Assembly: GCA_964372955.1 (NCBI GenBank)
Contig: CAYJTC010000003.1
Coordinates: 1-40,892 of the forward strand
Length of the DNA: 40,892 nucleotides
Origin: an uncultured Planctomycetia bacterium
GTDB taxonomy: Bacteria; Omnitrophota; Gorgyraeia; 1-14-0-20-64-10
Direction: 5' to 3'
Shown: positions 1 through 40,892 of the stretch, one piece after another
Numbering within the stretch: position 1 is the first letter of the stretch
How the letters are laid out: each line of letters opens with the position of its first letter
The notes under the pieces: model-generated
What the model was told of the DNA's origin: nothing
Database searches by the model: none
The model's input: the letters and a program-made list of their open reading frames with translations, nothing else
Program-made: the position numbers and the translations under genes

Positions 1-347
1 GGCTGGCCCTTCGGAGGATCCCCCCGCAGGGCCAGCAGGTTGTAGATCCCCAGTTCTTTGAGGCGCCTTAAATTCTCCCGGAGATCGGCTTTTGACTGAC
101 CGATGATATTCAGGTGGCAGGTCGTCTCCACTCCGGCTTTGTTTTTCAGCCGGTCGCATAGGTCCAGGGTCAGGTCCCGGGTGGAGCCGGCGGCCCCGTA
201 GGTCATGGAGAAGAAGGCTGGGTTCAGGCGCTTCAAACAGGGGATCACCTCGTTGAACAGCTTGTCCACCCCTTCGGGAGTCTTGGGGGGGAAAAGCTCG
301 ATGGAGATGTCCGGCTTGCCGGAGCGGTAGAGCTGGTCGAGGCGCAT
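1..347 (-). CDS. metF: Methylenetetrahydrofolate reductase, N-terminal ~115 aa (gene runs off the left edge)
   Basis: Minus-strand ATG at 347, 5 nt after the DUF420 stop. It reads MRLDQLYRSGKPDISIELFPPKTPEG...FFSMTYGAAGSTR...NLLALRGDPPKG, a typical MetF N-terminus. Absent from the ORF track because it is truncated. Confidence 0.8.
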   Translation of the reverse strand, partial: MRLDQLYRSGKPDISIELFPPKTPEGVDKLFNEVIPCLKRLNPAFFSMTYGAAGSTRDLTLDLCDRLKNKAGVETTCHLNIIGQSKADLRENLRRLKELGIYNLLALRGDPPKGQ

Positions 348-352
348 GGGGG

Positions 353-958
353 TCAGACCCCTTCTGAAGGGGGCTGACCCCTTTTGTTATCGCGTCGGAC
401 GGAACGGACGATCAGCCCAGTGATTCCGGCGAAAACCAGGTAAGGAACCGCCATCAGGAAATAGACGGACCGCTTCCAGGCCAGAGACAGCTTCGGATCA
501 TGGGCGGCCAATGCCTCGCTGCAGCTGGGGCAGCCCCAGGCCCAGTCGACCCGGTAGAGCATCCAGTAGATCACCACCCCGGTCACCGAGACATAGAGCC
601 AGAGGGGAAGCGTCCACCGGGCGATCCGCCGGTGCGATTCCCATCGGCTGCGGAGCGCCAGGAACAGGGTTCGCAGGACCAGCGGGACGATCAGGACCGC
701 CAGCGCGGTGTGGGAAATCAAAATGCCGAAATAAACAGGCCGGATCCAACCCGTGCCGGGGAAGGGGGTTGAGCCGTGATGGGCGTGATAGATCAGATAG
801 GAGGTCAGGAAGGCGATCGAGGTGAAGAAGGCGGCCACCATGCAGGCCCGGTGGGCCGGGATCTGCCGGCTCCGGATGAACAGGAAACCGGCCGTCAGCA
901 GCAGGGCGCTGGCGCCGTTTAAGAAAGCGTTAAGGGTGGGAAGCGAGCTGTAAGGCAT
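353..958 (-). CDS. DUF420-family membrane protein (oxidase-cluster associated) with an extra C-terminal CPSC motif plus TM helix
   Basis: Track ORF 353..1090. I start it at the ATG at 958 (MPYSSLPTLNAFLNGASALLLTAGFLFI...). It has multiple TM helices, a His-rich YHAHHG loop, and sits in an oxidase operon. The upstream part of the track ORF overlaps SCO1. Confidence 0.7.
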   Translation of the reverse strand: MPYSSLPTLNAFLNGASALLLTAGFLFIRSRQIPAHRACMVAAFFTSIAFLTSYLIYHAHHGSTPFPGTGWIRPVYFGILISHTALAVLIVPLVLRTLFLALRSRWESHRRIARWTLPLWLYVSVTGVVIYWMLYRVDWAWGCPSCSEALAAHDPKLSLAWKRSVYFLMAVPYLVFAGITGLIVRSVRRDNKRGQPPSEGV

Positions 959-1535
959 CGCGAACCAGCTGTTTGAGCGCCTTGGGTTCGGTGGAGTCGT
1001 AATAGCCGCGGATCCGGCCCGCTCCGTCCACCAGCACGAACCGGACGCTGTGGGCGATCGGCTCCCCTGGATCAAGCCCTTCCGCCACACTTAAACGGAA
1101 GCCTTCCTGCACCAGCGACTGGATCGCCCCCTTCTGGCCGGTCAGGAAGATCCAGCGGTCAGGCTGGGCCTGGTAGCGGGCGGCATATTGGGTGAGGACC
1201 GTCGGGGTATCCCGGTCCGGGTCGACGCTGATGGAGACCAGCCGAACTTCACGCGGCAGCCGCCCCTGAAGGGCGCGCATCCTCTCCGACATCTGGGGAC
1301 AGGTTCCCGCGCAGGAGGTGAAGATGAAGTCAGCGATCCAGGGCATTCCCTTCAGGGAGGCGCTGTGAAAAGCCGTTCCCGTTGAGTCGGTCAAGGTGAA
1401 AGGCGGCACTTCCTTCAGGACAGGCAGGGCCGCCGACTGAGCTGGGGTGGAAGGACCGGGCCAGGCGGGGGCCAGAAGAGCCGCGGCCATCACGGCCGCC
1501 AGAAAGCTCCAGAGGAACCTCGACTGCAGCTTCAA
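930..1535 (-). CDS. SCO1/SenC copper chaperone (thioredoxin fold, CxxxC)
   Basis: FIFTSCAGTCPQM motif, a conserved His near the C-terminus, and a signal/anchor FLWSFLAAVMAAALLAPA. The start is uncertain. A TTG at 1535 overlaps the upstream TGA (TTGA); an ATG at 1490 is the alternative. Confidence 0.8.
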   Translation of the reverse strand: MKLQSRFLWSFLAAVMAAALLAPAWPGPSTPAQSAALPVLKEVPPFTLTDSTGTAFHSASLKGMPWIADFIFTSCAGTCPQMSERMRALQGRLPREVRLVSISVDPDRDTPTVLTQYAARYQAQPDRWIFLTGQKGAIQSLVQEGFRLSVAEGLDPGEPIAHSVRFVLVDGAGRIRGYYDSTEPKALKQLVRDALQLASHP

Positions 1536-1834
1536 CCGACGATGAGGGATCCGGCCAGAACCATGACGCCGGCCAGGCCCAGAAGGAAGAATGGGGAAAG
1601 CGCGACGATCCATAGGGGGACCACCTTCTCGAACTTCAGATGCATGTAGAACAGAATGACCAAAAGCGCCTTGATCAGGGAGACTGCCATAATCAAAAGA
1701 ACGACCCCGGCTTTCGAGAGGGGAAGAAGCGAGATGGAGGTTCCGGCCGCCAGCAGGGCGATCAGCCAGATCCAGATGACCACGTACTTTCCGTAAGAGG
1801 GAGCTGCCGGGGCGCGGCTCATAGATGGGGTCAT
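1532..1834 (-). CDS. Cytochrome c oxidase small subunit IV (prokaryotic COX4-like)
   Basis: 100 aa with 3 TM helices and LVILFYMHLKFE. ATGA overlap with the subunit III stop. Position is right after ctaE. Confidence 0.7.
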   Translation of the reverse strand: MTPSMSRAPAAPSYGKYVVIWIWLIALLAAGTSISLLPLSKAGVVLLIMAVSLIKALLVILFYMHLKFEKVVPLWIVALSPFFLLGLAGVMVLAGSLIVG

Positions 1835-2415
1835 AGGAGGTACACCAGTGGGAACAAGAAGATCCAGACCAAGTCCACGAAGTGCCAGTACAGCCCGGAG
1901 AGCTCGACTACATGCCCCCGACCTTTAAGAAAATCGGGCCGGAAAGTCAGCGACAGCACCCACAGGTTAGCGATCACTCCGGCTAGCACGTGCAGGCCGT
2001 GCAGGCCGGTCAAGGTGAAGTAACAGTCCCAGAAGATCCCGGAGCCCGGGAAATGGCCGTGCGCGAACTTGAGAGAGTACTCGTACCCCTTCACTCCCAG
2101 GAAGGCGGACCCCAGCCCGATCGTCGCCAGAAGGAAAAACCGAAGCCTTTTGGAATCAGCTTGATGGATGGCGGCCACCGATAAGGCCATCGTCAGGGAG
2201 CTCGACAGCAGGATGAAGGTGTTCAGCGCCGCTAGGGGAATGGAAAGCTCCTCACCCGGATGCGGCCAATGAGAAAGGCCGGCCCGCAAGACGATGTAGG
2301 TCCCCAGCAGGCCGGAGAAGAACATGACCTCCGAGGCTAAGAATAGCCACATCCCCAGCTTCCCGGAAGGAATGCCGGTAGAGGTGGACTCGGAAGCGTG
2401 CCCGGTATTGCTCAC
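1831..2415 (-). CDS. ctaE: Cytochrome c oxidase subunit III
   Basis: MWLFLASEVMFFSGL...LTGLHGLHVLAGV...YWHFVDLVWIFLFPLVYL are hallmark subunit III motifs. GTG start overlaps the upstream stop (GTGA). Confidence 0.9.
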   Translation of the reverse strand: MSNTGHASESTSTGIPSGKLGMWLFLASEVMFFSGLLGTYIVLRAGLSHWPHPGEELSIPLAALNTFILLSSSLTMALSVAAIHQADSKRLRFFLLATIGLGSAFLGVKGYEYSLKFAHGHFPGSGIFWDCYFTLTGLHGLHVLAGVIANLWVLSLTFRPDFLKGRGHVVELSGLYWHFVDLVWIFLFPLVYLL

Positions 2416-4109
2416 GAGATCACCTTATCCAAGCTTAACGTGAAAAGCAAGAACGGCAGGTAAACCACCGAGGCCAGAAAAAGCCGGTGGGCCGCTTCAG
2501 CAGAGCGGCTCCTGCCCGCGGCCAACCCTAAGCGCAGGAACAGCAGGCTTGCCCCGAGGGCGCCGAAAAAATAAAAGGTGCCGGCCGATCCGAGAGCCGC
2601 CGGCAGAAGACTAGCCGGCACCAGGGCCGCGCTGTAAAGGGCGATCTGCCGGAAGGTAAGGTCCCCTCCGGGGTCGACGACCGGCAGCATTTTAAACCCG
2701 GCCCGGGCGTAGTCGGCCCGGTATTCCCAGGCCAGCGCCAGGAAATGGGGCAGCTGCCATAAGAAAACGATCCCAAACAGAAGCCAGGCCTCCAGGTTCA
2801 GGGATCCCCGGGCGGCCGCCCAGCCGATCAAGGGAGGAAGCGCTCCGGGGATCGCCCCGATCAACGTGCATAGGGCGGTCCTGGATTTCAGCGGGGTGTA
2901 GAGGAACAGGTAACTAGCCAAAGTGGCCGCTCCGATGGAACCGGCCAGCCGGCCGGCTCCGAAAGCCAAAAGAAGCAAGCCCCCCGCCGACAGACACACG
3001 CCGAAAACAAGAGCCGATTCCGGGGCGATCCGGCCGGAAGGAATCGGCCGGTTCCGGGTCCGGTCCATCCGGGCGTCCGCTTCCCGTTCCAGAACCTGGT
3101 TGAGCGCCCCGGCCCCGCCTCCCACCAGGGCGGTTCCCGCCAGCAGGGCCAGCAGTTTCCCCCAATCGGCGGGTCCAGTTAACCCCAGCCAGAACCCGAT
3201 GAGGCCGGTGACCACCGCCAAACAGGTCAACCGGGGCTTGGTCAGGTCCAGATAAGGCCGGGTGAAAAGATCGGAGAAGGGGATCGAAACGGAAAGCAGC
3301 TGATGCAGACGCGCGGTCAGAATGACGCAGCCGGCTAAGATCAAGGCTCCCACGGCGACATGGGTGGTGGCACTGACCGGGTCCGCGCCCCGGATCAGGG
3401 TGGCGATTCCCAGCCCCATCTGGACGAGGAGAAGCCAGGAGAGCCATCGGGCTAAGCCGGCCAGCGCCGGATTTTCCCGGAATCGGCGGGCGACTTTGGC
3501 GGAGGTGGCCCCCAAGAGGGCTGCCACGACCAGAGCCCCGATCCCGTGGGCGACGATCCAGCGGGTTTGCCAGCCGGCATGCCGAAGGATGGCTCCCAGA
3601 ATCAGCTGAACATACACCGCGCCCGTCGTGATCAGCGCCCGGCGTGGAAGGGCACGGTCCGTCTCGAGCGTCGGCCATCGATTGGTTCCGATCTTCCAGT
3701 GGGGCGACAGGACCGTCGCCAGAAGAACAATCACCGTGAAGAAAAGCTGCCCCAGGCAGGCATGCGCCACCGAGACCGGTAGAGGCAGCTGCCACAGAAC
3801 GGTCAAGCCTCCCAGGATTCCCTGCAGGACCACCGAGCCCAAGGCCCCGACCCCCAGCCAGCGGACCCAACGGCGCGGTTCCCGGGCCAGCAGCCAGAGA
3901 CAGAGAATCAGAGTCAGCCCGCCTACCCCGGCGGCGATCATCCGGTGACTGTGCTCGAACCGAATCCCCCCCACCATCGGCGGAAGGAATCTTCCGTAAG
4001 AAAGAGGCCAATCCGGAACGCTCAAGCCGGAATCAGTGGAGGTGACCCACCCGCCGGCGATCACCAGCAGAAAAGCAGCAACCGCTGTAAAGACCGCTAG
4101 CCGACCCAT
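2412..4109 (-). CDS. Fused haem A synthase (CtaA/COX15-like, N-terminal) and protohaem IX farnesyltransferase (CtaB/COX10, UbiA family, C-terminal)
   Basis: N-terminal half: GGWVTSTDSGLSVPDWPLSYG...FEHSHRMIA (COX15). C-terminal half: LTKPRLT...ALNQVLEREADARMDRTRNRPIPSGRI (UbiA prenyltransferase Asp-rich motif). Single 565-aa ORF. Confidence 0.85.
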   Translation of the reverse strand: MGRLAVFTAVAAFLLVIAGGWVTSTDSGLSVPDWPLSYGRFLPPMVGGIRFEHSHRMIAAGVGGLTLILCLWLLAREPRRWVRWLGVGALGSVVLQGILGGLTVLWQLPLPVSVAHACLGQLFFTVIVLLATVLSPHWKIGTNRWPTLETDRALPRRALITTGAVYVQLILGAILRHAGWQTRWIVAHGIGALVVAALLGATSAKVARRFRENPALAGLARWLSWLLLVQMGLGIATLIRGADPVSATTHVAVGALILAGCVILTARLHQLLSVSIPFSDLFTRPYLDLTKPRLTCLAVVTGLIGFWLGLTGPADWGKLLALLAGTALVGGGAGALNQVLEREADARMDRTRNRPIPSGRIAPESALVFGVCLSAGGLLLLAFGAGRLAGSIGAATLASYLFLYTPLKSRTALCTLIGAIPGALPPLIGWAAARGSLNLEAWLLFGIVFLWQLPHFLALAWEYRADYARAGFKMLPVVDPGGDLTFRQIALYSAALVPASLLPAALGSAGTFYFFGALGASLLFLRLGLAAGRSRSAEAAHRLFLASVVYLPFLLFTLSLDKVIS

Positions 4110-4111
4110 GT

Positions 4112-4153
4112 TTCACCCTTCACCCTTCACCCTTCACCCTTTATCCTCCACCT
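4112..4153. repeat. Heptanucleotide tandem array H1: (TTCACCC)x4 plus 2 degenerate units
   Basis: Read directly: ttcaccc x4 (4112-4139), then tttatcc and tccacct. It spans the ctaD stop (4134-4136) and its last codons, and lies 2 nt downstream (+ strand coordinates) of the ctaA-ctaB start codon. Confidence 0.9.
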
Positions 4154-5867
4154 TCCCCGGTTCTTCCGTCTGCATCTGCCAATCCCGCGCTCTTCCGGGA
4201 ACCGAATACTCGTACGGCCCGCGATGGACCACCGGTGTCTCGGAGAAATTCCCATGGGGCGGCGGGGAAGGGGTCTCCCATTCCAGGGTGGTGGCCTCCC
4301 ACGGATTTTCTCCGGCCTTCTTGCCTCGGAACAGGCTCCAGAAAAAGTTGACCGCGAACAGAACCTGGGTAGCCATCAGGCAGAAGGCGGCCACACTCAT
4401 CATCCGGTTAAGGCCCGCAAACTGGGTCAAGCCCGCGTACTGGGTGTAGTCGTAGATCCGGCGGGGCATCCCTCCTAACCCTAAGTTGAACATCGGAAAC
4501 ATGACGGCGTTGAAGAACAGGAAGGTCAGCCAGAAATGGACCTTTCCCAGCCGCTCGTTCAAGCTGCGGCCGAACATCTTGGGGAACCAGAAGGTGATCC
4601 CGGCGAAAGCGCCGAACAGAGACCCTCCGAACAGGACGTAATGAATATGCCCCACCACGAAATAGGTGTCGTGAAAATACATGTCCACCGGAGTGGAGGC
4701 CAAATAGATGCCGGTCAAACCTCCGATGATAAACATCGAGATGAAGCCTAAAGCGTGCAGCATCGGAGTGGTCAGCCGGATCGAGCCGCGCCAGAGGGTG
4801 CCCAGCCAGCTGAACACCTTGACGCCGGTGGGCACCGCCACCGCCATCGTGGAGACCATGAAGGTAGTGCCCAGGGCCGGGTTCATGCCGCTTTGGAACA
4901 TGTGATGCGCCCAGACCAGGAACCCGACCGCTCCGATCCCCACCGCCGAGTAGGCGATCGCGTGATAGCCGAAGATCGGCTTCCGGCAGAAGGTGGGCAG
5001 GATATCAGAGACGAATCCCATCGCCGGCAGGATCATGATGTAGACCGCCGGGTGGGAATAGAACCAGAACAGGTGCTGCCACAGAAGAGGCTGGCCCCCG
5101 GCGTGGGGCAGGAGGCTGCCGTCCACGATCATGCCGGCCGGCAGAAAGAAGCTAGTACCGGCCACCCGGTCCAGCAGCAGCAGGATCAGTGCCGCGGCCA
5201 GAACCGGGGTGGCCAGCAGGGTCAGAACCGCGGTGGTGAACAGCGCCCAGATCGAGATCGGCAGGCGGTGGAAAGTCATTCCCGGTGCCCGGTGGTTGAT
5301 GATGGTAGCGATGTAGTTCACCGCCCCCAAGATGGAGGAGAACCCCAGCACCACGATCCCGGCGGCCCAGAGGGTCTGGCCGGCTCCCATCGTGGCCGTC
5401 GTCCCGCTTAAAGGAGGATAAGCGGTCCAGCCGGATGCCGCCGCCCCCCCCTCCACGAAGAAGCCGGCTAAGACGGTGGCCACCGCCACCGGAAACATCC
5501 AATAGGAAAGCATGTTCAGCCGAGGGAAGGCCATGTCCGGTGCCCCGACCTTCAAGGGGATCAGGTAATTCCCAAAGGCTCCAGCCAATAAGGGGATCAC
5601 CCCGAAAAAGATCATCACGGAGCCGTGCATGGTGAAGAGCATGTTGTAATACTCCGGCACCATCACCCCGCCGGGCATTCCGGCCGGAGCGATTTTTTCC
5701 ATGAAGGCCAGCGGCGCCCCCGGCCAGCCCAACTGCCAGCGCATCAGCATCGCCAGCAGGCCTCCGAAGAACATAAAGATCAGGGAGGAGAAGAGGAACT
5801 GGATCCCAATGATCTTGTGATCGGTTGAAAAGATATATTTTCGGATGAATCCCGGTCGGCTACTCAT
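4134..5867 (-). CDS. ctaD: Cytochrome c oxidase subunit I
   Basis: STDHKIIGIQFL..., WFYSHPAVYIMILP, GHHMF-type VWAHHMF, HDTYFVVGHIHYVL. Start moved to the ATG at 5867 (MSSRPGFIRKYIF), overlapping the subunit II stop by 8 nt. Confidence 0.95.
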   Translation of the reverse strand: MSSRPGFIRKYIFSTDHKIIGIQFLFSSLIFMFFGGLLAMLMRWQLGWPGAPLAFMEKIAPAGMPGGVMVPEYYNMLFTMHGSVMIFFGVIPLLAGAFGNYLIPLKVGAPDMAFPRLNMLSYWMFPVAVATVLAGFFVEGGAAASGWTAYPPLSGTTATMGAGQTLWAAGIVVLGFSSILGAVNYIATIINHRAPGMTFHRLPISIWALFTTAVLTLLATPVLAAALILLLLDRVAGTSFFLPAGMIVDGSLLPHAGGQPLLWQHLFWFYSHPAVYIMILPAMGFVSDILPTFCRKPIFGYHAIAYSAVGIGAVGFLVWAHHMFQSGMNPALGTTFMVSTMAVAVPTGVKVFSWLGTLWRGSIRLTTPMLHALGFISMFIIGGLTGIYLASTPVDMYFHDTYFVVGHIHYVLFGGSLFGAFAGITFWFPKMFGRSLNERLGKVHFWLTFLFFNAVMFPMFNLGLGGMPRRIYDYTQYAGLTQFAGLNRMMSVAAFCLMATQVLFAVNFFWSLFRGKKAGENPWEATTLEWETPSPPPHGNFSETPVVHRGPYEYSVPGRARDWQMQTEEPGKVEDKG

Positions 5868-6519
5868 TCGCTTTGGTCTCCGCAAGCCACAGGTTGAACG
5901 CCTCCCGCGGCTCGGTAGTGACGAAGCCGCGCATCCGGTAATGGCCCAGCCCGCACAGCTCGGCGCACCGGATCTCATACGAACCGGCTTTTGTCGGCTG
6001 GACCCAGATTTCGGTGGGCAGGCCCGGCACCGCGTCCTGCTTGATCCGGAACTCCGCCACGAACAGGCTGTGGATCACATCCTTGGATCGGAGCTTCAGA
6101 AGGGCCGGCTCCCCGACGGGAAGGTGGAGCTGATTGAGGGTAGTCACGTCGTCGGGGGTCTCAAAGAGGCCGTCCGGGCCCGGGTACCGGATGTTCCAAG
6201 CGAACTGCTCGGCCAGCACCTCCACGGGGGCCCACTCCGCGCCAGGAGGCTGAATCGGTCGAATCTCCCGCCAGAGCTTCTGCGAAGCGACCGTCAACCC
6301 TAATAGAATAAGGGCCGGCACGATCGTCCAGATCACCTCCAAGAGAGTGTTCCCATGCACGTAATGGGCTTTGCGGCCGGCGGAAGCCCGGTATTTCAGG
6401 ATGAACAGCAGAAGCGCCCCCTGCACCAGGAAGAAGAAGAACCCGGTGATGGCCGTGATCGCCCAAAAAATCCGGTCGATCTGAGGGGCGACGCTGGAGG
6501 CGCTTTCCGGCAAAAACAT
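5860..6519 (-). CDS. ctaC: Cytochrome c oxidase subunit II (CuA domain, no fused cytochrome c)
   Basis: Two N-terminal TM helices. CuA ligands are in DVIHSLFV...CAELCGLGHYRM. Confidence 0.9.
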   Translation of the reverse strand: MFLPESASSVAPQIDRIFWAITAITGFFFFLVQGALLLFILKYRASAGRKAHYVHGNTLLEVIWTIVPALILLGLTVASQKLWREIRPIQPPGAEWAPVEVLAEQFAWNIRYPGPDGLFETPDDVTTLNQLHLPVGEPALLKLRSKDVIHSLFVAEFRIKQDAVPGLPTEIWVQPTKAGSYEIRCAELCGLGHYRMRGFVTTEPREAFNLWLAETKANE

Positions 6520-6543
6520 CCTGTTGAGAGTTGCCCCTAGAGG

Positions 6544-7344
6544 TTACTTCTTGAAGCTGAAGGTGATCTGCTTCGTTTCGCCGTCGGACACCGTGACCTT
6601 CTGGCTCTGCGTGCCCAGCTTCTCATGCCAGGCCTCCACCGTATAGTCGCCGGAGGGCAGCCCGGAGAGGGTGAAGGAGCCATCCTCGCCGGACACCCCG
6701 AAGTAAGGATGATCCAGCACCACCGCGTAAGCAGCCATCCAGGGATGGACGTTGCACTTAAACGGCACCGGAGCCTCCGGCTTATCGAAGGTCTTGACCG
6801 TCTTCATTCCTTTGATCGGCTGGGCGATGTTGAACTTCTTGTTGAGCTTCGGCTGGGCGTTGATGTTATGCAGGGTGGAGTCGCTGTTCATGATCTCCAG
6901 CGGTTGGCCCACCTGGATGCCGAAGACGTGCGGTTTGTACAGACAGCCTTTCTGATTCAGGACCACCGGAGTTTTGGAGGCGGGGACAGATCCGGGAGCG
7001 ATCCCCTCCTTGATATAGACCACCGCGTTTTGCAGCGCCCCGCCGTTGACGACCAGATTCTCGACCAGGACAGGGTCTTTGTGCTGTTGCTGGCAGACCG
7101 GATCGGCCGCCATCTGGACCTTCTCCCGGGCCGGAGCGGCTCCGTCAAAAGTCACCTTGCCGCTGAGGGTCGCGGAGCCGCCGGAAACCGCTTTGGCTTC
7201 GCCGGCGGTTCCAGCTCCAAAAGCGGTCATGAGTCGTGAGTCTTGAGTTGTGAGTAGAAGAACGAGGGCTGTCATTGTCATTGCGAGGGTACGAAGTACC
7301 CGAAGCAATCTCTTTCCTGACGCCTGACGCTTGACGCTGAACAT
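6544..7344 (-). CDS. Exported cupredoxin-like (type-1 copper) protein with a C-terminal carboxypeptidase-regulatory-like beta-sandwich
   Basis: Candidate T1Cu ligands are TLHN...KCNVHPWM (His, Cys-x2-His-x2-Met). The tail FTLSGLPSGDYTVEAWHEKLG is typical of CarboxypepD_reg-like folds. A strong SD (AAGGGGG) lies 5 nt upstream of the ATG at 7344. N-terminal residues 1-38 are encoded by repeat element H2. Confidence 0.65.
   Translation of the reverse strand: MFSVKRQASGKRLLRVLRTLAMTMTALVLLLTTQDSRLMTAFGAGTAGEAKAVSGGSATLSGKVTFDGAAPAREKVQMAADPVCQQQHKDPVLVENLVVNGGALQNAVVYIKEGIAPGSVPASKTPVVLNQKGCLYKPHVFGIQVGQPLEIMNSDSTLHNINAQPKLNKKFNIAQPIKGMKTVKTFDKPEAPVPFKCNVHPWMAAYAVVLDHPYFGVSGEDGSFTLSGLPSGDYTVEAWHEKLGTQSQKVTVSDGETKQITFSFKK
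7231..7341. repeat. Heptamer-array hairpin element H2
   Basis: Left arm: GAGTCGT GAGTCTT GAGTTGT GAGTAGA (7231-7258). Core includes GAAGAACGA (7257-7265), GTCATT x2, and the hairpin ATTGC-GA-GGGTAC-GAA-GTACCC-GAA-GCAAT (7280-7309). Right arm: CTGACGC CTGACGC TTGACGC (7317-7337). Confidence 0.85.
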
Positions 7345-7357
7345 CGTTTCCCCCTTT

Positions 7358-8818
7358 TTATTTTAAAACAAGATCCACCCAATTCGAGGTGGCCCGGTGG
7401 CGGCCCTTTTCTCCATTGCCTCCGTCCCAAACGGCCGCGGCGAACAGAATCGGTTTGCCCGGCGCCAGATTCGCCCCGCCTGAGGCGGGAGATTTCAGGG
7501 ATCGTTGGAGGGTCAGCGCCCAGGCCCCTTCCGAATAGACGGCGGCCGTTTCCAGCGCAAGACCGGCTTCTTCCCCGTCTTCCAGGCCTTCGATTTCTCG
7601 CGCGAACGCCTCTTGGGCTTCGGACTGGGCGGCCGACCAGTAGCAGACGTCCAGCGCCGGAACCTCCGGAGCGGCCGGCCAAGCCCTCAGAGAGCCGACT
7701 TGGAACTTCTGGCGCCGGTCCGGCAGAAAGAAAAGGCCCGCCGCGTCGGGAGGCGTCTGTCTGTTTTCTGCTGAATCGTGCCAGATAAGCCGCAGGAGAA
7801 GGACCTCTTCATTATACACCGCCTGGATAGAAATCGACCCAACCGCGGTGGGCAGCAGCGCCCCCTGCTGATAGGCGCTGTTGCTTAACCTCAGGGTGGT
7901 ATAAGGGGCTTGGGCCCAGGCCGGGTCCTCCGGGCCGGAGGGCAGAGAGGCCGTTTTGATCGCCTCCACCTTCCGGTTCCAATGGGGGGTCTCCTGCAGG
8001 GAATGGACGTAGTAGGCCAGGGCCCAGGCATCCTCTTTGGAGGCGAAGGCCTCCGCGTAGGAAGGCATCGGGGTTCCGTCGATCCCGGTCATCATCCGGG
8101 CCACGATGTCGCTCGGGGAGGCGCCGCCCCGGTAGGTCCAGCCCTGGGTCAGGTCAGCCGACCGGATCGGGTTTCCCCAGTTGTCGGTCAGGGCAGCCGC
8201 CGATGGGCCGTTGGCCCGGCCCAAAGCTCCGTGGCAGGCACCGCACCCGAGCTGGGCGTAAAGTTCCTTCCCGCGGACCAGCGGGGCCTTCTCGGGGCCC
8301 GGGTCGGTCCCTAAATCGACCGGTTCCGAGGTTTGCTCCTGAAAAACAGGGCTCAAGCTCTTGATGTAAGCCACCAGGTGCCAGCGGGTCTCCTCCGGAA
8401 GACGCTGGAAATCCGGCATCCGGCTGCCGGGCAGGCCGGTGGAGAGGGTGTGGAACAGATCCCCGTCGGTGGGGGGGGTGCCGCTGGCGGTGGTCCGGAA
8501 CTTGAAAATTCCTTCCGCCAGATTGCGGGGTTTGGGAAACATCCGTTTGGCGTCGAACCCGTCCCCAGCACCGGTGGGCCCATGGCACCGGGCGCAGTTG
8601 GTTTCATAGGCCAGCTTCCCGGCGGCCAGGTCCGGCTCCGGCCGGTTCAGGGCCGGAGCCGAAGGAGCTTGGGGTGAGGTTTTCGCGGGCCGGTCGGCCG
8701 AGGCGGTCCCGGAAGGAACCAGGATCCAGCTCAGCAGGATCAGGACCCCCAGCCAGGTTCCCCATTGAGCCGCCTCTTTAAGCCATCCGGCCCGTTTGAA
8801 GGAGGAAAAAAGATTCAT
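7358..8818 (-). CDS. Membrane-anchored dihaem cytochrome c fused to an EB_dh-like (ethylbenzene-dehydrogenase gamma / DOMON-type) haem-binding domain
   Basis: Two CxxCH motifs (CARCHG, CGACHG). C-terminal LLLRLIWHD...FAAAVWDGGNGEKGRHRATSNWVDLVL resembles EB_dh domains. Start set at the ATG at 8818 (MNLFSSFKRAGWL..., TM anchor). Confidence 0.7.
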   Translation of the reverse strand: MNLFSSFKRAGWLKEAAQWGTWLGVLILLSWILVPSGTASADRPAKTSPQAPSAPALNRPEPDLAAGKLAYETNCARCHGPTGAGDGFDAKRMFPKPRNLAEGIFKFRTTASGTPPTDGDLFHTLSTGLPGSRMPDFQRLPEETRWHLVAYIKSLSPVFQEQTSEPVDLGTDPGPEKAPLVRGKELYAQLGCGACHGALGRANGPSAAALTDNWGNPIRSADLTQGWTYRGGASPSDIVARMMTGIDGTPMPSYAEAFASKEDAWALAYYVHSLQETPHWNRKVEAIKTASLPSGPEDPAWAQAPYTTLRLSNSAYQQGALLPTAVGSISIQAVYNEEVLLLRLIWHDSAENRQTPPDAAGLFFLPDRRQKFQVGSLRAWPAAPEVPALDVCYWSAAQSEAQEAFAREIEGLEDGEEAGLALETAAVYSEGAWALTLQRSLKSPASGGANLAPGKPILFAAAVWDGGNGEKGRHRATSNWVDLVLK

Positions 8819-8838
8819 GATTCTTATTTGTCGTCGTA

Positions 8839-9858
8839 TCAGGTGTCTAGCCGCTTCCAGATAGACCCGTTCCACCCATAGAAATGTTTGTCCCTGCTGT
8901 TGAAATAAATGGTCCCTTCTTGAGGGTTGGCCGGAGCAGATGCCGGGGTCAGGCGGAGAGTCGAGTTGACCTCCAATCTGGCCTGAGGGGTTGTTGCAGT
9001 CTCGATTCCCACATTGCCCCCTCGAATGGAGAGATAGTCATCGCTCATCAAGATGAGGCGCATGTCGAAGTCAGAGACCGTGTCGTTCACGAAATCGATG
9101 TAGGGAGTTCCCCCCGTGGTGCCGGACCTCAGCGTCAGGCCGACGTTGGGGTCGAGGGCGCCTAACTTAATGAGATCAGAAGTCCCCACGGCCCTTCGGG
9201 CTGCGATGTTGCCGATTGCCTCCAGCGTGTGGAGAGGATCTGTGGTCCCGACCCCGACTCTGCCGGAGGAGGCAATCCGCATGACTTCCGTTGTCGCCCC
9301 CCCCTCCGCGTTATTAGGAGGGGCGACAAAAAAACTGAGCCGAGCAGGGGCTGTGCTGGCGCTCCAGTTATCGTCCGCGAAGGCGATGATGCGCGCGCCG
9401 GAGGGATAGCTGGCCCCGTTATATCCGTCAAACCGGATCGTCCCCAGGGCGTCGTTCGTTTGGATAGCCGCGGGTCCGGGCCTGGACTTTCGAAATGTCA
9501 GACGATTCCGGTCGTTAGCGTTTTGGTTCTCTAGAAGCAGACTCGTGGTTTCGCTGGCAGGCTGCAGGATGTGGATGGGAGCCTGAGGGCTTGTCGTCCC
9601 CACTCCCAGCCGTTTGGAGACCAGCAGAGTTCCATCGGGCAGGCCGGCCGGTTCCGGCGGATTCGTCAGCGAATAGGGAGTTCCGATGGTGGCCCGGTTG
9701 GCGTGGAGCCGGTCGAACGGGTTGCCTCCAGAACCTCCGGGCGCCGGGACATAGGTGCCCACGTCAATCACCTCATCCGCCTGGAGAGCGCTAGCCAAGA
9801 ACAGGCCCACGGTTAAAGCAAGGATTGCAGCATGGCGCAGATGGAATTTTCGACGCAT
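8839..9858 (-). CDS. Secreted protein with tail-fibre-like VG(I/V)GTT repeats
   Basis: Signal peptide MRRKFHLRHAAILALTVGLFLASALQA. Three copies of the RLGVGTTSP / RVGVGTTDP / NVGIETATTP...RLEV motif. C-terminal GTIYFNSRDKHFYGWNGSIWKRL is a pattern I associate with phage tail-fibre-like or BclA-like surface proteins. Confidence 0.55.
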   Translation of the reverse strand: MRRKFHLRHAAILALTVGLFLASALQADEVIDVGTYVPAPGGSGGNPFDRLHANRATIGTPYSLTNPPEPAGLPDGTLLVSKRLGVGTTSPQAPIHILQPASETTSLLLENQNANDRNRLTFRKSRPGPAAIQTNDALGTIRFDGYNGASYPSGARIIAFADDNWSASTAPARLSFFVAPPNNAEGGATTEVMRIASSGRVGVGTTDPLHTLEAIGNIAARRAVGTSDLIKLGALDPNVGLTLRSGTTGGTPYIDFVNDTVSDFDMRLILMSDDYLSIRGGNVGIETATTPQARLEVNSTLRLTPASAPANPQEGTIYFNSRDKHFYGWNGSIWKRLDT

Positions 9859-9889
9859 CGTCCCCTCCGTTTGCTTTGGAAACAGTTTA

Positions 9890-11131
9890 CTACCCGGGGA
9901 AGCTTCTCACAAGAAGACGGGCCGCCGCGGCGGTGAAGAGCCCTAAATAGGTTCCCAGGAGGTTGCCCAAGACCGCCATCAAGAGGCCCACGCCGGCCAA
10001 GCGGGGGCAGAAGGCAGCTCCCACAATCGGAGCCGAGATCGGCCCCCCGATGTTGGCCTGGGAGGCGGTGGCGATCAGCCCTAAGGGGGCCCGCAGGAGA
10101 AACCCGCCGACTCCCAGCACGAGCCCATGAATGAGGATCCAGGTCGCTCCTAAAGCGGCGAAAACAGGAGCCTGGGTGATCGCTTGGAGGTTGGACCGGG
10201 CCCCGATGGATGCCAGCAGAAGATAGAGGGCGATGGTTCCAATCCTGGACAGTCCCGCCTCTTCCAGTTTTCTTAAAGGGGTCAGAGAAAGCAGCAGCGC
10301 GGCCGTGGTAACCAACAGGATCGTCCAGGTAGCCGGGCTCATCGCCGATCCACACGACGGTAGCCGAGCCGCCACCCTCTGCGCCATCCAAGAGAGCAGG
10401 AGGCTAAGCAGAATTCCAACAACAAGAGAGAGGCCACGCAAGGGGGATGGGGTAGCTGCGAGTCGCACCCCCGCTCCGGGGGTTCCCTCCGCGCATCGCT
10501 CGTCCGCCCCGGCGTGGCGGCCTCGCTCTGTCCTCGGCCTCGCTCTCCCGCCATTTCCAGACCAAGAAGTTAAGGAAGGCGGGATCCGTGCCCGCGCGGC
10601 CTGCGGATGTGCGCTCCGGGAATCCCCCGGAGCGGGGGCGGACTTAATCACCCGGTTCCATTGTGTCTGCCAGGCTGAGCTCCAGATCAATAGTCCCATC
10701 CAAGAATAGGCGACGACGGCGTCGACTAAGATGACCGGCGCGATCAGGGGATCCGGCACCTGGAGCGCCTCCTTGACGGCGATCAGGTTCGCCGACCCCC
10801 CGATCCAGCTTCCGGCCAGCGCCCCCACCGCCCCCCAGCTTCCATCGGGAAGCCAAGGCCGGAAAATCCAGAAACTGATCAGCGCCCCTAAGATTGTCCC
10901 GACCGACCCAATTCCCATCAACCCAATGGCCCACGGCCCCAGCCGGGCAATCGCCTTCAGATCGGCCCCGATCAGCAGGAGCACCAGACAGACCGGCAGA
11001 AGCTGTTGGGACAGAAACGAATAGAGAGGATGGGAATTGGGCAGCCATCCCAAGGTGGCGGCCGCCATCGGGATCATATAGCACCAAAACGGGATCGGCA
11101 AGATCTGAAGCGATCGGAGGAGAAGATTCAA
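9890..11131 (-). CDS. DUF819-family polytopic membrane protein carrying a central low-complexity insertion
   Basis: N-terminal PIPFWCYMIPMAAATLGWLP...LLPVCLVLLLIGADLKAI and C-terminal ASQANIGGPISAPIVG resemble DUF819 (YjcL-like). The central ~75 aa are Arg/Pro/Gly/Ala-rich. Confidence 0.65.
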   Translation of the reverse strand: MNLLLRSLQILPIPFWCYMIPMAAATLGWLPNSHPLYSFLSQQLLPVCLVLLLIGADLKAIARLGPWAIGLMGIGSVGTILGALISFWIFRPWLPDGSWGAVGALAGSWIGGSANLIAVKEALQVPDPLIAPVILVDAVVAYSWMGLLIWSSAWQTQWNRVIKSAPAPGDSRSAHPQAARARIPPSLTSWSGNGGRARPRTERGRHAGADERCAEGTPGAGVRLAATPSPLRGLSLVVGILLSLLLSWMAQRVAARLPSCGSAMSPATWTILLVTTAALLLSLTPLRKLEEAGLSRIGTIALYLLLASIGARSNLQAITQAPVFAALGATWILIHGLVLGVGGFLLRAPLGLIATASQANIGGPISAPIVGAAFCPRLAGVGLLMAVLGNLLGTYLGLFTAAAARLLVRSFPG

Positions 11132-12204
11132 GGGACTGTCACCCCATTGCCGGGCCGATCGGTTTCCACGATCAGTCGGTTCCCAACGGTTTGAAAGCCT
11201 GAAGTCCCAGGGGGGGATTCCAACAGCAGGTGAGAGTCCAGGTCCACGTAGTTGAAAGCTCCGGTCCCGCAGGACAAATGAACACTGGCCGACAGCCCCT
11301 GGGCCGATTCCGCCATGCAGCCGATCATCAGGCGGATCCCGGCCAACCGGGCCTGCCGTACGATCCTCAACGCCCCCAGGAAACCGGCCTTGGCCATCTT
11401 CACGTTGATGATCGGCGCCGTCTTGCGCCGAATCAGGGCCAGCGTTTCCTGAATCGAGCGGGCCGATTCATCGGCGGCCACCGGAATCTTTCCATCCCGG
11501 CTCACTTGAGCCAGGCCTTCCCGATCCTCTTTGGGGACCGGCTGCTCGAACAACCGGACCGGGAACCGGCGCCGGCGGATCTCCTGGGCAAACCGAACCG
11601 CATTTTCTGCGGAAAAACCCTGGTTGCCGTCGAGCCAGAGGATCGCGTGAGGAGCCGCCCGGTGAACCGCCGCCACCCGGCGCAGGTCTTCATCCAGGTC
11701 GCGGCCAGTCACTTTGATCTTGAGCCGTTGGAACCCGCCGGCCGCCGCTTTCAAAGCGGCCCGCCTCATCTGTGTTGGAGTCCAGGCGGAGAGGGTCAGA
11801 CTGGTGGTGACGAAGCGGCGGCTCCCGCCGCACCAGCGCCAGAGAGAGATTTTCTGAGTTCGGGCGGCGGCGTCCAGCAGGGCGCATTCCAGCGCAGCGG
11901 CGGCGGTCGGGTGGGCGCCGGCTCCCTCCCAGCCCTTGGCAATCAGCGCCCGCACCGGCCGGATCGGCTGGCCGATCAGGGAATCGGCCAGATCGGACAA
12001 AACCTGCCGCATCGCGGAAGGATTGTCGGCCGGCCAGGCTAGGGAGGAGGAAGCTTCTCCGAGGCCCGTCGTCCCATCTTCCAGATGGATCTGGACCCAA
12101 AGATTCCGACTCACCTGCTTGCGGCCCAGTGCTGTGACGAATGGCTGGCGCATCGGCAGGTTCACCGGGGTCAAGTCCAACCGGACGATCCGAGGAGGAC
12201 TCAC
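11128..12204 (-). CDS. Dipeptide epimerase (L-Ala-D/L-Glu epimerase, enolase superfamily)
   Basis: MR/MLE-type layout: LKIKVTG...LWLDGNQGF...FEQPVPKED...PVAADES...NVKMAKAG...MIGCMAES. 4-nt overlaps with both neighbours. Confidence 0.8.
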   Translation of the reverse strand: MSPPRIVRLDLTPVNLPMRQPFVTALGRKQVSRNLWVQIHLEDGTTGLGEASSSLAWPADNPSAMRQVLSDLADSLIGQPIRPVRALIAKGWEGAGAHPTAAAALECALLDAAARTQKISLWRWCGGSRRFVTTSLTLSAWTPTQMRRAALKAAAGGFQRLKIKVTGRDLDEDLRRVAAVHRAAPHAILWLDGNQGFSAENAVRFAQEIRRRRFPVRLFEQPVPKEDREGLAQVSRDGKIPVAADESARSIQETLALIRRKTAPIINVKMAKAGFLGALRIVRQARLAGIRLMIGCMAESAQGLSASVHLSCGTGAFNYVDLDSHLLLESPPGTSGFQTVGNRLIVETDRPGNGVTVP

Positions 12205-13124
12205 GGCAGGTAACTGCCGAAGGAAATCCGCCGGCTTTTGGCTTCTTGGAGTTTCAATCGCAGGGAAATCTCACGGACCGTTTCGCCTGTTCCAGGCCCT
12301 TCGATCACCCAGTTCTCCTCGACAAGGGGGCTTTCCGTTTTGCGGCTAACCAGCATGACATGCGCGACCCGTTCCGGGTTCTGGGGATCGTGAAGAAAAA
12401 TCAGATCTCCCAGTCGGAGCTCTTCGGGGGAAAGAGGAAGGGCCTGCATCCAGAGCTCATGGGCGTCCCGCGGGATGATCAGGCCGTTGGCTTGGTAAAC
12501 CAGGCCGACCAGCCCGGAGCAGTCCACGGCGGTCTGAGGGGGGTTCGCCGCGGCCGGATCGTGGGCCGAACGCCCGCCCCAGTAATAGGGGTCCCCCAGG
12601 AACGCACGGGCTGTTTCCACGAGGTGGGCGCGCCACTTTTCAGGCTCTTCGCGCAGGAGAATGAGATCTTTTAGAGAAGAGGCCTCTTCGCTTCGGATCC
12701 AGCCGGTGGTTCCATCCAGGAGATCCAACCGCCACCAATCTTCGGTGCCAGGCACCGGTCGGTGGGGCTTGGCACCGTTTAAGCGGGTGCCCAGGGAAAG
12801 TCGAAGCCGGATCGGGGCGGTTTCCTCCGGTTTCTCAAGGACGCAGCCGATCTTGGCGGCGACAACGAGGTTCGGTCTCCACCCTTGCGGCTCCGATGCC
12901 AGGGCCGCCCGCTCCATCCACCCCGGGTATCCTTCCCACCGCTGGCTGTGGCTCCATTCCTGCTGTTCCACGGCGGCAACCCGAACCCAATCCCCGTTTT
13001 CCTCCAGAACCCGGACTGGATCCCCGTAAAGAAGCTGGCTTTCTTCAAGAGGGTCCTGTTCCAGCGTCGCCCCGGCTTTGACCGGTTCCTTGCGCAGATC
13101 GGCCACCGGTACTGCCACCCGCAT
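12201..13124 (-). CDS. NlpC/P60 (C40) peptidase with N-terminal SH3b-like domains (YkfC-like gamma-D-Glu-diamino acid endopeptidase)
   Basis: Catalytic DCSGLVGLVYQANG...GDLIFL...HVMLV. I prefer the ATG at 13124 (MRVAVPVADLRKEP...). The ATG at 13256 would add a signal-like peptide but would overlap the divergent gene by 59 nt. Confidence 0.75.
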   Translation of the reverse strand: MRVAVPVADLRKEPVKAGATLEQDPLEESQLLYGDPVRVLEENGDWVRVAAVEQQEWSHSQRWEGYPGWMERAALASEPQGWRPNLVVAAKIGCVLEKPEETAPIRLRLSLGTRLNGAKPHRPVPGTEDWWRLDLLDGTTGWIRSEEASSLKDLILLREEPEKWRAHLVETARAFLGDPYYWGGRSAHDPAAANPPQTAVDCSGLVGLVYQANGLIIPRDAHELWMQALPLSPEELRLGDLIFLHDPQNPERVAHVMLVSRKTESPLVEENWVIEGPGTGETVREISLRLKLQEAKSRRISFGSYLP

Positions 13125-13197
13125 CAGACCAGCGCCTGTCTCTTGCGCCGGCAGGACGGTCGCTGATAGAAAGACAAGGAGGTATAATGGGCCCGCG

Positions 13198-13974
13198 ATG
13201 AAAACTCGCCCCCTTCGGTTCCTTCTGCCCCTGGTGGTTTTTCTGCCGATGGTCATCTCGCCCGCCTTCGGGATCTCCACGGAACGCCTCAGCGAACAGG
13301 ATATCACACTCCTGGAGTCCGTCCGGAGAGCGCTCGTGCCGCTGGTCGACCGCCGCAAAGGGGTCGGGACCGCTCCTTTACTTACCTTCGAGGAGCTCTA
13401 CGCGCCGCTGAATTCAGATCAGAGGGTTTTCCTGGATCGGATGCGGGCGTTGGATCCCTCAAAGCTGGGGGGCTCCAGCCGGAAGCTGCCTCTGCCTTCA
13501 GGAAAGGAAACTTTCATCCGGCTGGATCGTCAAGTAATCCTGCGGGAGGACAAGCCGGTCCGTTTGGACACCCAATATCTTCCGCTTCCGGCTCATGAGG
13601 CCTACCGGAGGATGATGGGGGCGATGGAGGCCGACCTGGGAAAGCGGCTCCTGGTGGAATCCGGGTACCGGTCCCCGGCCTATCAGCTTTACTTATTTGT
13701 CTTCTACCTGCCCAAACACGGCTATTCGATCCGGGAGACCAACCGCCACGTGGCCTTGCCCGGCTGCAGTGAGCACGGCAGCCCCGCTTTCCAAGCCATT
13801 GATTTCATCACCCCCGCCGGAATCAACGGCGAGGATCGCCCGGAAGAATTTGAGGAGCTGCAGGAGTACGGGTGGCTGATGAATCGCGCAGGCGAATTCG
13901 GTTTCCACCTGTCCTATCCTAGAAGAGGCCCCTCCGCCTTTGAACCCTGGCACTGGCATTGGGAAGACCGGTGA
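13198..13974 (+). CDS. VanY-type D-alanyl-D-alanine carboxypeptidase (peptidase M15), exported
   Basis: Signal peptide MKTRPLRFLLPLVVFLPMVISPAFG. SGYRSPAYQ...GCSEHGSPAFQAIDF...EPWHWHW are zinc-ligand motifs of the VanY family. Confidence 0.8.
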   Translation: MKTRPLRFLLPLVVFLPMVISPAFGISTERLSEQDITLLESVRRALVPLVDRRKGVGTAPLLTFEELYAPLNSDQRVFLDRMRALDPSKLGGSSRKLPLPSGKETFIRLDRQVILREDKPVRLDTQYLPLPAHEAYRRMMGAMEADLGKRLLVESGYRSPAYQLYLFVFYLPKHGYSIRETNRHVALPGCSEHGSPAFQAIDFITPAGINGEDRPEEFEELQEYGWLMNRAGEFGFHLSYPRRGPSAFEPWHWHWEDR

Positions 13975-13987
13975 GGTGGGGACGGGA

Positions 13988-14443
13988 TCAATCTAAAAAG
14001 GGCTCAATCCACCTTCTAAATAACCTCAAGCCATCGGCCGGGATGACAACGGGGAAGGAAACGAGGGTCTCGATCCCAGGCTTCATGAAGTCACGGGTAT
14101 TCCAGGTCACGAACGCGGAGACCTTGGCCGATTGGGCAGAACAAAGTATTGCGGCATCGCTTGGAGGAAGCCTTTTAAGAAAAGGAGCAATTGCTTCGGA
14201 AGAGGGTTCCGGGGCAATCTCAGGCCCCATGCTTTTCCAGAGCTTCCGGCTTTCCTGAATGAGGTTAGAGAACCTTTTTCCCAATACCCGGTCCGACTCG
14301 ATTACCACCGTCTCCGAGACAACCATCGTGAGGGCGCCTGCTTCCGCCAGGCGCAGGAGCGCTCCACTGGCTCCTTCGGGAGACAGCAGAGCGGCGATAT
14401 AGACGCTGGTGTCGAAGAAGATCCGGTGCCGGGGCGCGACCAC
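13988..14443 (-). CDS. PIN-domain toxin (VapC-like)
   Basis: FFDTSVYIAAL...VVSETVVIE...TWNTRDF acidic residues typical of PIN. It lies 3 nt downstream of the antitoxin. Confidence 0.75.
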   Translation of the reverse strand: MVAPRHRIFFDTSVYIAALLSPEGASGALLRLAEAGALTMVVSETVVIESDRVLGKRFSNLIQESRKLWKSMGPEIAPEPSSEAIAPFLKRLPPSDAAILCSAQSAKVSAFVTWNTRDFMKPGIETLVSFPVVIPADGLRLFRRWIEPFLD

Positions 14444-14446
14444 GTT

Positions 14447-14689
14447 CTAAGATTTCTGGCGCCGCACCTGTCGCAGATCCTTAAGAAGGTCTTGAAGGGT
14501 GACGGAGTCCCTTTTTGCTTGGCTTGAAAATTTCCTGGCGACCGACTCAAACGTGGAGTGTTGAGGGGTCAGCAGGATCGCCTCCCCCACCCGGGCGATC
14601 GAAAGGGAGTCGTTCTCGGAAAGCTTCAGCGCTGCCCGGATGTGGGCCGGAATCGTCACCTGCCCCTTGCCTCTTAGCCGTGTTGTCAT
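14447..14689 (-). CDS. AbrB/SpoVT-family antitoxin
   Basis: LRGKGQVTIPAHIRAALKLSENDSL swapped-hairpin motif. 80 aa, immediately upstream of the PIN gene. Confidence 0.75.
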   Translation of the reverse strand: MTTRLRGKGQVTIPAHIRAALKLSENDSLSIARVGEAILLTPQHSTFESVARKFSSQAKRDSVTLQDLLKDLRQVRRQKS

Positions 14690-14808
14690 GAGAGATTCCT
14701 CCTAATTTCTAACTATTTAACACTTTCCGACTAAATTATACCTCATCGGCCAAGGGTTTTCAAGAGCCATCCCACCGTAGGGAAATCTTTGGTAGACTGA
14801 AGAGCATC

Positions 14809-16146
14809 ATGAAAACAGCAAACGAATCGACCCCTCTGCGCAGGGCGCTGGGGGTCTGGGACGCCACGGCGCTGGTGGTCGGATGCGTGATCGGGGCCGG
14901 GATCTTCCGGACCGCCGCCTCGGTGGCGGCCCACCTGCACACGCCCGGCTTGGTGATGGGGGTGTGGCTGGCCGGCGGGGCGATCTCCTTCTGCGGGGCC
15001 CTCTGCTACGCGGAGCTGGGGGCCGCCTATCCTAAGACCGGCGGGGATTACGTCTACCTGGACCGGGCCTATGGCCGGACCGTCGGGTTTTTATTCGGCT
15101 GGACCAAGCTGTTCACCGAGCGGATCGGAACGATCGCGATCTTGGGTTTTGTCTTCGCCGAATACCTGGGGTCCGTGTGGGGCTTGGGGCCGCTTGCGAC
15201 CAAAGGGTTGGCCGCCGGGGCGATCGCACTTTTAACCGGGGCCAATCTCATCGGGGTTCATGTCGGCAAGGGGGTGCAGAATCTCCTGACCGTTTTGAAG
15301 CTGGCGGCCCTGATGGGGATCATCGCCGCCGGCCTCTTAGCCGGCAAGGCTCAGCCGGAGTTGATCCGGAGCGCCTCCTTCGTCCCGCTGGATGGCAAGA
15401 CCCTTCCCTCCTTCGGGGTGGCCCTGGTGTTCGTGCTCTGGACTTACGGGGGCTGGACCGAGTCCTCCTACGTGGCCGAGGAGATTCGGGATCCTCATCG
15501 GGCCCTGCCCTGGTCGATCCTGCTGGGCTTGAGTGTGGTGACCGGGCTGTATCTGGCGGTCAACTGGGTCTACCTGCTCTACATTCCGTTGGACCAGATG
15601 CAGGGCCGGCCCTTAGTGGCGGCGGAAGTCATGAAGGCCGCTGTGGGACCGGCGGGAGCGACGGTCACTTCCTTGATGGTGGCCTGCTCCGCCTTCGGGG
15701 CCTTGAACGGCTATATCCTGACCAGCGGGCGGATCCTCCTGGCTGTCGGCCGGGACCACCCCCTCTTCTCCCGGCTGGCGGCGGTCCATCCCCGGTTCGC
15801 CACGCCGGCGACCGCTCTGGTGTTCAACGCGACCGCCGCGGCGCTGCTTCTTGGGTTCGGCACCTTTGATCAGATCGTGACCTACTCCACCGTCGTCATC
15901 TCCCTCTTCTTCGCGATGGCCGCCTTCAGCGTCATCCTGCTTCGGATCCGGGATCCCCACCGGGCGCGGCCCTACCGGGTCTGGGGCTATCCGGTGACCC
16001 CGCTCCTTTTCGTAGCCGCGATGGTCTGGTTCATCGCGGATGTGACCTGGATGCAGCCCAAGGAGGCGCTGTGGGGGTTCGGGCTGCTGGCGCTGGGCCT
16101 GCCGGTGTACGGCTGGTCCCGAATGCTGGAGCGCAGGGGGGTGTAG
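14809..16146 (+). CDS. APC-superfamily amino acid permease
   Basis: 12-TM pattern: VVGCVIGAGIFRTA...CYAELGAAYPKTGGDYVY...TYGGWTES. Confidence 0.85.
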   Translation: MKTANESTPLRRALGVWDATALVVGCVIGAGIFRTAASVAAHLHTPGLVMGVWLAGGAISFCGALCYAELGAAYPKTGGDYVYLDRAYGRTVGFLFGWTKLFTERIGTIAILGFVFAEYLGSVWGLGPLATKGLAAGAIALLTGANLIGVHVGKGVQNLLTVLKLAALMGIIAAGLLAGKAQPELIRSASFVPLDGKTLPSFGVALVFVLWTYGGWTESSYVAEEIRDPHRALPWSILLGLSVVTGLYLAVNWVYLLYIPLDQMQGRPLVAAEVMKAAVGPAGATVTSLMVACSAFGALNGYILTSGRILLAVGRDHPLFSRLAAVHPRFATPATALVFNATAAALLLGFGTFDQIVTYSTVVISLFFAMAAFSVILLRIRDPHRARPYRVWGYPVTPLLFVAAMVWFIADVTWMQPKEALWGFGLLALGLPVYGWSRMLERRGV

Positions 16147-16282
16147 GGTGAAGGGTGGAAGGTGGAGGGGAAGAACGATTTTTTGGGGGGTTGCTTTATT
16201 GGTTTTCCCTCCACCCTTGACCCTTGACCCTTCACCCTTCACCCTTCACCCTTCACCCTTCACCCTCGACCCTTCACCTTCA
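16147..16282. repeat. Heptamer-array hairpin element H3
   Basis: Left arm: GGTGAAG GGTGGAA GGTGGAG (16147-16167). Core begins GAAGAACGA (16170-16178). Right arm: about 11 units of CCCT(C/T)(C/G/T)A, mainly CCCTTCA (16207-16282). Same heptamer as H1. Confidence 0.9.
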
Positions 16283-16336
16283 TGGGCGGCTCTTCAGGAG
16301 GATGAAGAGGAGCATTTCGAGCAGGAGCGCAACGAG

Positions 16337-16939
16337 ATGGTGGCCGAGCAGATCAAAGCCCGGGGCATCCGGGACCGGCGGGTGCTGGAAGCGATGCGGC
16401 TGGTCCCCCGGCACGCCTTCGTGCCGATGCGGGTCCGAAATATGGCCTACATGGACGGCCCTTTGCCGATCGGGGAAGGGCAGACGATCTCCCAGCCGTA
16501 CATGGTGGCCCTGATGACCGAGCTGGCCGAGCTTAAAGACGGGGACAAGGTGCTGGAGATCGGCACCGGCTCCGGCTACCAGGCGGCGATCCTGGCGGAG
16601 TTGACCGACCCGGTCTACACGATCGAGATCCTTCCCGGTCTGGCGGCCCGGGCCCGGGAGACGTTGAATCGTCTCGGCTACGAGGGGGTCCAGACCCGGG
16701 TGGGGGACGGCTACCTGGGATGGCCAGAGGCGGCTGCCTTCAACGCGATCCTGGTCACCGCCGCCCCAGACCATCTTCCGCAGCCGCTGGTGGACCAGCT
16801 AGCCGAGGGAGGAGTGCTGGTGATTCCGGTGGGGCCGGCCTGGGGCATTCAGGAGCTGAAGCGTTTCCGCAAGAGCAAGGGCAGGCTGGTGGAGGAAAAG
16901 GTGATCCCGGTCCGGTTCGTCCCCCTGGTTCGCGAATAG
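16337..16939 (+). CDS. pcm: Protein-L-isoaspartate O-methyltransferase
   Basis: RRVLEAMRLVPRHAFVP...GQTISQPYMVALMTE...VLEIGTGSGYQAAILA...PLVDQLAEGGVLVIPVG. Start moved to the ATG at 16337, because the 63 upstream codons of the track ORF translate the H3 repeat. Confidence 0.85.
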   Translation: MVAEQIKARGIRDRRVLEAMRLVPRHAFVPMRVRNMAYMDGPLPIGEGQTISQPYMVALMTELAELKDGDKVLEIGTGSGYQAAILAELTDPVYTIEILPGLAARARETLNRLGYEGVQTRVGDGYLGWPEAAAFNAILVTAAPDHLPQPLVDQLAEGGVLVIPVGPAWGIQELKRFRKSKGRLVEEKVIPVRFVPLVRE

Positions 16940-16993
16940 AGGGGTGCGGCGTTTTAGAGTAAAATAGAGTGGAAAGGAGAACCGTCTCTCGAG

Positions 16994-17320
16994 ATGGGAA
17001 ATCCGAACAAACCGCTGCGGGTCCGGGACCCGAGGATCGCGGCGGTGGTCAACCAGAATGGCTGCACCGGCTGCGAGGCCTGCATCACCGTCTGCCCGGT
17101 CGACTCCATCGAGCGGGTGCCGGGCCCCGAGCATTCGGGACTGCTCAAACTCGTGGAGATCGATCTGGACCGGTGCATCGGCTGCGGGCTGTGCCCCAAG
17201 ATCTGCCCCTGGGACACGATCACCATGGAGCCGTACCCGCAGGCGAAGGAGATCGCTCCGCTGGTGACGCTCCGGTCGATCGTGCCGGGCCATCGGGCTG
17301 CGGCCCCGGCCGAGGTTTGA
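16994..17320 (+). CDS. 2x[4Fe-4S] ferredoxin
   Basis: CTGCEACITVCP and CIGCGLCPKICP cluster motifs. SD GGAAAGGAG upstream. Confidence 0.8.
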   Translation: MGNPNKPLRVRDPRIAAVVNQNGCTGCEACITVCPVDSIERVPGPEHSGLLKLVEIDLDRCIGCGLCPKICPWDTITMEPYPQAKEIAPLVTLRSIVPGHRAAAPAEV

Positions 17321-17336
17321 TCCTTCCGCATCTGGC

Positions 17337-17807
17337 ATGGCTACCTACCTGACCCAAGCCGGTCTGGAGAAGCTTCAGGAGGAGCTCAAGCGGCTCAGAG
17401 AGCAGAAACGCAAGCTCTCCCAGGAGGTCGGCACGGCGCGCGAATGGGGAGACCTTCGGGAGAACTCCGAGTATCACGCCGCTAAGGAACGGCTCCAGCA
17501 GGTGCTCTCCAAAATCGGCGACCTGGAGTTCAAATTGGCCCATGTCCATCTCGTCGATCCCACCCAGCATGAAAAGGGGGTGGCCACGGTGGGGACCCAA
17601 GTGACCGTCAAGGATTTGACCGCCAACCAGCAGGAGGTTTACACGCTGGTTGGTTCGGACGAGTCAGATCCGGCCTCCGGAAAGATTTCGATCCAGTCCC
17701 CGTTGGGCAAGGCCTTCTTGGGCCGGAGGGTAAAGGAGAAGGTCACCGTGAATCTGCCGGCCGGCCCCTGTCCCTACCAGATCCTCTCCGTTGAACCGGC
17801 TCAATAG
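17337..17807 (+). CDS. greA: Transcription elongation factor GreA
   Basis: LTQAGLEKLQEELKRL...REWGDLRENSEYHAAKE... then the C-terminal FKBP-like ISIQSPLGKAFLGRRV. Confidence 0.9.
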   Translation: MATYLTQAGLEKLQEELKRLREQKRKLSQEVGTAREWGDLRENSEYHAAKERLQQVLSKIGDLEFKLAHVHLVDPTQHEKGVATVGTQVTVKDLTANQQEVYTLVGSDESDPASGKISIQSPLGKAFLGRRVKEKVTVNLPAGPCPYQILSVEPAQ

Positions 17808-17813
17808 CGTTCC

Positions 17814-18185
17814 ATGGACGGCTTGATCCTTCTGGTGGACGGCAACAACCTGTTCGGCGCTCTGATCCGGTCCGACCGAGAGGATCTGGCTCAAGAAGAG
17901 CAATTCCTCCAGCGTCTGGAGATGGCGGCGGTTTCAAAGGATTGGGAGGTGACCGTGGTTTTCGATGGGCCAGAGCGGTTTCTCCCCCGGGAGAGCGGTC
18001 CGCTGGTGGTCCGGTACGCGAAGGGGAGGACCGCCGACACGCTGATCGAGCAGGCAGTCTATCAGGCCACGGACCGGGCCCGGGTGGTCGTGGTCACGCA
18101 GGACCGGGCCGAGGCGAATCTGGCGCTGGGCCTCGGGGCCCGGGTTTGGAACCCGGATCGGCTGTTGGAGGAGCTGGAGCGGTAG
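17814..18185 (+). CDS. NYN/YacP-like predicted RNase domain protein
   Basis: LILLVDGNNLFGA...VTVVFDG...VVRYAKGRTADTLIE...VVVVTQDR matches the YacP-like NYN pattern. Confidence 0.65.
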   Translation: MDGLILLVDGNNLFGALIRSDREDLAQEEQFLQRLEMAAVSKDWEVTVVFDGPERFLPRESGPLVVRYAKGRTADTLIEQAVYQATDRARVVVVTQDRAEANLALGLGARVWNPDRLLEELER

Positions 18186-18195
18186 AATAGAGGCC

Positions 18196-18852
18196 ATGGC
18201 TCCAAGAAGGGGTGGGGTGAAATCAAAGGCGATCGAACGGATTGAAGAACGACAAAGCGTCTTGGAACCGGGCACCCTGCGGTACGAGACGCTGGAGGCG
18301 GCCAAACGGTTCAAGAACTCCTGGGTGGAGCTGGGCCGGATGCTCTGGGCTGTTTTCCGCCAGAAGCAGTTTCGGGAATGGGGATACCTGAGCTTCGAGG
18401 CCTACTGCTCGAAGGAGGTCGGGATCCGTTCGGCGACCGCCAAGAAGCTGTTGAATTCCTACGGTTTCCTGGAGCGGGAGGAACCGGCTATTCTGGAAAA
18501 AATCTCCCAAGAACTGCCTCCGCAGATCCCTTCTCCGGAAGCGGTCAACCTGCTGCGGCTCCTGAAGGCCAAGCCTTCCGTTTCTCAGGAGCGCTATCAG
18601 AAGGTCCGGTCCTACGCGCTGGAGCAAGGCAGGGAAATGTCCGATCTGCGCCAGGAGGTCCGGTCGGTCCTGGAATCGGCCCGGCCTGATTCGCCGGAGA
18701 GCCAGCAGGCCCGGCATCGGGCCCGGGTCCGGCGGATGATCGGCACCTTGAAGTTGCTGAAGGCCGAGTTGGATGAGTCCGGCGCTGTGCCCCGGCCGCT
18801 CCTGGCGCAGATCGGGTTACTGGCGAAGAAGCTCGAGGAGGTGGTGGGGTGA
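18196..18852 (+). CDS. Hypothetical protein (possible HTH segment EAYCSKEVGIRSATAKKLL)
   Basis: Clean 218-aa ORF with normal composition. I recognise no family. Confidence 0.5.
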   Translation: MAPRRGGVKSKAIERIEERQSVLEPGTLRYETLEAAKRFKNSWVELGRMLWAVFRQKQFREWGYLSFEAYCSKEVGIRSATAKKLLNSYGFLEREEPAILEKISQELPPQIPSPEAVNLLRLLKAKPSVSQERYQKVRSYALEQGREMSDLRQEVRSVLESARPDSPESQQARHRARVRRMIGTLKLLKAELDESGAVPRPLLAQIGLLAKKLEEVVG

Positions 18853-18983
18853 CCCCACCACCTCTGTTAGGCGACGTTCCGACGATTAAGAAGGTGCGCC
18901 GTCGCCTCGACGAGCGGTACGGAAGGGAAAGCTGGCGTGACCGCTCGTCGTTGCCGGTGGCAAAAACGGAGGTGGTGGGGTGA
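18838..18983 (+). promoter_or_regulatory. Structured leader with a duplicated SD-containing 16-mer and one anti-SD segment upstream of the thiolase gene
   Basis: GGAGGTGGTGGGGTGA occurs at 18837-18852 and at 18968-18983. CCCCACCACCTC (18853-18864) is perfectly complementary to both. Two further perfect stems are AGGCGACG/CGTCGCCT and CGACGAGCGGT/ACCGCTCGTCG. Confidence 0.6.
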
Positions 18984-20236
18984 GGCCGGTTGGCTTAAAG
19001 CGGGGATACCGGACTCCTTTTGTCAAGATGGGCCGGGAGTTCGCCGCCTTGAACGCGGTGGATCTGTCGGTCCGATTGATCGATGGGATGCTGGAGAAGA
19101 GGGATCTGCCTCAGGAGACGATCCAGCACCTCATCTGGGGGATGGTGGTCCCGGACCCGAACCTCTATTCGATTGCGCGGGAGGCGGTGCTGGGCTCCCG
19201 GCTGGATAACCGGGTGGAGGCCTACAGTCTTTCCCGGGCCTGCGCTACTTCCCTGCAGGCGGCGGCCAACGCCGCCTCCTACTATCAGGCTTTTCCCGAC
19301 GAGCCCTCCGTGACGCTGGTCGGCGGGGCCGAATCCTTCTCCGCCGCCCGCCCCGTCGTGACCGACGCGGCCTCCCGGTTCTTCAAGGCCTGGGCGAGCA
19401 AGGCCTCGATGGGGCAGAAGCTCAAACTCCTCCTGCGGACACCGCCGGCCTCTTTTTTCCCGGTGCCTCCCTCCGCCAAGGAATACTCCACCGGTTTGAC
19501 CATGGGCCAGCACTGCGAGCAGATGGTCAAGGAGTTCAAGATTTCCAGACAGCGCCAGGACCGGTTCGCCCTCGAGTCCCATCGGAAAGCGGCGCAGGCC
19601 CGTCCGAAGATTTTCCCTCAGATGATCCCGGTGGCCGGGGTGGCGCGGGACACCCTGATCCGGGAGGAGACCTCGCTGGAGGCGCTGGCAGGGTTGGCCC
19701 CCGCCTTCGACCGGTCCGGGGCCGGCACGATCACCGCCGGCAACGCCAGCCCCTTCACCGACGGGGCGGCGGCCCTTCACGTGATTTCCCCAGCGCTGGA
19801 ATCCCGCGTTCAACCGGACGCCGCCCTGCTGGACTTCGAGTTCGTCGGGGTCGAGCCCAGGGACGGCCTGCTGATGGGGCCCGGCAAGGCGATGCTCAGG
19901 ATCCTTCAGCGCCAGCGCCTGCGCTGGAGCGACCTGGATTACATCGAGATGCACGAGGCATTCGCCGGCCAGATCCTGTGCAACGTGGAGGCGGTGAGCA
20001 ACCCCGATTACCGGGCCCGAAAATATGGGGTCTCTTATGACGCCGGCCCGCTGGATGAAAACTGCCTGAATCCCTGGGGCTCCTCAATCGCTTATGGGCA
20101 CCCCTTCGGCGCCACCGGCGCCCGGATGCTCAACCAGGCGATCGCCTATCTGAAGGAAACTCAAGGCCGGCGGGCCTTGATCGGCATCTGCACCGCCGGA
20201 GGCTTGGCCGGCTCCGCCCTCCTTGAACGCCGGTAG
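18980..20236 (+). CDS. Thiolase (acetyl-CoA C-acyl/acetyltransferase family)
   Basis: GTG start. SRACATSLQA active-site Cys, EMHEAFAGQ, and GHPFGATGARM near the C-terminus. Confidence 0.85.
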   Translation: MRPVGLKRGYRTPFVKMGREFAALNAVDLSVRLIDGMLEKRDLPQETIQHLIWGMVVPDPNLYSIAREAVLGSRLDNRVEAYSLSRACATSLQAAANAASYYQAFPDEPSVTLVGGAESFSAARPVVTDAASRFFKAWASKASMGQKLKLLLRTPPASFFPVPPSAKEYSTGLTMGQHCEQMVKEFKISRQRQDRFALESHRKAAQARPKIFPQMIPVAGVARDTLIREETSLEALAGLAPAFDRSGAGTITAGNASPFTDGAAALHVISPALESRVQPDAALLDFEFVGVEPRDGLLMGPGKAMLRILQRQRLRWSDLDYIEMHEAFAGQILCNVEAVSNPDYRARKYGVSYDAGPLDENCLNPWGSSIAYGHPFGATGARMLNQAIAYLKETQGRRALIGICTAGGLAGSALLERR

Positions 20237-20564
20237 GCTCCGGTTCCTCTGGCTCTGGGGCCCGGCGGTCGCGTACACCGCTTTCATCTTTTGGATCTCC
20301 TCCGCGCCCCGGCCGGTGCCCGGGATTCAGCTTTTTCCCTGGATCGACAAACTGTATCACGTGGTGGAGTACGGCCCTTTGGGAGCGTTGTGGACCCGGG
20401 CCTTTCGCCGAAGCCGACCGGCTCTAGGGATTTCCATCGGGATCGGGGGACTGGATGAGCTGTACCAGCGGTTCATCCCGCCCCGAATCACGAGTGGCTG
20501 GGATCTGTTGTTCGATGGGATCGGAGCGGCGGTGGGGATCTGGCTCTACCGCCGGAGGATCTAG
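20223..20564 (+). CDS. VanZ-family membrane protein
   Basis: DKLYHVVEYGPLG...DELYQRFIPPR...DLLFDGIGAAVG. TTG start is uncertain. Confidence 0.65.
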   Translation: MNAGRLRFLWLWGPAVAYTAFIFWISSAPRPVPGIQLFPWIDKLYHVVEYGPLGALWTRAFRRSRPALGISIGIGGLDELYQRFIPPRITSGWDLLFDGIGAAVGIWLYRRRI

Positions 20565-20573
20565 GCCGCGAAT

Positions 20574-21737
20574 ATGTTTGCCGATCGAACCCGGTGGGAG
20601 CTGACCCCCAATCGCCTGACGAAAGCGCTGGAAGAACTGCGGGGGCAGGGAACCCCGGTTCTGGATTTGACAGAGTCAAACCCCACCCATTGCGGGTTCC
20701 GTTATCCCGCGGAGCTGGTGTCCGCCCTGGCCGATCCCGACTCTCTGCTGTACGAACCTTCTGCCCAGGGAGATCTCTCGGCTCGCCGGGCGCTGGAGGC
20801 CCTTTACGCTTCCAAAGGGGTTTCCGTCGATCCGGGGGAAATCTTCCTGACCGCCTCCACGAGCGAGGCCTACAGCTTCCTGTTTAAACTCCTGTGCAAT
20901 CCCGGAGACGCGGTGTTGGTTCCCAAACCCAGCTACCCCCTGTTTGAATACCTGGCCGGTTTGGAGGGGGTGGAGCCGGCCGCGTATCCTCTGGTTTACG
21001 ATTCCCGGTGGCGGATTGATACGGAGGCCCTGTTGGCTCAGGTGACCGACAGAACCCGGGCGATCGCGCTGGTCCATCCCAACAACCCCACCGGTTCCTG
21101 TGTGACAAAACCGGAGCTCCAGGAGATCCGGACCCTCTGCCAGCGGCGGGGGCTGGCCCTGATCGCCGACGAGGTGTTCGCCGAGTACCTGTTCGAGGAG
21201 GATCCGCAGATTCCCTCCACCCTCGTCGGACCCGGAGGGGTCCTCGTTTTCGGGCTGGGCGGCCTGTCCAAATTCATGGGGCTGCCTCAGATGAAGCTGG
21301 GGTGGATCTCCGTTTCGGGTCCGAAGGAGCAAGTGGATCCGGCCTTGGAACGGCTGGAGATGATCGCCGACACCTATCTTTCGGTCAACACGCCGGTCCA
21401 ACGGGCCCTGCCGGGATGGCTTTCCCGCGCGGCCGGAATCCAGCGGCAGATCCGGGACCGGATTGCCGGCAATCGGTCTTTCCTGGTCCGCTCAGCGGCC
21501 CAAACAGGGGGAACCGCCACCTGCCTGGCGGCCGACGGAGGATGGAACGCCGTCTTGAAGATGCCCGCGGTTCGTGACGAAGAGGCGTGGGTCATGAACC
21601 GGCTGAGAATCGGACGGGTGCTGGTTTATCCGGGCTACTTCTTCGATTTCCAAGAGACCGGGCATGCCGTGGTGAGCCTGCTGGTTCCGGCTCCTATTTT
21701 CCAGGAGGGAGTCCGCCGCCTGCTGGAGGTGGTATAA
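20574..21737 (+). CDS. PLP-dependent aminotransferase, class I/II
   Basis: HPNNPTG...ADEVFAEY...GGLSKFMGLPQMKLGW (the Lys is in the SK motif). Confidence 0.85.
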   Translation: MFADRTRWELTPNRLTKALEELRGQGTPVLDLTESNPTHCGFRYPAELVSALADPDSLLYEPSAQGDLSARRALEALYASKGVSVDPGEIFLTASTSEAYSFLFKLLCNPGDAVLVPKPSYPLFEYLAGLEGVEPAAYPLVYDSRWRIDTEALLAQVTDRTRAIALVHPNNPTGSCVTKPELQEIRTLCQRRGLALIADEVFAEYLFEEDPQIPSTLVGPGGVLVFGLGGLSKFMGLPQMKLGWISVSGPKEQVDPALERLEMIADTYLSVNTPVQRALPGWLSRAAGIQRQIRDRIAGNRSFLVRSAAQTGGTATCLAADGGWNAVLKMPAVRDEEAWVMNRLRIGRVLVYPGYFFDFQETGHAVVSLLVPAPIFQEGVRRLLEVV

Positions 21738-21856
21738 CACGAGTCATGCAAAACCGTTCGTGCTGATCCTGAGCAAAGTCGAAGGGTCGAAGCACGAACA
21801 TCGCCGTTCACCCTTCGACAAGCTCAGGGTGAACGGGTCAGTTTGCATGAGTCGTG
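21738..21856 (+). mobile_element. MITE copy A (119 bp)
   Basis: TIRs are CACGAGTCATGCAA...TTGCATGAGTCGTG. Flanking direct repeat GTATAA at 21732-21737 and 21857-21862. The left copy contains the aminotransferase stop codon. Confidence 0.85.
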
Positions 21857-21870
21857 GTATAATTAAAGTG

Positions 21871-22692
21871 ATGGGACAGGGGATTCTTTTTACTTGCTTA
21901 ACCCTCTGTTTAGGGACGCTGCCCGTCGCTGACAGCTTGGCTTTCCAGCAGGCTTCCGAAAAGCGTTGGCCCCACAGCCGGGAGAAAGGCTCTTATCAGG
22001 CCCGCGTGGCAGGCACGGATAATGTTCTCTGGAACGTTTCTTGGGAGACCCAGGTGACCGAGCAGGATGGAAAAACCTGGGTCCGGATCCAGGAGCAGGG
22101 CAAGGGGACGCCTTGGAGATATAAAGAGCCGATCCGCTGGGAAAAGCAGATGCTTTTCTCCAGCGAGCCGCTTCTCCGGATCCAATCGGTCAGCGGCTGC
22201 CGCTGGACCGCGGCTGGGAAGATATACAGTGACATGGAGCTTCGCCTGGAGCCCGCCGGAGACCGGCTGTTTTATCGGGACGCGGAAGCCGGCCAAAATC
22301 CCCAGACTCGCAGTCTGCCTTGGACCTCCCAGACCCTTCCGGATGAACTTCTTTTCCATTGGGCCCGAGCCCTGCCTTTCAATCAGCCGGATTCTTCCGG
22401 CAAGAGGGAAGAGGATCTGCTGCTGTTGGTTTCTCCGAGCCGTCTGTTCCGGGTGAGGGCCCGGGTGGGCGGGACCGAGCAGGTCACTACACCGGCGGGC
22501 ACCTTTTCCTGCTACCGGGTGGATCTGGCGCCTAAGCTGTTCGGTCCGCTGAAGATCCTAGCGCCTAAGATGGCTCTTTGGTGCGCAGCCAAATCGCCCC
22601 ATTATTGGGTCAAATACCAGGGTCCGATCGGAGGCCCTGGGTCCCCGACTGCGGTGATTGAGCTGGTGGAGTTTAAAGAGGAAGAGCGGTAG
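21871..22692 (+). CDS. Hypothetical exported protein (possibly DUF3108-like)
   Basis: Start chosen at the ATG at 21871 (MGQGILFTCLTLCLGTLPVADS, signal peptide). Upstream codons of the track ORF are MITE sequence. Family assignment is weak. Confidence 0.55.
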   Translation: MGQGILFTCLTLCLGTLPVADSLAFQQASEKRWPHSREKGSYQARVAGTDNVLWNVSWETQVTEQDGKTWVRIQEQGKGTPWRYKEPIRWEKQMLFSSEPLLRIQSVSGCRWTAAGKIYSDMELRLEPAGDRLFYRDAEAGQNPQTRSLPWTSQTLPDELLFHWARALPFNQPDSSGKREEDLLLLVSPSRLFRVRARVGGTEQVTTPAGTFSCYRVDLAPKLFGPLKILAPKMALWCAAKSPHYWVKYQGPIGGPGSPTAVIELVEFKEEER

Positions 22693-22699
22693 GGGCGGG

Positions 22700-22840
22700 G
22701 TGAAGGTCGCCTGCGACTTGTGCCGGCAGGTGGTGGAGGATTCGCTCCTGCAGATCCTTGAGCAAGGCGGCGAGATCCTCTACGTTTGTCCTGAATGCTA
22801 CGCCAGAACCCAGGAAGATTCCCCCGACAAACAGGCTTGA
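22700..22840 (+). CDS. Possible small zinc-ribbon protein (46 aa, CxxC...CxxC)
   Basis: GTG at 22700 preceded by [15 protein letters not shown]...[11 protein letters not shown]. Short, with no recognised homology. Confidence 0.3.
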
Positions 22841-22865
22841 CAGCCCCTTGCGAGTGTGCGATACT
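22837..22865 (+). promoter_or_regulatory. Sigma70-type promoter of cspA (TTGACA-17 nt-GATACT) with a ~155-nt 5' UTR
   Basis: TTGACA at 22837-22842 and GATACT at 22860-22865. A long structured leader before the csp gene is typical of cold-shock genes. Confidence 0.65.
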
Positions 22866-23024
22866 TCCTGCCGGAGTGAGTTATCTTCAGACGTACCCGA
22901 GGGACTAGGAAACAAAGCAACGACTAGGACGACCGTCGGTGTGACTCCAACTGGCGGTCGTTGTTGTTTGCTTCGACCACGGTGTGACGATCGAAGAAAC
23001 AAACTAAGGAGGTTTCAAGTTAGG

Positions 23025-23237
23025 ATGCCAAAAGGAACAGTGAAGTGGTTCAGCGATCAGAAAGGCTACGGGTTCATCACCCCGGAGAATGGTAAGGACG
23101 TGTTCGTCCATTACAGCGCGATCCTTGGAGATGGTTTCAAGACCCTTCGCGAAGGCGAGGCGGTCGAGTTCGAGATCACCCGTGGTCCCAAGGGGGAGCA
23201 GGCGGCCAACGTCAAGCGGTTGTCCCCAGCAGCATAA
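23025..23237 (+). CDS. cspA: Cold-shock protein (CSD, 70 aa)
   Basis: [33 protein letters not shown] with RNP1/RNP2 motifs. AAGGAGG upstream. Confidence 0.95.
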
Positions 23238-23265
23238 AAGCCGAATCTGATTAGGCCTGAACCGC

Positions 23266-23325
23266 GGCCCCCCGCGATTTGTTTCGCTTCGCGAACCAAA
23301 TCGAAACTTGGGGGGCCGTTGATTT
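23266..23325 (+). terminator. Long stem-loop terminator after cspA
   Basis: GGCCCCCC (23266-23273) pairs with GGGGGGCC (23310-23317). Inner stems CGATTTG/CAAATCG and TTCGC/GCGAA. Followed by TTGATTTT. Confidence 0.6.
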
Positions 23326-23347
23326 TCAGACGGGAAGATGGTAAGAT
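23319..23347 (+). promoter_or_regulatory. Sigma70-like promoter TTGATT-17 nt-TAAGAT
   Basis: TTGATT at 23319-23324 and TAAGAT at 23342-23347, directly after the cspA terminator. Confidence 0.45.
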
Positions 23348-23369
23348 AGAGTTGTTTAGGGGGAATTTG

Positions 23370-23513
23370 ATGTCAAGAGCGCATTCCAAAAGCAAGCCCA
23401 TGTTCTATCGGCCCGCGCGCAGCGGGGGGTGGACCCGGTCCGTCATGGCCCTTTGCATTTGCCATGCCACCGGCCGGTCATGGGCTGAAAGCAAGGAGGA
23501 GTGCGGCGTTTAG
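23370..23513 (+). CDS. Candidate micro-protein (47 aa, basic, CICH motif)
   Basis: SD AGGGGG 6 nt upstream of the ATG at 23370. MSRAHSKSKPMFYRPARSGGWTRSVMALCICHATGRSWAESKEECGV. It has its own promoter and its own terminator. It could instead be a ~225-nt sRNA. Confidence 0.4.
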   Translation: MSRAHSKSKPMFYRPARSGGWTRSVMALCICHATGRSWAESKEECGV

Positions 23514-23545
23514 CGTTTAAGACCCAGTAAGATTCAGACGTTCGA

Positions 23546-23578
23546 GCCCATGATCGGCAAAACCGACATGGGCTTTTT
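23546..23578 (+). terminator. Rho-independent terminator
   Basis: GCCCATG-a-TCGG-caaaa-CCGA-CATGGGC followed by TTTTT. Confidence 0.7.
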
Positions 23579-23668
23579 GTTGCACAGAGGGCGCAGAAGG
23601 GAAAAGAGAGCACACAGCATGGGCTTTTTTGTTGCACAGAGGGCACGGAAGGGAAAGAGAGCACACAG
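23567..23668 (+). repeat. Tandem direct repeat, 2 x 51 bp
   Basis: Unit 1 (23567-23617) and unit 2 (23618-23668) differ at only a few positions (T5 vs T6; GCGCAGAAGGGAAAAG vs GCACGGAAGGGAAAG). Unit 1 begins with the descending arm of the terminator. Confidence 0.9.
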
Positions 23669-23683
23669 AGAAGGAGGGGAACG

Positions 23684-23902
23684 ATGACACCTGTTCAAGC
23701 CAATGCGAGGCACCCCACCTTGACCTTACTCAGGGTGAAGCGGGATCCGGTGAAGCTGACGGCACTGCTCTACCTGCGGGAAGCGCTCCAGCGCCAGCGG
23801 TACGAGCTCTGCCCCGAATTGATCGGGGTGGCCAAAGAGTTCGGAGCGCAGGAGCGGGAGATTGAAGAACTGCTGGAAGATGCCCGACGTCTGCCCCGTT
23901 AA
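23684..23902 (+). CDS. Hypothetical 72-aa protein
   Basis: Strong SD GAAGGAGGGG 5 nt upstream. Helical, charged sequence. No family recognised. Confidence 0.5.
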   Translation: MTPVQANARHPTLTLLRVKRDPVKLTALLYLREALQRQRYELCPELIGVAKEFGAQEREIEELLEDARRLPR

Positions 23903-23935
23903 GCAGCCTGATGAAAAAGGCTAGGAAAGGTGCTC

Positions 23936-24802
23936 TTACGCGGCGACCGCTTCGGCCGGTGCGGGGGAGAGCTTCTGCTGCATCCGTTGAGGACTGGGCA
24001 GCTGGATCTTGGAAACCAGGCCCACCGCGGCCAGGATTCGGATCGTCAAGTAGGTCAGATCCATCTCCCACCATTTCAGGCCATGGGCGGCGGACCGAAG
24101 GAAAGCGTGATGGTTATTGTGCCAGCCCTCTCCGTAGCTAAGCAGGGCCACCCACCAGTTGTTGGTGGAGCGGTCTGCGTTCGCCCAGGTCCGATAGCCC
24201 CAGGTGTGGGCGGCGGAATTGACCAGCCACGTGCAGTGCCACATGAAGACGGTCCGCAGGAAGATGCCCCAGAAGACAAAGGGCCAGCCGCCCCAGAGAT
24301 AGAGAAGGATTCCCAGAAGGATCTGATAGAGACCGTGTGTGGCGTTCAGGAACCGATAGACGGGGTCCCGGGCCAGATCCGGAGCGTAGGCCCGGTATCG
24401 ATCGAAGAGGTCCAGCTCATCGTTGAAAGTGAAAAGCCAGCCCATGTGGGCCCACCAGAACCCTTTCGTGGGGCTGTGAGGATCATTGGGCTGGTCCGAT
24501 CGGGCGTGGTGAAGCCGGTGAATCGCCACCCATTTGATCGGACCGTTCTGGTACGCCAGGCAGCCGCAGAGAGCCAGGAAATACTCCAGCGGCTTCCAGA
24601 GCTGAAACGAGCGGTGGGTCAACAGCCGGTGGTAGCAAAGGCAGATCCCCAGCCCCCCCGTCAGCCACTGGAGTCCGAAGAAAACCCAGAAGGCGCTCCA
24701 ACTGAAGGTAAAGATTGCCCCTAGGGCGGCCAAATGGATCAGGGTGAAGCCCACGACACTATTCCATTTGATCTGCACTTTGTCCAAAACGGCGGCGTCC
24801 AT
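23936..24802 (-). CDS. Acyl-CoA/acyl-lipid delta-9-type fatty acid desaturase
   Basis: Three His boxes: HRLLTHRSF, HRLHHARSD, HNNHHAF. ATG at 24802 with GGTGGA upstream; the track start at 24826 is a TTG. Confidence 0.85.
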   Translation of the reverse strand: MDAAVLDKVQIKWNSVVGFTLIHLAALGAIFTFSWSAFWVFFGLQWLTGGLGICLCYHRLLTHRSFQLWKPLEYFLALCGCLAYQNGPIKWVAIHRLHHARSDQPNDPHSPTKGFWWAHMGWLFTFNDELDLFDRYRAYAPDLARDPVYRFLNATHGLYQILLGILLYLWGGWPFVFWGIFLRTVFMWHCTWLVNSAAHTWGYRTWANADRSTNNWWVALLSYGEGWHNNHHAFLRSAAHGLKWWEMDLTYLTIRILAAVGLVSKIQLPSPQRMQQKLSPAPAEAVAA

Positions 24803-24852
24803 GACGTTCCACCATAGCACCTTCAAGACGGAGCGTCAATACAAAATCCATA

Positions 24853-24980
24853 CACGACTCATGCAAAACCGTTCGTGCTGATCCTGAGCCCTTCGGCAAG
24901 GCCGTTCCCCTTCGACAAGCTCAGGGTGAACGGCCTTGCCGAAGGGCTCAGGGTGAACGGCTCAGATTGCATGACTCGTG
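24853..24980 (+). mobile_element. MITE copy B (128 bp, rearranged core)
   Basis: TIRs are CACGACTCATGCAA...TTGCATGACTCGTG. 7-bp direct repeat ATCCATA at 24846-24852 and 24981-24987. The core is a long hairpin CTGAGCCCTTCGGCAAGGCCGTTC...GAACGGCCTTGCCGAAGGGCTCAG. Confidence 0.85.
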
Positions 24981-25016
24981 ATCCATACAAAATCCAGGCA
25001 GGTGGAGCGGGCGCGC

Positions 25017-25045
25017 TTGATTTATGCCCGACGGCCGGCTATACT
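25017..25045 (+). promoter_or_regulatory. Strong sigma70-like promoter TTGATT-17 nt-TATACT
   Basis: TTGATT at 25017-25022 and TATACT at 25040-25045. Followed by a ~120-nt leader with alternating CCGCCA/TGGCGG segments. Confidence 0.55.
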
Positions 25046-25170
25046 TGAATCCGGTGGCTCCCGAGAGCGATTTTCGGCTGTAAAGGCAAACCCAATCGCT
25101 GGCCTAAACTGTCCGCCATAAGACGTTGGCGGATCCGCCAAAGCGATGTGGCGGAAAGGAGGGCTTCAGA

Positions 25171-25407
25171 ATGGCTGCAGGGTTGACAGTCGAAAAGGTG
25201 TGGGCGGTTTTTCTGCTCCTTGTGAATTCCGCGGTTCATCCGCCGGCGGAAATGAAACCGGCGGTTTCTTCCCCACCATCCGACTCCGCGTTTTTTGAGG
25301 AGTCTATCGGGGGGCGAAAATCCCTCCCGGCCCGGCCGGCCGAGGGAGTTTCAGAACGAGCCTTTCGGGAAATCCAGGCGCATTTGGCGTTGAGCCGGTC
25401 CGCCTGA
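25171..25407 (+). CDS. Candidate small membrane protein (78 aa)
   Basis: SD GGAAAGGAGGG 7 nt upstream of the ATG at 25171. One hydrophobic helix VWAVFLLLVNSAV. A terminator-like hairpin (25240-25270) lies inside the ORF, so coding status is uncertain. Confidence 0.35.
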   Translation: MAAGLTVEKVWAVFLLLVNSAVHPPAEMKPAVSSPPSDSAFFEESIGGRKSLPARPAEGVSERAFREIQAHLALSRSA

Positions 25408-25505
25408 AGTAAACTAAAGGTCACTGGGCTAGGGTAAGACCCATACGGAATTCCGTTTCCAAACTCCGTCTCCGATGGCGGGAGCTGACGGTCATCGCCC
25501 TGGCG

Positions 25506-26573
25506 ATGACCCTGGCCTGGGGAATCCGCGGACAGCACGGTCATGAGCGGGGGTCCGCCATCGCCGGAGCGATGGCTGGCTTAAGCATCGCCGCGGTGAC
25601 CGGAGGCCCCCGCTGGATCGGGGCGGCGGTGATCGGATCCTTAAGTTTTGCCATCGGCGGCTCTTTAAGCTACGGCCGCTTCGTCTCCACGGCCTACCAA
25701 GGCTCCTTCGAAGCGATCCTTTCTCTGGGAATCATCGGGTTCGTCTGGGGCGGATTAGGGGCTCTCGGGTTGGGGTTGGGCTTAACCCTTCCCAAGTACC
25801 GACTCTGGGAAAGAGGGGCCGTCGCCGGAGGGTTGTTCGGGGTCTGGTTCCTGGTAGACCGGCTCCTCTGGAGCCAGCTCAACGGGCCCGAGGATTTGGC
25901 GACCCGTCAATGGATGGCGGTCACCCTGCTGGGCTGCTGGGCCCTTCTGTGCGCCTATGTCGGGGTATGGCGCGCAGACCGGACCTCCTTGAAGTTAGCG
26001 ATTGCCGGCGCAATTGGATTTGGGATCGGATTCCCGATCGCCGCCTGGGTGCAGGGGATCGGCGCCAGCTTAGGGGGACCGATCGACTGGTGGAAGGTGG
26101 CCGAGCATCTGATCGGATTCTTCGGAGGCATCTCTCTGGGAGTGGCGGTCTTTCGATTAGAGCCGACCTGGACTCTGCCGCTGGCGGTTCGGCCGATGGA
26201 GCGATGGCTGGCGGTGGTTTGGCTGCTGTGGGTCCTGCCGGTCTGGCTGATCGCCAACAACCTGGACTTCTGGATTGTGGAACGGGCGGTGGTTCCAGTC
26301 TGGGTGGGTAAAGTGGTAGGAAGGATCCTGCTTTTGCTTCTAGGCGGTTTGGCCGTTTGGGGCTGGCTGGAGATTCGCCGAGGGGGCCTATTCATCACCT
26401 CTTGGTTGCCTCATCAACTCAAACAGATGTTCCTTTTCTTCCTCTGGATCACCACCTTCATTTCCTGCTTAAAGACGCTGGTTCGAGGTTCCTGGACTTT
26501 CACGCCGGCCGCCTTCCTCCTGCTGGCGGCATTAATTACCTGGCTGCTTCGCCCGGACTCCCACAAGGTCTAG
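25506..26573 (+). CDS. Polytopic membrane protein, unknown family
   Basis: 355 aa, around 10 hydrophobic helices, Gly/Trp-rich. No motif recognised. An upstream CTG start is possible. Confidence 0.6.
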   Translation: MTLAWGIRGQHGHERGSAIAGAMAGLSIAAVTGGPRWIGAAVIGSLSFAIGGSLSYGRFVSTAYQGSFEAILSLGIIGFVWGGLGALGLGLGLTLPKYRLWERGAVAGGLFGVWFLVDRLLWSQLNGPEDLATRQWMAVTLLGCWALLCAYVGVWRADRTSLKLAIAGAIGFGIGFPIAAWVQGIGASLGGPIDWWKVAEHLIGFFGGISLGVAVFRLEPTWTLPLAVRPMERWLAVVWLLWVLPVWLIANNLDFWIVERAVVPVWVGKVVGRILLLLLGGLAVWGWLEIRRGGLFITSWLPHQLKQMFLFFLWITTFISCLKTLVRGSWTFTPAAFLLLAALITWLLRPDSHKV

Positions 26574-26611
26574 ATCTAAACTTAGAGTTACTACTAATTT
26601 TTTCTCACCCC

Positions 26612-26661
26612 TTGTCATTTCCTGCCCAGATAAGATATATTTAAGATTGATGAAAATCAAT
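26612..26661 (+). promoter_or_regulatory. Promoter P1 (TTGTCA-18 nt-TATATT) plus palindromic operator ATTGAT-GAAA-ATCAAT
   Basis: Sits in an AT-rich island within GC-rich DNA. -35 at 26612-26617, -10 at 26636-26641, palindrome at 26646-26661. The 9-mer TTTCCTGCC in the spacer is shared with P2. Confidence 0.5.
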
Positions 26662-26696
26662 TAACCATAATTATTAAAAATGAGGAAAGTTGAAGT

Positions 26697-26924
26697 ATGG
26701 CATCCGAAATTTTAACCGTAGGGCAAGTTGCGGAACTTCTCCATTTGCATCCGATGACCGTTTACCGTCTGGCCAAAGAGGGCAAACTCCCTGGTTTCAA
26801 GGTGGGGGGCCGCTGGCGGTTTGACCGGGGAGCGATGGAGATCTGGATGGTGGACCGGGCTCAAGTGGCCAAGCTGGAGGGGGAGATCCGCCGATTGAAG
26901 TCATCAGGAGAAACTCATGGATAA
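26697..26924 (+). CDS. Excisionase-family (HTH_17, MerR-like) DNA-binding protein with a coiled-coil tail
   Basis: LTVGQVAELLHLHPMTVYRLAKEGKLPGFKVGGRWRFDRGAMEIWM is the classic HTH_17 signature. Confidence 0.8.
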   Translation: MASEILTVGQVAELLHLHPMTVYRLAKEGKLPGFKVGGRWRFDRGAMEIWMVDRAQVAKLEGEIRRLKSSGETHG

Positions 26925-27312
26925 AACGAGGATTTTGCTGGTGGATGATGAGCCGGACCTGGTTCAACTGGTCGCATTGAGGCTGCAGGCGGCCGGGTAC
27001 GCGGTGACCGCCGCTTACGACGGCCAGCAGGGGCTGGATCAGGCGAAGAAATCGCGGCCGGATCTGATCATTTTGGATTTGATGCTGCCTAAAATGGACG
27101 GGTACAAAATCTGCCGCCTGTTGAAGTTTGATGAGCGATACAAATCGGTCCCCATCCTGATCTTCACCGCCAGGGCCCAGGCGGAGGATGTTAAGCTGGC
27201 GATGGACTGTGGAGCCGACGCTTACTTAACCAAACCGTTTGAAGCCCCCGTTCTTCTGGGAAAGCTCGCCGAGCTGCTCCAGAAGGCGAAGGCGGGGGAA
27301 AGAAAGGAGTGA
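26917..27312 (+). CDS. Receiver-only response regulator RR1
   Basis: LLVDDEPD...DLIILDLMLPKMDG...ILIFTA...YLTKPF. No output domain. Overlaps the HTH gene by 8 nt. Confidence 0.9.
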   Translation: MDKTRILLVDDEPDLVQLVALRLQAAGYAVTAAYDGQQGLDQAKKSRPDLIILDLMLPKMDGYKICRLLKFDERYKSVPILIFTARAQAEDVKLAMDCGADAYLTKPFEAPVLLGKLAELLQKAKAGERKE

Positions 27313-27317
27313 TTCCG

Positions 27318-27713
27318 ATGGAACAGTCCACACTGCTGTTGGTGGATGATGAGGCGGACCTCTTGGATTCCCTTAAAACCGATTTGGAGATACAGGGATA
27401 CCGGGTGCTGACCGCTTTAGACGGAACCATTGCCTTGGAGAGCGCCCGGAGCCAACAGCCGGACCTGATTCTTTTGGACTTGATGCTGCCCCGGCTGGAT
27501 GGGTACCATGTGCTTAAGCTTTTGAAGTCGGATGAGCGATACCGGAAGATCCCGGTGCTGGTGATCACCGCCCGGGCTGACGCGCAGGATCTGATGCTGG
27601 CTTTGGAATGCGGAGCCGACGGATGCCTGGTCAAACCGATTCAGCGAGAGGCCTTGCTGGAACGGATCCGGGCTCTGGTGAGTCCTCCCAGCGGAGAGGG
27701 AGCCGCTCTGTGA
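27318..27713 (+). CDS. Receiver-only response regulator RR2 (paralogue of RR1)
   Basis: LLLVDDEAD...DLILLDLMLPRLDG...VLVITA...CLVKPI. ATG at 27318 with AAAGGAG upstream; a GTG at 27309 is the alternative. Confidence 0.9.
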   Translation: MEQSTLLLVDDEADLLDSLKTDLEIQGYRVLTALDGTIALESARSQQPDLILLDLMLPRLDGYHVLKLLKSDERYRKIPVLVITARADAQDLMLALECGADGCLVKPIQREALLERIRALVSPPSGEGAAL

Positions 27714-29296
27714 GAGGCCGTTCTCAGACGCTGGACCAATGGCTTAACCGCCTGGAGACCCAGCTTCAGCTGGACCGCCTGATGGTGGGATGCTGCCAAG
27801 CGCTGCTGGAGTTCAGCGGCGCCGACCGCTGCTCGATCATGGTGCTGGACAATAAGTCAGAAGAACTGGTGGTCCGCTGGGCGCAGGGCAGCCGGGTCAA
27901 GCCGCGGAACCTCCAGCCGAACCTGAAATTCCGAGTGGGCGAAGGGCTTTGCGGCTGGGTGGCCCGTTCCCAGAAGGCCTTCTGCACGGTCGACGCCACC
28001 AAGGAGCCCCGCTTCCTTCCGTTTCGTGAGAAAGAAGCCGCGCGGCTGCGTCCGGTCCGGGCGATCTGCTGTCTGCCTCTGGTGCTGGAAGGCCGCACGG
28101 TCGGGGTCGTCAACCTGTCCAGTCTTTCCTCCTCCAAAAAGTTCCGCCGCGTTCAGGGATCGGAAGTCCACCGCTTTCTGAACCGTCTGGGCCGCGTGAT
28201 CGGGCAGGCGACCCTCCTGCATGAGATGGAGGCCTCCTCCCGGCGTTTCAGAGCGATGGCCAAGGCGACTTCCCAGACCGTGGCGCAGGTCAGCCACGAG
28301 GTGCGCACCCCTTTGTCCTTGATCACCGAAGGGACCCAGCAGCTGCTCGACGGCTTAGTCGGAGAGCTCACCCCGCCGCTTCAAGAGCGCGTGCTGTTCA
28401 TCAAGCATCAGGCGGACCGAATGCTCCAGTTGGTGACCGAGCTGCTGGACATCTCCCGGATTGAGGCGGGCCGTCTGGTTCCTCACCGGCAGCCGATGAA
28501 GCTGGATTCGGTGATCGAGGAGGTCCGCCGCAGCTACGAGCCGCTGGTAGCTCCCCGGCGGCTGACCCTGGAGCTGGATCCGGTTCCGCCGGTTTACGCC
28601 GACCGGATGCGGGTGGCGCAGATTCTGGAAAATCTGCTCACCAACGCGGTCAAATTCACGCCGCCCGAGGGGTCGATCACCCTGCGGCTGTCGGCCCGCG
28701 GATCCTCCGCTGAATTGGCGGTCTCGGACACCGGGATCGGCATTTCCAAAGGGGAACAGCGCCGGCTGTTCGAAAAATTCTTCCAGCCCAAAACGCCGGC
28801 CAGCTTCGCCCACCGGGGGACTGGGCTGGGGCTGGCGATCGTCAAAGAGATCGTCCAGCTTCATGGGGGGACGATCCGCGTCTCTTCCGAGCCCAACCGC
28901 GGAACCACCTTTATCGTGAGCCTTCCTTTATACACGCCGGCCTTCGCCTTGACGGAGGAGTTCCGGGTGATGCGGGAGCAGGCGGCCCGGGAGGGAGTTT
29001 CGCTCGTCTTCCAGCTTCTGAGGAACGGCTCGATCGATCGGCCGGAGGTGGTGGATCTTTTGCGCCGGCATCTGGCCCGGGAGGACCGGGTGTTGGTGAA
29101 TCCTCAGGGGGGTGGGCTGGCGATCCTTTCCGTCTGCGATCCGGCCGGCTCCCAGGCTCTGCGCCGCCGGCTGGAGGATCTGCTGGCCTCCAAACCGGAG
29201 TGGGTGGATCTGAAGAATCTGCGCTGGAGCTCGGTGCTGGTTCCCCAGGAGAGCTCGGAGCTGGCCGGCGTGATACAGATGGCCCACCAGCGATGA
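27710..29296 (+). CDS. Soluble sensor histidine kinase HK1: GAF, HisKA, HATPase_c, and a degenerate GGDEF-like C-terminal domain
   Basis: GTG at 27710 overlaps the RR2 stop (GTGA). GAF: ADRCSIMVLD...GLCGWVA...VGVVNLSS. H-box SHEVRTPL. N/G boxes NLLTNAVKFT, DTGIGI, GTGLGLAIV. No TM segment. Confidence 0.85.
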   Translation: MRGRSQTLDQWLNRLETQLQLDRLMVGCCQALLEFSGADRCSIMVLDNKSEELVVRWAQGSRVKPRNLQPNLKFRVGEGLCGWVARSQKAFCTVDATKEPRFLPFREKEAARLRPVRAICCLPLVLEGRTVGVVNLSSLSSSKKFRRVQGSEVHRFLNRLGRVIGQATLLHEMEASSRRFRAMAKATSQTVAQVSHEVRTPLSLITEGTQQLLDGLVGELTPPLQERVLFIKHQADRMLQLVTELLDISRIEAGRLVPHRQPMKLDSVIEEVRRSYEPLVAPRRLTLELDPVPPVYADRMRVAQILENLLTNAVKFTPPEGSITLRLSARGSSAELAVSDTGIGISKGEQRRLFEKFFQPKTPASFAHRGTGLGLAIVKEIVQLHGGTIRVSSEPNRGTTFIVSLPLYTPAFALTEEFRVMREQAAREGVSLVFQLLRNGSIDRPEVVDLLRRHLAREDRVLVNPQGGGLAILSVCDPAGSQALRRRLEDLLASKPEWVDLKNLRWSSVLVPQESSELAGVIQMAHQR

Positions 29297-29715
29297 AGAA
29301 AATCTTGATTGTGGAGGATGAGCCGGATTTAGCGAAGCTCATGCAGATGAGGCTGGCCTCCGCCGGTTATGAAACGTGCGTCGCGCCTGACGCTCTCGTG
29401 GCGGTGGAAGCGGCCCACCGGTTTGGGCCGAACCTGATTCTTCTGGATCTGATGCTCCCGGCCGGCGGCGGCCTGGGGGTCCTCAACGGCCTGAAGGCCT
29501 CCATCTACACCGCCTCCATCCCGGTCCTGGCGGTGACCGCCATCCCCCGCAACACCTTCGCGGACGAGAAGTTGCTTTTGGACAAGATCGACCAGATAGG
29601 TCTGGCTGGATACCTGCAGAAGCCTTTTGATCCCAAGGCGCTGTTGTCGGAGATTGAGCGCCTTTTATCGGGGTCGGAGCGCCGCGGCCCTTCGGGAAAC
29701 GAAACCAAAGAGTGA
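29293..29715 (+). CDS. Receiver-only response regulator RR3
   Basis: ILIVEDEPD...NLILLDLMLP...VLAVTA...YLQKPF. ATGA overlap with HK1. Confidence 0.85.
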   Translation: MKKILIVEDEPDLAKLMQMRLASAGYETCVAPDALVAVEAAHRFGPNLILLDLMLPAGGGLGVLNGLKASIYTASIPVLAVTAIPRNTFADEKLLLDKIDQIGLAGYLQKPFDPKALLSEIERLLSGSERRGPSGNETKE

Positions 29716-29724
29716 GGTGAGACC

Positions 29725-30105
29725 ATGAAGACGGTTCTGATCATCGATGACGAGCCCGACGTCAGGGCCCTGTTGAACGTGCGGCTGACCGCCAACGGGA
29801 TGAAGATCCTGGAAGCCCCCGACGGGCCCTCCGGCATCGCCCTGGCCAAAGAACAGCGACCGGATTTGATCCTGCTGGACATCATGATGCCGACGATGGA
29901 CGGGGTGGAGACGTTTCACGCCCTCAAGAAAGATCCCCAAACTCAGAAGATCCCGGTCATCTTTTTGACCGTCCTGGCCCAGAACATCGAGCTGACCAAG
30001 CACAACCTGGGGGTGGGGGACAGCTACGCGATCTTAAGCAAGCCCTATCATCCGCAGGAGCTGATCGGAGAGATCCGCCGGGCGCTGGGAGAAGAGTCCC
30101 CATGA
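29725..30105 (+). CDS. Receiver-only response regulator RR4
   Basis: VLIIDDEPD...DLILLDIMMPTMDG...VIFLTV...ILSKPY. Confidence 0.9.
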   Translation: MKTVLIIDDEPDVRALLNVRLTANGMKILEAPDGPSGIALAKEQRPDLILLDIMMPTMDGVETFHALKKDPQTQKIPVIFLTVLAQNIELTKHNLGVGDSYAILSKPYHPQELIGEIRRALGEESP

Positions 30106-31757
30106 CGGAAGCGGTCCGGCGTCCTGAAGAGGAGCTGGTCGAAGAAGGGCTGATCACCGCCGAGCAGCTGCGGCAGGCTCAGGCGGAGGCGGTCCGGTCC
30201 GGACAGACGGTCCGGCAGGCGCTGGTCCGGTTGAAATGGATCGATCCGGGCACCCTGGCCCAATGGCTGAGCCGCTTCTTGGGGATCCCGCGGGTGGAGC
30301 TGGGCTCCTACCTGGTCGACGCCCAGGTACTGGAGGCCCTGCCGGAAGCGCTGGCCCGGAAGCACCGGGTGATCCCCTTGTTCAAGCTGGGCCAGACCCT
30401 GACGGTGGCCACCGCGGATCCGATGAACCTGGCGGCCTTGGATGAGCTGCGCCTGCGCACCCACATAACCATCGACCCGGTGGTGGCCACGGAGGAGGAG
30501 ATCCTCCAGGCGATCGAAGAGTATTACGGGGCCAAGGGGCATCTCGAGGAGCTGGTCACCGATCTGACCCAGGAGAAGCTGGGCCTGAAGGCCGGCCAGG
30601 CCCCCGAGCTCAAGCGTCTTCAGGGGCTGGTCACCGAGCCGCCGGTGATTCGGCTGGTGAACCTGCTCTTAAGCGACGCGATCCGGGCCCGCGCTTCCGA
30701 CATCCATTTGGAGCCGGAGAAGGAGATCTTCCGGGTCCGGTTCCGGGTGGACGGGATCCTGAGGGAGGCGACCACCTTGCCTAAACACTTAGAGCCGGCG
30801 GTGGTTTCCCGGGTCAAGATCCTGGCCAATCTCGACATCGCGGAACGGCGCAGGCCCCAGGATGGGCGGTTCCGGGTGGCGATGGAGGGGCACGAGGTGG
30901 ACCTGCGGATCTCGGTGATGCCCTGCATCGATGGAGAGGCGGTGGTCTTAAGACTGCTGGACACTCAGGGCCTGAGGGTGGGGTTGGAGGAGCTGGGGAT
31001 GGAGCCGGAGCTGTTTTCCAGGTATCAGGCCCTCTTGAAGCGCAGCTGGGGGATTCTCCTGGTGACCGGCCCCACCGGCTCTGGCAAGACCACGACCCTG
31101 TACGCTTCCCTGGCCGGCCTGAACGCGGTGGAGCAAAACATCGTCACCCTTGAAGATCCGGTCGAATACCGGTTGGACGGCATTCGGCAGATCCCAATCA
31201 ACCCGGCGGTGGGGCTGACCTTCGCCACGGGACTGCGCTCTATCTTACGGCAGGATCCCAACGTGATCATGGTCGGAGAGATCCGGGACCAGGAGACTGC
31301 CGAAATGGCTATTCAGGCGGCCTTGACCGGGCACCTGGTCTTTTCCACCCTACACACCAACGACGCCCCCACGGCGATCACCCGCCTGCTGGACATGGGG
31401 ATCGAGCCGTTCCTGGTGGCCTCCAGTTTGATCGGGGTGGCGGCTCAGCGGCTGGTCCGGGTGATCTGCCCGGACTGCAAAGAGCCGGATCGGTCGGCGC
31501 CTGACGCCGGTTTTTTTAAAGGAAGGGGCTGCCGCAGGTGCGAGATGACCGGTTTCCGGGGCCGGATCGGGATCTTCGAGCTGATGGGTTTGGATGAGCA
31601 GATCAACCGTTTGACCCTGGCGAAAGGATCGGCGGCGCAGATCAAGGAGGCCGCGATCCAAAAAGGGATGCGGACCCTGCGGGAAGACGGGCTGGCTAAG
31701 GCGGCTTCCGGCGTCACCACGATCGATGAGGTGATGCGGGTGATCCAAGAACAGTGA
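30102..31757 (+). CDS. pilB: GspE/PilB-family type IV filament assembly ATPase with an N-terminal T2SSE_N (MshEN-like) domain
   Basis: Walker A GPTGSGKTTTLY, Walker B/Asp box DPNVIMVGEIRD, His box GHLVFSTLHTND, tetracysteine CPDC...CRRC. ATGA overlap with RR4. Confidence 0.9.
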   Translation: MTEAVRRPEEELVEEGLITAEQLRQAQAEAVRSGQTVRQALVRLKWIDPGTLAQWLSRFLGIPRVELGSYLVDAQVLEALPEALARKHRVIPLFKLGQTLTVATADPMNLAALDELRLRTHITIDPVVATEEEILQAIEEYYGAKGHLEELVTDLTQEKLGLKAGQAPELKRLQGLVTEPPVIRLVNLLLSDAIRARASDIHLEPEKEIFRVRFRVDGILREATTLPKHLEPAVVSRVKILANLDIAERRRPQDGRFRVAMEGHEVDLRISVMPCIDGEAVVLRLLDTQGLRVGLEELGMEPELFSRYQALLKRSWGILLVTGPTGSGKTTTLYASLAGLNAVEQNIVTLEDPVEYRLDGIRQIPINPAVGLTFATGLRSILRQDPNVIMVGEIRDQETAEMAIQAALTGHLVFSTLHTNDAPTAITRLLDMGIEPFLVASSLIGVAAQRLVRVICPDCKEPDRSAPDAGFFKGRGCRRCEMTGFRGRIGIFELMGLDEQINRLTLAKGSAAQIKEAAIQKGMRTLREDGLAKAASGVTTIDEVMRVIQEQ

Positions 31758-31760
31758 ATC

Positions 31761-31878
31761 CACGACTCATGCAAAACCGTTCGTGCTGATCCTGAGCAAA
31801 GTCGAAGGGTCGAAGCACGAAATGCCTCTTCACCCTTCGACAGGCTCAGGGTGAACGGCTCAGATTGCATGACTCGTG
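31761..31878 (+). mobile_element. MITE copy C (118 bp)
   Basis: Same TIRs as copy B. Direct repeat TGAATC at 31755-31760 (contains the pilB stop TGA) and at 31879-31884. It is inserted in the first heptamer of the H4 left arm. Confidence 0.85.
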
Positions 31879-31884
31879 TGAATC

Positions 31885-32098
31885 GTGAATAGTGGATAGT
31901 GAATCGTTATGAAAGTGCAGAGCTACAAAGAGCTGGAGGTTTGGAAGAAGGGGGTTGACATTGTGGGCCGTCGAAGGCATATTTCGGACGCTGAACTTGT
32001 CAAGCTAAACGAACATCTGGATCATGAAAGCCGAATGCTGATGAATTTGATCAAGCGGTTGCGGAGATGACGATCCACGATTCACGATCCACGATGGA
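31885..32098 (+). repeat. Heptamer-array hairpin element H4, enclosing a short ORF
   Basis: Left arm: GTGAATA GTGGATA GTGAATC (31885-31905), plus a MITE-split GTGAATC. Right arm: CGATCCA CGATTCA CGATCCA CGATGGA (32071-32098). The right arm is the reverse complement of the same TG(A/G)ATCG family. Confidence 0.85.
31909..32070 (+). pseudogene. Truncated four-helix-bundle protein gene (23S rRNA intervening-sequence protein / Avd-like family), 53 codons
   Basis: MKVQSYKELEVWKKGVDIV... matches the usual N-terminus (SYKDL.VWQKA). ...ESRMLMNLIKRLRR matches the usual C-terminus. The middle ~60-70 aa of a normal ~120-aa member are missing. Too short for the ORF track. Confidence 0.6.
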
Positions 32099-32108
32099 CA
32101 GTCTTTAG

Positions 32109-33335
32109 ATGCCCGCGTTCGCCTACCAGGCCAGAGATCAACAGGGGCGCCTCGTTCGGGGAATCTTGGAAGCGAAAAACCCCGTTTCTTTGGCGGAGCA
32201 TCTGCGGCGGATGGGCTACCTGGTCAGCCGGATGGATCCGGTGTCGGTCTCCGCTCAGAAGATTTTGAATCTTCGATGGGGCCGGGCGGTCAGTCCGGAA
32301 GGGCTTCTTTTGGCGGTGATCCAGCTGGCTAACTTAGTCGAGGCGGGCGTCCCGTTGATCGCCAGCCTCCAGTCGGTCGCTTCGCAGGCGGGGAGTCCCT
32401 CTTTACGGGAGGCGCTGGAAGCGGTTTGCCGGGAGGTGGAGGGGGGAACGCCGTTTTCTCAGGCCTTAAGCCATCAGCCCCCTGTTTTTCCCAAGCTGAT
32501 GGTCAGTCTGGTTTCCGTGGGAGAGGCCAGCGGCCATCTCGATGCGGTCCTGGCCCGGTTCGCCAGCTTTCTGGAGAAGGACTTGGCGTTGACCCGGGCG
32601 GTCCGGGGGGCTCTGCTTTATCCCGCTCTTTTGTTGACGGCGGCGGCCGGGCTGGTCCTGTTCGTTGTCACCTTCGTGGTCCCGCAGTTCGCCTCCCTGT
32701 TCGCCCGGGCCGGGATCGGGCTGCCTACACCGACTCGGATCCTGCAGGCGATCGGGGAAGCGATCCGGACCCGATGGTTGCTTTTGCTGGGATTAGTCGG
32801 GGTGGCGCTGGGGGGCATCGGGTGGGCTCTGAGAATTCCCGCGGTCCGTTTCCGGATCGATCAGGGGCTCCTGAAACTTCCGGTGATAGGCCCTTCCATC
32901 CATCAGGCGGTGGTGGCCCGGTTCGCCCGAACGCTGGCCACCCTGGTCTCCAGTGGTGTTCCAATCGTCGGCGCCCTTGAAACGGCCGAAGGAGTGGTGG
33001 AGAATCAGGTGATCGTTCAGGAGCTGCGGCGGGTCCGGACCGCCGTGGTGCAGGGGGAACGGATCGCCGCCACCTTGGCGGTCAGCGGGGTCTTTCATCC
33101 GGATGCCATTCAGATGATCCGGGTGGGGGAAGAGGCCGGCCGGCTGGACGCGATGCTGGAGAAGATTGCCGACTTCTATGAGCTCCAGGTCAACTATCGA
33201 TTGAGGCAGATGACCACCCTGCTGGAGCCGATTCTGCTGGTGGCCATGGGCGGGGTGGTGGCGTTCATCATGGCCTCTTTACTGCTTCCGATGTTTGACA
33301 TGGTGAAGGTTCTTCAGCGAGGAGGATTTCGGTGA
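32109..33335 (+). CDS. pilC: GspF/PilC-family platform protein
   Basis: Two T2SSF repeats: SLVSVGEASGHLDAVL... and MIRVGEEAGRLDAML... with the LLEPILLVAMGGVV TM pattern. Confidence 0.9.
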   Translation: MPAFAYQARDQQGRLVRGILEAKNPVSLAEHLRRMGYLVSRMDPVSVSAQKILNLRWGRAVSPEGLLLAVIQLANLVEAGVPLIASLQSVASQAGSPSLREALEAVCREVEGGTPFSQALSHQPPVFPKLMVSLVSVGEASGHLDAVLARFASFLEKDLALTRAVRGALLYPALLLTAAAGLVLFVVTFVVPQFASLFARAGIGLPTPTRILQAIGEAIRTRWLLLLGLVGVALGGIGWALRIPAVRFRIDQGLLKLPVIGPSIHQAVVARFARTLATLVSSGVPIVGALETAEGVVENQVIVQELRRVRTAVVQGERIAATLAVSGVFHPDAIQMIRVGEEAGRLDAMLEKIADFYELQVNYRLRQMTTLLEPILLVAMGGVVAFIMASLLLPMFDMVKVLQRGGFR

Positions 33336-33796
33336 AAAGGAGAAAGGGTTTCACCTTGGTGGAACTAATCATTGTGATCGCCGTCATCGCGATTCTTTTG
33401 GGGATCGCCCTGCCGCGCCTTCGGGGCATGATCGACGAAGGCAACACCGCCAAGGCAGCGGCGGAACTGCGGGCGCTTCAGGCGGCGGTGGAGTCCTATT
33501 ACATCCATAACTCCAAGACCTATCCGGCCGACGGCAGCGCCACCTGGCAATCGGCCCTGACTGCCGCCAGCACCAGACCCAAGCTGATCGGCACTGCCTT
33601 GAATGACCCGTTCGCCATCTCGGCGACCCAGTACCAGTATGACAAGTCGGCCAACGGCCTTTACTACATCATCTGGTCGGTCGGCGTGGACAACACCGCC
33701 GACATCACCGGCATCGACAACACCGGCGCTTTGACCGGCACCGCGGACGACGACATCTATGTTTCCAACGGCATCTCCGGCACTGGAGGCTTTTAG
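33332..33796 (+). CDS. GspG-like major pseudopilin / type IV pilin (prepilin-type N-terminus)
   Basis: KGFTLVELIIVIAVIAILLGIALP cleavage/methylation motif with Glu+5. GspG-like LQAAVESYY...YP...DPF...YYIIWSVGVDN...DDDIY. GTG start overlaps the pilC stop. Confidence 0.85.
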   Translation: MKRRKGFTLVELIIVIAVIAILLGIALPRLRGMIDEGNTAKAAAELRALQAAVESYYIHNSKTYPADGSATWQSALTAASTRPKLIGTALNDPFAISATQYQYDKSANGLYYIIWSVGVDNTADITGIDNTGALTGTADDDIYVSNGISGTGGF

Positions 33797-33822
33797 AGTC
33801 GGCTCTAAAAAAGCCGGCTTTT
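33797..33822 (+). terminator. Possible (leaky) terminator after the major pilin gene
   Basis: AGTCGGCT (33797-33804) pairs with AGCCGGCT (33812-33819) with one G-U pair, a 7-nt loop, then TTT. Confidence 0.45.
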
Positions 33823-33891
33823 GGGTTAAACTTCGCCAACACTCGCCATTCCTCTTTGTTTTTAGCCAATAGTGTCAAAGTACCCCCTCCA

Positions 33892-33921
33892 TTGACAAGC
33901 TTTCCTGCCGCCAGCCATACT
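33892..33921 (+). promoter_or_regulatory. Promoter P2 (TTGACA-18 nt-CATACT), giving a near-leaderless HK2 mRNA
   Basis: TTGACA at 33892-33897 and CATACT at 33916-33921. The ATG at 33932 has no SD. TTTCCTGCC (33901-33909) is shared with P1. Confidence 0.45.
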
Positions 33922-33931
33922 TTGAATTGGA

Positions 33932-35284
33932 ATGAGAGAGAAATCGTACTTGACTGTGGAAGAGGTGGCGGATCGCTTCGGAGTCAATCCGACGACGGTC
34001 TACCGGATGGTCCAGACCGGCAAGCTGCCCGGCTTCAAGCTGGGAGGCCAATGGCGTTTCAGCGAAGAGGCGCTGGAGAAGTGGGTGGGTGACCGGGGGA
34101 ACGTTCAGGAGCAGTTGGAGGCCAAGGGCCGCTTGCTGGAGGAGGCCCATCGGCGCCTTCAGGAGCTCTCCCGGCTGAAGGATGAGTTCGTGGCCAGTGT
34201 CAACCATGAGCTCCGGACCCCCTTGACAGTCGTCAAGGAGGGAGTCAGTCTCCTGACCGATGAAGTTTTAGGCCCGCTCAATGAGAAGCAGAAGGACTTT
34301 CTCGGGACGGTCCATCAAAACATCCAACGCTTGGAAGCGCTCATCTGGGATCTGCTGGATCTCTCGAAGATCGAGGCTGGGCGGCTGCCTCTGTTTAAGA
34401 CCCGGGTGCCGTTGCGGGACCTGCTGGAGAAGGCGCTTTCAAGCTACAAGAAGATCGCCAAGAACCGGACCCTTCAGTTGAAAATCGAAGAGGTCCCGGA
34501 CGTCTTCGCGGATCCTAACCGAGTCCTTCAGGTGATCGGCAACCTCTTTTCCAACGCGGTGAAGTTTACGCGGGAAGATGGAAGGATCACGCTGGCGGCC
34601 CAAAAGTCCAATGGGATGGTGGCGCTCTCCGTCCAGGATGACGGCCTGGGGATCGCCCCGGAGGATTTGCCTAAACTTTTCCAGAAGTTTTCTCAATTGG
34701 GAAAAGAGATGACAGTCCGCCGGGGGACCGGCTTGGGGCTGGCTCTCTGCAAACAGCTGGTGGAGATGCATCAAGGAACCATCGGAGTCCATTCAGCGCC
34801 CGGAAAGGGATCCACCTTTACCTTTACCCTGCCGGTCTATTCCCCCCGGTTCGCTTTGGAAGAGACCTTTGGAAGGCTGCTGAAGTCGGCCGGGTCGGAC
34901 AAGGCAGTCAGTCTGCTGACGATCGACTGCAGCGCTTTTCTAGAAGAGAAAGAGATCGGGTTGCCCGACTCGATGGCTCGGGTCCCAAAGGTGGCTGAGT
35001 TTGTGCAGGCGTATGTTCATCAAGGGGACGCGGTCTTGAGCGTAGAGCCCCGCTGGGTGGTGATTCTGGCTCCCGTGGACTCCGAGGGAGCGCAAGCCCT
35101 GCGAAATCGGCTGGAAGAGCTGTTGAACGACTGGCGCGAGCTGGTTCGGGAAGAGAAGCCGCATCAGCGGCTCTCGCTAGGGATAGCGACCTATCCGGAA
35201 GATGGCCCGGAGGCGCTGGCACTTTTTGCCAAGGCGACAGGAGCTTCTTTAAATAGCTTTTCATTCCTCACCGCAATCCGCTAA
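33932..35284 (+). CDS. Histidine kinase HK2 with an N-terminal excisionase-type HTH: HTH_17, coiled coil, HisKA, HATPase_c, degenerate GGDEF-like domain
   Basis: LTVEEVADRFGVNPTTVYRMVQTGKLPGFKLGGQWRFSEEALEKWV. H-box NHELRTPL. NLFSNAVKFT, DDGLGI, GTGLGLALC. C-terminal ...VVILAPVDSEGAQALRNRLEELL...RLSLGIATYPEDGPEALALFAKA. Confidence 0.85.
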   Translation: MREKSYLTVEEVADRFGVNPTTVYRMVQTGKLPGFKLGGQWRFSEEALEKWVGDRGNVQEQLEAKGRLLEEAHRRLQELSRLKDEFVASVNHELRTPLTVVKEGVSLLTDEVLGPLNEKQKDFLGTVHQNIQRLEALIWDLLDLSKIEAGRLPLFKTRVPLRDLLEKALSSYKKIAKNRTLQLKIEEVPDVFADPNRVLQVIGNLFSNAVKFTREDGRITLAAQKSNGMVALSVQDDGLGIAPEDLPKLFQKFSQLGKEMTVRRGTGLGLALCKQLVEMHQGTIGVHSAPGKGSTFTFTLPVYSPRFALEETFGRLLKSAGSDKAVSLLTIDCSAFLEEKEIGLPDSMARVPKVAEFVQAYVHQGDAVLSVEPRWVVILAPVDSEGAQALRNRLEELLNDWRELVREEKPHQRLSLGIATYPEDGPEALALFAKATGASLNSFSFLTAIR

Positions 35285-35295
35285 TCTATAGATCC

Positions 35296-35718
35296 ATGGT
35301 CCCAAAGCGGTCCTCCGGGTTCACCCCATTAGACAGGCAAAGCCGCCGTCTAACGGGGTTCACCTTAATCGAGGTGATGATCGCGATCCTGCTTATTGTC
35401 GGGGCGGTGGCCTCCGCCGCCTTCATGATGGGACGGGGGATGTTCGCGGCCACCGACACCGAAACTCTTCAACAGGGGATCGCCCTGGCCCAGGAGAAGA
35501 TGGAAAATCTTCGGGGCACCGCTTTCGCCTCCATCGCCAGCGAATCCCGCGCTCCAATTGGCGGTTGGACCGGTTTCGAGCGGCAGGTCGCGGTTTCCCA
35601 ACCGGCCGGCACCAACAGCGACTTCAAGCAGGTGGGGGTGACCGTCTACTGGAGCACCGTGGAAGGAGAACTCTCCACCTCGCTGACCACCTACGTCGCC
35701 AATGTCATCAATAACTAA
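35296..35718 (+). CDS. Minor (pseudo)pilin, GspI/PilV-like
   Basis: TGFTLIEVMIAILLIVGAV prepilin motif after an unusually long ~21-aa leader. 140 aa. Confidence 0.75.
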   Translation: MVPKRSSGFTPLDRQSRRLTGFTLIEVMIAILLIVGAVASAAFMMGRGMFAATDTETLQQGIALAQEKMENLRGTAFASIASESRAPIGGWTGFERQVAVSQPAGTNSDFKQVGVTVYWSTVEGELSTSLTTYVANVINN

Positions 35719-35724
35719 CAAACC

Positions 35725-35789
35725 GGTTGAAAGTTTAAAGTTTAAAGTCTCAAATTTTCGGTTTAACTTCCAACCTTCAACCTTAAACT
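35725..35789. repeat. Heptamer-array hairpin element H5 (AT-rich)
   Basis: Left arm: GGTTGAA AGTTTAA AGTTTAA AGTCTCA (35725-35752). 9-nt loop. Right arm: TTTAACT TCCAACC TTCAACC TTAAACT (35762-35789). Confidence 0.85.
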
Positions 35790-35806
35790 TGCGACTAGCG
35801 TTGCGA

Positions 35807-36319
35807 ATGAGGGGGGTTACCTTGGTTGAGCTGATCATCACGCTGCTGCTGTTCGCCGCGCTCATGACGGCAATCGCGATGGGACTCAATCCCCTCCTGC
35901 TGGCTTGGTCGAGCCACCAGGACCGGATGGAGCTTCAGCGGGAAACACAGCACGGGCTGGAGCGGGCGATCCGGGACCTGCGGGGGGCGACCGCTCTTCA
36001 GAACGACGCCAACCACGCGATCCGCTACACCCTCCGGGAAAGCGGGGTGAGCAACTCCTACATCCTTTACTTGTACAACGCCTCGGACGTTTGGCCGCCG
36101 GCCTACAACCAAGCGACCTATCAACTGCGCAAGATCAGCTTGACCGGCGGGATCAACGGAACCTTTACCTACGGAAGCGGCACCCTCTTGATGCGGGATA
36201 TCCGGCCCCCCGCGAACTCGGACCTGTCGGTCAGCAGTAAAGTGGCCACCCTGGACCTATCGCTGACGCGCTTTGATGAGACCTTTCGGCTGGTCGAACG
36301 GGTGAAGCGAAGAAATTGA
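35807..36319 (+). CDS. Minor (pseudo)pilin, GspJ/PilW-like
   Basis: MRGVTLVELIITLLLFAALMTAIA prepilin-like N-terminus. Start moved to the ATG at 35807, because upstream track codons translate H5. Confidence 0.7.
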   Translation: MRGVTLVELIITLLLFAALMTAIAMGLNPLLLAWSSHQDRMELQRETQHGLERAIRDLRGATALQNDANHAIRYTLRESGVSNSYILYLYNASDVWPPAYNQATYQLRKISLTGGINGTFTYGSGTLLMRDIRPPANSDLSVSSKVATLDLSLTRFDETFRLVERVKRRN

Positions 36320-37152
36320 AGACGCGTCCGCGGGGATCCATCCTGGTGATGACGATGGCGCTGGCGATCCTGCTGGTGAGCCTGGTGGGGGGGTTCCTTT
36401 TCGCCACGGGTGTTTTCATCTCCAACAGCGGCTGGGAGGAGACCGACATGAAAACCTTCTGGCTGGCGGAGGCCGGTCTCCAGAAGGGGATCTGGAATTT
36501 AAAGACCCCAACCGGCTCCGGCGGGCAGGGGGAGAACTGGACCACCGCCGGCACGACGGAAAATTTGAGCGGCGGCAGCTACACCCTGGTAGTGGCCCGA
36601 TACGATTTCGCTCTGGCGGCCAACGGGGCGACCGCTTCGGCCTCTTCGTCCGGAGGGGGAACGGTGCCTGGCAACGCCATCGATGGAAACGACGGAACTT
36701 ACTGGGAATCTGGGGGAAACCCCAGCAACAGCAACCCTCAAGACCTAATCATCCAGTTCCCTTACACGCTCACGATCAACAAGGTCCGGTTCCTGGCCCC
36801 CACCGCCAGCACACGGCCTCGGGACTACGAATGGGCCGTTTCCACGGATGGCAGCAGCTACACGACGGTGGTGACGGTGAGCAACAACAATGTCACTGAT
36901 CGGACCGATACTTTTTCCGCCCAGTCCAATGTGAATTACCTGCGACTGCGCACGACGCAAGACGGCCAGAACAATCCGCAGCGAGTAAGGGTCTCCACTC
37001 TGGAGGCGATTGGGAGTAAAATCACCTCAGCCGGGACGGTCACCGCCACCGGGCAGAATTACACCCGGACCGTGATCCAAACGGTGGTGACGGACGACGG
37101 ATCGCCGCAGAACCAGGTGGCCTACTACGAGCCGGATTGGGTAGAGCAGTAG
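36316..37152 (+). CDS. GspK/PilX-like minor pilin with a C-terminal F5/8 type C (discoidin, galactose-binding-like) domain
   Basis: N-terminal hydrophobic helix SILVMTMALAILLVSLVGGFL, then AEAGLQKGIWNL (PilX_N-like). Later NAIDGNDGTYWESGG...IIQFPYTLTINKVRFL...YEWAVSTDGSSYTTV is typical of a discoidin domain. TTG start. Confidence 0.7.
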   Translation: MKTRPRGSILVMTMALAILLVSLVGGFLFATGVFISNSGWEETDMKTFWLAEAGLQKGIWNLKTPTGSGGQGENWTTAGTTENLSGGSYTLVVARYDFALAANGATASASSSGGGTVPGNAIDGNDGTYWESGGNPSNSNPQDLIIQFPYTLTINKVRFLAPTASTRPRDYEWAVSTDGSSYTTVVTVSNNNVTDRTDTFSAQSNVNYLRLRTTQDGQNNPQRVRVSTLEAIGSKITSAGTVTATGQNYTRTVIQTVVTDDGSPQNQVAYYEPDWVEQ

Positions 37153-37169
37153 AAGAGCATATCCCTACG

Positions 37170-38747
37170 ATGAAGCCTAGACGGATTATAGGGTTGGATT
37201 TAGGCCATGCCGCCTATAAGCTGGCGGTCGTCGAGCCGCGGGACGCCCAGGCGGTCCTGGTCGATCTGCGGTGGCAGGATCTCCCTCCCCAGGCGGACCC
37301 GAACGCCCGCCGTGCCGCTTTGAAGAAACTGCTGGAAGGGATTCCGGTTTCAAAGTCCACCGGTGTGGTCAGCATCGTGGACGACCCGTACGGCTGCCTT
37401 CAGCAGGTGACGGTTCCTGCCATGACCGGCGCGGAGTTAGCCGAAGCGATCCGGTGGGAGCTTCAGCGCTATCTGGCGGTCCCCCCGGAAGAGACCGTTG
37501 CCGATTACCAGCTCCTGGAGGAGATCGAGGAAGCCGGATCCAAGAGACTCAAGCTCCTGGCCGCCGCTCTGCCGACGGCGGCGATCCGGAATCAGCTGGC
37601 CTTTCTGGCGGCCGAAGAGATCCGCCCCTTCCGGCTGGTTCCGCCGGCCGCGGCGGTGGTCGCCTGGTGGGCTCACACCGGTGGAGCTTCCATGGAGATC
37701 CCTCAAGCCATTCTTTCCGTCGGTCAAAAGTCCTCGGAATTTCTGGTGGTGCAGGGCAAGAGGCTCCTGTTCGCGCGCAAGATCCCGGTGGCTGGAGGAG
37801 ATGTGACCCACGGAATGACCGGAGTCCTGATGACGGCGCAGGGGCAGGTGGGCCTCTCCGAAGCGGAGGCCGAACAGGTCAAGCGGGAAGCGGGGATCCC
37901 GGGGACCAACGCCCCGGAGGCGGTCATCAAAGGAATCTCCGGCATGCAGCTTTTGTCTCTCATCCGGGGGAGCCTGGAGCGGCTGGCGGCGGAGGTGGAA
38001 CGTTCTTTGGCCTTCTACGGGGAATCGGTGGCCGGCCCTCCGGTTTCGGAGCTGATCTTGATTGGAGGAGGAGCGCACTTGAAAGGACTGCCGGAATGGC
38101 TTCAGGAGCGGTTGAGGGTCCGGGTTTCGGTGCCGGGGCCGTTGGCCGACATTCCTCTGGCGCCCGGATTTTCGCCCGGCTCCGTCGCCGGGAAAGAGTT
38201 GAGCCTGATTCCGGCCCTGGGAGCGGCTTTAGGAGGGCAGGCCGGAATCAACCTTTTGCCTTTGGAGATGAAGGAAGCGGCTCGGCTTCAGGTCCGGCGT
38301 TCTCTCTTCACCGGAGCCGTGACGGCGATCCTGCTGGGAGCCGCGCTTCTTCGGGTCGGAATGGGAATTACCCGGCAGGTTCTGGAGACCCAGATTGCCG
38401 CTTTTCGTCTGGAGAAAGAGGCGATCGTGCCGGAGATGGCCCGGGCGAGGGTGGCCTTGGAGGTCCAGCAGAGGCAAAAACAGGAACCGCCCTGGGAGGA
38501 GATGTTCCGGCAGATGAGTTTAGCCCTTCCCCGGGAAGCCTATCTGACTGCCTTCAGCGTCGAGGAGCGCCGGATGACGCTTCGGGGGCGGGTCCGGGAT
38601 CTGGGCCGTGCCACCGATCTGGTCTTGGCCGGCTTCATCCGGAGCTTAAACGAGGGGGTTTTCACCGAGGCTCAGTTAGTCTCCAGCCGGCAGGATGAGA
38701 CCGGTTCCCGGGAGGCGGAGTTTGAAATTCGATGCTCCTTAAAATAA
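37170..38747 (+). CDS. pilM: PilM-PilN fusion protein (actin-like ATPase domain, TM helix, PilN-like periplasmic domain)
   Basis: IIGLDLGHAAYKLAVV..., ILIGGGAHLKGLPEWL (PilM), then INLLPLEMKEAARLQVRRSLFTGAVTAILLGAALL (PilN signature plus TM). Confidence 0.8.
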   Translation: MKPRRIIGLDLGHAAYKLAVVEPRDAQAVLVDLRWQDLPPQADPNARRAALKKLLEGIPVSKSTGVVSIVDDPYGCLQQVTVPAMTGAELAEAIRWELQRYLAVPPEETVADYQLLEEIEEAGSKRLKLLAAALPTAAIRNQLAFLAAEEIRPFRLVPPAAAVVAWWAHTGGASMEIPQAILSVGQKSSEFLVVQGKRLLFARKIPVAGGDVTHGMTGVLMTAQGQVGLSEAEAEQVKREAGIPGTNAPEAVIKGISGMQLLSLIRGSLERLAAEVERSLAFYGESVAGPPVSELILIGGGAHLKGLPEWLQERLRVRVSVPGPLADIPLAPGFSPGSVAGKELSLIPALGAALGGQAGINLLPLEMKEAARLQVRRSLFTGAVTAILLGAALLRVGMGITRQVLETQIAAFRLEKEAIVPEMARARVALEVQQRQKQEPPWEEMFRQMSLALPREAYLTAFSVEERRMTLRGRVRDLGRATDLVLAGFIRSLNEGVFTEAQLVSSRQDETGSREAEFEIRCSLK

Positions 38748-39256
38748 AAGAGCGGTCTCCTCGAGTTTTTTGGAGCGGTGTTGCGGCCTCCGGGCTCATT
38801 CTCCTTTGGGGGATCTATGGGCCTGCCTTGGCCGCGATCCGGAAAGCCGGCCTGGAGCGGGATCGACTTCACCGGGAGCTGATCCAATACCGGGGGATCA
38901 TCGATCCTCTGCGCCGGGGGGAACTGCCCACACTTCCCGAGGCCGGGGACGTTTCGACGGTTCTGGAGGAGCTCAACCGCCTGGCCCGCCAGCAGCAGAT
39001 TCGATTTCTGGAGGTGTCCCCCGGCGTTCTACGTCCCGGCGATCCCAAAGAAATGATGATTCTCCCGGTCGACCTGCAGCTGCAGGGAGAGTACCGAACC
39101 CTGGCGGAATTCCTCGGCCGGCTTTCCCAAACCCCTGCTTTGGGGGCGGTGACGGTGCGCCGGTTGAGCATCGACCGGGAGGAACGGTTCCTTCCCCGGC
39201 TGAAAGCCAGGCTGTCGCTGGAGATTTTCTTAAGCGGGGTAGGGCGTGAATCCTAA
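38732..39256 (+). CDS. pilO: PilO-like alignment protein
   Basis: N-terminal TM helix and coiled coil. LPVDLQLQGEYRTLAEFLGRLSQTPALGAVTVRRLSI is PilO-like. Confidence 0.7.
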   Translation: MLLKIKERSPRVFWSGVAASGLILLWGIYGPALAAIRKAGLERDRLHRELIQYRGIIDPLRRGELPTLPEAGDVSTVLEELNRLARQQQIRFLEVSPGVLRPGDPKEMMILPVDLQLQGEYRTLAEFLGRLSQTPALGAVTVRRLSIDREERFLPRLKARLSLEIFLSGVGRES

Positions 39257-39665
39257 ACAGAAACAACTGCTCGCCGCGGTGTTGGGAGCGGCGGTGATCT
39301 TGGTTTGGATCCGGGCCTTGGGCGGCCGGCCTGCCCGTCGAGCTTCCTCAATCCTGCCGGCGGCCCAGACCGCGCCCCAAGAACCCGTGGTTTCTCCCCG
39401 CCAGACCCCCTCCGCCGACTGGGGAGAGAATCCTTTCATGGCTAATCGCCAGCCGGCCGCTTCCGGTTCCGCCTCGGCCGCAGAGATGGAGAGCGACCTG
39501 GTGCTCAACGGAATCCTCTGGGATTCGAAGAACCCCTCCGCCGTGGTCAACAATCAGGTGGTCGGAGTGGGGGACCCCCTGGGTCCCTGGAAGGTGGTGG
39601 AGATCCTCAAGGATCGGGTCATCCTCTCCGACGGCGCTTCCACTCAAACTCTTACCGTCGACTAA
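39246..39665 (+). CDS. PilP/GspB-like small periplasmic protein
   Basis: GTG start and TM anchor. C-terminal LVLNGILWDSKNPSAVVNNQVVGVGDPLGPWKVVEILKDRVIL resembles the PilP/GspB-type beta domain. Confidence 0.55.
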   Translation: MNPKQKQLLAAVLGAAVILVWIRALGGRPARRASSILPAAQTAPQEPVVSPRQTPSADWGENPFMANRQPAASGSASAAEMESDLVLNGILWDSKNPSAVVNNQVVGVGDPLGPWKVVEILKDRVILSDGASTQTLTVD

Positions 39666-39673
39666 GAGCCCCT

Positions 39674-40892
39674 TTAACTGCAGCCAGAGGTGGCCCCGCA
39701 GTTGAAGCATTTGTAGCAGCTGCCGGAGCGAACCATCATCGATCCGCAGTCCGGGCAGGGCGGGGCGTCCACCTGGCCCACGAAGGAATGGCTTTCGGTG
39801 GTGTGCCGGTTCGGCCCCAGATTGGAGCCGGTGCCGGCAGTCGGGGTCGGCTGGGTGACGTCGGCCTGATTGGCCGCCAGGTCGGTCACCGTGGAGGGAG
39901 GGGTCGGCTGTTTGTCGGCCGGCAGGAATTTCAGCGCCATCCAGCGGAAGACGTAGTCCAAGATCGACTGGGCGAACCGGATCTGCGGGTTCGAGGTGAT
40001 TCCGGCTGGCTCGAACCGCATGTGGCTGAACTTTTTGACCAGCGCCTCCAGCGGCACTCCGTACTGAAGAGCCAGGGAGATCGCGGTGGCGAAAGCGTCC
40101 AGCAACCCGGAGATGACAGTCCCTTCCTTGGACATCACGATGAAGATCTCCCCCGGTTTGCCGTCCTCGTAGAGCCCCACCGTCACGTAGCCGTCGTGTC
40201 CGGCGATGGAGAATTTGTGGGTGACCGCGTTGCGTTCGTCCGGCAGGTAGTGCCGCCGGGGCCGGTAGGGACCCGGCTCGGCCGCGACCCTCCCGGCCTC
40301 CGCTTCGGAAGCTTTCTCCTCGGATCCGCCGCTTTTTCCGGTGGAAAGAGGCTGGACCCGCTTGGAGCCGTCCCGGTAGATGGCGATGGCTTTCACGCCC
40401 GCCTTCCAGGCCTCGATGTAGGCCTGCATGATCTCCTCCACCGTGGCGTCCGAGGGGACGTTCACCGTCTTGGAGATCGCTCCACTGATGAACGGCTGGG
40501 TCGCTCCCATCATCCGGACGTGGCCCATGTAATGGATCGAACGGGTGCCCTGGGCCGCTTTGAAGGCGCAGTCGAACACGGCCAAGTGCTTGGGGTCCAG
40601 GCCCGGGGCCCCCTCGATCGTTTCCTCTTTGTCCAGGTAATCGCAGATTGCTTTGATCTGAGCGTCGGAGTAGCCGAGCTTCTTCAAAGCGCGCGGGACC
40701 GTGTTGTTGACGATTTTCATCAAGCCCCCGCCCACCAGCTTCTTGTACTTGATCAGCGCGATGTCCGGCTCCACCCCGGTCGTGTCGCAGTCCATCATGA
40801 AGCCGATGGTGTTGTGGCTGATGAATCCGTTGGCCAGGTAGGTGACATTCTCCGGTATGGAAAGATCATACGTCGGCTGCTCGCCGCCCTCT
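39674..40892 (-). CDS. nrdJ: Adenosylcobalamin-dependent (class II) ribonucleotide reductase, C-terminal part (5' end beyond the right edge)
   Basis: ...SHNTIGFMMDCDTTGVEPDIALIKYKKLVGGG...GAISKTVNVP...AIAIYRDGSK... and a C-terminal zinc finger CPDCGS...CYKCFNCGATSGCS. The reading frame stays open upstream of the track start. Confidence 0.85.
   Translation of the reverse strand, partial: EGGEQPTYDLSIPENVTYLANGFISHNTIGFMMDCDTTGVEPDIALIKYKKLVGGGLMKIVNNTVPRALKKLGYSDAQIKAICDYLDKEETIEGAPGLDPKHLAVFDCAFKAAQGTRSIHYMGHVRMMGATQPFISGAISKTVNVPSDATVEEIMQAYIEAWKAGVKAIAIYRDGSKRVQPLSTGKSGGSEEKASEAEAGRVAAEPGPYRPRRHYLPDERNAVTHKFSIAGHDGYVTVGLYEDGKPGEIFIVMSKEGTVISGLLDAFATAISLALQYGVPLEALVKKFSHMRFEPAGITSNPQIRFAQSILDYVFRWMALKFLPADKQPTPPSTVTDLAANQADVTQPTPTAGTGSNLGPNRHTTESHSFVGQVDAPPCPDCGSMMVRSGSCYKCFNCGATSGCS

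Follow-up and report, generated by a model that had tools for sequence, protein, structure and literature searches.

Heptanucleotide arrays inserted at gene junctions of a Candidatus Omnitrophota genome: candidate arms of a cassette carrying a four-helix-bundle gene

Eight tandem arrays with a period of seven nucleotides were detected by Tandem Repeats Finder in the window (the whole stretch of DNA analysed, 40,892 nucleotides): 4112-4152, 7226-7255, 7316-7337, 16139-16173, 16207-16282, 31878-31904, 32070-32095 and 35726-35748. They belong to five sites (H1 to H5), each between adjacent genes of the same strand; the array reaches or includes the stop codon of the first gene and/or lies directly against the start codon of the second. 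An autocorrelation scan gave five period-7 runs, against zero or one run for each other period from 4 to 15, and a mean of 0.13 (maximum 1) after dinucleotide-preserving shuffling (n=100). The five array sites described in an earlier note on this DNA are thus real, and all five lie at stop/start junctions, as had been claimed. At least four unrelated heptamers are used as units within 32 kb, and in the window the array sites showed no correlation with gene function.

Two arms in inverted orientation were found at three of the sites. In H3, the 5' arm (16139-16173, plus strand, five GGGTGAA-like units) contains the TAG stop (16144-16146) of an amino-acid permease gene, and the last base of the 3' arm (16204-16282, plus strand, eleven CCCTTCA units) directly precedes the ATG (16283) of a PCMT gene; both were recovered by Tandem Repeats Finder, inverted-repeat search and RNA folding, with 82-87% complementarity over 31-39 nt and a fold of -75.6 kcal/mol (z = -6.1). 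In H5, the AAAGTTT-type 5' arm (35725-35748, plus strand; Tandem Repeats Finder and inverted-repeat search) begins 7 nt past the stop of a pseudopilin gene (35718), the AACTTNN-type 3' arm (35762-35795, plus strand; inverted-repeat search) lies 14 nt upstream of the next pseudopilin ATG (35810), and the arms (21-23 nt) are 78-81% complementary. The third inverted site, H4, is described below.

The earlier note had counted H2 as a fourth inverted site; this part of its observation did not hold. Array A, (GAGTNNT)x4 (7226-7255, plus strand), overlaps the ATG (7228-7230, minus strand) of a CarboxypepD_reg-domain gene, and array B, (CCTGACG)x3.5 (7316-7341, plus strand), lies 16 nt from the stop of a cytochrome c gene (7358); both were detected by Tandem Repeats Finder. 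Only 5 of the 7 unit positions (GAGTNNT vs. CTGACGC) can pair, the inverted-repeat search gave nothing for H2, and its folds were no better than those of shuffles (z-scores -0.2 and -1.0). The core holds a small nested hairpin (7277-7312, plus strand; GTCATTGCGAG-GGTAC-GAA-GTACC-CGAAGCAATCTC), whose frame, GTCATYSCGAG...GCRATCT / GAGGGATCT, also occurs with another inner stem at junctions in locus L006 and at the orthologous site in L163. H1 (4112-4152, minus strand; Tandem Repeats Finder and autocorrelation) is a solo 5' arm, (GGGTGAA)x4 plus degenerate units on the sense strand. The CoxI stop codon (4134-4136) falls within this arm, and 2 nt lie between its end and the ATG (4109) of a CtaA/CtaB fusion gene; as previously noted it has no opposite arm, and the inverted-repeat search found no partner. 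The 9-mer GAAGAACGA, reported before as common to H2 and H3, stands immediately on the 3' side of the left arm in both, after array A of H2 (7257-7265, plus strand) and, in H3, at the core-facing end of the 5' arm (16170-16178, plus strand), and is non-random, with three copies counted in the window against 0.38 expected.

H4 lies between a GspE-like and a GspF-like gene. The TGA stop of the former falls in the first unit of the 5' arm, GTGAATC (31754-31760, plus strand); the remaining units (TGAATCG TGAATAG TGGATAG TGAATCG; 31879-31906, plus strand) end 2 nt before the ATG of a short open reading frame, ORF53 (31909-32070, plus strand). The TGA stop of ORF53 lies within the 3' arm (ACGATCC/ACGATTC x4; 32067-32098, plus strand), which is followed after 10 nt by the GspF-like ATG (32109). 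Both arrays were identified by Tandem Repeats Finder and inverted-repeat search; the arms are complementary at 76% over 34 nt or 87% over 23 nt, and the fold of the whole element reached only z = -1.55. A profile match identified ORF53 as an internally deleted gene of the four-helix-bundle (FHB) family: residues 4-17 align with FHB profile positions 2-15, and residues 25-52 with positions 89-116. The score (13.1 bits) exceeds the maximum of 2000 shuffles (11.6) and is weak, below every curated cut-off and with no Pfam hit; the only NCBIfam match was NF008911 (TIGR02436 subfamily), at the N-terminus. Judging from this alignment, the H4 core is the remnant of an FHB (PF05635/TIGR02436) gene, a point overlooked before and the key to the identity of the family.

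A true MITE, which has TIRs and makes duplications of 6-7 bp, stands between the first unit of H4 and the other units of its 5' arm. It contrasts with the heptamer elements, for which neither target-site duplications nor a mobility enzyme were found. The location of this MITE copy inside the H4 left arm gives anecdotal support to the earlier suggestion that the arrays serve as insertion scaffolds.

The orthologous junctions of H1-H5 (coxI/ctaAB, cytochrome c/CPD_reg, permease/PCMT, GspE/GspF and pseudopilins) were compared in the nearest Omnitrophota genomes, as had been proposed. They consist of overlaps or short spacers (0-22 nt in the closest relatives): an 8-nt overlap or 15-nt gap for coxI/ctaAB, a 4-nt overlap for permease/PCMT in L165, 3-20 nt in 6 of 7 relatives for GspE/GspF, and 15-35 nt for the pseudopilins. 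Arrays were absent from these relatives at all five junctions. Since the junctions of the closest relatives are short or overlapping and array-free, H1-H5 are recent insertions, specific to this lineage of Candidatus Omnitrophota and placed at gene junctions.

Heptamer arrays were also found beside FHB genes elsewhere. Among 80 unrelated metagenomic FHB loci, with 2702 windows of the same contigs as controls, 62 genes had an adjoining heptamer array, a number that rises to 70 when octamer arrays are included. Period-7 arrays were present upstream in 46 of 76 windows and downstream in 52 of 75 (61-69%), against 52 of the 2702 controls (1.9%), and no period other than 7 was enriched, apart from a small octamer class. 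The parts follow one another as in the window, from the stop of the preceding gene through the 5' arm, the leader, the FHB gene and the 3' arm to the start of the next gene, and the FHB stop codon is usually inside the 3' arm. Inverted repeats flank 50 of the 80 genes; in many of them at most one mismatch occurs over 18-34 nt, variable unit positions included. Unit sequences vary among loci (TCAGCNN, TAAGCNN and AAAGTNN are common) while the arms remain complementary, as in the orthologous cassettes L085 and L092, where they co-vary (CAGC/GCTG vs. CAGT/ACTG); 90% of the units in 5' arms contain AG, and 93% of those in 3' arms contain CT. The unit type of H2 array A recurs in the 5' arms of the L112 and L122 FHB cassettes, and that of the H5 5' arm in the arms of the cassette in L144. 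Carriers of an FHB gene with arrays include Nitrospirota, Bacteroidota and Chloroflexota. The idea of one family with a fixed architecture and a variable unit therefore extends to other phyla, with many units and complementary arms.

Gene-less inverted pairs are present in the same contigs, and such pairs also occupy one orthologous gspF junction across Rhodanobacteraceae, where the units differ and the arms are complementary. Gene-carrying cassettes have a purine-rich leader after the 5' arm (AGAAGA in Coxiella, GAAGAACCG in L088), and a gene-less pair in L086 has TGAAGAACAAACGG at the leader position; GAAGAACGA, shared by H2 and H3, fits such a leader.

On balance, and with modest confidence, we read the arrays as the arms of a widespread, small and selfish element of the intervening-sequence (IVS) type, a cassette that carries an FHB gene; most of the arrays would be relics without that gene. 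The complete cassette would comprise, after the upstream stop, a 5' arm of degenerate AG-containing tandem heptamers with more G than C, the purine-rich leader, the gene (S23p/Avd-like, PF05635; the 23S rRNA intervening-sequence family) and, before the downstream start, a 3' arm that is the CT-containing inverted complement and usually supplies the gene's stop codon. Such cassettes would have entered five tight operon junctions in this lineage: in H4 the gene persists with its internal deletion, in H3 and H5 the two arms remain and enclose a short core, H2 would be a pair that is degraded or composite and has another small hairpin inside it, and of H1 the 5' arm alone is left. FHB homology was undetectable in the cores of H2, H3 and H5 and in other gene-less pairs (all at most 2.3 bits), so that their descent from gene-carrying cassettes is something we infer.

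The 23S rRNA IVSs of Leptospira and Coxiella burnetii resemble the proposed cassette: they are small insertions whose terminal inverted repeats form a long stem, and, as in H4, the sole ORF is PF05635/TIGR02436 and is subject to decay. In C. burnetii the S23p ORF is preceded by GACAGAT x3-4, variable in copy number between strains, and by an AG-rich motif, the 28-bp stem is cut by RNase III in vitro, and one strain has a 176-bp deletion in the ORF (Warrier et al. 2016, PMC4990558). Unlike these IVSs, which lie in helix 25 or 45, the window elements stand between protein-coding genes, both arms are tandem-heptamer arrays, and 4 of the 5 sites lack an ORF. A transcribed heptamer array is also known from the hmw1A 5'-UTR of Haemophilus influenzae, where (ATCTTTC)n forms one arm of an RNA hairpin processed by RNase III, and changes in repeat number need transcription, hairpin and RNase III (Rapun-Araiz et al. 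2025, PMC12721329). The long hairpin and, presumably, RNase III processing are common to hmw1A and the proposed cassette, but hmw1A is a single phase-variable locus, not dispersed, with a G-rich non-repeat right arm and no FHB gene. The arms of the cassette may pair in the polycistronic transcript to form a 20-40 bp stem, a probable substrate of RNase III (a double-strand RNase); folding or processing of the stem would set the insert apart from the genes on either side and so make it tolerable, and tandem units would allow pairing in several registers and copy-number change by slippage. Arm mismatches showed no excess of G:U over A:C (43:34), which does not favour pairing in RNA over pairing in DNA.

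A doubtful but substantial alternative is that the inverted hairpins are autonomous elements or host-made structures, FHB genes being later passengers and H1-H3 and H5 never having borne a gene. Gene-less pairs greatly outnumber gene-carrying ones, empty cores hold no gene remnants, and no second FHB gene was found in about 374 kb of flanks, though 52 control windows hold arrays. The Ca. Manganitrophus FHB gene lies between two complete hairpins, one on each side, which fits independent hairpin modules. Xanthomonas has about 186 arrays, with 70-75 convergent pairs per genome and 2-26 units per array, preferentially between co-directional ORFs and at most 50 bp from starts or stops; in Xanthomonas and Nostoc the arrays after a stop are G-rich on the sense strand, they are transcribed, and their positions are conserved while length and sequence vary between species (Rehm et al. 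2015, PMC4692102). These GGGAATC and GGGGAYT arrays resemble the window elements as inverted tandem heptamers near stops and starts of co-directional ORFs; with heptamer pairs published for Xanthomonas, heptamers for the Coxiella IVS and a heptamer hairpin for H. influenzae, the form is, contrary to the earlier supposition, not undescribed. That study dealt with one unit family per genome, read as forming G-quadruplexes (G4), and made no link to FHB genes or IVSs, whereas the window has its several unrelated units, most unable to form G4; one of the Xanthomonas GGGAATC arrays lies directly beside XCC0516, whose FHB product is the protein in PDB entry 2GSC. Against autonomous hairpins, FHB genes have arrays next to them about 30 times as often as do the other genes on their contigs, the stop in the 3' arm and the leader after the 5' arm give the look of an integrated unit, arms and ORF arrive together in the 23S rRNA IVSs, and H4 represents gene decay in place. 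MITEs and REP/REPIN sequences are likewise small, non-coding, palindromic, intergenic and dispersed, and are sometimes, like the proposed relics, internal-deletion derivatives of a gene-carrying parent; copies of the heptamer elements, however, share architecture and not sequence, and no conserved terminal sequence, transposase or RAYT was found for them.

It is considerably less probable that the arms tune downstream initiation or re-initiation of translation, by SD-like and anti-SD-like sequences or a repeat-binding protein, as the earlier note and, for TAACTGA, MacGregor proposed. Only 0-14 nt lie between arrays and start codons, relatives have at these junctions an SD (GGAGG in L165, caggagg in L003) that the insertions displaced, and GGGTGAA units directly precede the ctaAB ATG; TAACTGA repeats of Beggiatoaceae likewise lie just upstream of starts (MacGregor 2015, PMC4679880). 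The SD-like character is nevertheless confined to the GGGTGAA-type unit; most types, such as TCAGCNN, TAAGCNN and AAAGTNN, are neither SD-like nor anti-SD-like. Close relatives with the same operons lack the arrays, so that these are not an ancestral regulatory feature, and gene function correlates with them neither in the window nor in Rehm et al. (PMC4692102). The earlier interpretation as a whole is supported in part. TAACTGA repeats occur in Beggiatoaceae, cyanobacteria and Bacteroidetes, and the patchy distribution of these and of the STRR of heterocystous cyanobacteria suggests horizontal spread (PMC4679880); STRRs are also reported inside the RNase P RNA gene (Vioque 1997). Like the window arrays they are dispersed intergenic heptamers, often just upstream of starts, but mainly direct arrays of one fixed unit, for which inverted pairs and a linked gene are unreported.

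A role as regulatory repeats that form G-quadruplexes, the proposal of Rehm et al. for GGGAATC and GGGGAYT arrays, is very improbable here: the GGGTGAA units of H1 and H3 provide four or more G3 tracts, and related GGGAATC arrays form G4 in vitro (Rehm et al. 2015, PMC4692102), but H2, H4, H5 and most FHB-flanking units have no G tracts, and G4 potential therefore cannot define the family. Equally hard to credit are neutral slippage repeats or piled-up 7-bp footprints of MITE target-site duplications, lacking structure or function, since, although heptamer repeats are over-represented in bacteria (Rehm et al. 2015, PMC4692102) and the window MITE makes 6-7 bp duplications with one copy inside an array, target-site duplications are direct repeats, while these arms are inverted complements that mirror even variable positions, with a near-universal AG/CT polarity and a strong association with one gene family.

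A general link between heptamer arrays and FHB genes was not found in the literature. The cassette model would join two old puzzles: the heptamer repeats of bacteria and the FHB protein family.

At each of the coordinates at which the earlier note had placed an array, a period-7 array was detected by Tandem Repeats Finder (sites H1 to H5, each with its own unit), and the observation was real and mostly accurate. An autocorrelation scan of the window gave five runs of period 7 and no more than one at any other period from 4 to 15, and 100 dinucleotide-preserving shuffles of the window gave a mean of 0.13 period-7 runs (maximum 1). The arrays were tandem 7-nt units, present in at least 2-3 copies and intergenic, as in heptamer SSRs. 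By Pfam annotation of the ORFs on either side, all five sites lay between adjacent genes on the same strand: coxI and a ctaA/ctaB fusion at H1, a cytochrome c gene and a CarboxypepD_reg-domain gene at H2, an amino-acid permease gene and PCMT at H3, gspE-like and gspF-like genes at H4, and two pseudopilin genes at H5. The arrays were in contact with coding sequence: the first unit contained the upstream stop codon at H1, H3 and H4, and the last base of the H3 3' arm immediately preceded an ATG.

Inverted arms had been claimed for four sites. They were true inverted pairs at H3, H4 and H5, where the arrays converge between two ORFs of the same direction and lie near their stop and start codons; the claim did not hold for H2, whose arms were 5/7 complementary and folded no better than shuffles, and H1 had a single arm, as had been noted. 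The H3 fold reached -75.6 kcal/mol (z = -6.1), and that of H4 was unremarkable. Three copies of GAAGAACGA were present in the window (0.38 expected), one directly 3' of the left arm in H2 and one in the same place in H3. Intrinsic terminators were rejected: a scan of positions 4000-8000 found nothing resembling a terminator at H1 or H2, and a start codon rather than a T run came after the 3' arms of H3, H4 and H5. Footprints of target-site duplications were ruled out by the orientation of the arms, which are inverted and mirror each other.

The nearest GspF loci among GTDB representatives belonged to Candidatus Omnitrophota MAGs (54-70% identity), and CoxI homologues at 88-90% identity were likewise annotated as Omnitrophica. 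No heptamer arrays were found over 10-21 kb of syntenic sequence in these relatives, and their junctions were tight: 3-20 nt between GspE and GspF in 6 of 7 relatives (351 nt in the window), 15-35 nt between the pseudopilin genes (91 nt in the window), a gap of 15 nt or else an overlap of 8 nt between coxI and ctaAB, 13-22 nt between the cytochrome c and CarboxypepD_reg genes in two relatives, and a 4-nt overlap between the permease gene and PCMT in one relative. Because the orthologous junctions are tight and free of arrays, all five sites are, on this comparison of sequences, lineage-specific insertions. The Shine-Dalgarno sequences retained at the junctions of the relatives were displaced by the insertions in the window. 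Across H4, two further assemblies of this strain (Logan ERR3478686 and ERR4904391; loci L161 and L162) had the same unit number, being 100% identical to window positions 31852-32130. Both contigs terminated within the MITE that lies in the left arm of H4, suggesting that this repeat fragments short-read assemblies.

The MITE family had three copies in the window (21738-21856, 24853-24980 and 31761-31878; 118-128 bp), with terminal inverted repeats CACGA(C/G)TCATGCAAAAC...G(A/T)TTGCATGA(C/G)TCGTG and flanking direct duplications of 6-7 bp (GTATAA, ATCCATA and TGAATC). These copies have the characters of MITEs. For the heptamer sites a MITE was rejected: no terminal sequence is common to them, no direct duplication flanks them, and the unit changes from site to site. 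All three MITE copies lay immediately 3' of stop codons, one of them within the left arm of H4; the stem of their interior hairpin was the heptamer TTCACCC/GGGTGAA, i.e. the H1/H3 unit, and the copy at 24853 contained a period-14 array (24919-24965).

Other repeats were also observed. A small hairpin with the conserved frame GTCATYSCGAG-(variable stem-loop)-GCRATCT / GAGGGATCT, the inner stem of which co-varies, occurred at gene junctions in three Omnitrophota genomes (window 7277-7312; L006 13040-13085; L163 about 8405-8440, this last site being orthologous to H2) and had no match in Rfam. The sister Omnitrophota MAG JACQCH01 carried at its gene junctions, GspE/GspF included, a palindromic element of about 150-190 nt (L001 9818-10000; L163 13395-13570 and 14165-14320) with ends ACCCCGCCCCTCCGGAGT...ACTCCGGAGGGGCGGGGT, which begins at a stop codon and occupies the niche of the heptamer elements with an unrelated sequence. 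A 52-bp unit present twice at 23567-23668 (92% identity), in a 700-nt non-coding stretch 5' of a small ORF (ATG near 23685), was unrelated to the heptamer elements.

The four-helix-bundle gene family (FHB; PF05635/TIGR02436, S23p/Avd-like) was associated with heptamer arrays in 80 loci retrieved from metagenomes. Within 120 nt of the FHB gene the density of period-7 arrays was about 15 times that elsewhere, other periods being essentially absent, and a detector allowing two variable positions per unit gave heptamer arrays in 46 of 76 upstream and 52 of 75 downstream windows vs. 52 of 2702 control windows. Of the 80 genes, 62 had a heptamer arm on at least one side (70 when a small octamer class was counted), and 50 were flanked by inverted repeats, many with 0-1 mismatch over 18-34 nt and with the variable unit positions mirrored too. 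Direct reading of these cassettes gave the layout seen in the window: upstream stop, 5' arm, purine-rich leader (20-90 nt), FHB ORF, 3' arm and downstream start, the FHB stop lying usually inside the 3' arm and the downstream start codon no more than about 20 nt beyond. The arm units were diverse (TCAGCNN, TAAGCNN, TGAGTNN, AAAGTNN, AGGGTTN and others), with AG present in 90% of the units of 5' arms and CT in 93% of those of 3' arms (about one third expected), a rule also obeyed by the arms of the window, part of H4 excepted. Two orthologous cassettes (L085 and L092) had arms that had changed together (CAGC/GCTG vs. CAGT/ACTG).

The named carriers included Ca. Manganitrophus, a Bacteroidetes MAG and a Roseiflexaceae MAG, and the contigs of the FHB loci were also rich in gene-less inverted pairs. 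At one orthologous gspF junction in Rhodanobacteraceae, gene-less pairs had a different unit in each genome and arms that remained complementary. With an imperfect rule for the G-rich strand, GAAGAAC had no match beside the 5' arms in the 80 loci, AGAAGA/AAGAAG showed a 2-3.4-fold excess only, and leader examples in L086 and L088 were spotted by eye. Crude ORF maps placed the downstream neighbour of the FHB gene on the same strand in 45 cases and the opposite strand in 16 (33 and 30 for the upstream neighbour), counts too crude to use.

Several variants were observed among these loci. At a minority of FHB genes (L119, L128, L137, L153, L154, L156 and L160), inverted arrays of 8-nt units (e.g. 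CAAGGGTT and AAAGGCAC) replaced the 7-nt ones. The cores at the gspF downstream junction of Rhodanobacteraceae and Dokdonella (L046, L050, L057, L061, L068 and L074) shared CTACAAT(C), which resembles a -10 promoter element, and the arm units differed in each genome. The FHB gene of Ca. Manganitrophus (L167 1391-1972), between clpV-like and vgrG genes, had a TCAGC/GCTGA hairpin, complete with two arms and loop, on either side and not one arm on each. In the Roseiflexaceae MAG (L169 1882-2074), a tandem duplication of about 64 nt, with the last FHB codons and the 3' arm in each copy, left the entire end of the FHB gene present three times.

The core of H4 held a 53-codon ORF (ORF53; 31909-32070, forward strand), the left arm stopping 2 nt 5' of its ATG and its TGA lying within the first unit of the right arm. 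ORF53 matched nothing but itself among 5.8 billion proteins, had no Pfam match even at E = 10 and no tblastn match in plasmids; its PDB matches, to designed TIM barrels, were spurious. Its sole NCBIfam match was to the N-terminus of NF008911, found in this analysis to be a subfamily of TIGR02436 (E = 0.047; 14.2 bits, below the curated cut-off of 137). A local HMM built from 120 real FHB family members gave ORF53 13.1 bits (maximum 11.6 among 2000 shuffles), the match falling into two colinear pieces, N-terminal and C-terminal, each at the corresponding end of the profile (positions 2-15 and 89-116). ORF53 is 53 aa long vs. about 119 aa in FHB members, and the pattern is the one expected after the internal loss of about 70 codons. 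It supports ORF53 as a putative deletion remnant of an FHB gene rather than a functional member, an identity assigned from the local profile test, since the searches of the protein, Pfam, PDB and plasmid databases did not identify it. No FHB remnants were found in 23 other cores (H2, H3, H5 and 20 gene-less pairs; 2.3 bits or less in every frame), and no intact FHB gene was present in the window or in 80 GspF loci.

The architecture, which the earlier note had not known as a described one, had already been reported from Xanthomonas, and the element is hence not new as a category. Rehm et al. 2015 (PMC4692102) described 70-75 convergent pairs of GGGAATC arrays, transcribed and favouring co-directional ORFs near stops and starts, left their function open and proposed a G-quadruplex role. 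One array in their supplementary table lies 6 nt from bccP and overlaps the start of XCC0516, a link unremarked in that paper. XCC0516 is the FHB protein of PDB 2GSC. According to Warrier et al. 2016 (PMC4990558), the 23S rRNA intervening sequence (IVS) of Coxiella holds an S23p ORF, an AGAAGA motif and 3-4 tandem GACAGAT heptamers in strain-variable number; RNase III cuts its 28-bp terminal stem, and its ORF has a 176-bp deletion in one strain. In the H. influenzae hmw 5'-UTR, RNase III processes a heptamer-array hairpin, and change in repeat number needs transcription, the hairpin and RNase III (Rapun-Araiz et al. 2025, PMC12721329). MacGregor 2015 (PMC4679880) described TAACTGA arrays immediately 5' of start codons and offered the speculation that a mobile protein binds the repeats.

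IVSs sit in helix 25 or 45 of the 23S rRNA gene, whereas H1-H5 sit between protein-coding genes; no rRNA or other Rfam family was found in the window at gathering thresholds, and a tRNA scan gave no tRNA. Terminal inverted repeats giving a long stem, as in IVSs, were present at H3, H4 and H5 but not at H2, and H1 had one arm. The S23p/FHB ORF, a feature of some IVSs, was present in the window at H4 only, as the putative remnant. Excision from the transcript by RNase III has been reported for Coxiella and other IVSs, and RNase III processing for the H. influenzae hmw hairpin.

The best-supported reading of the window is five IVS-type cassettes built around an FHB gene, in differing states of decay: H4 would be a gene-deleted cassette, also interrupted by a MITE; H3 and H5 gene-less pairs; H2 a pair that is either degraded or composite, its core enclosing another small hairpin; and H1 a solo 5' arm, now directly before ctaAB. 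By the precedents of Coxiella and H. influenzae, base-pairing of the arms within the polycistronic transcript would create a substrate for RNase III that isolates the insertion. Arm mismatches carried no RNA-level signature, G:U and A:C on the sense strand being 43:34, without bias. The main rival, a less probable one, holds the hairpins to be autonomous and the FHB gene a passenger; it draws support from the complete hairpins on either side of the Manganitrophus FHB gene and from the empty cores without FHB remnants. As general explanations, a Shine-Dalgarno/anti-Shine-Dalgarno role fails because most units are not Shine-Dalgarno-like, and a G-quadruplex fails because most units have no G tracts (GGG, as in the Xanthomonas class, is present in the H1 and H3 units only and absent from H2, H4 and H5).

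Beyond the decayed-cassette reading of the window lies a wider and rather unlikely one: cyanobacterial STRR, Xanthomonas GGGAATC, Beggiatoa TAACTGA and Geobacter heptamer elements and the Omnitrophota arrays might all be arms or relics of one unrecognised, widespread mobile FHB cassette, whose protein acts on the repeats and of which the 23S IVS is a special case, a cassette that would have landed in rRNA. The FHB (S23p/Avd-like) protein would be the only gene product of the cassette; as a pentamer, it would recognise the repeats (NNAGNNN) in the form of RNA or of single-stranded DNA, and would serve to mobilise, to maintain or to expand them. A possible route would be an RNA intermediate excised by RNase III and a reverse transcriptase acting in trans, a partnership modelled on Avd in diversity-generating retroelements.

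Heptamer repeats are the sole over-represented class of long simple bacterial repeats, their origin and function unexplained since 1990, and the dispersed arrays have been described piecemeal over 35 years; the FHB/S23p family is large and structurally solved, with a function known only in diversity-generating retroelements. The link between FHB genes and arrays holds across 80 independent loci, and full-text searches of the literature found no general statement of it. Heptamer elements split overlapping or tightly coupled genes of essential operons (cox, type II secretion), remove the downstream Shine-Dalgarno sequence and extend ORF calls, and repeats of this kind may break short-read assemblies. 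The window adds a new phylum, several unrelated units in one operon-dense stretch, and in H4 a putative intermediate tying the arrays to the FHB/IVS family. Culturable carriers exist (Xanthomonas, Nostoc and Coxiella). If the arrays are indeed arms of FHB cassettes, the protein would become a candidate for binding or mobilising the repeats, and the repeats its candidate nucleic-acid target.

Follow-up and report, generated by a model that had tools for sequence, protein, structure and literature searches.

The gene cluster at 26612-39665 of the window (the whole 40.9-kb stretch of DNA that was analysed) comprises 16 genes, all on the + strand and all matching the original prediction in content and order. 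Tight packing was confirmed: six gene junctions are 4-nt ATGA, GTGA or TTGA overlaps, among them the predicted overlap of the RR4 stop with the ATPase start, and the cluster ends 8 nt from the convergent gene nrdJ, again as first described. The absence of a secretin, prepilin peptidase, PilT, CheA/MCP and output-domain regulator was verified across the whole window. The features are as follows.

26612..26641, + strand: promoter-like site TTGTCA-18-TATATT before the first gene (consensus scan)
26697..26924, + strand: HTH_17 protein, 75 aa, small, stand-alone, excisionase/MerR-like DNA-binding (Pfam HTH_17, 57 bits)
26917..27312, + strand: RR1, stand-alone receiver of the type conserved in the family (RR1-type) (Response_reg, 102 bits)
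27309..27713, + strand: RR2, stand-alone receiver (Pfam)
27710..29296, + strand: HK1, soluble GAF-HisKA-HATPase_c kinase with C-terminal degenerate GGDEF (Pfam)
29293..29715, + strand: RR3, stand-alone receiver with an E-D acidic pair (Pfam)
29725..30105, + strand: RR4, stand-alone receiver, stop overlapping the ATPase start (ATGA) (Pfam)
30102..31757, + strand: PilB-like assembly ATPase, MshEN-type N-terminus and T2SSE core (T2SSE 447 bits, MshEN 87 bits)
31757..32109, no strand: spacer of 351 nt between the ATPase and GspF/PilC genes
32109..33335, + strand: PilC/GspF inner-membrane platform (T2SSF 200 bits, two repeats)
33332..33796, + strand: GspG-like major pilin, prepilin site KG|FTLVE (N_methyl 37.8 bits; T2SSG 24.5 bits, cut-off 21)
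33892-33921: promoter-like site before HK2, just after the pilin gene (consensus scan)
33932..35284, + strand: HK2, soluble HTH_17-HisKA-HATPase_c kinase with C-terminal degenerate GGDEF (Pfam)
35296..35718, + strand: minor pilin 1, G|FTLIE, weakly PilV/GspH-like
35702..36319, + strand: minor pilin 2, G|VTLVE (true start probably at 35807)
36316..37152, + strand: minor pilin 3, modular, pilin-like helix and F5/8 type C (discoidin) domain
37137..38747, + strand: PilM-PilN fusion (PilM_2 59.5 bits, PilN 27.6 bits)
38732..39256, + strand: PilO, one N-terminal TM segment (PilO 30 bits, cut-off 22)
39246..39665, + strand: small bitopic protein ending in a beta domain, with weak likeness to GspB/GspC/PilP (T2SSC 24.3 bits; cut-off 27)

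Related loci were sorted by identity of their ATPase to that of the window (tier 1, 65-80%; tier 2, 53-59%). Position 26612, where the cluster was originally said to start, falls on the -35 hexamer of the promoter-like site, and alignment showed the -35 and -10 blocks to be kept upstream of six tier-1 loci. The 351-nt spacer, which holds two insertions flanked by inverted repeats and a 53-aa ORF, is not part of the machine; the same junction measures 5 nt in L081 and L082.

The signalling part consists of the HTH_17 protein, a set of four stand-alone receivers that can be phosphorylated, and two soluble kinases with degenerate GGDEF domains. The HTH_17 protein has 188 homologues, of which the 120 matches listed are all ~70-77 aa long, named Omnitrophica and 62-88% identical, with no fusion to a receiver among them. 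Its gene, which overlaps RR1 by 8 nt, leads the cluster in 5/6 tier-1 loci and is kept in only 4/28 tier-2 loci. Residues D57, T87 and K109 are intact in all four receivers (D12/D13/D57/T87/K109 in RR1), and RR1 has no output domain. RR1 orthologues (52-78% identity) are present in 6/6 tier-1 and 29/43 tier-2 loci, with a median identity for this receiver type of 60% versus 56% for the ATPase, a conservation at least equal to the motor's. RR2 is a paralogue of RR1 (46% identity) with a 4-nt GTGA overlap at both ends of its gene, and RR3 is missing from the closest relative (L001). RR1 and RR2 score best against OmpR/PhoB/CseB/RpaB receivers, and RR1 is also near PleD receivers; the likeness to OmpR/PhoB-type receivers and the conserved HTH_17 gene before them also fit transcriptional control.

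Both kinases had been called cytoplasmic, which agrees with the absence of predicted TM segments in either, but their C-terminal degenerate GGDEF domains had been overlooked. The C-terminal family of HK1 is GGDEF (17/21 members match PF00990; profile against PDB diguanylate cyclases, E=6e-18), and the HK2 domain, scanned alone, scored 24.5 bits (cut-off 23.8). The GG[DE]EF motif is absent from this GGDEF-fold domain in the kinases, the A-site of HK1 reads QGGGL, and the I-sites of both are non-canonical (RED, not RxxD, in HK1). Among HK2 homologues, the kinase and degenerate GGDEF core is constant, the N-terminal sensor varies (PAS, dCache-HAMP, CHASE, REC), and the HTH_17 fusion is rare. A kinase of the same architecture, SgmT of Myxococcus xanthus (GAF-kinase-REC-degenerate GGDEF), is a c-di-GMP receptor affecting T4P-dependent motility (PMC3509222). 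SgmT and HK1 are both soluble, with GAF, HisKA/HATPase and GGDEF in the same order and a dead A-site (GGGVF in SgmT), but HK1 has no internal receiver and no RxxD I-site; the gene for SgmT lies outside the pil cluster, and SgmT works with DigR, a DNA-binding regulator, while the putative partners of HK1 are stand-alone receivers. Input from c-di-GMP is doubtful for this locus because the I-sites are non-canonical in both kinases and the MshEN motif of the ATPase is eroded to below threshold (NF053729, 32.7; cut-off, 38).

The machine part is a cytoplasmic and inner-membrane core of PilB-type ATPase, PilC/GspF, pilins, PilM-PilN, PilO and a PilP/GspB/C-like protein. The ATPase scored 611 with the NCBIfam PilB model (cut-off 676) and 605 with GspE (cut-off 630), its N-terminal 185 aa scored 93 bits with PilB and 39 bits with GspE, and its best PDB matches were Geobacter and Myxococcus PilB (505 bits, versus 423 for GspE). 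No receiver-ATPase fusion was present among 120 ATPase homologues listed. The platform scored 350 with GspF (cut-off 424) and 321 and 300 with PilC (cut-off 700). The PilM-PilN protein, with a cytoplasmic actin-like domain, one TM segment (residues 389-412) and a periplasmic PilN domain, matches PDB PilM of Thermus and Myxococcus; together with the PilB-type N-terminus and PilB structural matches of the ATPase, this supports a T4aP affinity. The predicted mosaic of filament parts stands insofar as a GspG-like pilin sits beside PilM/N/O proteins, but it is weaker than claimed, since the PilM-PilN fusion shares the topology of GspL. In the family of the last-gene protein, T2SSB matches 11/18 members and T2SSC 6/18; the window protein had no PDB match, and its single-sequence structure model was poor (pLDDT 59).

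The prepilin site of the major pilin is canonical, and its NCBIfam GspG score (47.8) is below the cut-off of 88.9. Minor pilin 1 is conserved in relatives, and some tier-2 loci, as well as tier 1, keep minor pilin 2. Three minor pilins had been predicted and three pilin-like genes do lie at 35296-37152, but the F5/8 type C lectin domain of the third (F5_F8_type_C, 58.6 bits; cut-off, 28.2) had escaped notice; this protein has a TM segment at residues 5-38 and an N-terminal pilin-like helix without E5, and a GspK-like T2SSK/HHH_3 protein holds its position in most tier-2 loci. The GspG-like pilin, the tier-2 GspK-like protein and the T2SS-like order E-F-G...L-like-M-like also fit a secretion pseudopilus.

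The window derives from an uncultured member of Candidatus Omnitrophota, and among the matches listed, the closest relatives of the ATPase are all from this phylum. The joining of kinase and receiver genes with filament genes is a conserved trait that marks a large family of Omnitrophota loci. A receiver gene adjoins the ATPase gene in 5/6 tier-1 and 32/43 tier-2 loci, compared with 3/75 unrelated PilB/GspE loci, so this layout is not due to chance; about a quarter of the tier-2 loci have no receiver beside the ATPase. The synteny survey, on which the prediction could have failed, thus found the signalling genes staying next to the filament genes. A kinase lies upstream of the ATPase in 5/6 tier-1 and 17/25 tier-2 loci, and the distance from receiver stop to ATPase start is -10 to +15 nt in 27/40 related loci, most commonly as an ATGA overlap. 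The full locus is conserved in L001, L081, L082 and L085-L087, and the same gene order with other sensors recurs in L083, L084 and ~30 metagenome loci. Across the family the kinase sensor is freely swapped between GAF, PAS, dCache-HAMP, CHASE and a CheA/MCP module; L093 and L120 carry MCP, CheA-CheW-REC and CheR in place of the kinase. Chemosensory CheA/MCP systems have CheY-like proteins as outputs, and these work through binding to other proteins. No PilT was found in any of the loci, and a survey reaching 10 kb to either side of 28 long related loci gave no secretin (67 ORFs of >=380 aa outside the query set; 10 were Pfam-scanned, four long loci already had Pfam annotation, and the remainder were assessed by eye). 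The last gene is followed in L001 and L086 by one for a TpsB-type outer-membrane transporter.

On balance, we favour reading the cluster as the core of a T4aP-like adhesive pilus with a dedicated two-component module, whose phosphorylated receivers would gate the motor post-translationally. The kinases would sense cytoplasmic signals (a GAF ligand, possibly also c-di-GMP or localisation cues via the degenerate GGDEF) and pass phosphate to the receivers; one or more of these would bind the motor, at the N-terminal region of PilB, at PilM or at PilC, and switch filament assembly on or off. Candidates for this role are the RR1 type and/or the receiver adjoining the ATPase; the others may be antagonists or phosphate sinks, like PilG/PilH and PixG/PixH. 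Autoregulation by the HTH_17 protein, acting on the conserved promoter, is a probable further layer. EmvR of Xanthomonas oryzae binds PilB and inhibits its ATPase in a phosphorylation-dependent manner (PMC11973254), cyanobacterial regulators with PATAN-type receivers are reported to bind PilB1, and DrdR is reported to control PilB/PilT activity. The CheY/PilG-like control originally proposed accordingly belongs to a known mechanism class, given such experimental precedents for single-domain receivers controlling PilB post-translationally; the conserved receiver-ATPase coupling fits it, and for this locus it is inferred. Like the receivers here, EmvR stands alone and has its D/D/T residues intact, and direct control of the extension ATPase would be common to both; EmvR is, however, an orphan gene unlinked to pilB, and the likeness drawn is one of mechanism.

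A mainly transcriptional system, in which HTH_17 and RR1 (perhaps RR2) form a split response regulator of their own promoter or of the pilin gene, functioning like PilS/PilR with receivers that do not touch the motor, is possible but rather unlikely. It would account for the leading, highly conserved HTH_17 gene and its overlap with RR1, the conserved promoter, the best receiver scores of RR1 and RR2, and the HTH_17 fusion of HK2 with a second promoter-like site before it. The HTH_17 gene is nonetheless lost from most tier-2 loci while the receiver beside the ATPase is usually kept, HTH_17-receiver fusions are missing among the homologues listed, and the chemosensory variants and translational coupling to the ATPase point to CheY-like outputs; transcriptional control is also compatible with simultaneous control of the motor. 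PilS/PilR two-component genes are embedded next to pilB/pilC/pilA in the Myxococcus and Geobacter pil clusters, a placement within T4aP genes shared by the present locus, but PilR is a sigma54 activator of pilin transcription with AAA+ and DNA-binding domains and 0/4 receivers here have an output domain.

We consider it improbable that the filament is a T2SS-like secretion pseudopilus whose phosphorelay gates secretion through a secretin encoded elsewhere. The pilin exceeds the Pfam T2SSG cut-off, the platform scores higher with GspF than with PilC models, a GspK-like cap occurs in relatives, T2SSB and T2SSC match the last gene weakly, PilT is lacking from all loci, and the order E-F-G-minor pilins-(PilM+N ~ GspL)-(PilO ~ GspM) mirrors gsp operons, except that there is no GspD. 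Set against these are the PilB/MshE-type, not GspE-type, N-terminus of the ATPase and its T4aP PilB structural relatives, alignment proteins that match PilM/PilN/PilO with no GspL/GspM matches, the failure to reach any NCBIfam T2SS equivalog cut-off, a lectin module suited to an exposed adhesive filament, and the reporting of Omnitrophota systems as T4aP by TXSScan (Seymour 2023, PMC10066038). A secretin-independent filament (an "endopilus" in the periplasm, or one using a new outer-membrane conduit) forming a new Omnitrophota TFF class would match the secretin survey, mostly by eye as it was, and the TpsB-type transporters, yet we regard it as very improbable: the GspB/C/PilP-like last protein is of a type that contacts the secretin in known systems, and the peptidase is missing too. 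Canonical G|FxxxE prepilin sites make a peptidase encoded elsewhere obligatory, so what the locus lacks reveals nothing of the rest of the genome; the genes of T4aP systems typically lie at more than one locus, and their peptidases are shared (Denise 2019, PMC6668835). The suggestion that missing secretin, peptidase and PilT mark a special system is therefore not supported, and the secretin, the peptidase and any retraction ATPase would lie elsewhere in the genome.

The favoured T4aP-like pilus shares with the machines of Myxococcus, Geobacter and Thermus a PilB-type ATPase with MshEN-type N-terminus, a PilC-type platform, PilM/PilN/PilO domains, prepilin-type pilins and multi-locus organisation with the peptidase elsewhere. 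It differs in its PilM-PilN fusion, GspG-like major pilin and cap-position protein (lectin-bearing here, GspK-like in relatives), in having no PilQ after PilP and no PilT nearby, and in the kinases and stand-alone receivers embedded in the operon. As in Pil-Chp (PilG/PilH, Pseudomonas) and Tax/Pix (Synechocystis), the proposal has several antagonistic CheY-like single-domain receivers acting on the pilus motor, and L093 and L120 even have MCP/CheA/CheR before the receivers; the window, by contrast, has two soluble HisKA kinases as input, and its receivers lie directly upstream of the ATPase gene, the nearest translationally coupled, rather than in a separate chemosensory operon.

We found no paper describing this kinase/receiver-filament wiring: Seymour 2023 never mentions response regulators, and neither does Denise 2019. 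In what had been predicted as an undescribed pseudopilus system, the wiring appears to be new, but the filament is no new class, the ATPase being nearest to T4aP PilB. A minor pilin with a lectin module suggests that the filament is an adhesive pilus, exposed at the surface and attaching to glycans such as those of host or prey cells; surface exposure is putative, since the 28 long related loci held no secretin. The layout, undescribed as far as we found and conserved across Omnitrophota, is not a new machine type but a variation on known pilus regulation.

At the level of sequence, a conserved operon joins predicted soluble kinases and phosphorylatable stand-alone receivers to the gene of a PilB-type motor ATPase. 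Genes of the window were called by open reading frame (ORF) listing and translation, followed by Pfam and NCBIfam scans, which returned the gene list, gene order and single (+) strand of the original prediction. The 4-nt overlaps it described were found as ATGA, GTGA or TTGA at six gene junctions, RR4/ATPase among them. Position 26612, proposed as the cluster start, marks the -35 hexamer of what looks like a promoter ahead of the HTH_17 gene, the -35 and -10 blocks of which are kept in six related loci. Convergent nrdJ lies 8 nt downstream of the cluster.

Genes of the filament cluster, in order.
26697-26924, +, HTH_17 protein (75 aa)
26917-27312, +, RR1, stand-alone receiver
27309-27713, +, RR2, stand-alone receiver
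27710-29296, +, HK1, kinase (GAF-HisKA-HATPase_c)
29293-29715, +, RR3, stand-alone receiver
29725-30105, +, RR4, stand-alone receiver
30102-31757, +, ATPase (T2SSE family)
32109-33335, +, platform protein (T2SSF)
33332-33796, +, major pilin (N_methyl/T2SSG)
33932-35284, +, HK2, kinase (HTH_17-HisKA-HATPase_c)
35296-37152, +, three pilin-like proteins (minor pilins)
37137-38747, +, PilM-PilN fusion
38732-39256, +, PilO
39246-39665, +, last gene, PilP-like protein (139 aa; T2SSC match below threshold)

Immediately 5' of the cluster promoter lies a gene for a 355-aa multi-pass membrane protein (25506-26573, +) that Pfam assigned to no family, a counterpart of which precedes the locus in two related loci, L081 (371 aa) and L082 (384 aa). 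It was considered as a divergent prepilin peptidase and set aside, having no Pfam match and no peptidase motif by eye. The ATPase-PilC junction (31757-32109) is 351 nt long in the window versus 5 nt in L081 and L082 and 190 nt in L001, the closest related locus. The spacer holds two adjacent inserts flanked by inverted repeats, with position 31878 common to both: one with 14-nt arms (31761-31774 and 31865-31878), the other with 23-nt arms (31878-31900 and 32070-32092) enclosing a 53-aa ORF (31909-32070). The inserts look like small mobile (MITE-like) insertions within the operon. A resemblance of the ORF to the four-helix-bundle protein of 23S rRNA intervening sequences was considered and dropped after Pfam gave no match. 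Downstream, nrdJ (39674-40892, -) runs past the window end, and its in-frame translation starts '...YDLSIPENVTYLANGFISHN|TIGFMMDCDTTGVEPD', which looks like the C-terminal splice junction (HN|T) of a putative intein in a class II ribonucleotide reductase. The remaining window genes are housekeeping genes (peptidoglycan hydrolase, GreA, thiolase, aminotransferase, desaturase and an aa3-type cox operon). The latter, with COX1, COX2, COX3 and SCO1, contains a gene (2412-4109, -) for a 565-aa protein in which haem A synthase (COX15/CtaA) is fused to haem O synthase (UbiA/CtaB), and indicates aerobic respiration in this Omnitrophota genome.

The four receivers are 126 to 140 aa each, with Response_reg as the sole Pfam domain, and the CheY acidic pocket, D57, T87 and K109 are intact in 4/4. 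Neither kinase has a hydrophobic segment. Both carry a C-terminal GGDEF-family extension of 115 to 145 aa, which the original prediction had missed: the HK2 extension, scanned alone, scored above the Pfam GGDEF cut-off, 17/21 orthologous kinase extensions matched PF00990 (best E=1e-12), and a profile of the extensions matched solved diguanylate cyclases (E=6e-18). No GG[DE]EF active site was seen in the extensions examined, from the window and its relatives. HK1 has the GAF-kinase-degenerate GGDEF architecture of Myxococcus SgmT, in which the GGDEF domain is a c-di-GMP receptor (PMC3509222). Both window kinases differ from SgmT at the I-site, an intact RxxD being replaced by 'RED' in HK1 and 'HQGD' in HK2; the canonical motif is present in 9/21 relatives, and the site is non-canonical also in the aligned GAF kinases of close relatives. 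Fusion of HTH_17 to a kinase is rare (one case besides HK2). Among the 120 HTH_17 matches listed none was fused to a receiver, nor was any of the 120 ATPase homologues listed. A reading of the HTH_17 protein and RR1 as a 'split DigR', which would require an HTH_17 domain in DigR, was abandoned, as DigR has an HTH_Xre domain (PMC3509222).

Among GTDB representatives, the closest ATPase (79% identity) was that of L001, from a Candidatus Omnitrophota metagenome-assembled genome (MAG), all others being at 51% or below. Matches listed from a large protein collection fell into tier 1 (about 40 clusters, 65-80% identity) and a far larger tier 2 (53-59%), and all those with a source name were from Omnitrophica or Omnitrophota. 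Gene contexts were taken from loci with precomputed Pfam annotation (L081 and L082 for tier 1, L083 and L084 for tier 2) and from 80 metagenome loci retrieved via an N-terminal ATPase alignment, and all loci were compared with 16 window proteins by tblastn. Tier 1 retains the entire locus and its chromosomal neighbours, with one to three receivers and a GAF kinase in 5/6 loci. The usual tier-2 order is [HTH_17]-receiver-kinase-receiver-RR1-type receiver (orthologous to RR1)-ATPase-PilC-pilin-minor pilins-PilM/N-PilO-PilP-like.

A receiver gene adjoined the ATPase gene in 5/6 tier-1 and 32/43 tier-2 loci, versus 3/75 unrelated PilB/GspE loci (38-51% identity), and a kinase gene lay at most 5 kb upstream in 5/6, 17/25 and 2/75, respectively; at least two receivers were present in 5/6 tier-1 and 17/25 tier-2 loci. 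The refuting condition set by the original prediction, a lack of conservation of the receiver and kinase genes beside the filament genes, is contradicted by these counts; the signalling block belongs to the system. From receiver stop to ATPase start, 27/40 loci measured -10 to +15 nt, an ATGA overlap being commonest. The RR1-type receiver is conserved at least as well as the motor (median identity to the window protein, 60% versus 56%). Kinases of the relatives keep the catalytic core and the degenerate GGDEF domain, with GAF, PAS, dCache-HAMP, CHASE, a receiver or nothing as sensor. In two tier-2 loci (L093:1215-4839 and L120:1828-7096), the classical kinase is joined or replaced by an MCP, a CheA-CheW-REC hybrid and a CheR-TPR protein, encoded directly 5' of the pre-ATPase receiver run; the cassette here takes a Pil-Chp-like form. 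One tier-1 locus lacking both kinases (L085) has a GGDEF-EAL gene (13733-15172; GGDEF 146 bits, EAL 266) between its minor pilin genes, which is a further link of this pilus family to c-di-GMP. Outside Omnitrophota, a receiver adjoining a PilB/GspE-type ATPase was seen sporadically (L007:9573-11632, L040:8719-11650), the cases including a Thermodesulfobacteriota MAG with an RR1-type receiver (53% identity) and a CPR (Gottesmanbacteria) MAG with a kinase upstream.

The ATPase scored 611 on the NCBIfam PilB model TIGR02538 (cut-off, 676) and 605 on GspE (cut-off, 630). Its best PDB matches were T4aP PilB of Geobacter and Myxococcus (505 bits versus 423 for GspE), and its N-terminal 185 aa are of PilB/MshE type (93 bits on the PilB model versus 39 on GspE). 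The T4aP alignment proteins were all recognized (PilM_2, 59.5, cut-off 27; PilN, 27.6, cut-off 22.8; PilO, 30, cut-off 22). PilM and PilN are fused, the actin-like domain matching PilM of Thermus and Myxococcus in the PDB, and a single transmembrane segment between the halves gives the fusion the topology of GspL. The parts of the predicted 'mosaic', Gsp-like pilins with Pil alignment proteins, are thus as described, and the combination is less odd than it seemed. The platform protein scored 350 on GspF (cut-off, 424), slightly higher than on PilC models, and the GspG-like major pilin scored 47.8 on NCBIfam GspG (cut-off, 88.9). The last gene reached 24.3 bits on T2SSC (cut-off, 27), with only weak T2SSB/T2SSC matches in its family and no significant match in a PDB profile search. 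No window protein had an NCBIfam match to GspL, GspM or GspD. With no equivalog cut-off reached and no GspD, the locus does not qualify as a T2SS; as a T4aP it qualifies in part, with PilM, PilN and PilO present, PilB borderline and PilQ not at the locus. On these profile matches, we read the filament system as T4aP-like, some of its components being Gsp-like. Such a system would be T4aP or 'generic' in the scheme of Denise et al. (PMC6668835), and Seymour et al., on the basis of TXSScan, assigned 'T4aP' to most Omnitrophota (PMC10066038).

The third minor pilin (36316-37152) has a pilin-like N-terminal helix without E5 and, after it, a carbohydrate-binding discoidin domain (F5/8 type C; 58.6 bits), at the position of a GspK-like protein in most relatives. 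A lectin module on this cap-position protein is suggestive of an exposed pilus that adheres by binding glycans, in keeping with the part in attachment proposed for the pili of Omnitrophota. Single-sequence structure models were poor for this protein (pLDDT 43) and for the PilP-like protein (pLDDT 59).

The scan for missing parts covered the window's 40,892 nt, which are the entire contig, and found no secretin, prepilin peptidase, PilT, CheA or MCP. In T4aP systems, the PilQ secretin gene is usually located after pilP. No secretin was found in 28 long related loci either (of the 67 ORFs of 380 aa or more left unexplained there, 10 were scanned with Pfam and the rest judged by eye); large downstream ORFs considered as secretins proved to encode TpsB transporters or a porin. 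In two tier-1 loci (L001:19412-20908 and L086:19299-20525), a TpsB/FhaC-type outer-membrane transporter (POTRA_2 and ShlB) follows the PilP-like gene, in the place of convergent nrdJ in the window. PilT and PilD/prepilin peptidase were absent from the window and from the relatives' flanks. Canonical G|F/VxxxE prepilin sites occur in the major pilin and in two of the minor pilins, so a prepilin peptidase must exist. Since this indispensable enzyme is also missing at the locus, the predicted lack of secretin, peptidase and PilT holds for the window and does not show that the genome lacks them. T4aP systems usually occupy several loci, and the peptidase is often shared (PMC6668835).

The MshE-related c-di-GMP motif (NF053729; cut-off, 38 bits) scored 32.7 bits at the window ATPase N-terminus, below the cut-off, as did the eight tier-1 relatives tested (21-36 bits). 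In the N-terminal alignment A1, 10/19 sequences reached about 38 bits, a count equal to its ten tier-2 members; two tier-2 ATPases scored individually gave 46 and 58 bits. Failure of the motif in tier 1, together with the non-canonical kinase I-sites, leads us to speculate that the window's clade may have shifted from c-di-GMP-plus-phosphorelay to phosphorelay-only control. A bolder version, which we consider improbable, makes a phosphorylated stand-alone receiver indispensable to the PilB-like motor in this Omnitrophota lineage, as a cofactor translated together with it; in the window's clade, which has gained further receivers and a second kinase, the phosphorelay would have supplanted direct c-di-GMP control. 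If true, the family would be a natural series in which gating of a filament motor passes from a second messenger to phosphorylation, and sensor inputs can be exchanged freely.

In the proposed scheme, the kinases would phosphorylate the receivers, one of which (the RR1 type or the motor-coupled one) would bind the ATPase, PilM or PilC and so gate assembly; the others might serve as antagonists or sinks. Gating of the motor is suggested by receivers without output domains, by the coupling of receiver genes to the motor gene, by chemosensory modules in some relatives, the outputs of which are CheY-like by nature, and by experimental precedents. The single-domain receiver EmvR binds PilB, inhibiting the ATPase in a manner that depends on the phosphorylation site (PMC11973254), and PilG/PilH control has been reviewed (PMC11656802); in Synechocystis, PATAN-type receivers are reported to bind PilB1, and in Xanthomonas, DrdR is reported to control the activity of PilB/PilT. 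By analogy, the window system would resemble a T4aP controlled in the manner of PilG/PilH or EmvR. It is not itself Pil-Chp, because the window lacks the CheA-type kinase, MCP and CheW that the chemosensory relatives have.

Chief among the alternatives is a transcriptional branch, which may run in parallel to control of the motor. It draws on the extremely conserved HTH_17 protein, the gene of which precedes RR1, on the RR1 and RR2 receivers, which are most similar to OmpR/PhoB-type receivers, and on the conserved promoter. PilS/PilR-type regulation does not describe the locus, as no receiver has a sigma54-interaction AAA+ output or a DNA-binding domain. Motor gating by a receiver is, in our view, the more likely scheme.

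No published description of kinases and multiple stand-alone receivers hard-wired before pilB was found in open-access text, for Omnitrophota or elsewhere. Within that scope the wiring is undescribed, as predicted; the further suggestion of a new system is not supported, the filament being T4aP-like and EmvR and PilG/PilH providing precedents. The layout is real, conserved and useful, with neither the machine nor the regulatory principle new, and the cassette defines no new class of filament machine. What it points to is a compact, phylum-wide cassette running from sensor to receivers to pilus motor, in which the sensor domain differs among species and the receiver stays welded to the motor gene. 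Because its proteins are all predicted to be soluble, they could be expressed and tested in vitro (phosphotransfer, binding, ATPase activity), making it a convenient system in which to ask how PilB-type ATPases are gated by single-domain receivers, which has so far been addressed, to our knowledge, in few model organisms only. Members of the Omnitrophota are ultra-small and uncultured, and probably depend on hosts or live as predators. Their type IV pili have been proposed to serve host attachment (PMC10066038), and the cassette marks the environmental or cellular signals that may set off attachment in this phylum.

Follow-up and report, generated by a model that had tools for sequence, protein, structure and literature searches.

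The window, i.e. the whole stretch of 40,892 nucleotides analysed here, comes from an uncultured Omnitrophota-like bacterium and carries a pilus gene cluster with two modules of signalling genes, all features described below lying on the forward (+) strand. The first module opens with a gene for a small HTH_17 protein (75 aa, positions 26697..26924), whose stop overlaps the start of response regulator 1 (RR1, 131 aa, 26917..27312; Pfam Response_reg E 1.9e-29), a REC domain without output domain. RR2 (134 aa, 27309..27713; E 7.2e-28) is likewise REC only, and is followed by the kinase HK1 (27707..29296), assigned from Pfam matches and kinase motifs as GAF-HisKA-HATPase_c with a GGDEF-like C-terminal extension. 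The HK1 open reading frame opens at 27608, and a GTG at 27707, overlapping the end of RR2, appears to be its likely start. Two further REC-only regulators (RR3, 140 aa, 29293..29715, E 7e-17; RR4, 126 aa, 29725..30105, E 5.5e-25) precede a PilB/GspE-type assembly ATPase with an N-terminal MshEN domain (30102..31757; Pfam T2SSE E 4.9e-134, MshEN 86.6 bits; NCBIfam PilB/GspE matches below equivalog cutoffs), a PilC/GspF platform protein (32109..33335; Pfam T2SSF E 9.5e-60) and a pseudopilin with Pfam N_methyl and T2SSG domains (33332..33796). A second kinase, HK2 (450 aa, 33932..35284), comes next, followed by downstream pilus genes (35296..39256) identified with Pfam as two pseudopilin-like ORFs, an F5/8-type-C protein, a PilM-PilN fusion and PilO, in the same gene order as in two related metagenomic loci (L001 and L168). 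No response regulator gene adjoins HK2, leaving the four REC-only proteins of the first module as its candidate receivers.

HK2 combines, from its N-terminus, an HTH_17 domain, a coiled-coil helix, the dimerisation (DHp) and catalytic (CA) domains of a histidine kinase, and a degenerate GGDEF domain. The HTH_17 domain (PF12728; residues 6-52, 33947..34087) was recognised in the Pfam profile search with 65.5 bits (cutoff 27; E 5.1e-18), together with HisKA (residues 83-150, 70 bits) and HATPase_c (residues 194-302, 34511..34837; 108 bits, E 3.1e-31). All kinase boxes are present, namely H92 (within HELRTP), N204, G1 at 236, F at 250 and G2 at 265, and the best Foldseek match of the catalytic domain is HK853 (E 1.7e-21). 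On sequence criteria HK2 is thus a class I (HisKA-type) sensor histidine kinase, with predicted kinase activity. In the AlphaFold2 model (overall pLDDT 92.3), the HTH adopts a winged-helix topology (E6-8, H9-16, H20-28, E35-37, E40-44 and a helix from 45; block pLDDT 82-96) and is connected to the DHp domain by one unbroken helix at residues 45-109 (34064..34258; block pLDDT 87-96), which merges the last HTH helix, the linker and DHp helix 1, including the phospho-acceptor His92 of the H-box. The linker carries GDRGN at residues 53-57. These results agree with the first-pass annotation, whose coordinates and peptides proved correct, on the presence of HTH_17 in HK2, on its joining to the HisKA helix through a coiled coil, and on its description as a soluble kinase: no PAS or GAF domain was matched in Pfam, and no membrane segment was found, the Kyte-Doolittle 19-residue maximum being 1.14.

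The same annotation considered the HTH to be the only input domain of HK2 and overlooked a second non-catalytic domain, the degenerate GGDEF-fold domain at residues 305-437 (34844..35242). Its Pfam GGDEF score (21.4 bits) lies below the 23.8 cutoff, and its fold is recovered in the model (pLDDT 87.5), for which the best 50 Foldseek matches in the PDB are all GGDEF domains (TM about 0.70, up to 0.72; best E 2e-5). The GG[DE]EF signature is missing and replaced by VEPRW, in keeping with the xEPxW consensus found at this position in 26-27 of the 39 kinase-family sequences; such a degenerate extension is common to HK2, HK1 and the whole kinase subfamily. Column counts showed D366 and R393 unchanged throughout the family; their possible correspondence to the inhibitory-site residues of PleD is a lead only, the register being ambiguous by about two residues. 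A c-di-GMP-I riboswitch (RF01051) was detected at gathering score ahead of the operon in six related loci, and none within the window, even at E<=1. Because these clusters hold c-di-GMP riboswitches and MshEN ATPases, the GGDEF-like domain is no worse a candidate than the HTH for receiving the input signal.

The small protein of the first module matched HTH_17 over residues 6-51 (E 2.3e-15; 57 bits, cutoff 27) and TIGR01764 'excise' (50.1 bits, cutoff 28.8), and scored below threshold for the BldC family model NF033787 (32.5 bits, cutoff 77) and for Pfam MerR (PF00376; 19.9, cutoff 28.2), the latter returning no match in HK2. The homology claimed for the two HTHs was borne out, both exceeding the HTH_17 threshold and aligning in BLASTP at 48% identity over 66 aa (E 1e-18), with an alignment that continues beyond the HTH and takes in the first part of the linker helix. 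The closest kin of the HK2 HTH are free-standing HTHs from other genomes (60-74% identity, versus 47-48% for the in-window protein), and the two in-window copies are therefore, as judged by sequence identity, old paralogues. The HK2 HTH falls within a close-knit subfamily whose members are 66-81 aa long, and in which the HTH is followed by a conserved helical tail, ADQVTxERLK. BldC, a regulator seen bound to DNA in 6AMK/6AMA, is the nearest relative of solved structure (profile E 2e-5), and the subfamily shares with its HTH and wing the conserved positions T22, V23, Y24, R25, K36, G38, W41 and R42. A role as recombination directionality factor or prophage excisionase was rejected on genomic context: the ORFs scanned in the window included no mobile-element gene, the neighbours being membrane protein, REC, kinase and pilus genes, and in 15/17 related loci a kinase or REC gene comes next.

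Both modules are preceded by predicted promoters. Ahead of the small HTH gene, a consensus scan located the sigma-70-like promoter P1 (TTGTCA-18 nt-TATATT, 26612..26641; 10/12 matches), followed, between its -10 element and the ribosome-binding site, by a perfect inverted repeat (ATTGAT-N4-ATCAAT, 26646..26661) that represents a candidate operator. Short inverted repeats are frequent in AT-rich DNA, and those near P1 and P2 are short and stand as candidates only. P2 (TTGACA-18 nt-CATACT, 33892..33921), from the same type of scan, lies so close to HK2 that the ATG is found 10 nt past the -10 element, predicting a nearly leaderless mRNA. P2 is kept in L001 and L168, a like promoter type occurs in four other loci (L090, L093, L094 and L098), and the 11-mer GSCATACTTTG was found only in front of HTH operons. 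The 9-mer TTTCCTGCC, present in both P1 and P2, was discarded as a shared operator, since at least two copies arose in 11 of 100 shuffles, a frequency compatible with chance, and since the orthologous promoter of L001 does not conserve it. Across the cluster promoters compared, no conserved operator was identified; the spacer keeps a constant length of 18 nt with non-conserved sequences, and a MerR-style mechanism at these 18-nt-spacer promoters is a speculative suggestion.

The fused reading frame itself could in principle be an artefact, produced by a frameshift in sequencing or assembly, or by a translation start located downstream of the HTH. A GTG at codon 52 with GGAG six nucleotides upstream lends this some substance, and may allow an additional, HTH-less HK2 isoform by internal initiation. 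As an account of the fusion, however, the artefact is very improbable and already largely refuted. The HTH-kinase junction is spanned by contigs from four independent DNA runs with zero differences and zero gaps, fused orthologues are found in L001, L168 and L169, and the HTH codons of these orthologues are under strong purifying selection (dN/dS 0.05-0.15). Moreover, the conserved promoter P2 stands directly upstream at its 10-nt distance from the ATG, and a start farther upstream is impossible owing to an in-frame TGA (33923-33925) three codons before the ATG.

Related loci reveal that the HTH and its partner occur in both split and fused states. Among the 17 metagenomic loci holding a close-subfamily HTH gene followed by 800 nt or more of sequence, the adjoining downstream gene encodes a kinase in nine, a REC protein in six and a T2SSE ATPase in one, i.e. 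kinase or REC in 15/17, versus about 3/40 for more distant HTH_17 genes. Close-subfamily loci are usually MshEN-T2SSE pilus clusters, with gene orders such as HTH, HK, RR (L002-L004), RR, HTH, HK, RR, MshEN-T2SSE (L005), or HTH followed by a PAS-HK-GGDEF-like protein and four RR, and the response regulators of these clusters are all REC-only. In six loci (L087, L090, L092, L094, L104 and L110), the HTH stop overlaps the kinase start as ATGA or GTGA. L092 represents the split state in a matching gene order, with T2SSE, T2SSF, HTH, ATGA and a sensor-less coiled-coil kinase; its HTH is 73% identical to HK2 residues 1-55 and its kinase 50% identical to HK2 in BLASTP (59-69% in tblastx segments). 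The fused state occupies the corresponding site in L001 and in L168/L169, both modules being fully syntenic in L168, and persists in lineages only 49-53% identical overall; the kinase cores of L001 and L168 diverge strongly from that of HK2 while the HTH and promoter are kept. The first-pass annotation had treated the in-window pair as Rosetta-stone evidence that the small HTH protein works with HK1. The general idea gains from the split and fused pairs across loci, which are stronger evidence than the in-window pair, while its specific extension to HK1 is drawn from operon membership and not from the fusion.

The fusion is rare, as had been proposed from the unusual architecture: searches of billions of proteins yielded at least six distinct HTH-kinase fused proteins, a count that is a lower bound. 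With HK2 residues 1-160 as query of an exhaustive phmmer search, only P0183, P0184 and P0250 carried the HTH among the best 150 matches, which were mostly HisKA matches. A word-index search with residues 1-120 returned only free small HTHs and missed the query's own protein, and is therefore unusable for counting fusions; a scan of genome contigs with residues 1-160, uninformative on fusion, gave only HisKA/coiled-coil matches, mostly in Actinomycetota, with no HTH in the reconstructed ORFs. The fused forms differ in their connections: the linker from Trp51 to the phospho-acceptor His spans 42 aa in HK2, 23 in P0083, 27 in P0183 and 21 in P0184, with Gly, Ser or Pro in the linkers of P0083 and P0183. 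P0250 is organised as HTH-PAS-like-HK-GGDEF-like, and P0315 as HTH-x-HK-REC with a REC-remnant insert, heading a RR-RR-MshEN-T2SSE-T2SSF-pseudopilins cluster; with their different HTH subtype and architecture, these two probably represent an independent fusion. Receivers are also fused to such HTHs, as REC-HTH with the close subfamily (L101) and as REC-HTH (L114) or HTH-REC (L157/L162) with more distant HTHs. In the kinase family of HK2, the usual N-terminal sensors are PAS, GAF, CHASE, Cache or REC, a slot that the HTH occupies in HK2.

We favour, with modest confidence, an origin of HK2 by fusion of separate neighbouring genes, in which the small HTH would be a third component of the system and likely its DNA-binding arm. 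The first gene would be that of the small BldC-like HTH_17 protein heading two-component/type-IV-pilus-like operons, and the second that of the kinase immediately downstream, sensor-less and with a coiled coil and degenerate GGDEF domain, their in-frame fusion giving HK2. Because the response regulators of these clusters are all bare receivers, the small HTH would most likely supply the DNA-binding arm, as an autoregulator or as a transcriptional output at the operon promoters, bound to the kinase, to the phosphorylated receivers or to both. HK2 would have this partnership hard-wired, its kinase dimer bearing two HTHs atop a parallel coiled coil that continues into DHp, so that the kinase would sit on DNA or its state would set the DNA-binding geometry; the signal would more plausibly enter through the C-terminal GGDEF-like domain or partner proteins than through DNA. 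We infer the physical partnership between HTH and kinase or REC, the binding to promoter DNA and the direction of information flow from gene adjacency, fusion and domain identity, and read the HTH as a partner or output module that binds DNA rather than as a proven sensor of DNA. Several points weigh against this scenario: adjacent genes can fuse without physical interaction, no conserved operator was identified, the head-to-tail direct-repeat binding of BldC does not obviously suit a symmetric HTH pair on a parallel coiled coil, and the position of the HTH in the family's sensor slot, with a rigid-looking helix into DHp, would fit an input role equally well.

Such an input role, with operator or partner binding moving the N-terminal helices and the coiled coil switching autokinase and phosphatase activities, is in our view unlikely. 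PAS and HAMP sensors signal by the same helix-to-DHp route, and HK2 offers its elements: an HTH placed exactly where subfamily kinases carry their sensors, no other N-terminal sensor, an uninterrupted model helix (45-109) from the HTH to His92, and a/d positions that, on sequence inspection, are largely hydrophobic from L62 to V90. Nevertheless, the variable HTH-to-His linker (21-42 aa, or a PAS-like or REC-remnant insert) shows no conserved register and argues against one conserved allosteric path; the linkers of P0083 and P0183 include Gly, Ser or Pro, and that of HK2 the GDRGN motif. Fusions to REC exist with the HTH on either side, free HTHs stand ahead of kinases equipped with PAS, HAMP or membrane sensors of their own, and the GGDEF-like domain provides an alternative input. 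The earlier suggestion that DNA occupancy is the signal of HK2 is accordingly unsupported, given the REC-only regulators, the variable linkers and the occurrence of the HTH subfamily on REC, the classic output position.

In a neutral fusion, the HTH would be no more than a transcription factor of the operon without physical link to the kinase, and small deletions at ATGA overlaps would now and then join the two genes, the product being tolerated because its halves work independently. Overlapping stop and start codons ease such events, fused forms are very rare relative to split ones and linkers are variable, yet we consider this rather improbable: the fusion persists at one locus across the 49-53%-identical lineages under HTH dN/dS of 0.05-0.15, the HTH and promoter are retained in L001/L168 beside a strongly divergent kinase core, both kinases and REC proteins are partners, with at least two HTH subtypes, and attachment to a dimeric kinase is unlikely to leave DNA binding by the HTH unaffected. 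There is still less to recommend an HTH serving mainly as a protein-interaction module through which receivers or the pilus ATPase would dock to the kinase. It would have a precedent in TorI, a winged-helix protein of excisionase type with a response regulator as binding partner (PMC3509656), and would agree with the conserved helical tail ADQVTxERLK of the small HTH subfamily; but TorI binds DNA too, and the conserved positions are the HTH and wing ones shared with DNA-bound BldC. Going beyond the favoured fusion of neighbouring partner genes, one tentative and rather doubtful possibility is that in HK2 and its fused relatives the kinase is coupled to DNA, by an allosteric link that runs along the coiled coil between the HTH pair and DHp and works in either direction. 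Promoter occupancy could then control whether the REC-only pilus regulators are phosphorylated. Alternatively, the GGDEF-like domain, possibly via c-di-GMP, could set the kinase/phosphatase state, which would in turn twist the two HTHs and switch transcription directly, without a DNA-binding response regulator. The split systems would in that case form an undescribed three-component scheme of small BldC-like HTH, kinase and bare receivers, controlling type-IV-pilus-like machines in Omnitrophota-like bacteria.

Several known systems share part of these features. BldC of Streptomyces is a small MerR-like/Xis-like winged-HTH regulator that binds direct repeats head-to-tail (PMC5859096; PDB 6AMA, 6AMK), and resembles the free 66-81-aa proteins in size and as a stand-alone DNA-binding regulator without effector domain. 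Conversely, the small HTH protein falls short of the BldC family model, BldC is neither tied to two-component genes nor fused to a kinase, and its head-to-tail mode may not apply to two HTHs carried by a parallel coiled coil. TorI, a KplE1 prophage excisionase inhibiting the response regulator TorR via its C-terminal helix (PMC3509656), is comparable by description as a small excisionase-type winged helix functionally coupled to a two-component system, but is a prophage recombination directionality factor accompanied by an integrase, whereas the neighbours here are two-component and pilus genes. The hybrid two-component systems of Bacteroides also collapse the pathway into one chain, with kinase, receiver and AraC-type HTH in a single polypeptide (cited in PMC10269533). 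Those proteins are membrane-bound with periplasmic sensors, and place the receiver between the kinase and the C-terminal AraC HTH. HK2 falls outside this class: it is soluble, carries its HTH_17 at the N-terminus directly on the DHp helix, and showed neither REC, AraC HTH nor membrane segment in the Pfam and hydropathy analyses. HTH_17 is itself MerR-like (PMC5859096). HK2 recalls MerR regulators in the succession of a winged HTH, a long dimerising coiled-coil helix and an effector module, and differs from them in its MerR Pfam score, below threshold, and in having a complete histidine kinase as 'effector module'. The MerR coiled coil is antiparallel, whereas helices entering DHp are parallel.

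A further parallel is offered by PilS-PilR and other two-component control of type IV pili, in that a two-component system lies within, and presumably controls, a type-IV-pilus/T2SS-like cluster. PilR is a REC-AAA+-Fis-type DNA-binding regulator, while the regulators here are REC-only and DNA binding is predicted to come from a separate or kinase-fused HTH_17. More generally, two-component signalling is usually described as a sensor kinase acting on a DNA-binding regulator; in the present clusters the regulators are output-less, and a BldC-like mini-protein accompanies the kinase and is now and then joined to it, or to a receiver, in one chain. If this partnership is physical, it would constitute a third, overlooked component class of two-component systems and a natural example of a kinase acting on or from DNA, and a large set of 'excisionase family' mini-proteins from uncultured bacteria would gain a function. 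Together, the c-di-GMP riboswitches, MshEN ATPases and degenerate GGDEF domains suggest a second-messenger/phosphorelay circuit for pilus-like machines.

HK2, the 450-aa histidine kinase encoded at 33932–35284 (+), and the small HTH, a free-standing 75-aa protein at 26697–26924 (+) that opens module 1, lie where the first-pass annotation had placed them and match the peptides it quoted. An HTH_17 domain was recovered in both (Pfam PF12728; residues 6–51 of the small HTH, E 2.3e-15, and 6–52 of HK2, E 5.1e-18), and their proposed homology holds over a 66-residue pairwise alignment (48% identity, E 1e-18) that also takes in the opening turns of the linker beyond the HTH. Downstream of the HTH, HK2 comprises HisKA (83–150) then HATPase_c (194–302), with complete kinase boxes (H92, N, G1, F and G2). 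As initially read, the protein has no transmembrane segment (no hydrophobic stretch, Kyte-Doolittle 19-residue maximum of 1.14), and neither PAS nor GAF was matched in Pfam. Its AlphaFold2 model (pLDDT 92.3, built on 87 sequences) displays a winged HTH and one unbroken helix (45–109) that starts as the last HTH helix, forms the linker and becomes DHp helix 1, and HK853 and its relatives superpose on the kinase core. By contrast, the view that the HTH is the only non-catalytic domain of HK2 had to be abandoned, because a GGDEF-fold domain follows the kinase core.

This degenerate domain (residues 305–437, 34844–35242, +) was revealed by a separate model (pLDDT 87.5) and Foldseek (TM about 0.70, E 2e-5). 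VEPRW, in the family form xEPxW, stands where the GG[DE]EF signature would be expected, and D366 and R393, 27 residues apart, are invariant in 39/39 aligned family members, D366 occupying what we take to be the position of the inhibitory-site Asp (register ambiguous by about two residues). The same degenerate extension is carried at the C-terminus (28931–29296) of HK1, the GAF-HisKA-HATPase_c kinase of module 1 (27707–29296, +), and in both kinases it may sense a nucleotide, possibly c-di-GMP. The best source-named homologues of the HK2 core and GGDEF-like domain come from Candidatus Omnitrophica/Omnitrophota MAGs, with varied N-terminal modules (PAS, GAF, CHASE, dCache, REC, or coiled coil alone). 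HK2 is also an orphan kinase, with no adjacent receiver gene. The DHp positions after the His, which usually set partner specificity, read S, L, E, G, Q in HK1 and T, V, E, G, S in HK2, similar and not identical, and both kinases may draw on one set of partners, the four REC-only proteins that module 1 encodes.

The HTH–kinase junction is spanned by contigs of four independent DNA runs, with zero differences and zero gaps. A true start located downstream of the HTH is ruled against by an in-frame TGA three codons 5′ of the HK2 ATG, by the predicted promoter P2 (TTGACA-18 nt-CATACT, 33892–33921), which ends 10 nt 5′ of this ATG and is kept in the orthologous metagenomic loci L001 and L168, by the fused orthologues sharing the N-terminus of HK2 (L001, L168/L169), and by the dN/dS of 0.05–0.15 among them over the first 53 codons, where synonymous sites are near saturation. 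These codon comparisons clearly point to selection on full-length HK2, which may have an extra internal start, e.g. the GTG at codon 52.

The closest relatives of the HTH of HK2 are free-standing proteins of 66–81 aa, 60–74% identical to it, with the consensus MxxKxYLTVEEVAxRFGVNPTTVYRLAQRGxLPGFKVGNQWRFSExMLESWVADQVTxERLK; the small HTH of the window is a remoter member (47% identity). Gene neighbourhoods were compared in 80 loci from a metagenome scan, for which the window's proteins served as annotation probes. Downstream sequence was long enough in 17 close-subfamily loci, and there the gene 3′ of the HTH encodes a kinase (9/17), a REC protein (6/17) or a T2SSE pilus assembly ATPase (1/17), a pattern seen in only about 3 of the roughly 40 loci whose HTH_17 gene is more distant. 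The HTH stop overlaps the kinase start (ATGA or GTGA) in L087, L090, L092, L094, L104 and L110. Gene orders include HTH, HAMP-HK, RR (L002–L004), RR, HTH, HK, RR, MshEN-T2SSE, T2SSF (L005) and, in another context, HTH, PAS-HK-GGDEF-like and four RRs. On these sequence comparisons, the HTH of HK2 is a member of a two-component-associated subfamily. Other HTH_17 proteins include P0297 (178 aa), which consists solely of three HTH_17 domains in tandem, and more distant HTH_17 domains joined to a ~180-aa Cys-rich domain with conserved CxFC...RC...CHAG (L119, L125, L129, L141, L147), which looks like a different, one-component architecture.

The Rosetta-stone logic applied earlier to the split and fused HTHs proved sound, the pair being split in L092 and fused at the same place in L168 and L001. 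In L092, T2SSE (63% identical to the window's) and the platform gene T2SSF precede a free HTH, 73% identical to HK2 residues 1–55, whose ATGA overlaps a sensor-less coiled-coil kinase 50% identical to HK2 by BLASTP (59–69% in tblastx segments); the same HTH–kinase pair in L104 is followed by RR, T2SSE and T2SSF. Set against the L092 pair, HK2 reads as a fusion that would have lost the tail of the HTH along with a few residues from the start of the kinase, giving a compact helix. L168 has both modules of the window in full and in the same order (GAF-HK, RR, RR, MshEN-T2SSE, T2SSF, pseudopilin, HTH-HK, pseudopilins, F5/8C protein), with the fused kinase at the same position, and L001 likewise matches. 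In the orthologues of window 33932–35284 (L001 104–1006 and L168 6197–7099), conservation is strong in promoter and HTH (79.5% nucleotide identity to the window in L001) and falls to only about 45–50% identity to HK2 in the kinase core; the GGDEF-like domain is missing and a DUF2490 gene has been inserted on the 3′ side, which suggests a kinase part replaced, or fast-diverging, behind a retained HTH.

HTH–kinase fusion is a rare architecture, rightly noted at first reading as unusual: at least six distinct fused proteins were found, a lower bound (HK2, P0083, P0183/P0366, P0184, P0250 and P0315). The HTH subtype differs from that of HK2 in P0250 (HTH-PAS-like-HK-GGDEF-like) and in P0315 (HTH-x-HK-REC), which heads an operon RR-RR-MshEN-T2SSE-T2SSF-pseudopilin. 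Fusions to receivers also occur, with a close-subfamily HTH in L101 (REC-HTH) and more distant HTH_17 domains in L114 (REC-HTH) and L157/L162 (HTH-REC). On the 1.6-kb contig L089 (273–974), a close-subfamily HTH reads on in frame into what looks like part of a periplasmic solute-binding protein, possibly an assembly chimera or a further fusion. Elsewhere in the window, a single ORF (37137–38747) unites PilM (residues 60–365) and PilN (456–535), usually separate proteins.

Six related loci carry a c-di-GMP-I riboswitch (RF01051; L005 618–703, L086 4858–4942, L089 181–270, L100 3–81, L103 1517–1598 and L109 79–167) immediately 5′ of the HTH gene or operon, with scores of 47–65 bits where the gathering cutoff is 35; sub-threshold matches were obtained in three more (L105, L108, L097), and a conserved terminator-like hairpin (GCCCATC...GATGGGC-TTTTT) follows the aptamer in many loci. 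No RF01051 aptamer was found within the window, whose operons are predicted to use promoters instead. A long hairpin at 16130–16267 of the window, which on either strand weakly matches several unrelated microRNA-precursor models (lowest E 8e-4, with scores well short of the gathering values), is most probably no more than an extended inverted repeat. One conserved type of predicted promoter ahead of HTH operons follows TTGACA-18 nt-CATACT-TTG, with a spacer always of 18 nt and of non-conserved sequence. The exact 11-mer GSCATACTTTG occurs in 7/169 loci, each time on the coding strand 5′ of an HTH operon, and also at P2; predicted CATACT-type sites lie at window 33892–33924, L002 7935–7945, L090 4959–4969, L093 4902–4912, L097 609–619 and L105 42–52. 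This promoter type may be particular to the lineage, or may mark the site of a regulator. In the window, a 53-aa ORF without Pfam match (31909–32070) sits between the genes for the ATPase and the platform protein; it may be a gene remnant, and two promoter-like sites (31955–31983 and 31997–32025) fall inside it. Because the cluster ATPase bears an MshEN domain, related loci carry these riboswitches and the kinases end in degenerate GGDEF domains, we infer that c-di-GMP is a likely signal for the module.

All RRs in these clusters are bare receivers, the HTH is the only DNA-binding module within these operons, and its nearest solved relative is BldC, a DNA-bound regulator (PMC5859096). In view of the REC–HTH fusions, its position at the head of operons and its repeated fusion to kinase and receiver, the HTH most likely serves the system as DNA-binding partner or output and not as its sensor; HK2 would represent a hard-wired version of this HTH–two-component partnership. 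The earlier proposal that DNA occupancy is itself the input signal to HK2 finds some support in the HTH sitting in the sensor slot of the kinase and in the modelled continuity of the helix into DHp, yet linkers vary (21, 23, 27 or 42 aa, or with inserted domains) and HK2 has another candidate input domain. By analogy with TorI, a precedent for a protein-docking role of such an HTH (PMC3509656), the domain could possibly dock a protein, and a neutral fusion of HTH and kinase is possible as well. Promoter and inverted-repeat comparison across the window and related loci identified no conserved operator.

The mechanism put forward for HK2 as a partnership fused into one chain is a proposal, and the HTH–kinase fusion is of moderate to high interest for two-component signalling. 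The parts of HK2 are already known (HTH_17, class I kinase, degenerate GGDEF domain), and their combination was not found described in the literature searched. Among known systems, the nearest in kind is the Bacteroides hybrid two-component system, in which kinase, receiver and AraC HTH are combined (PMC10269533); HK2 differs from it in topology, domain type and domain order, and of the two only the Bacteroides system has a receiver.
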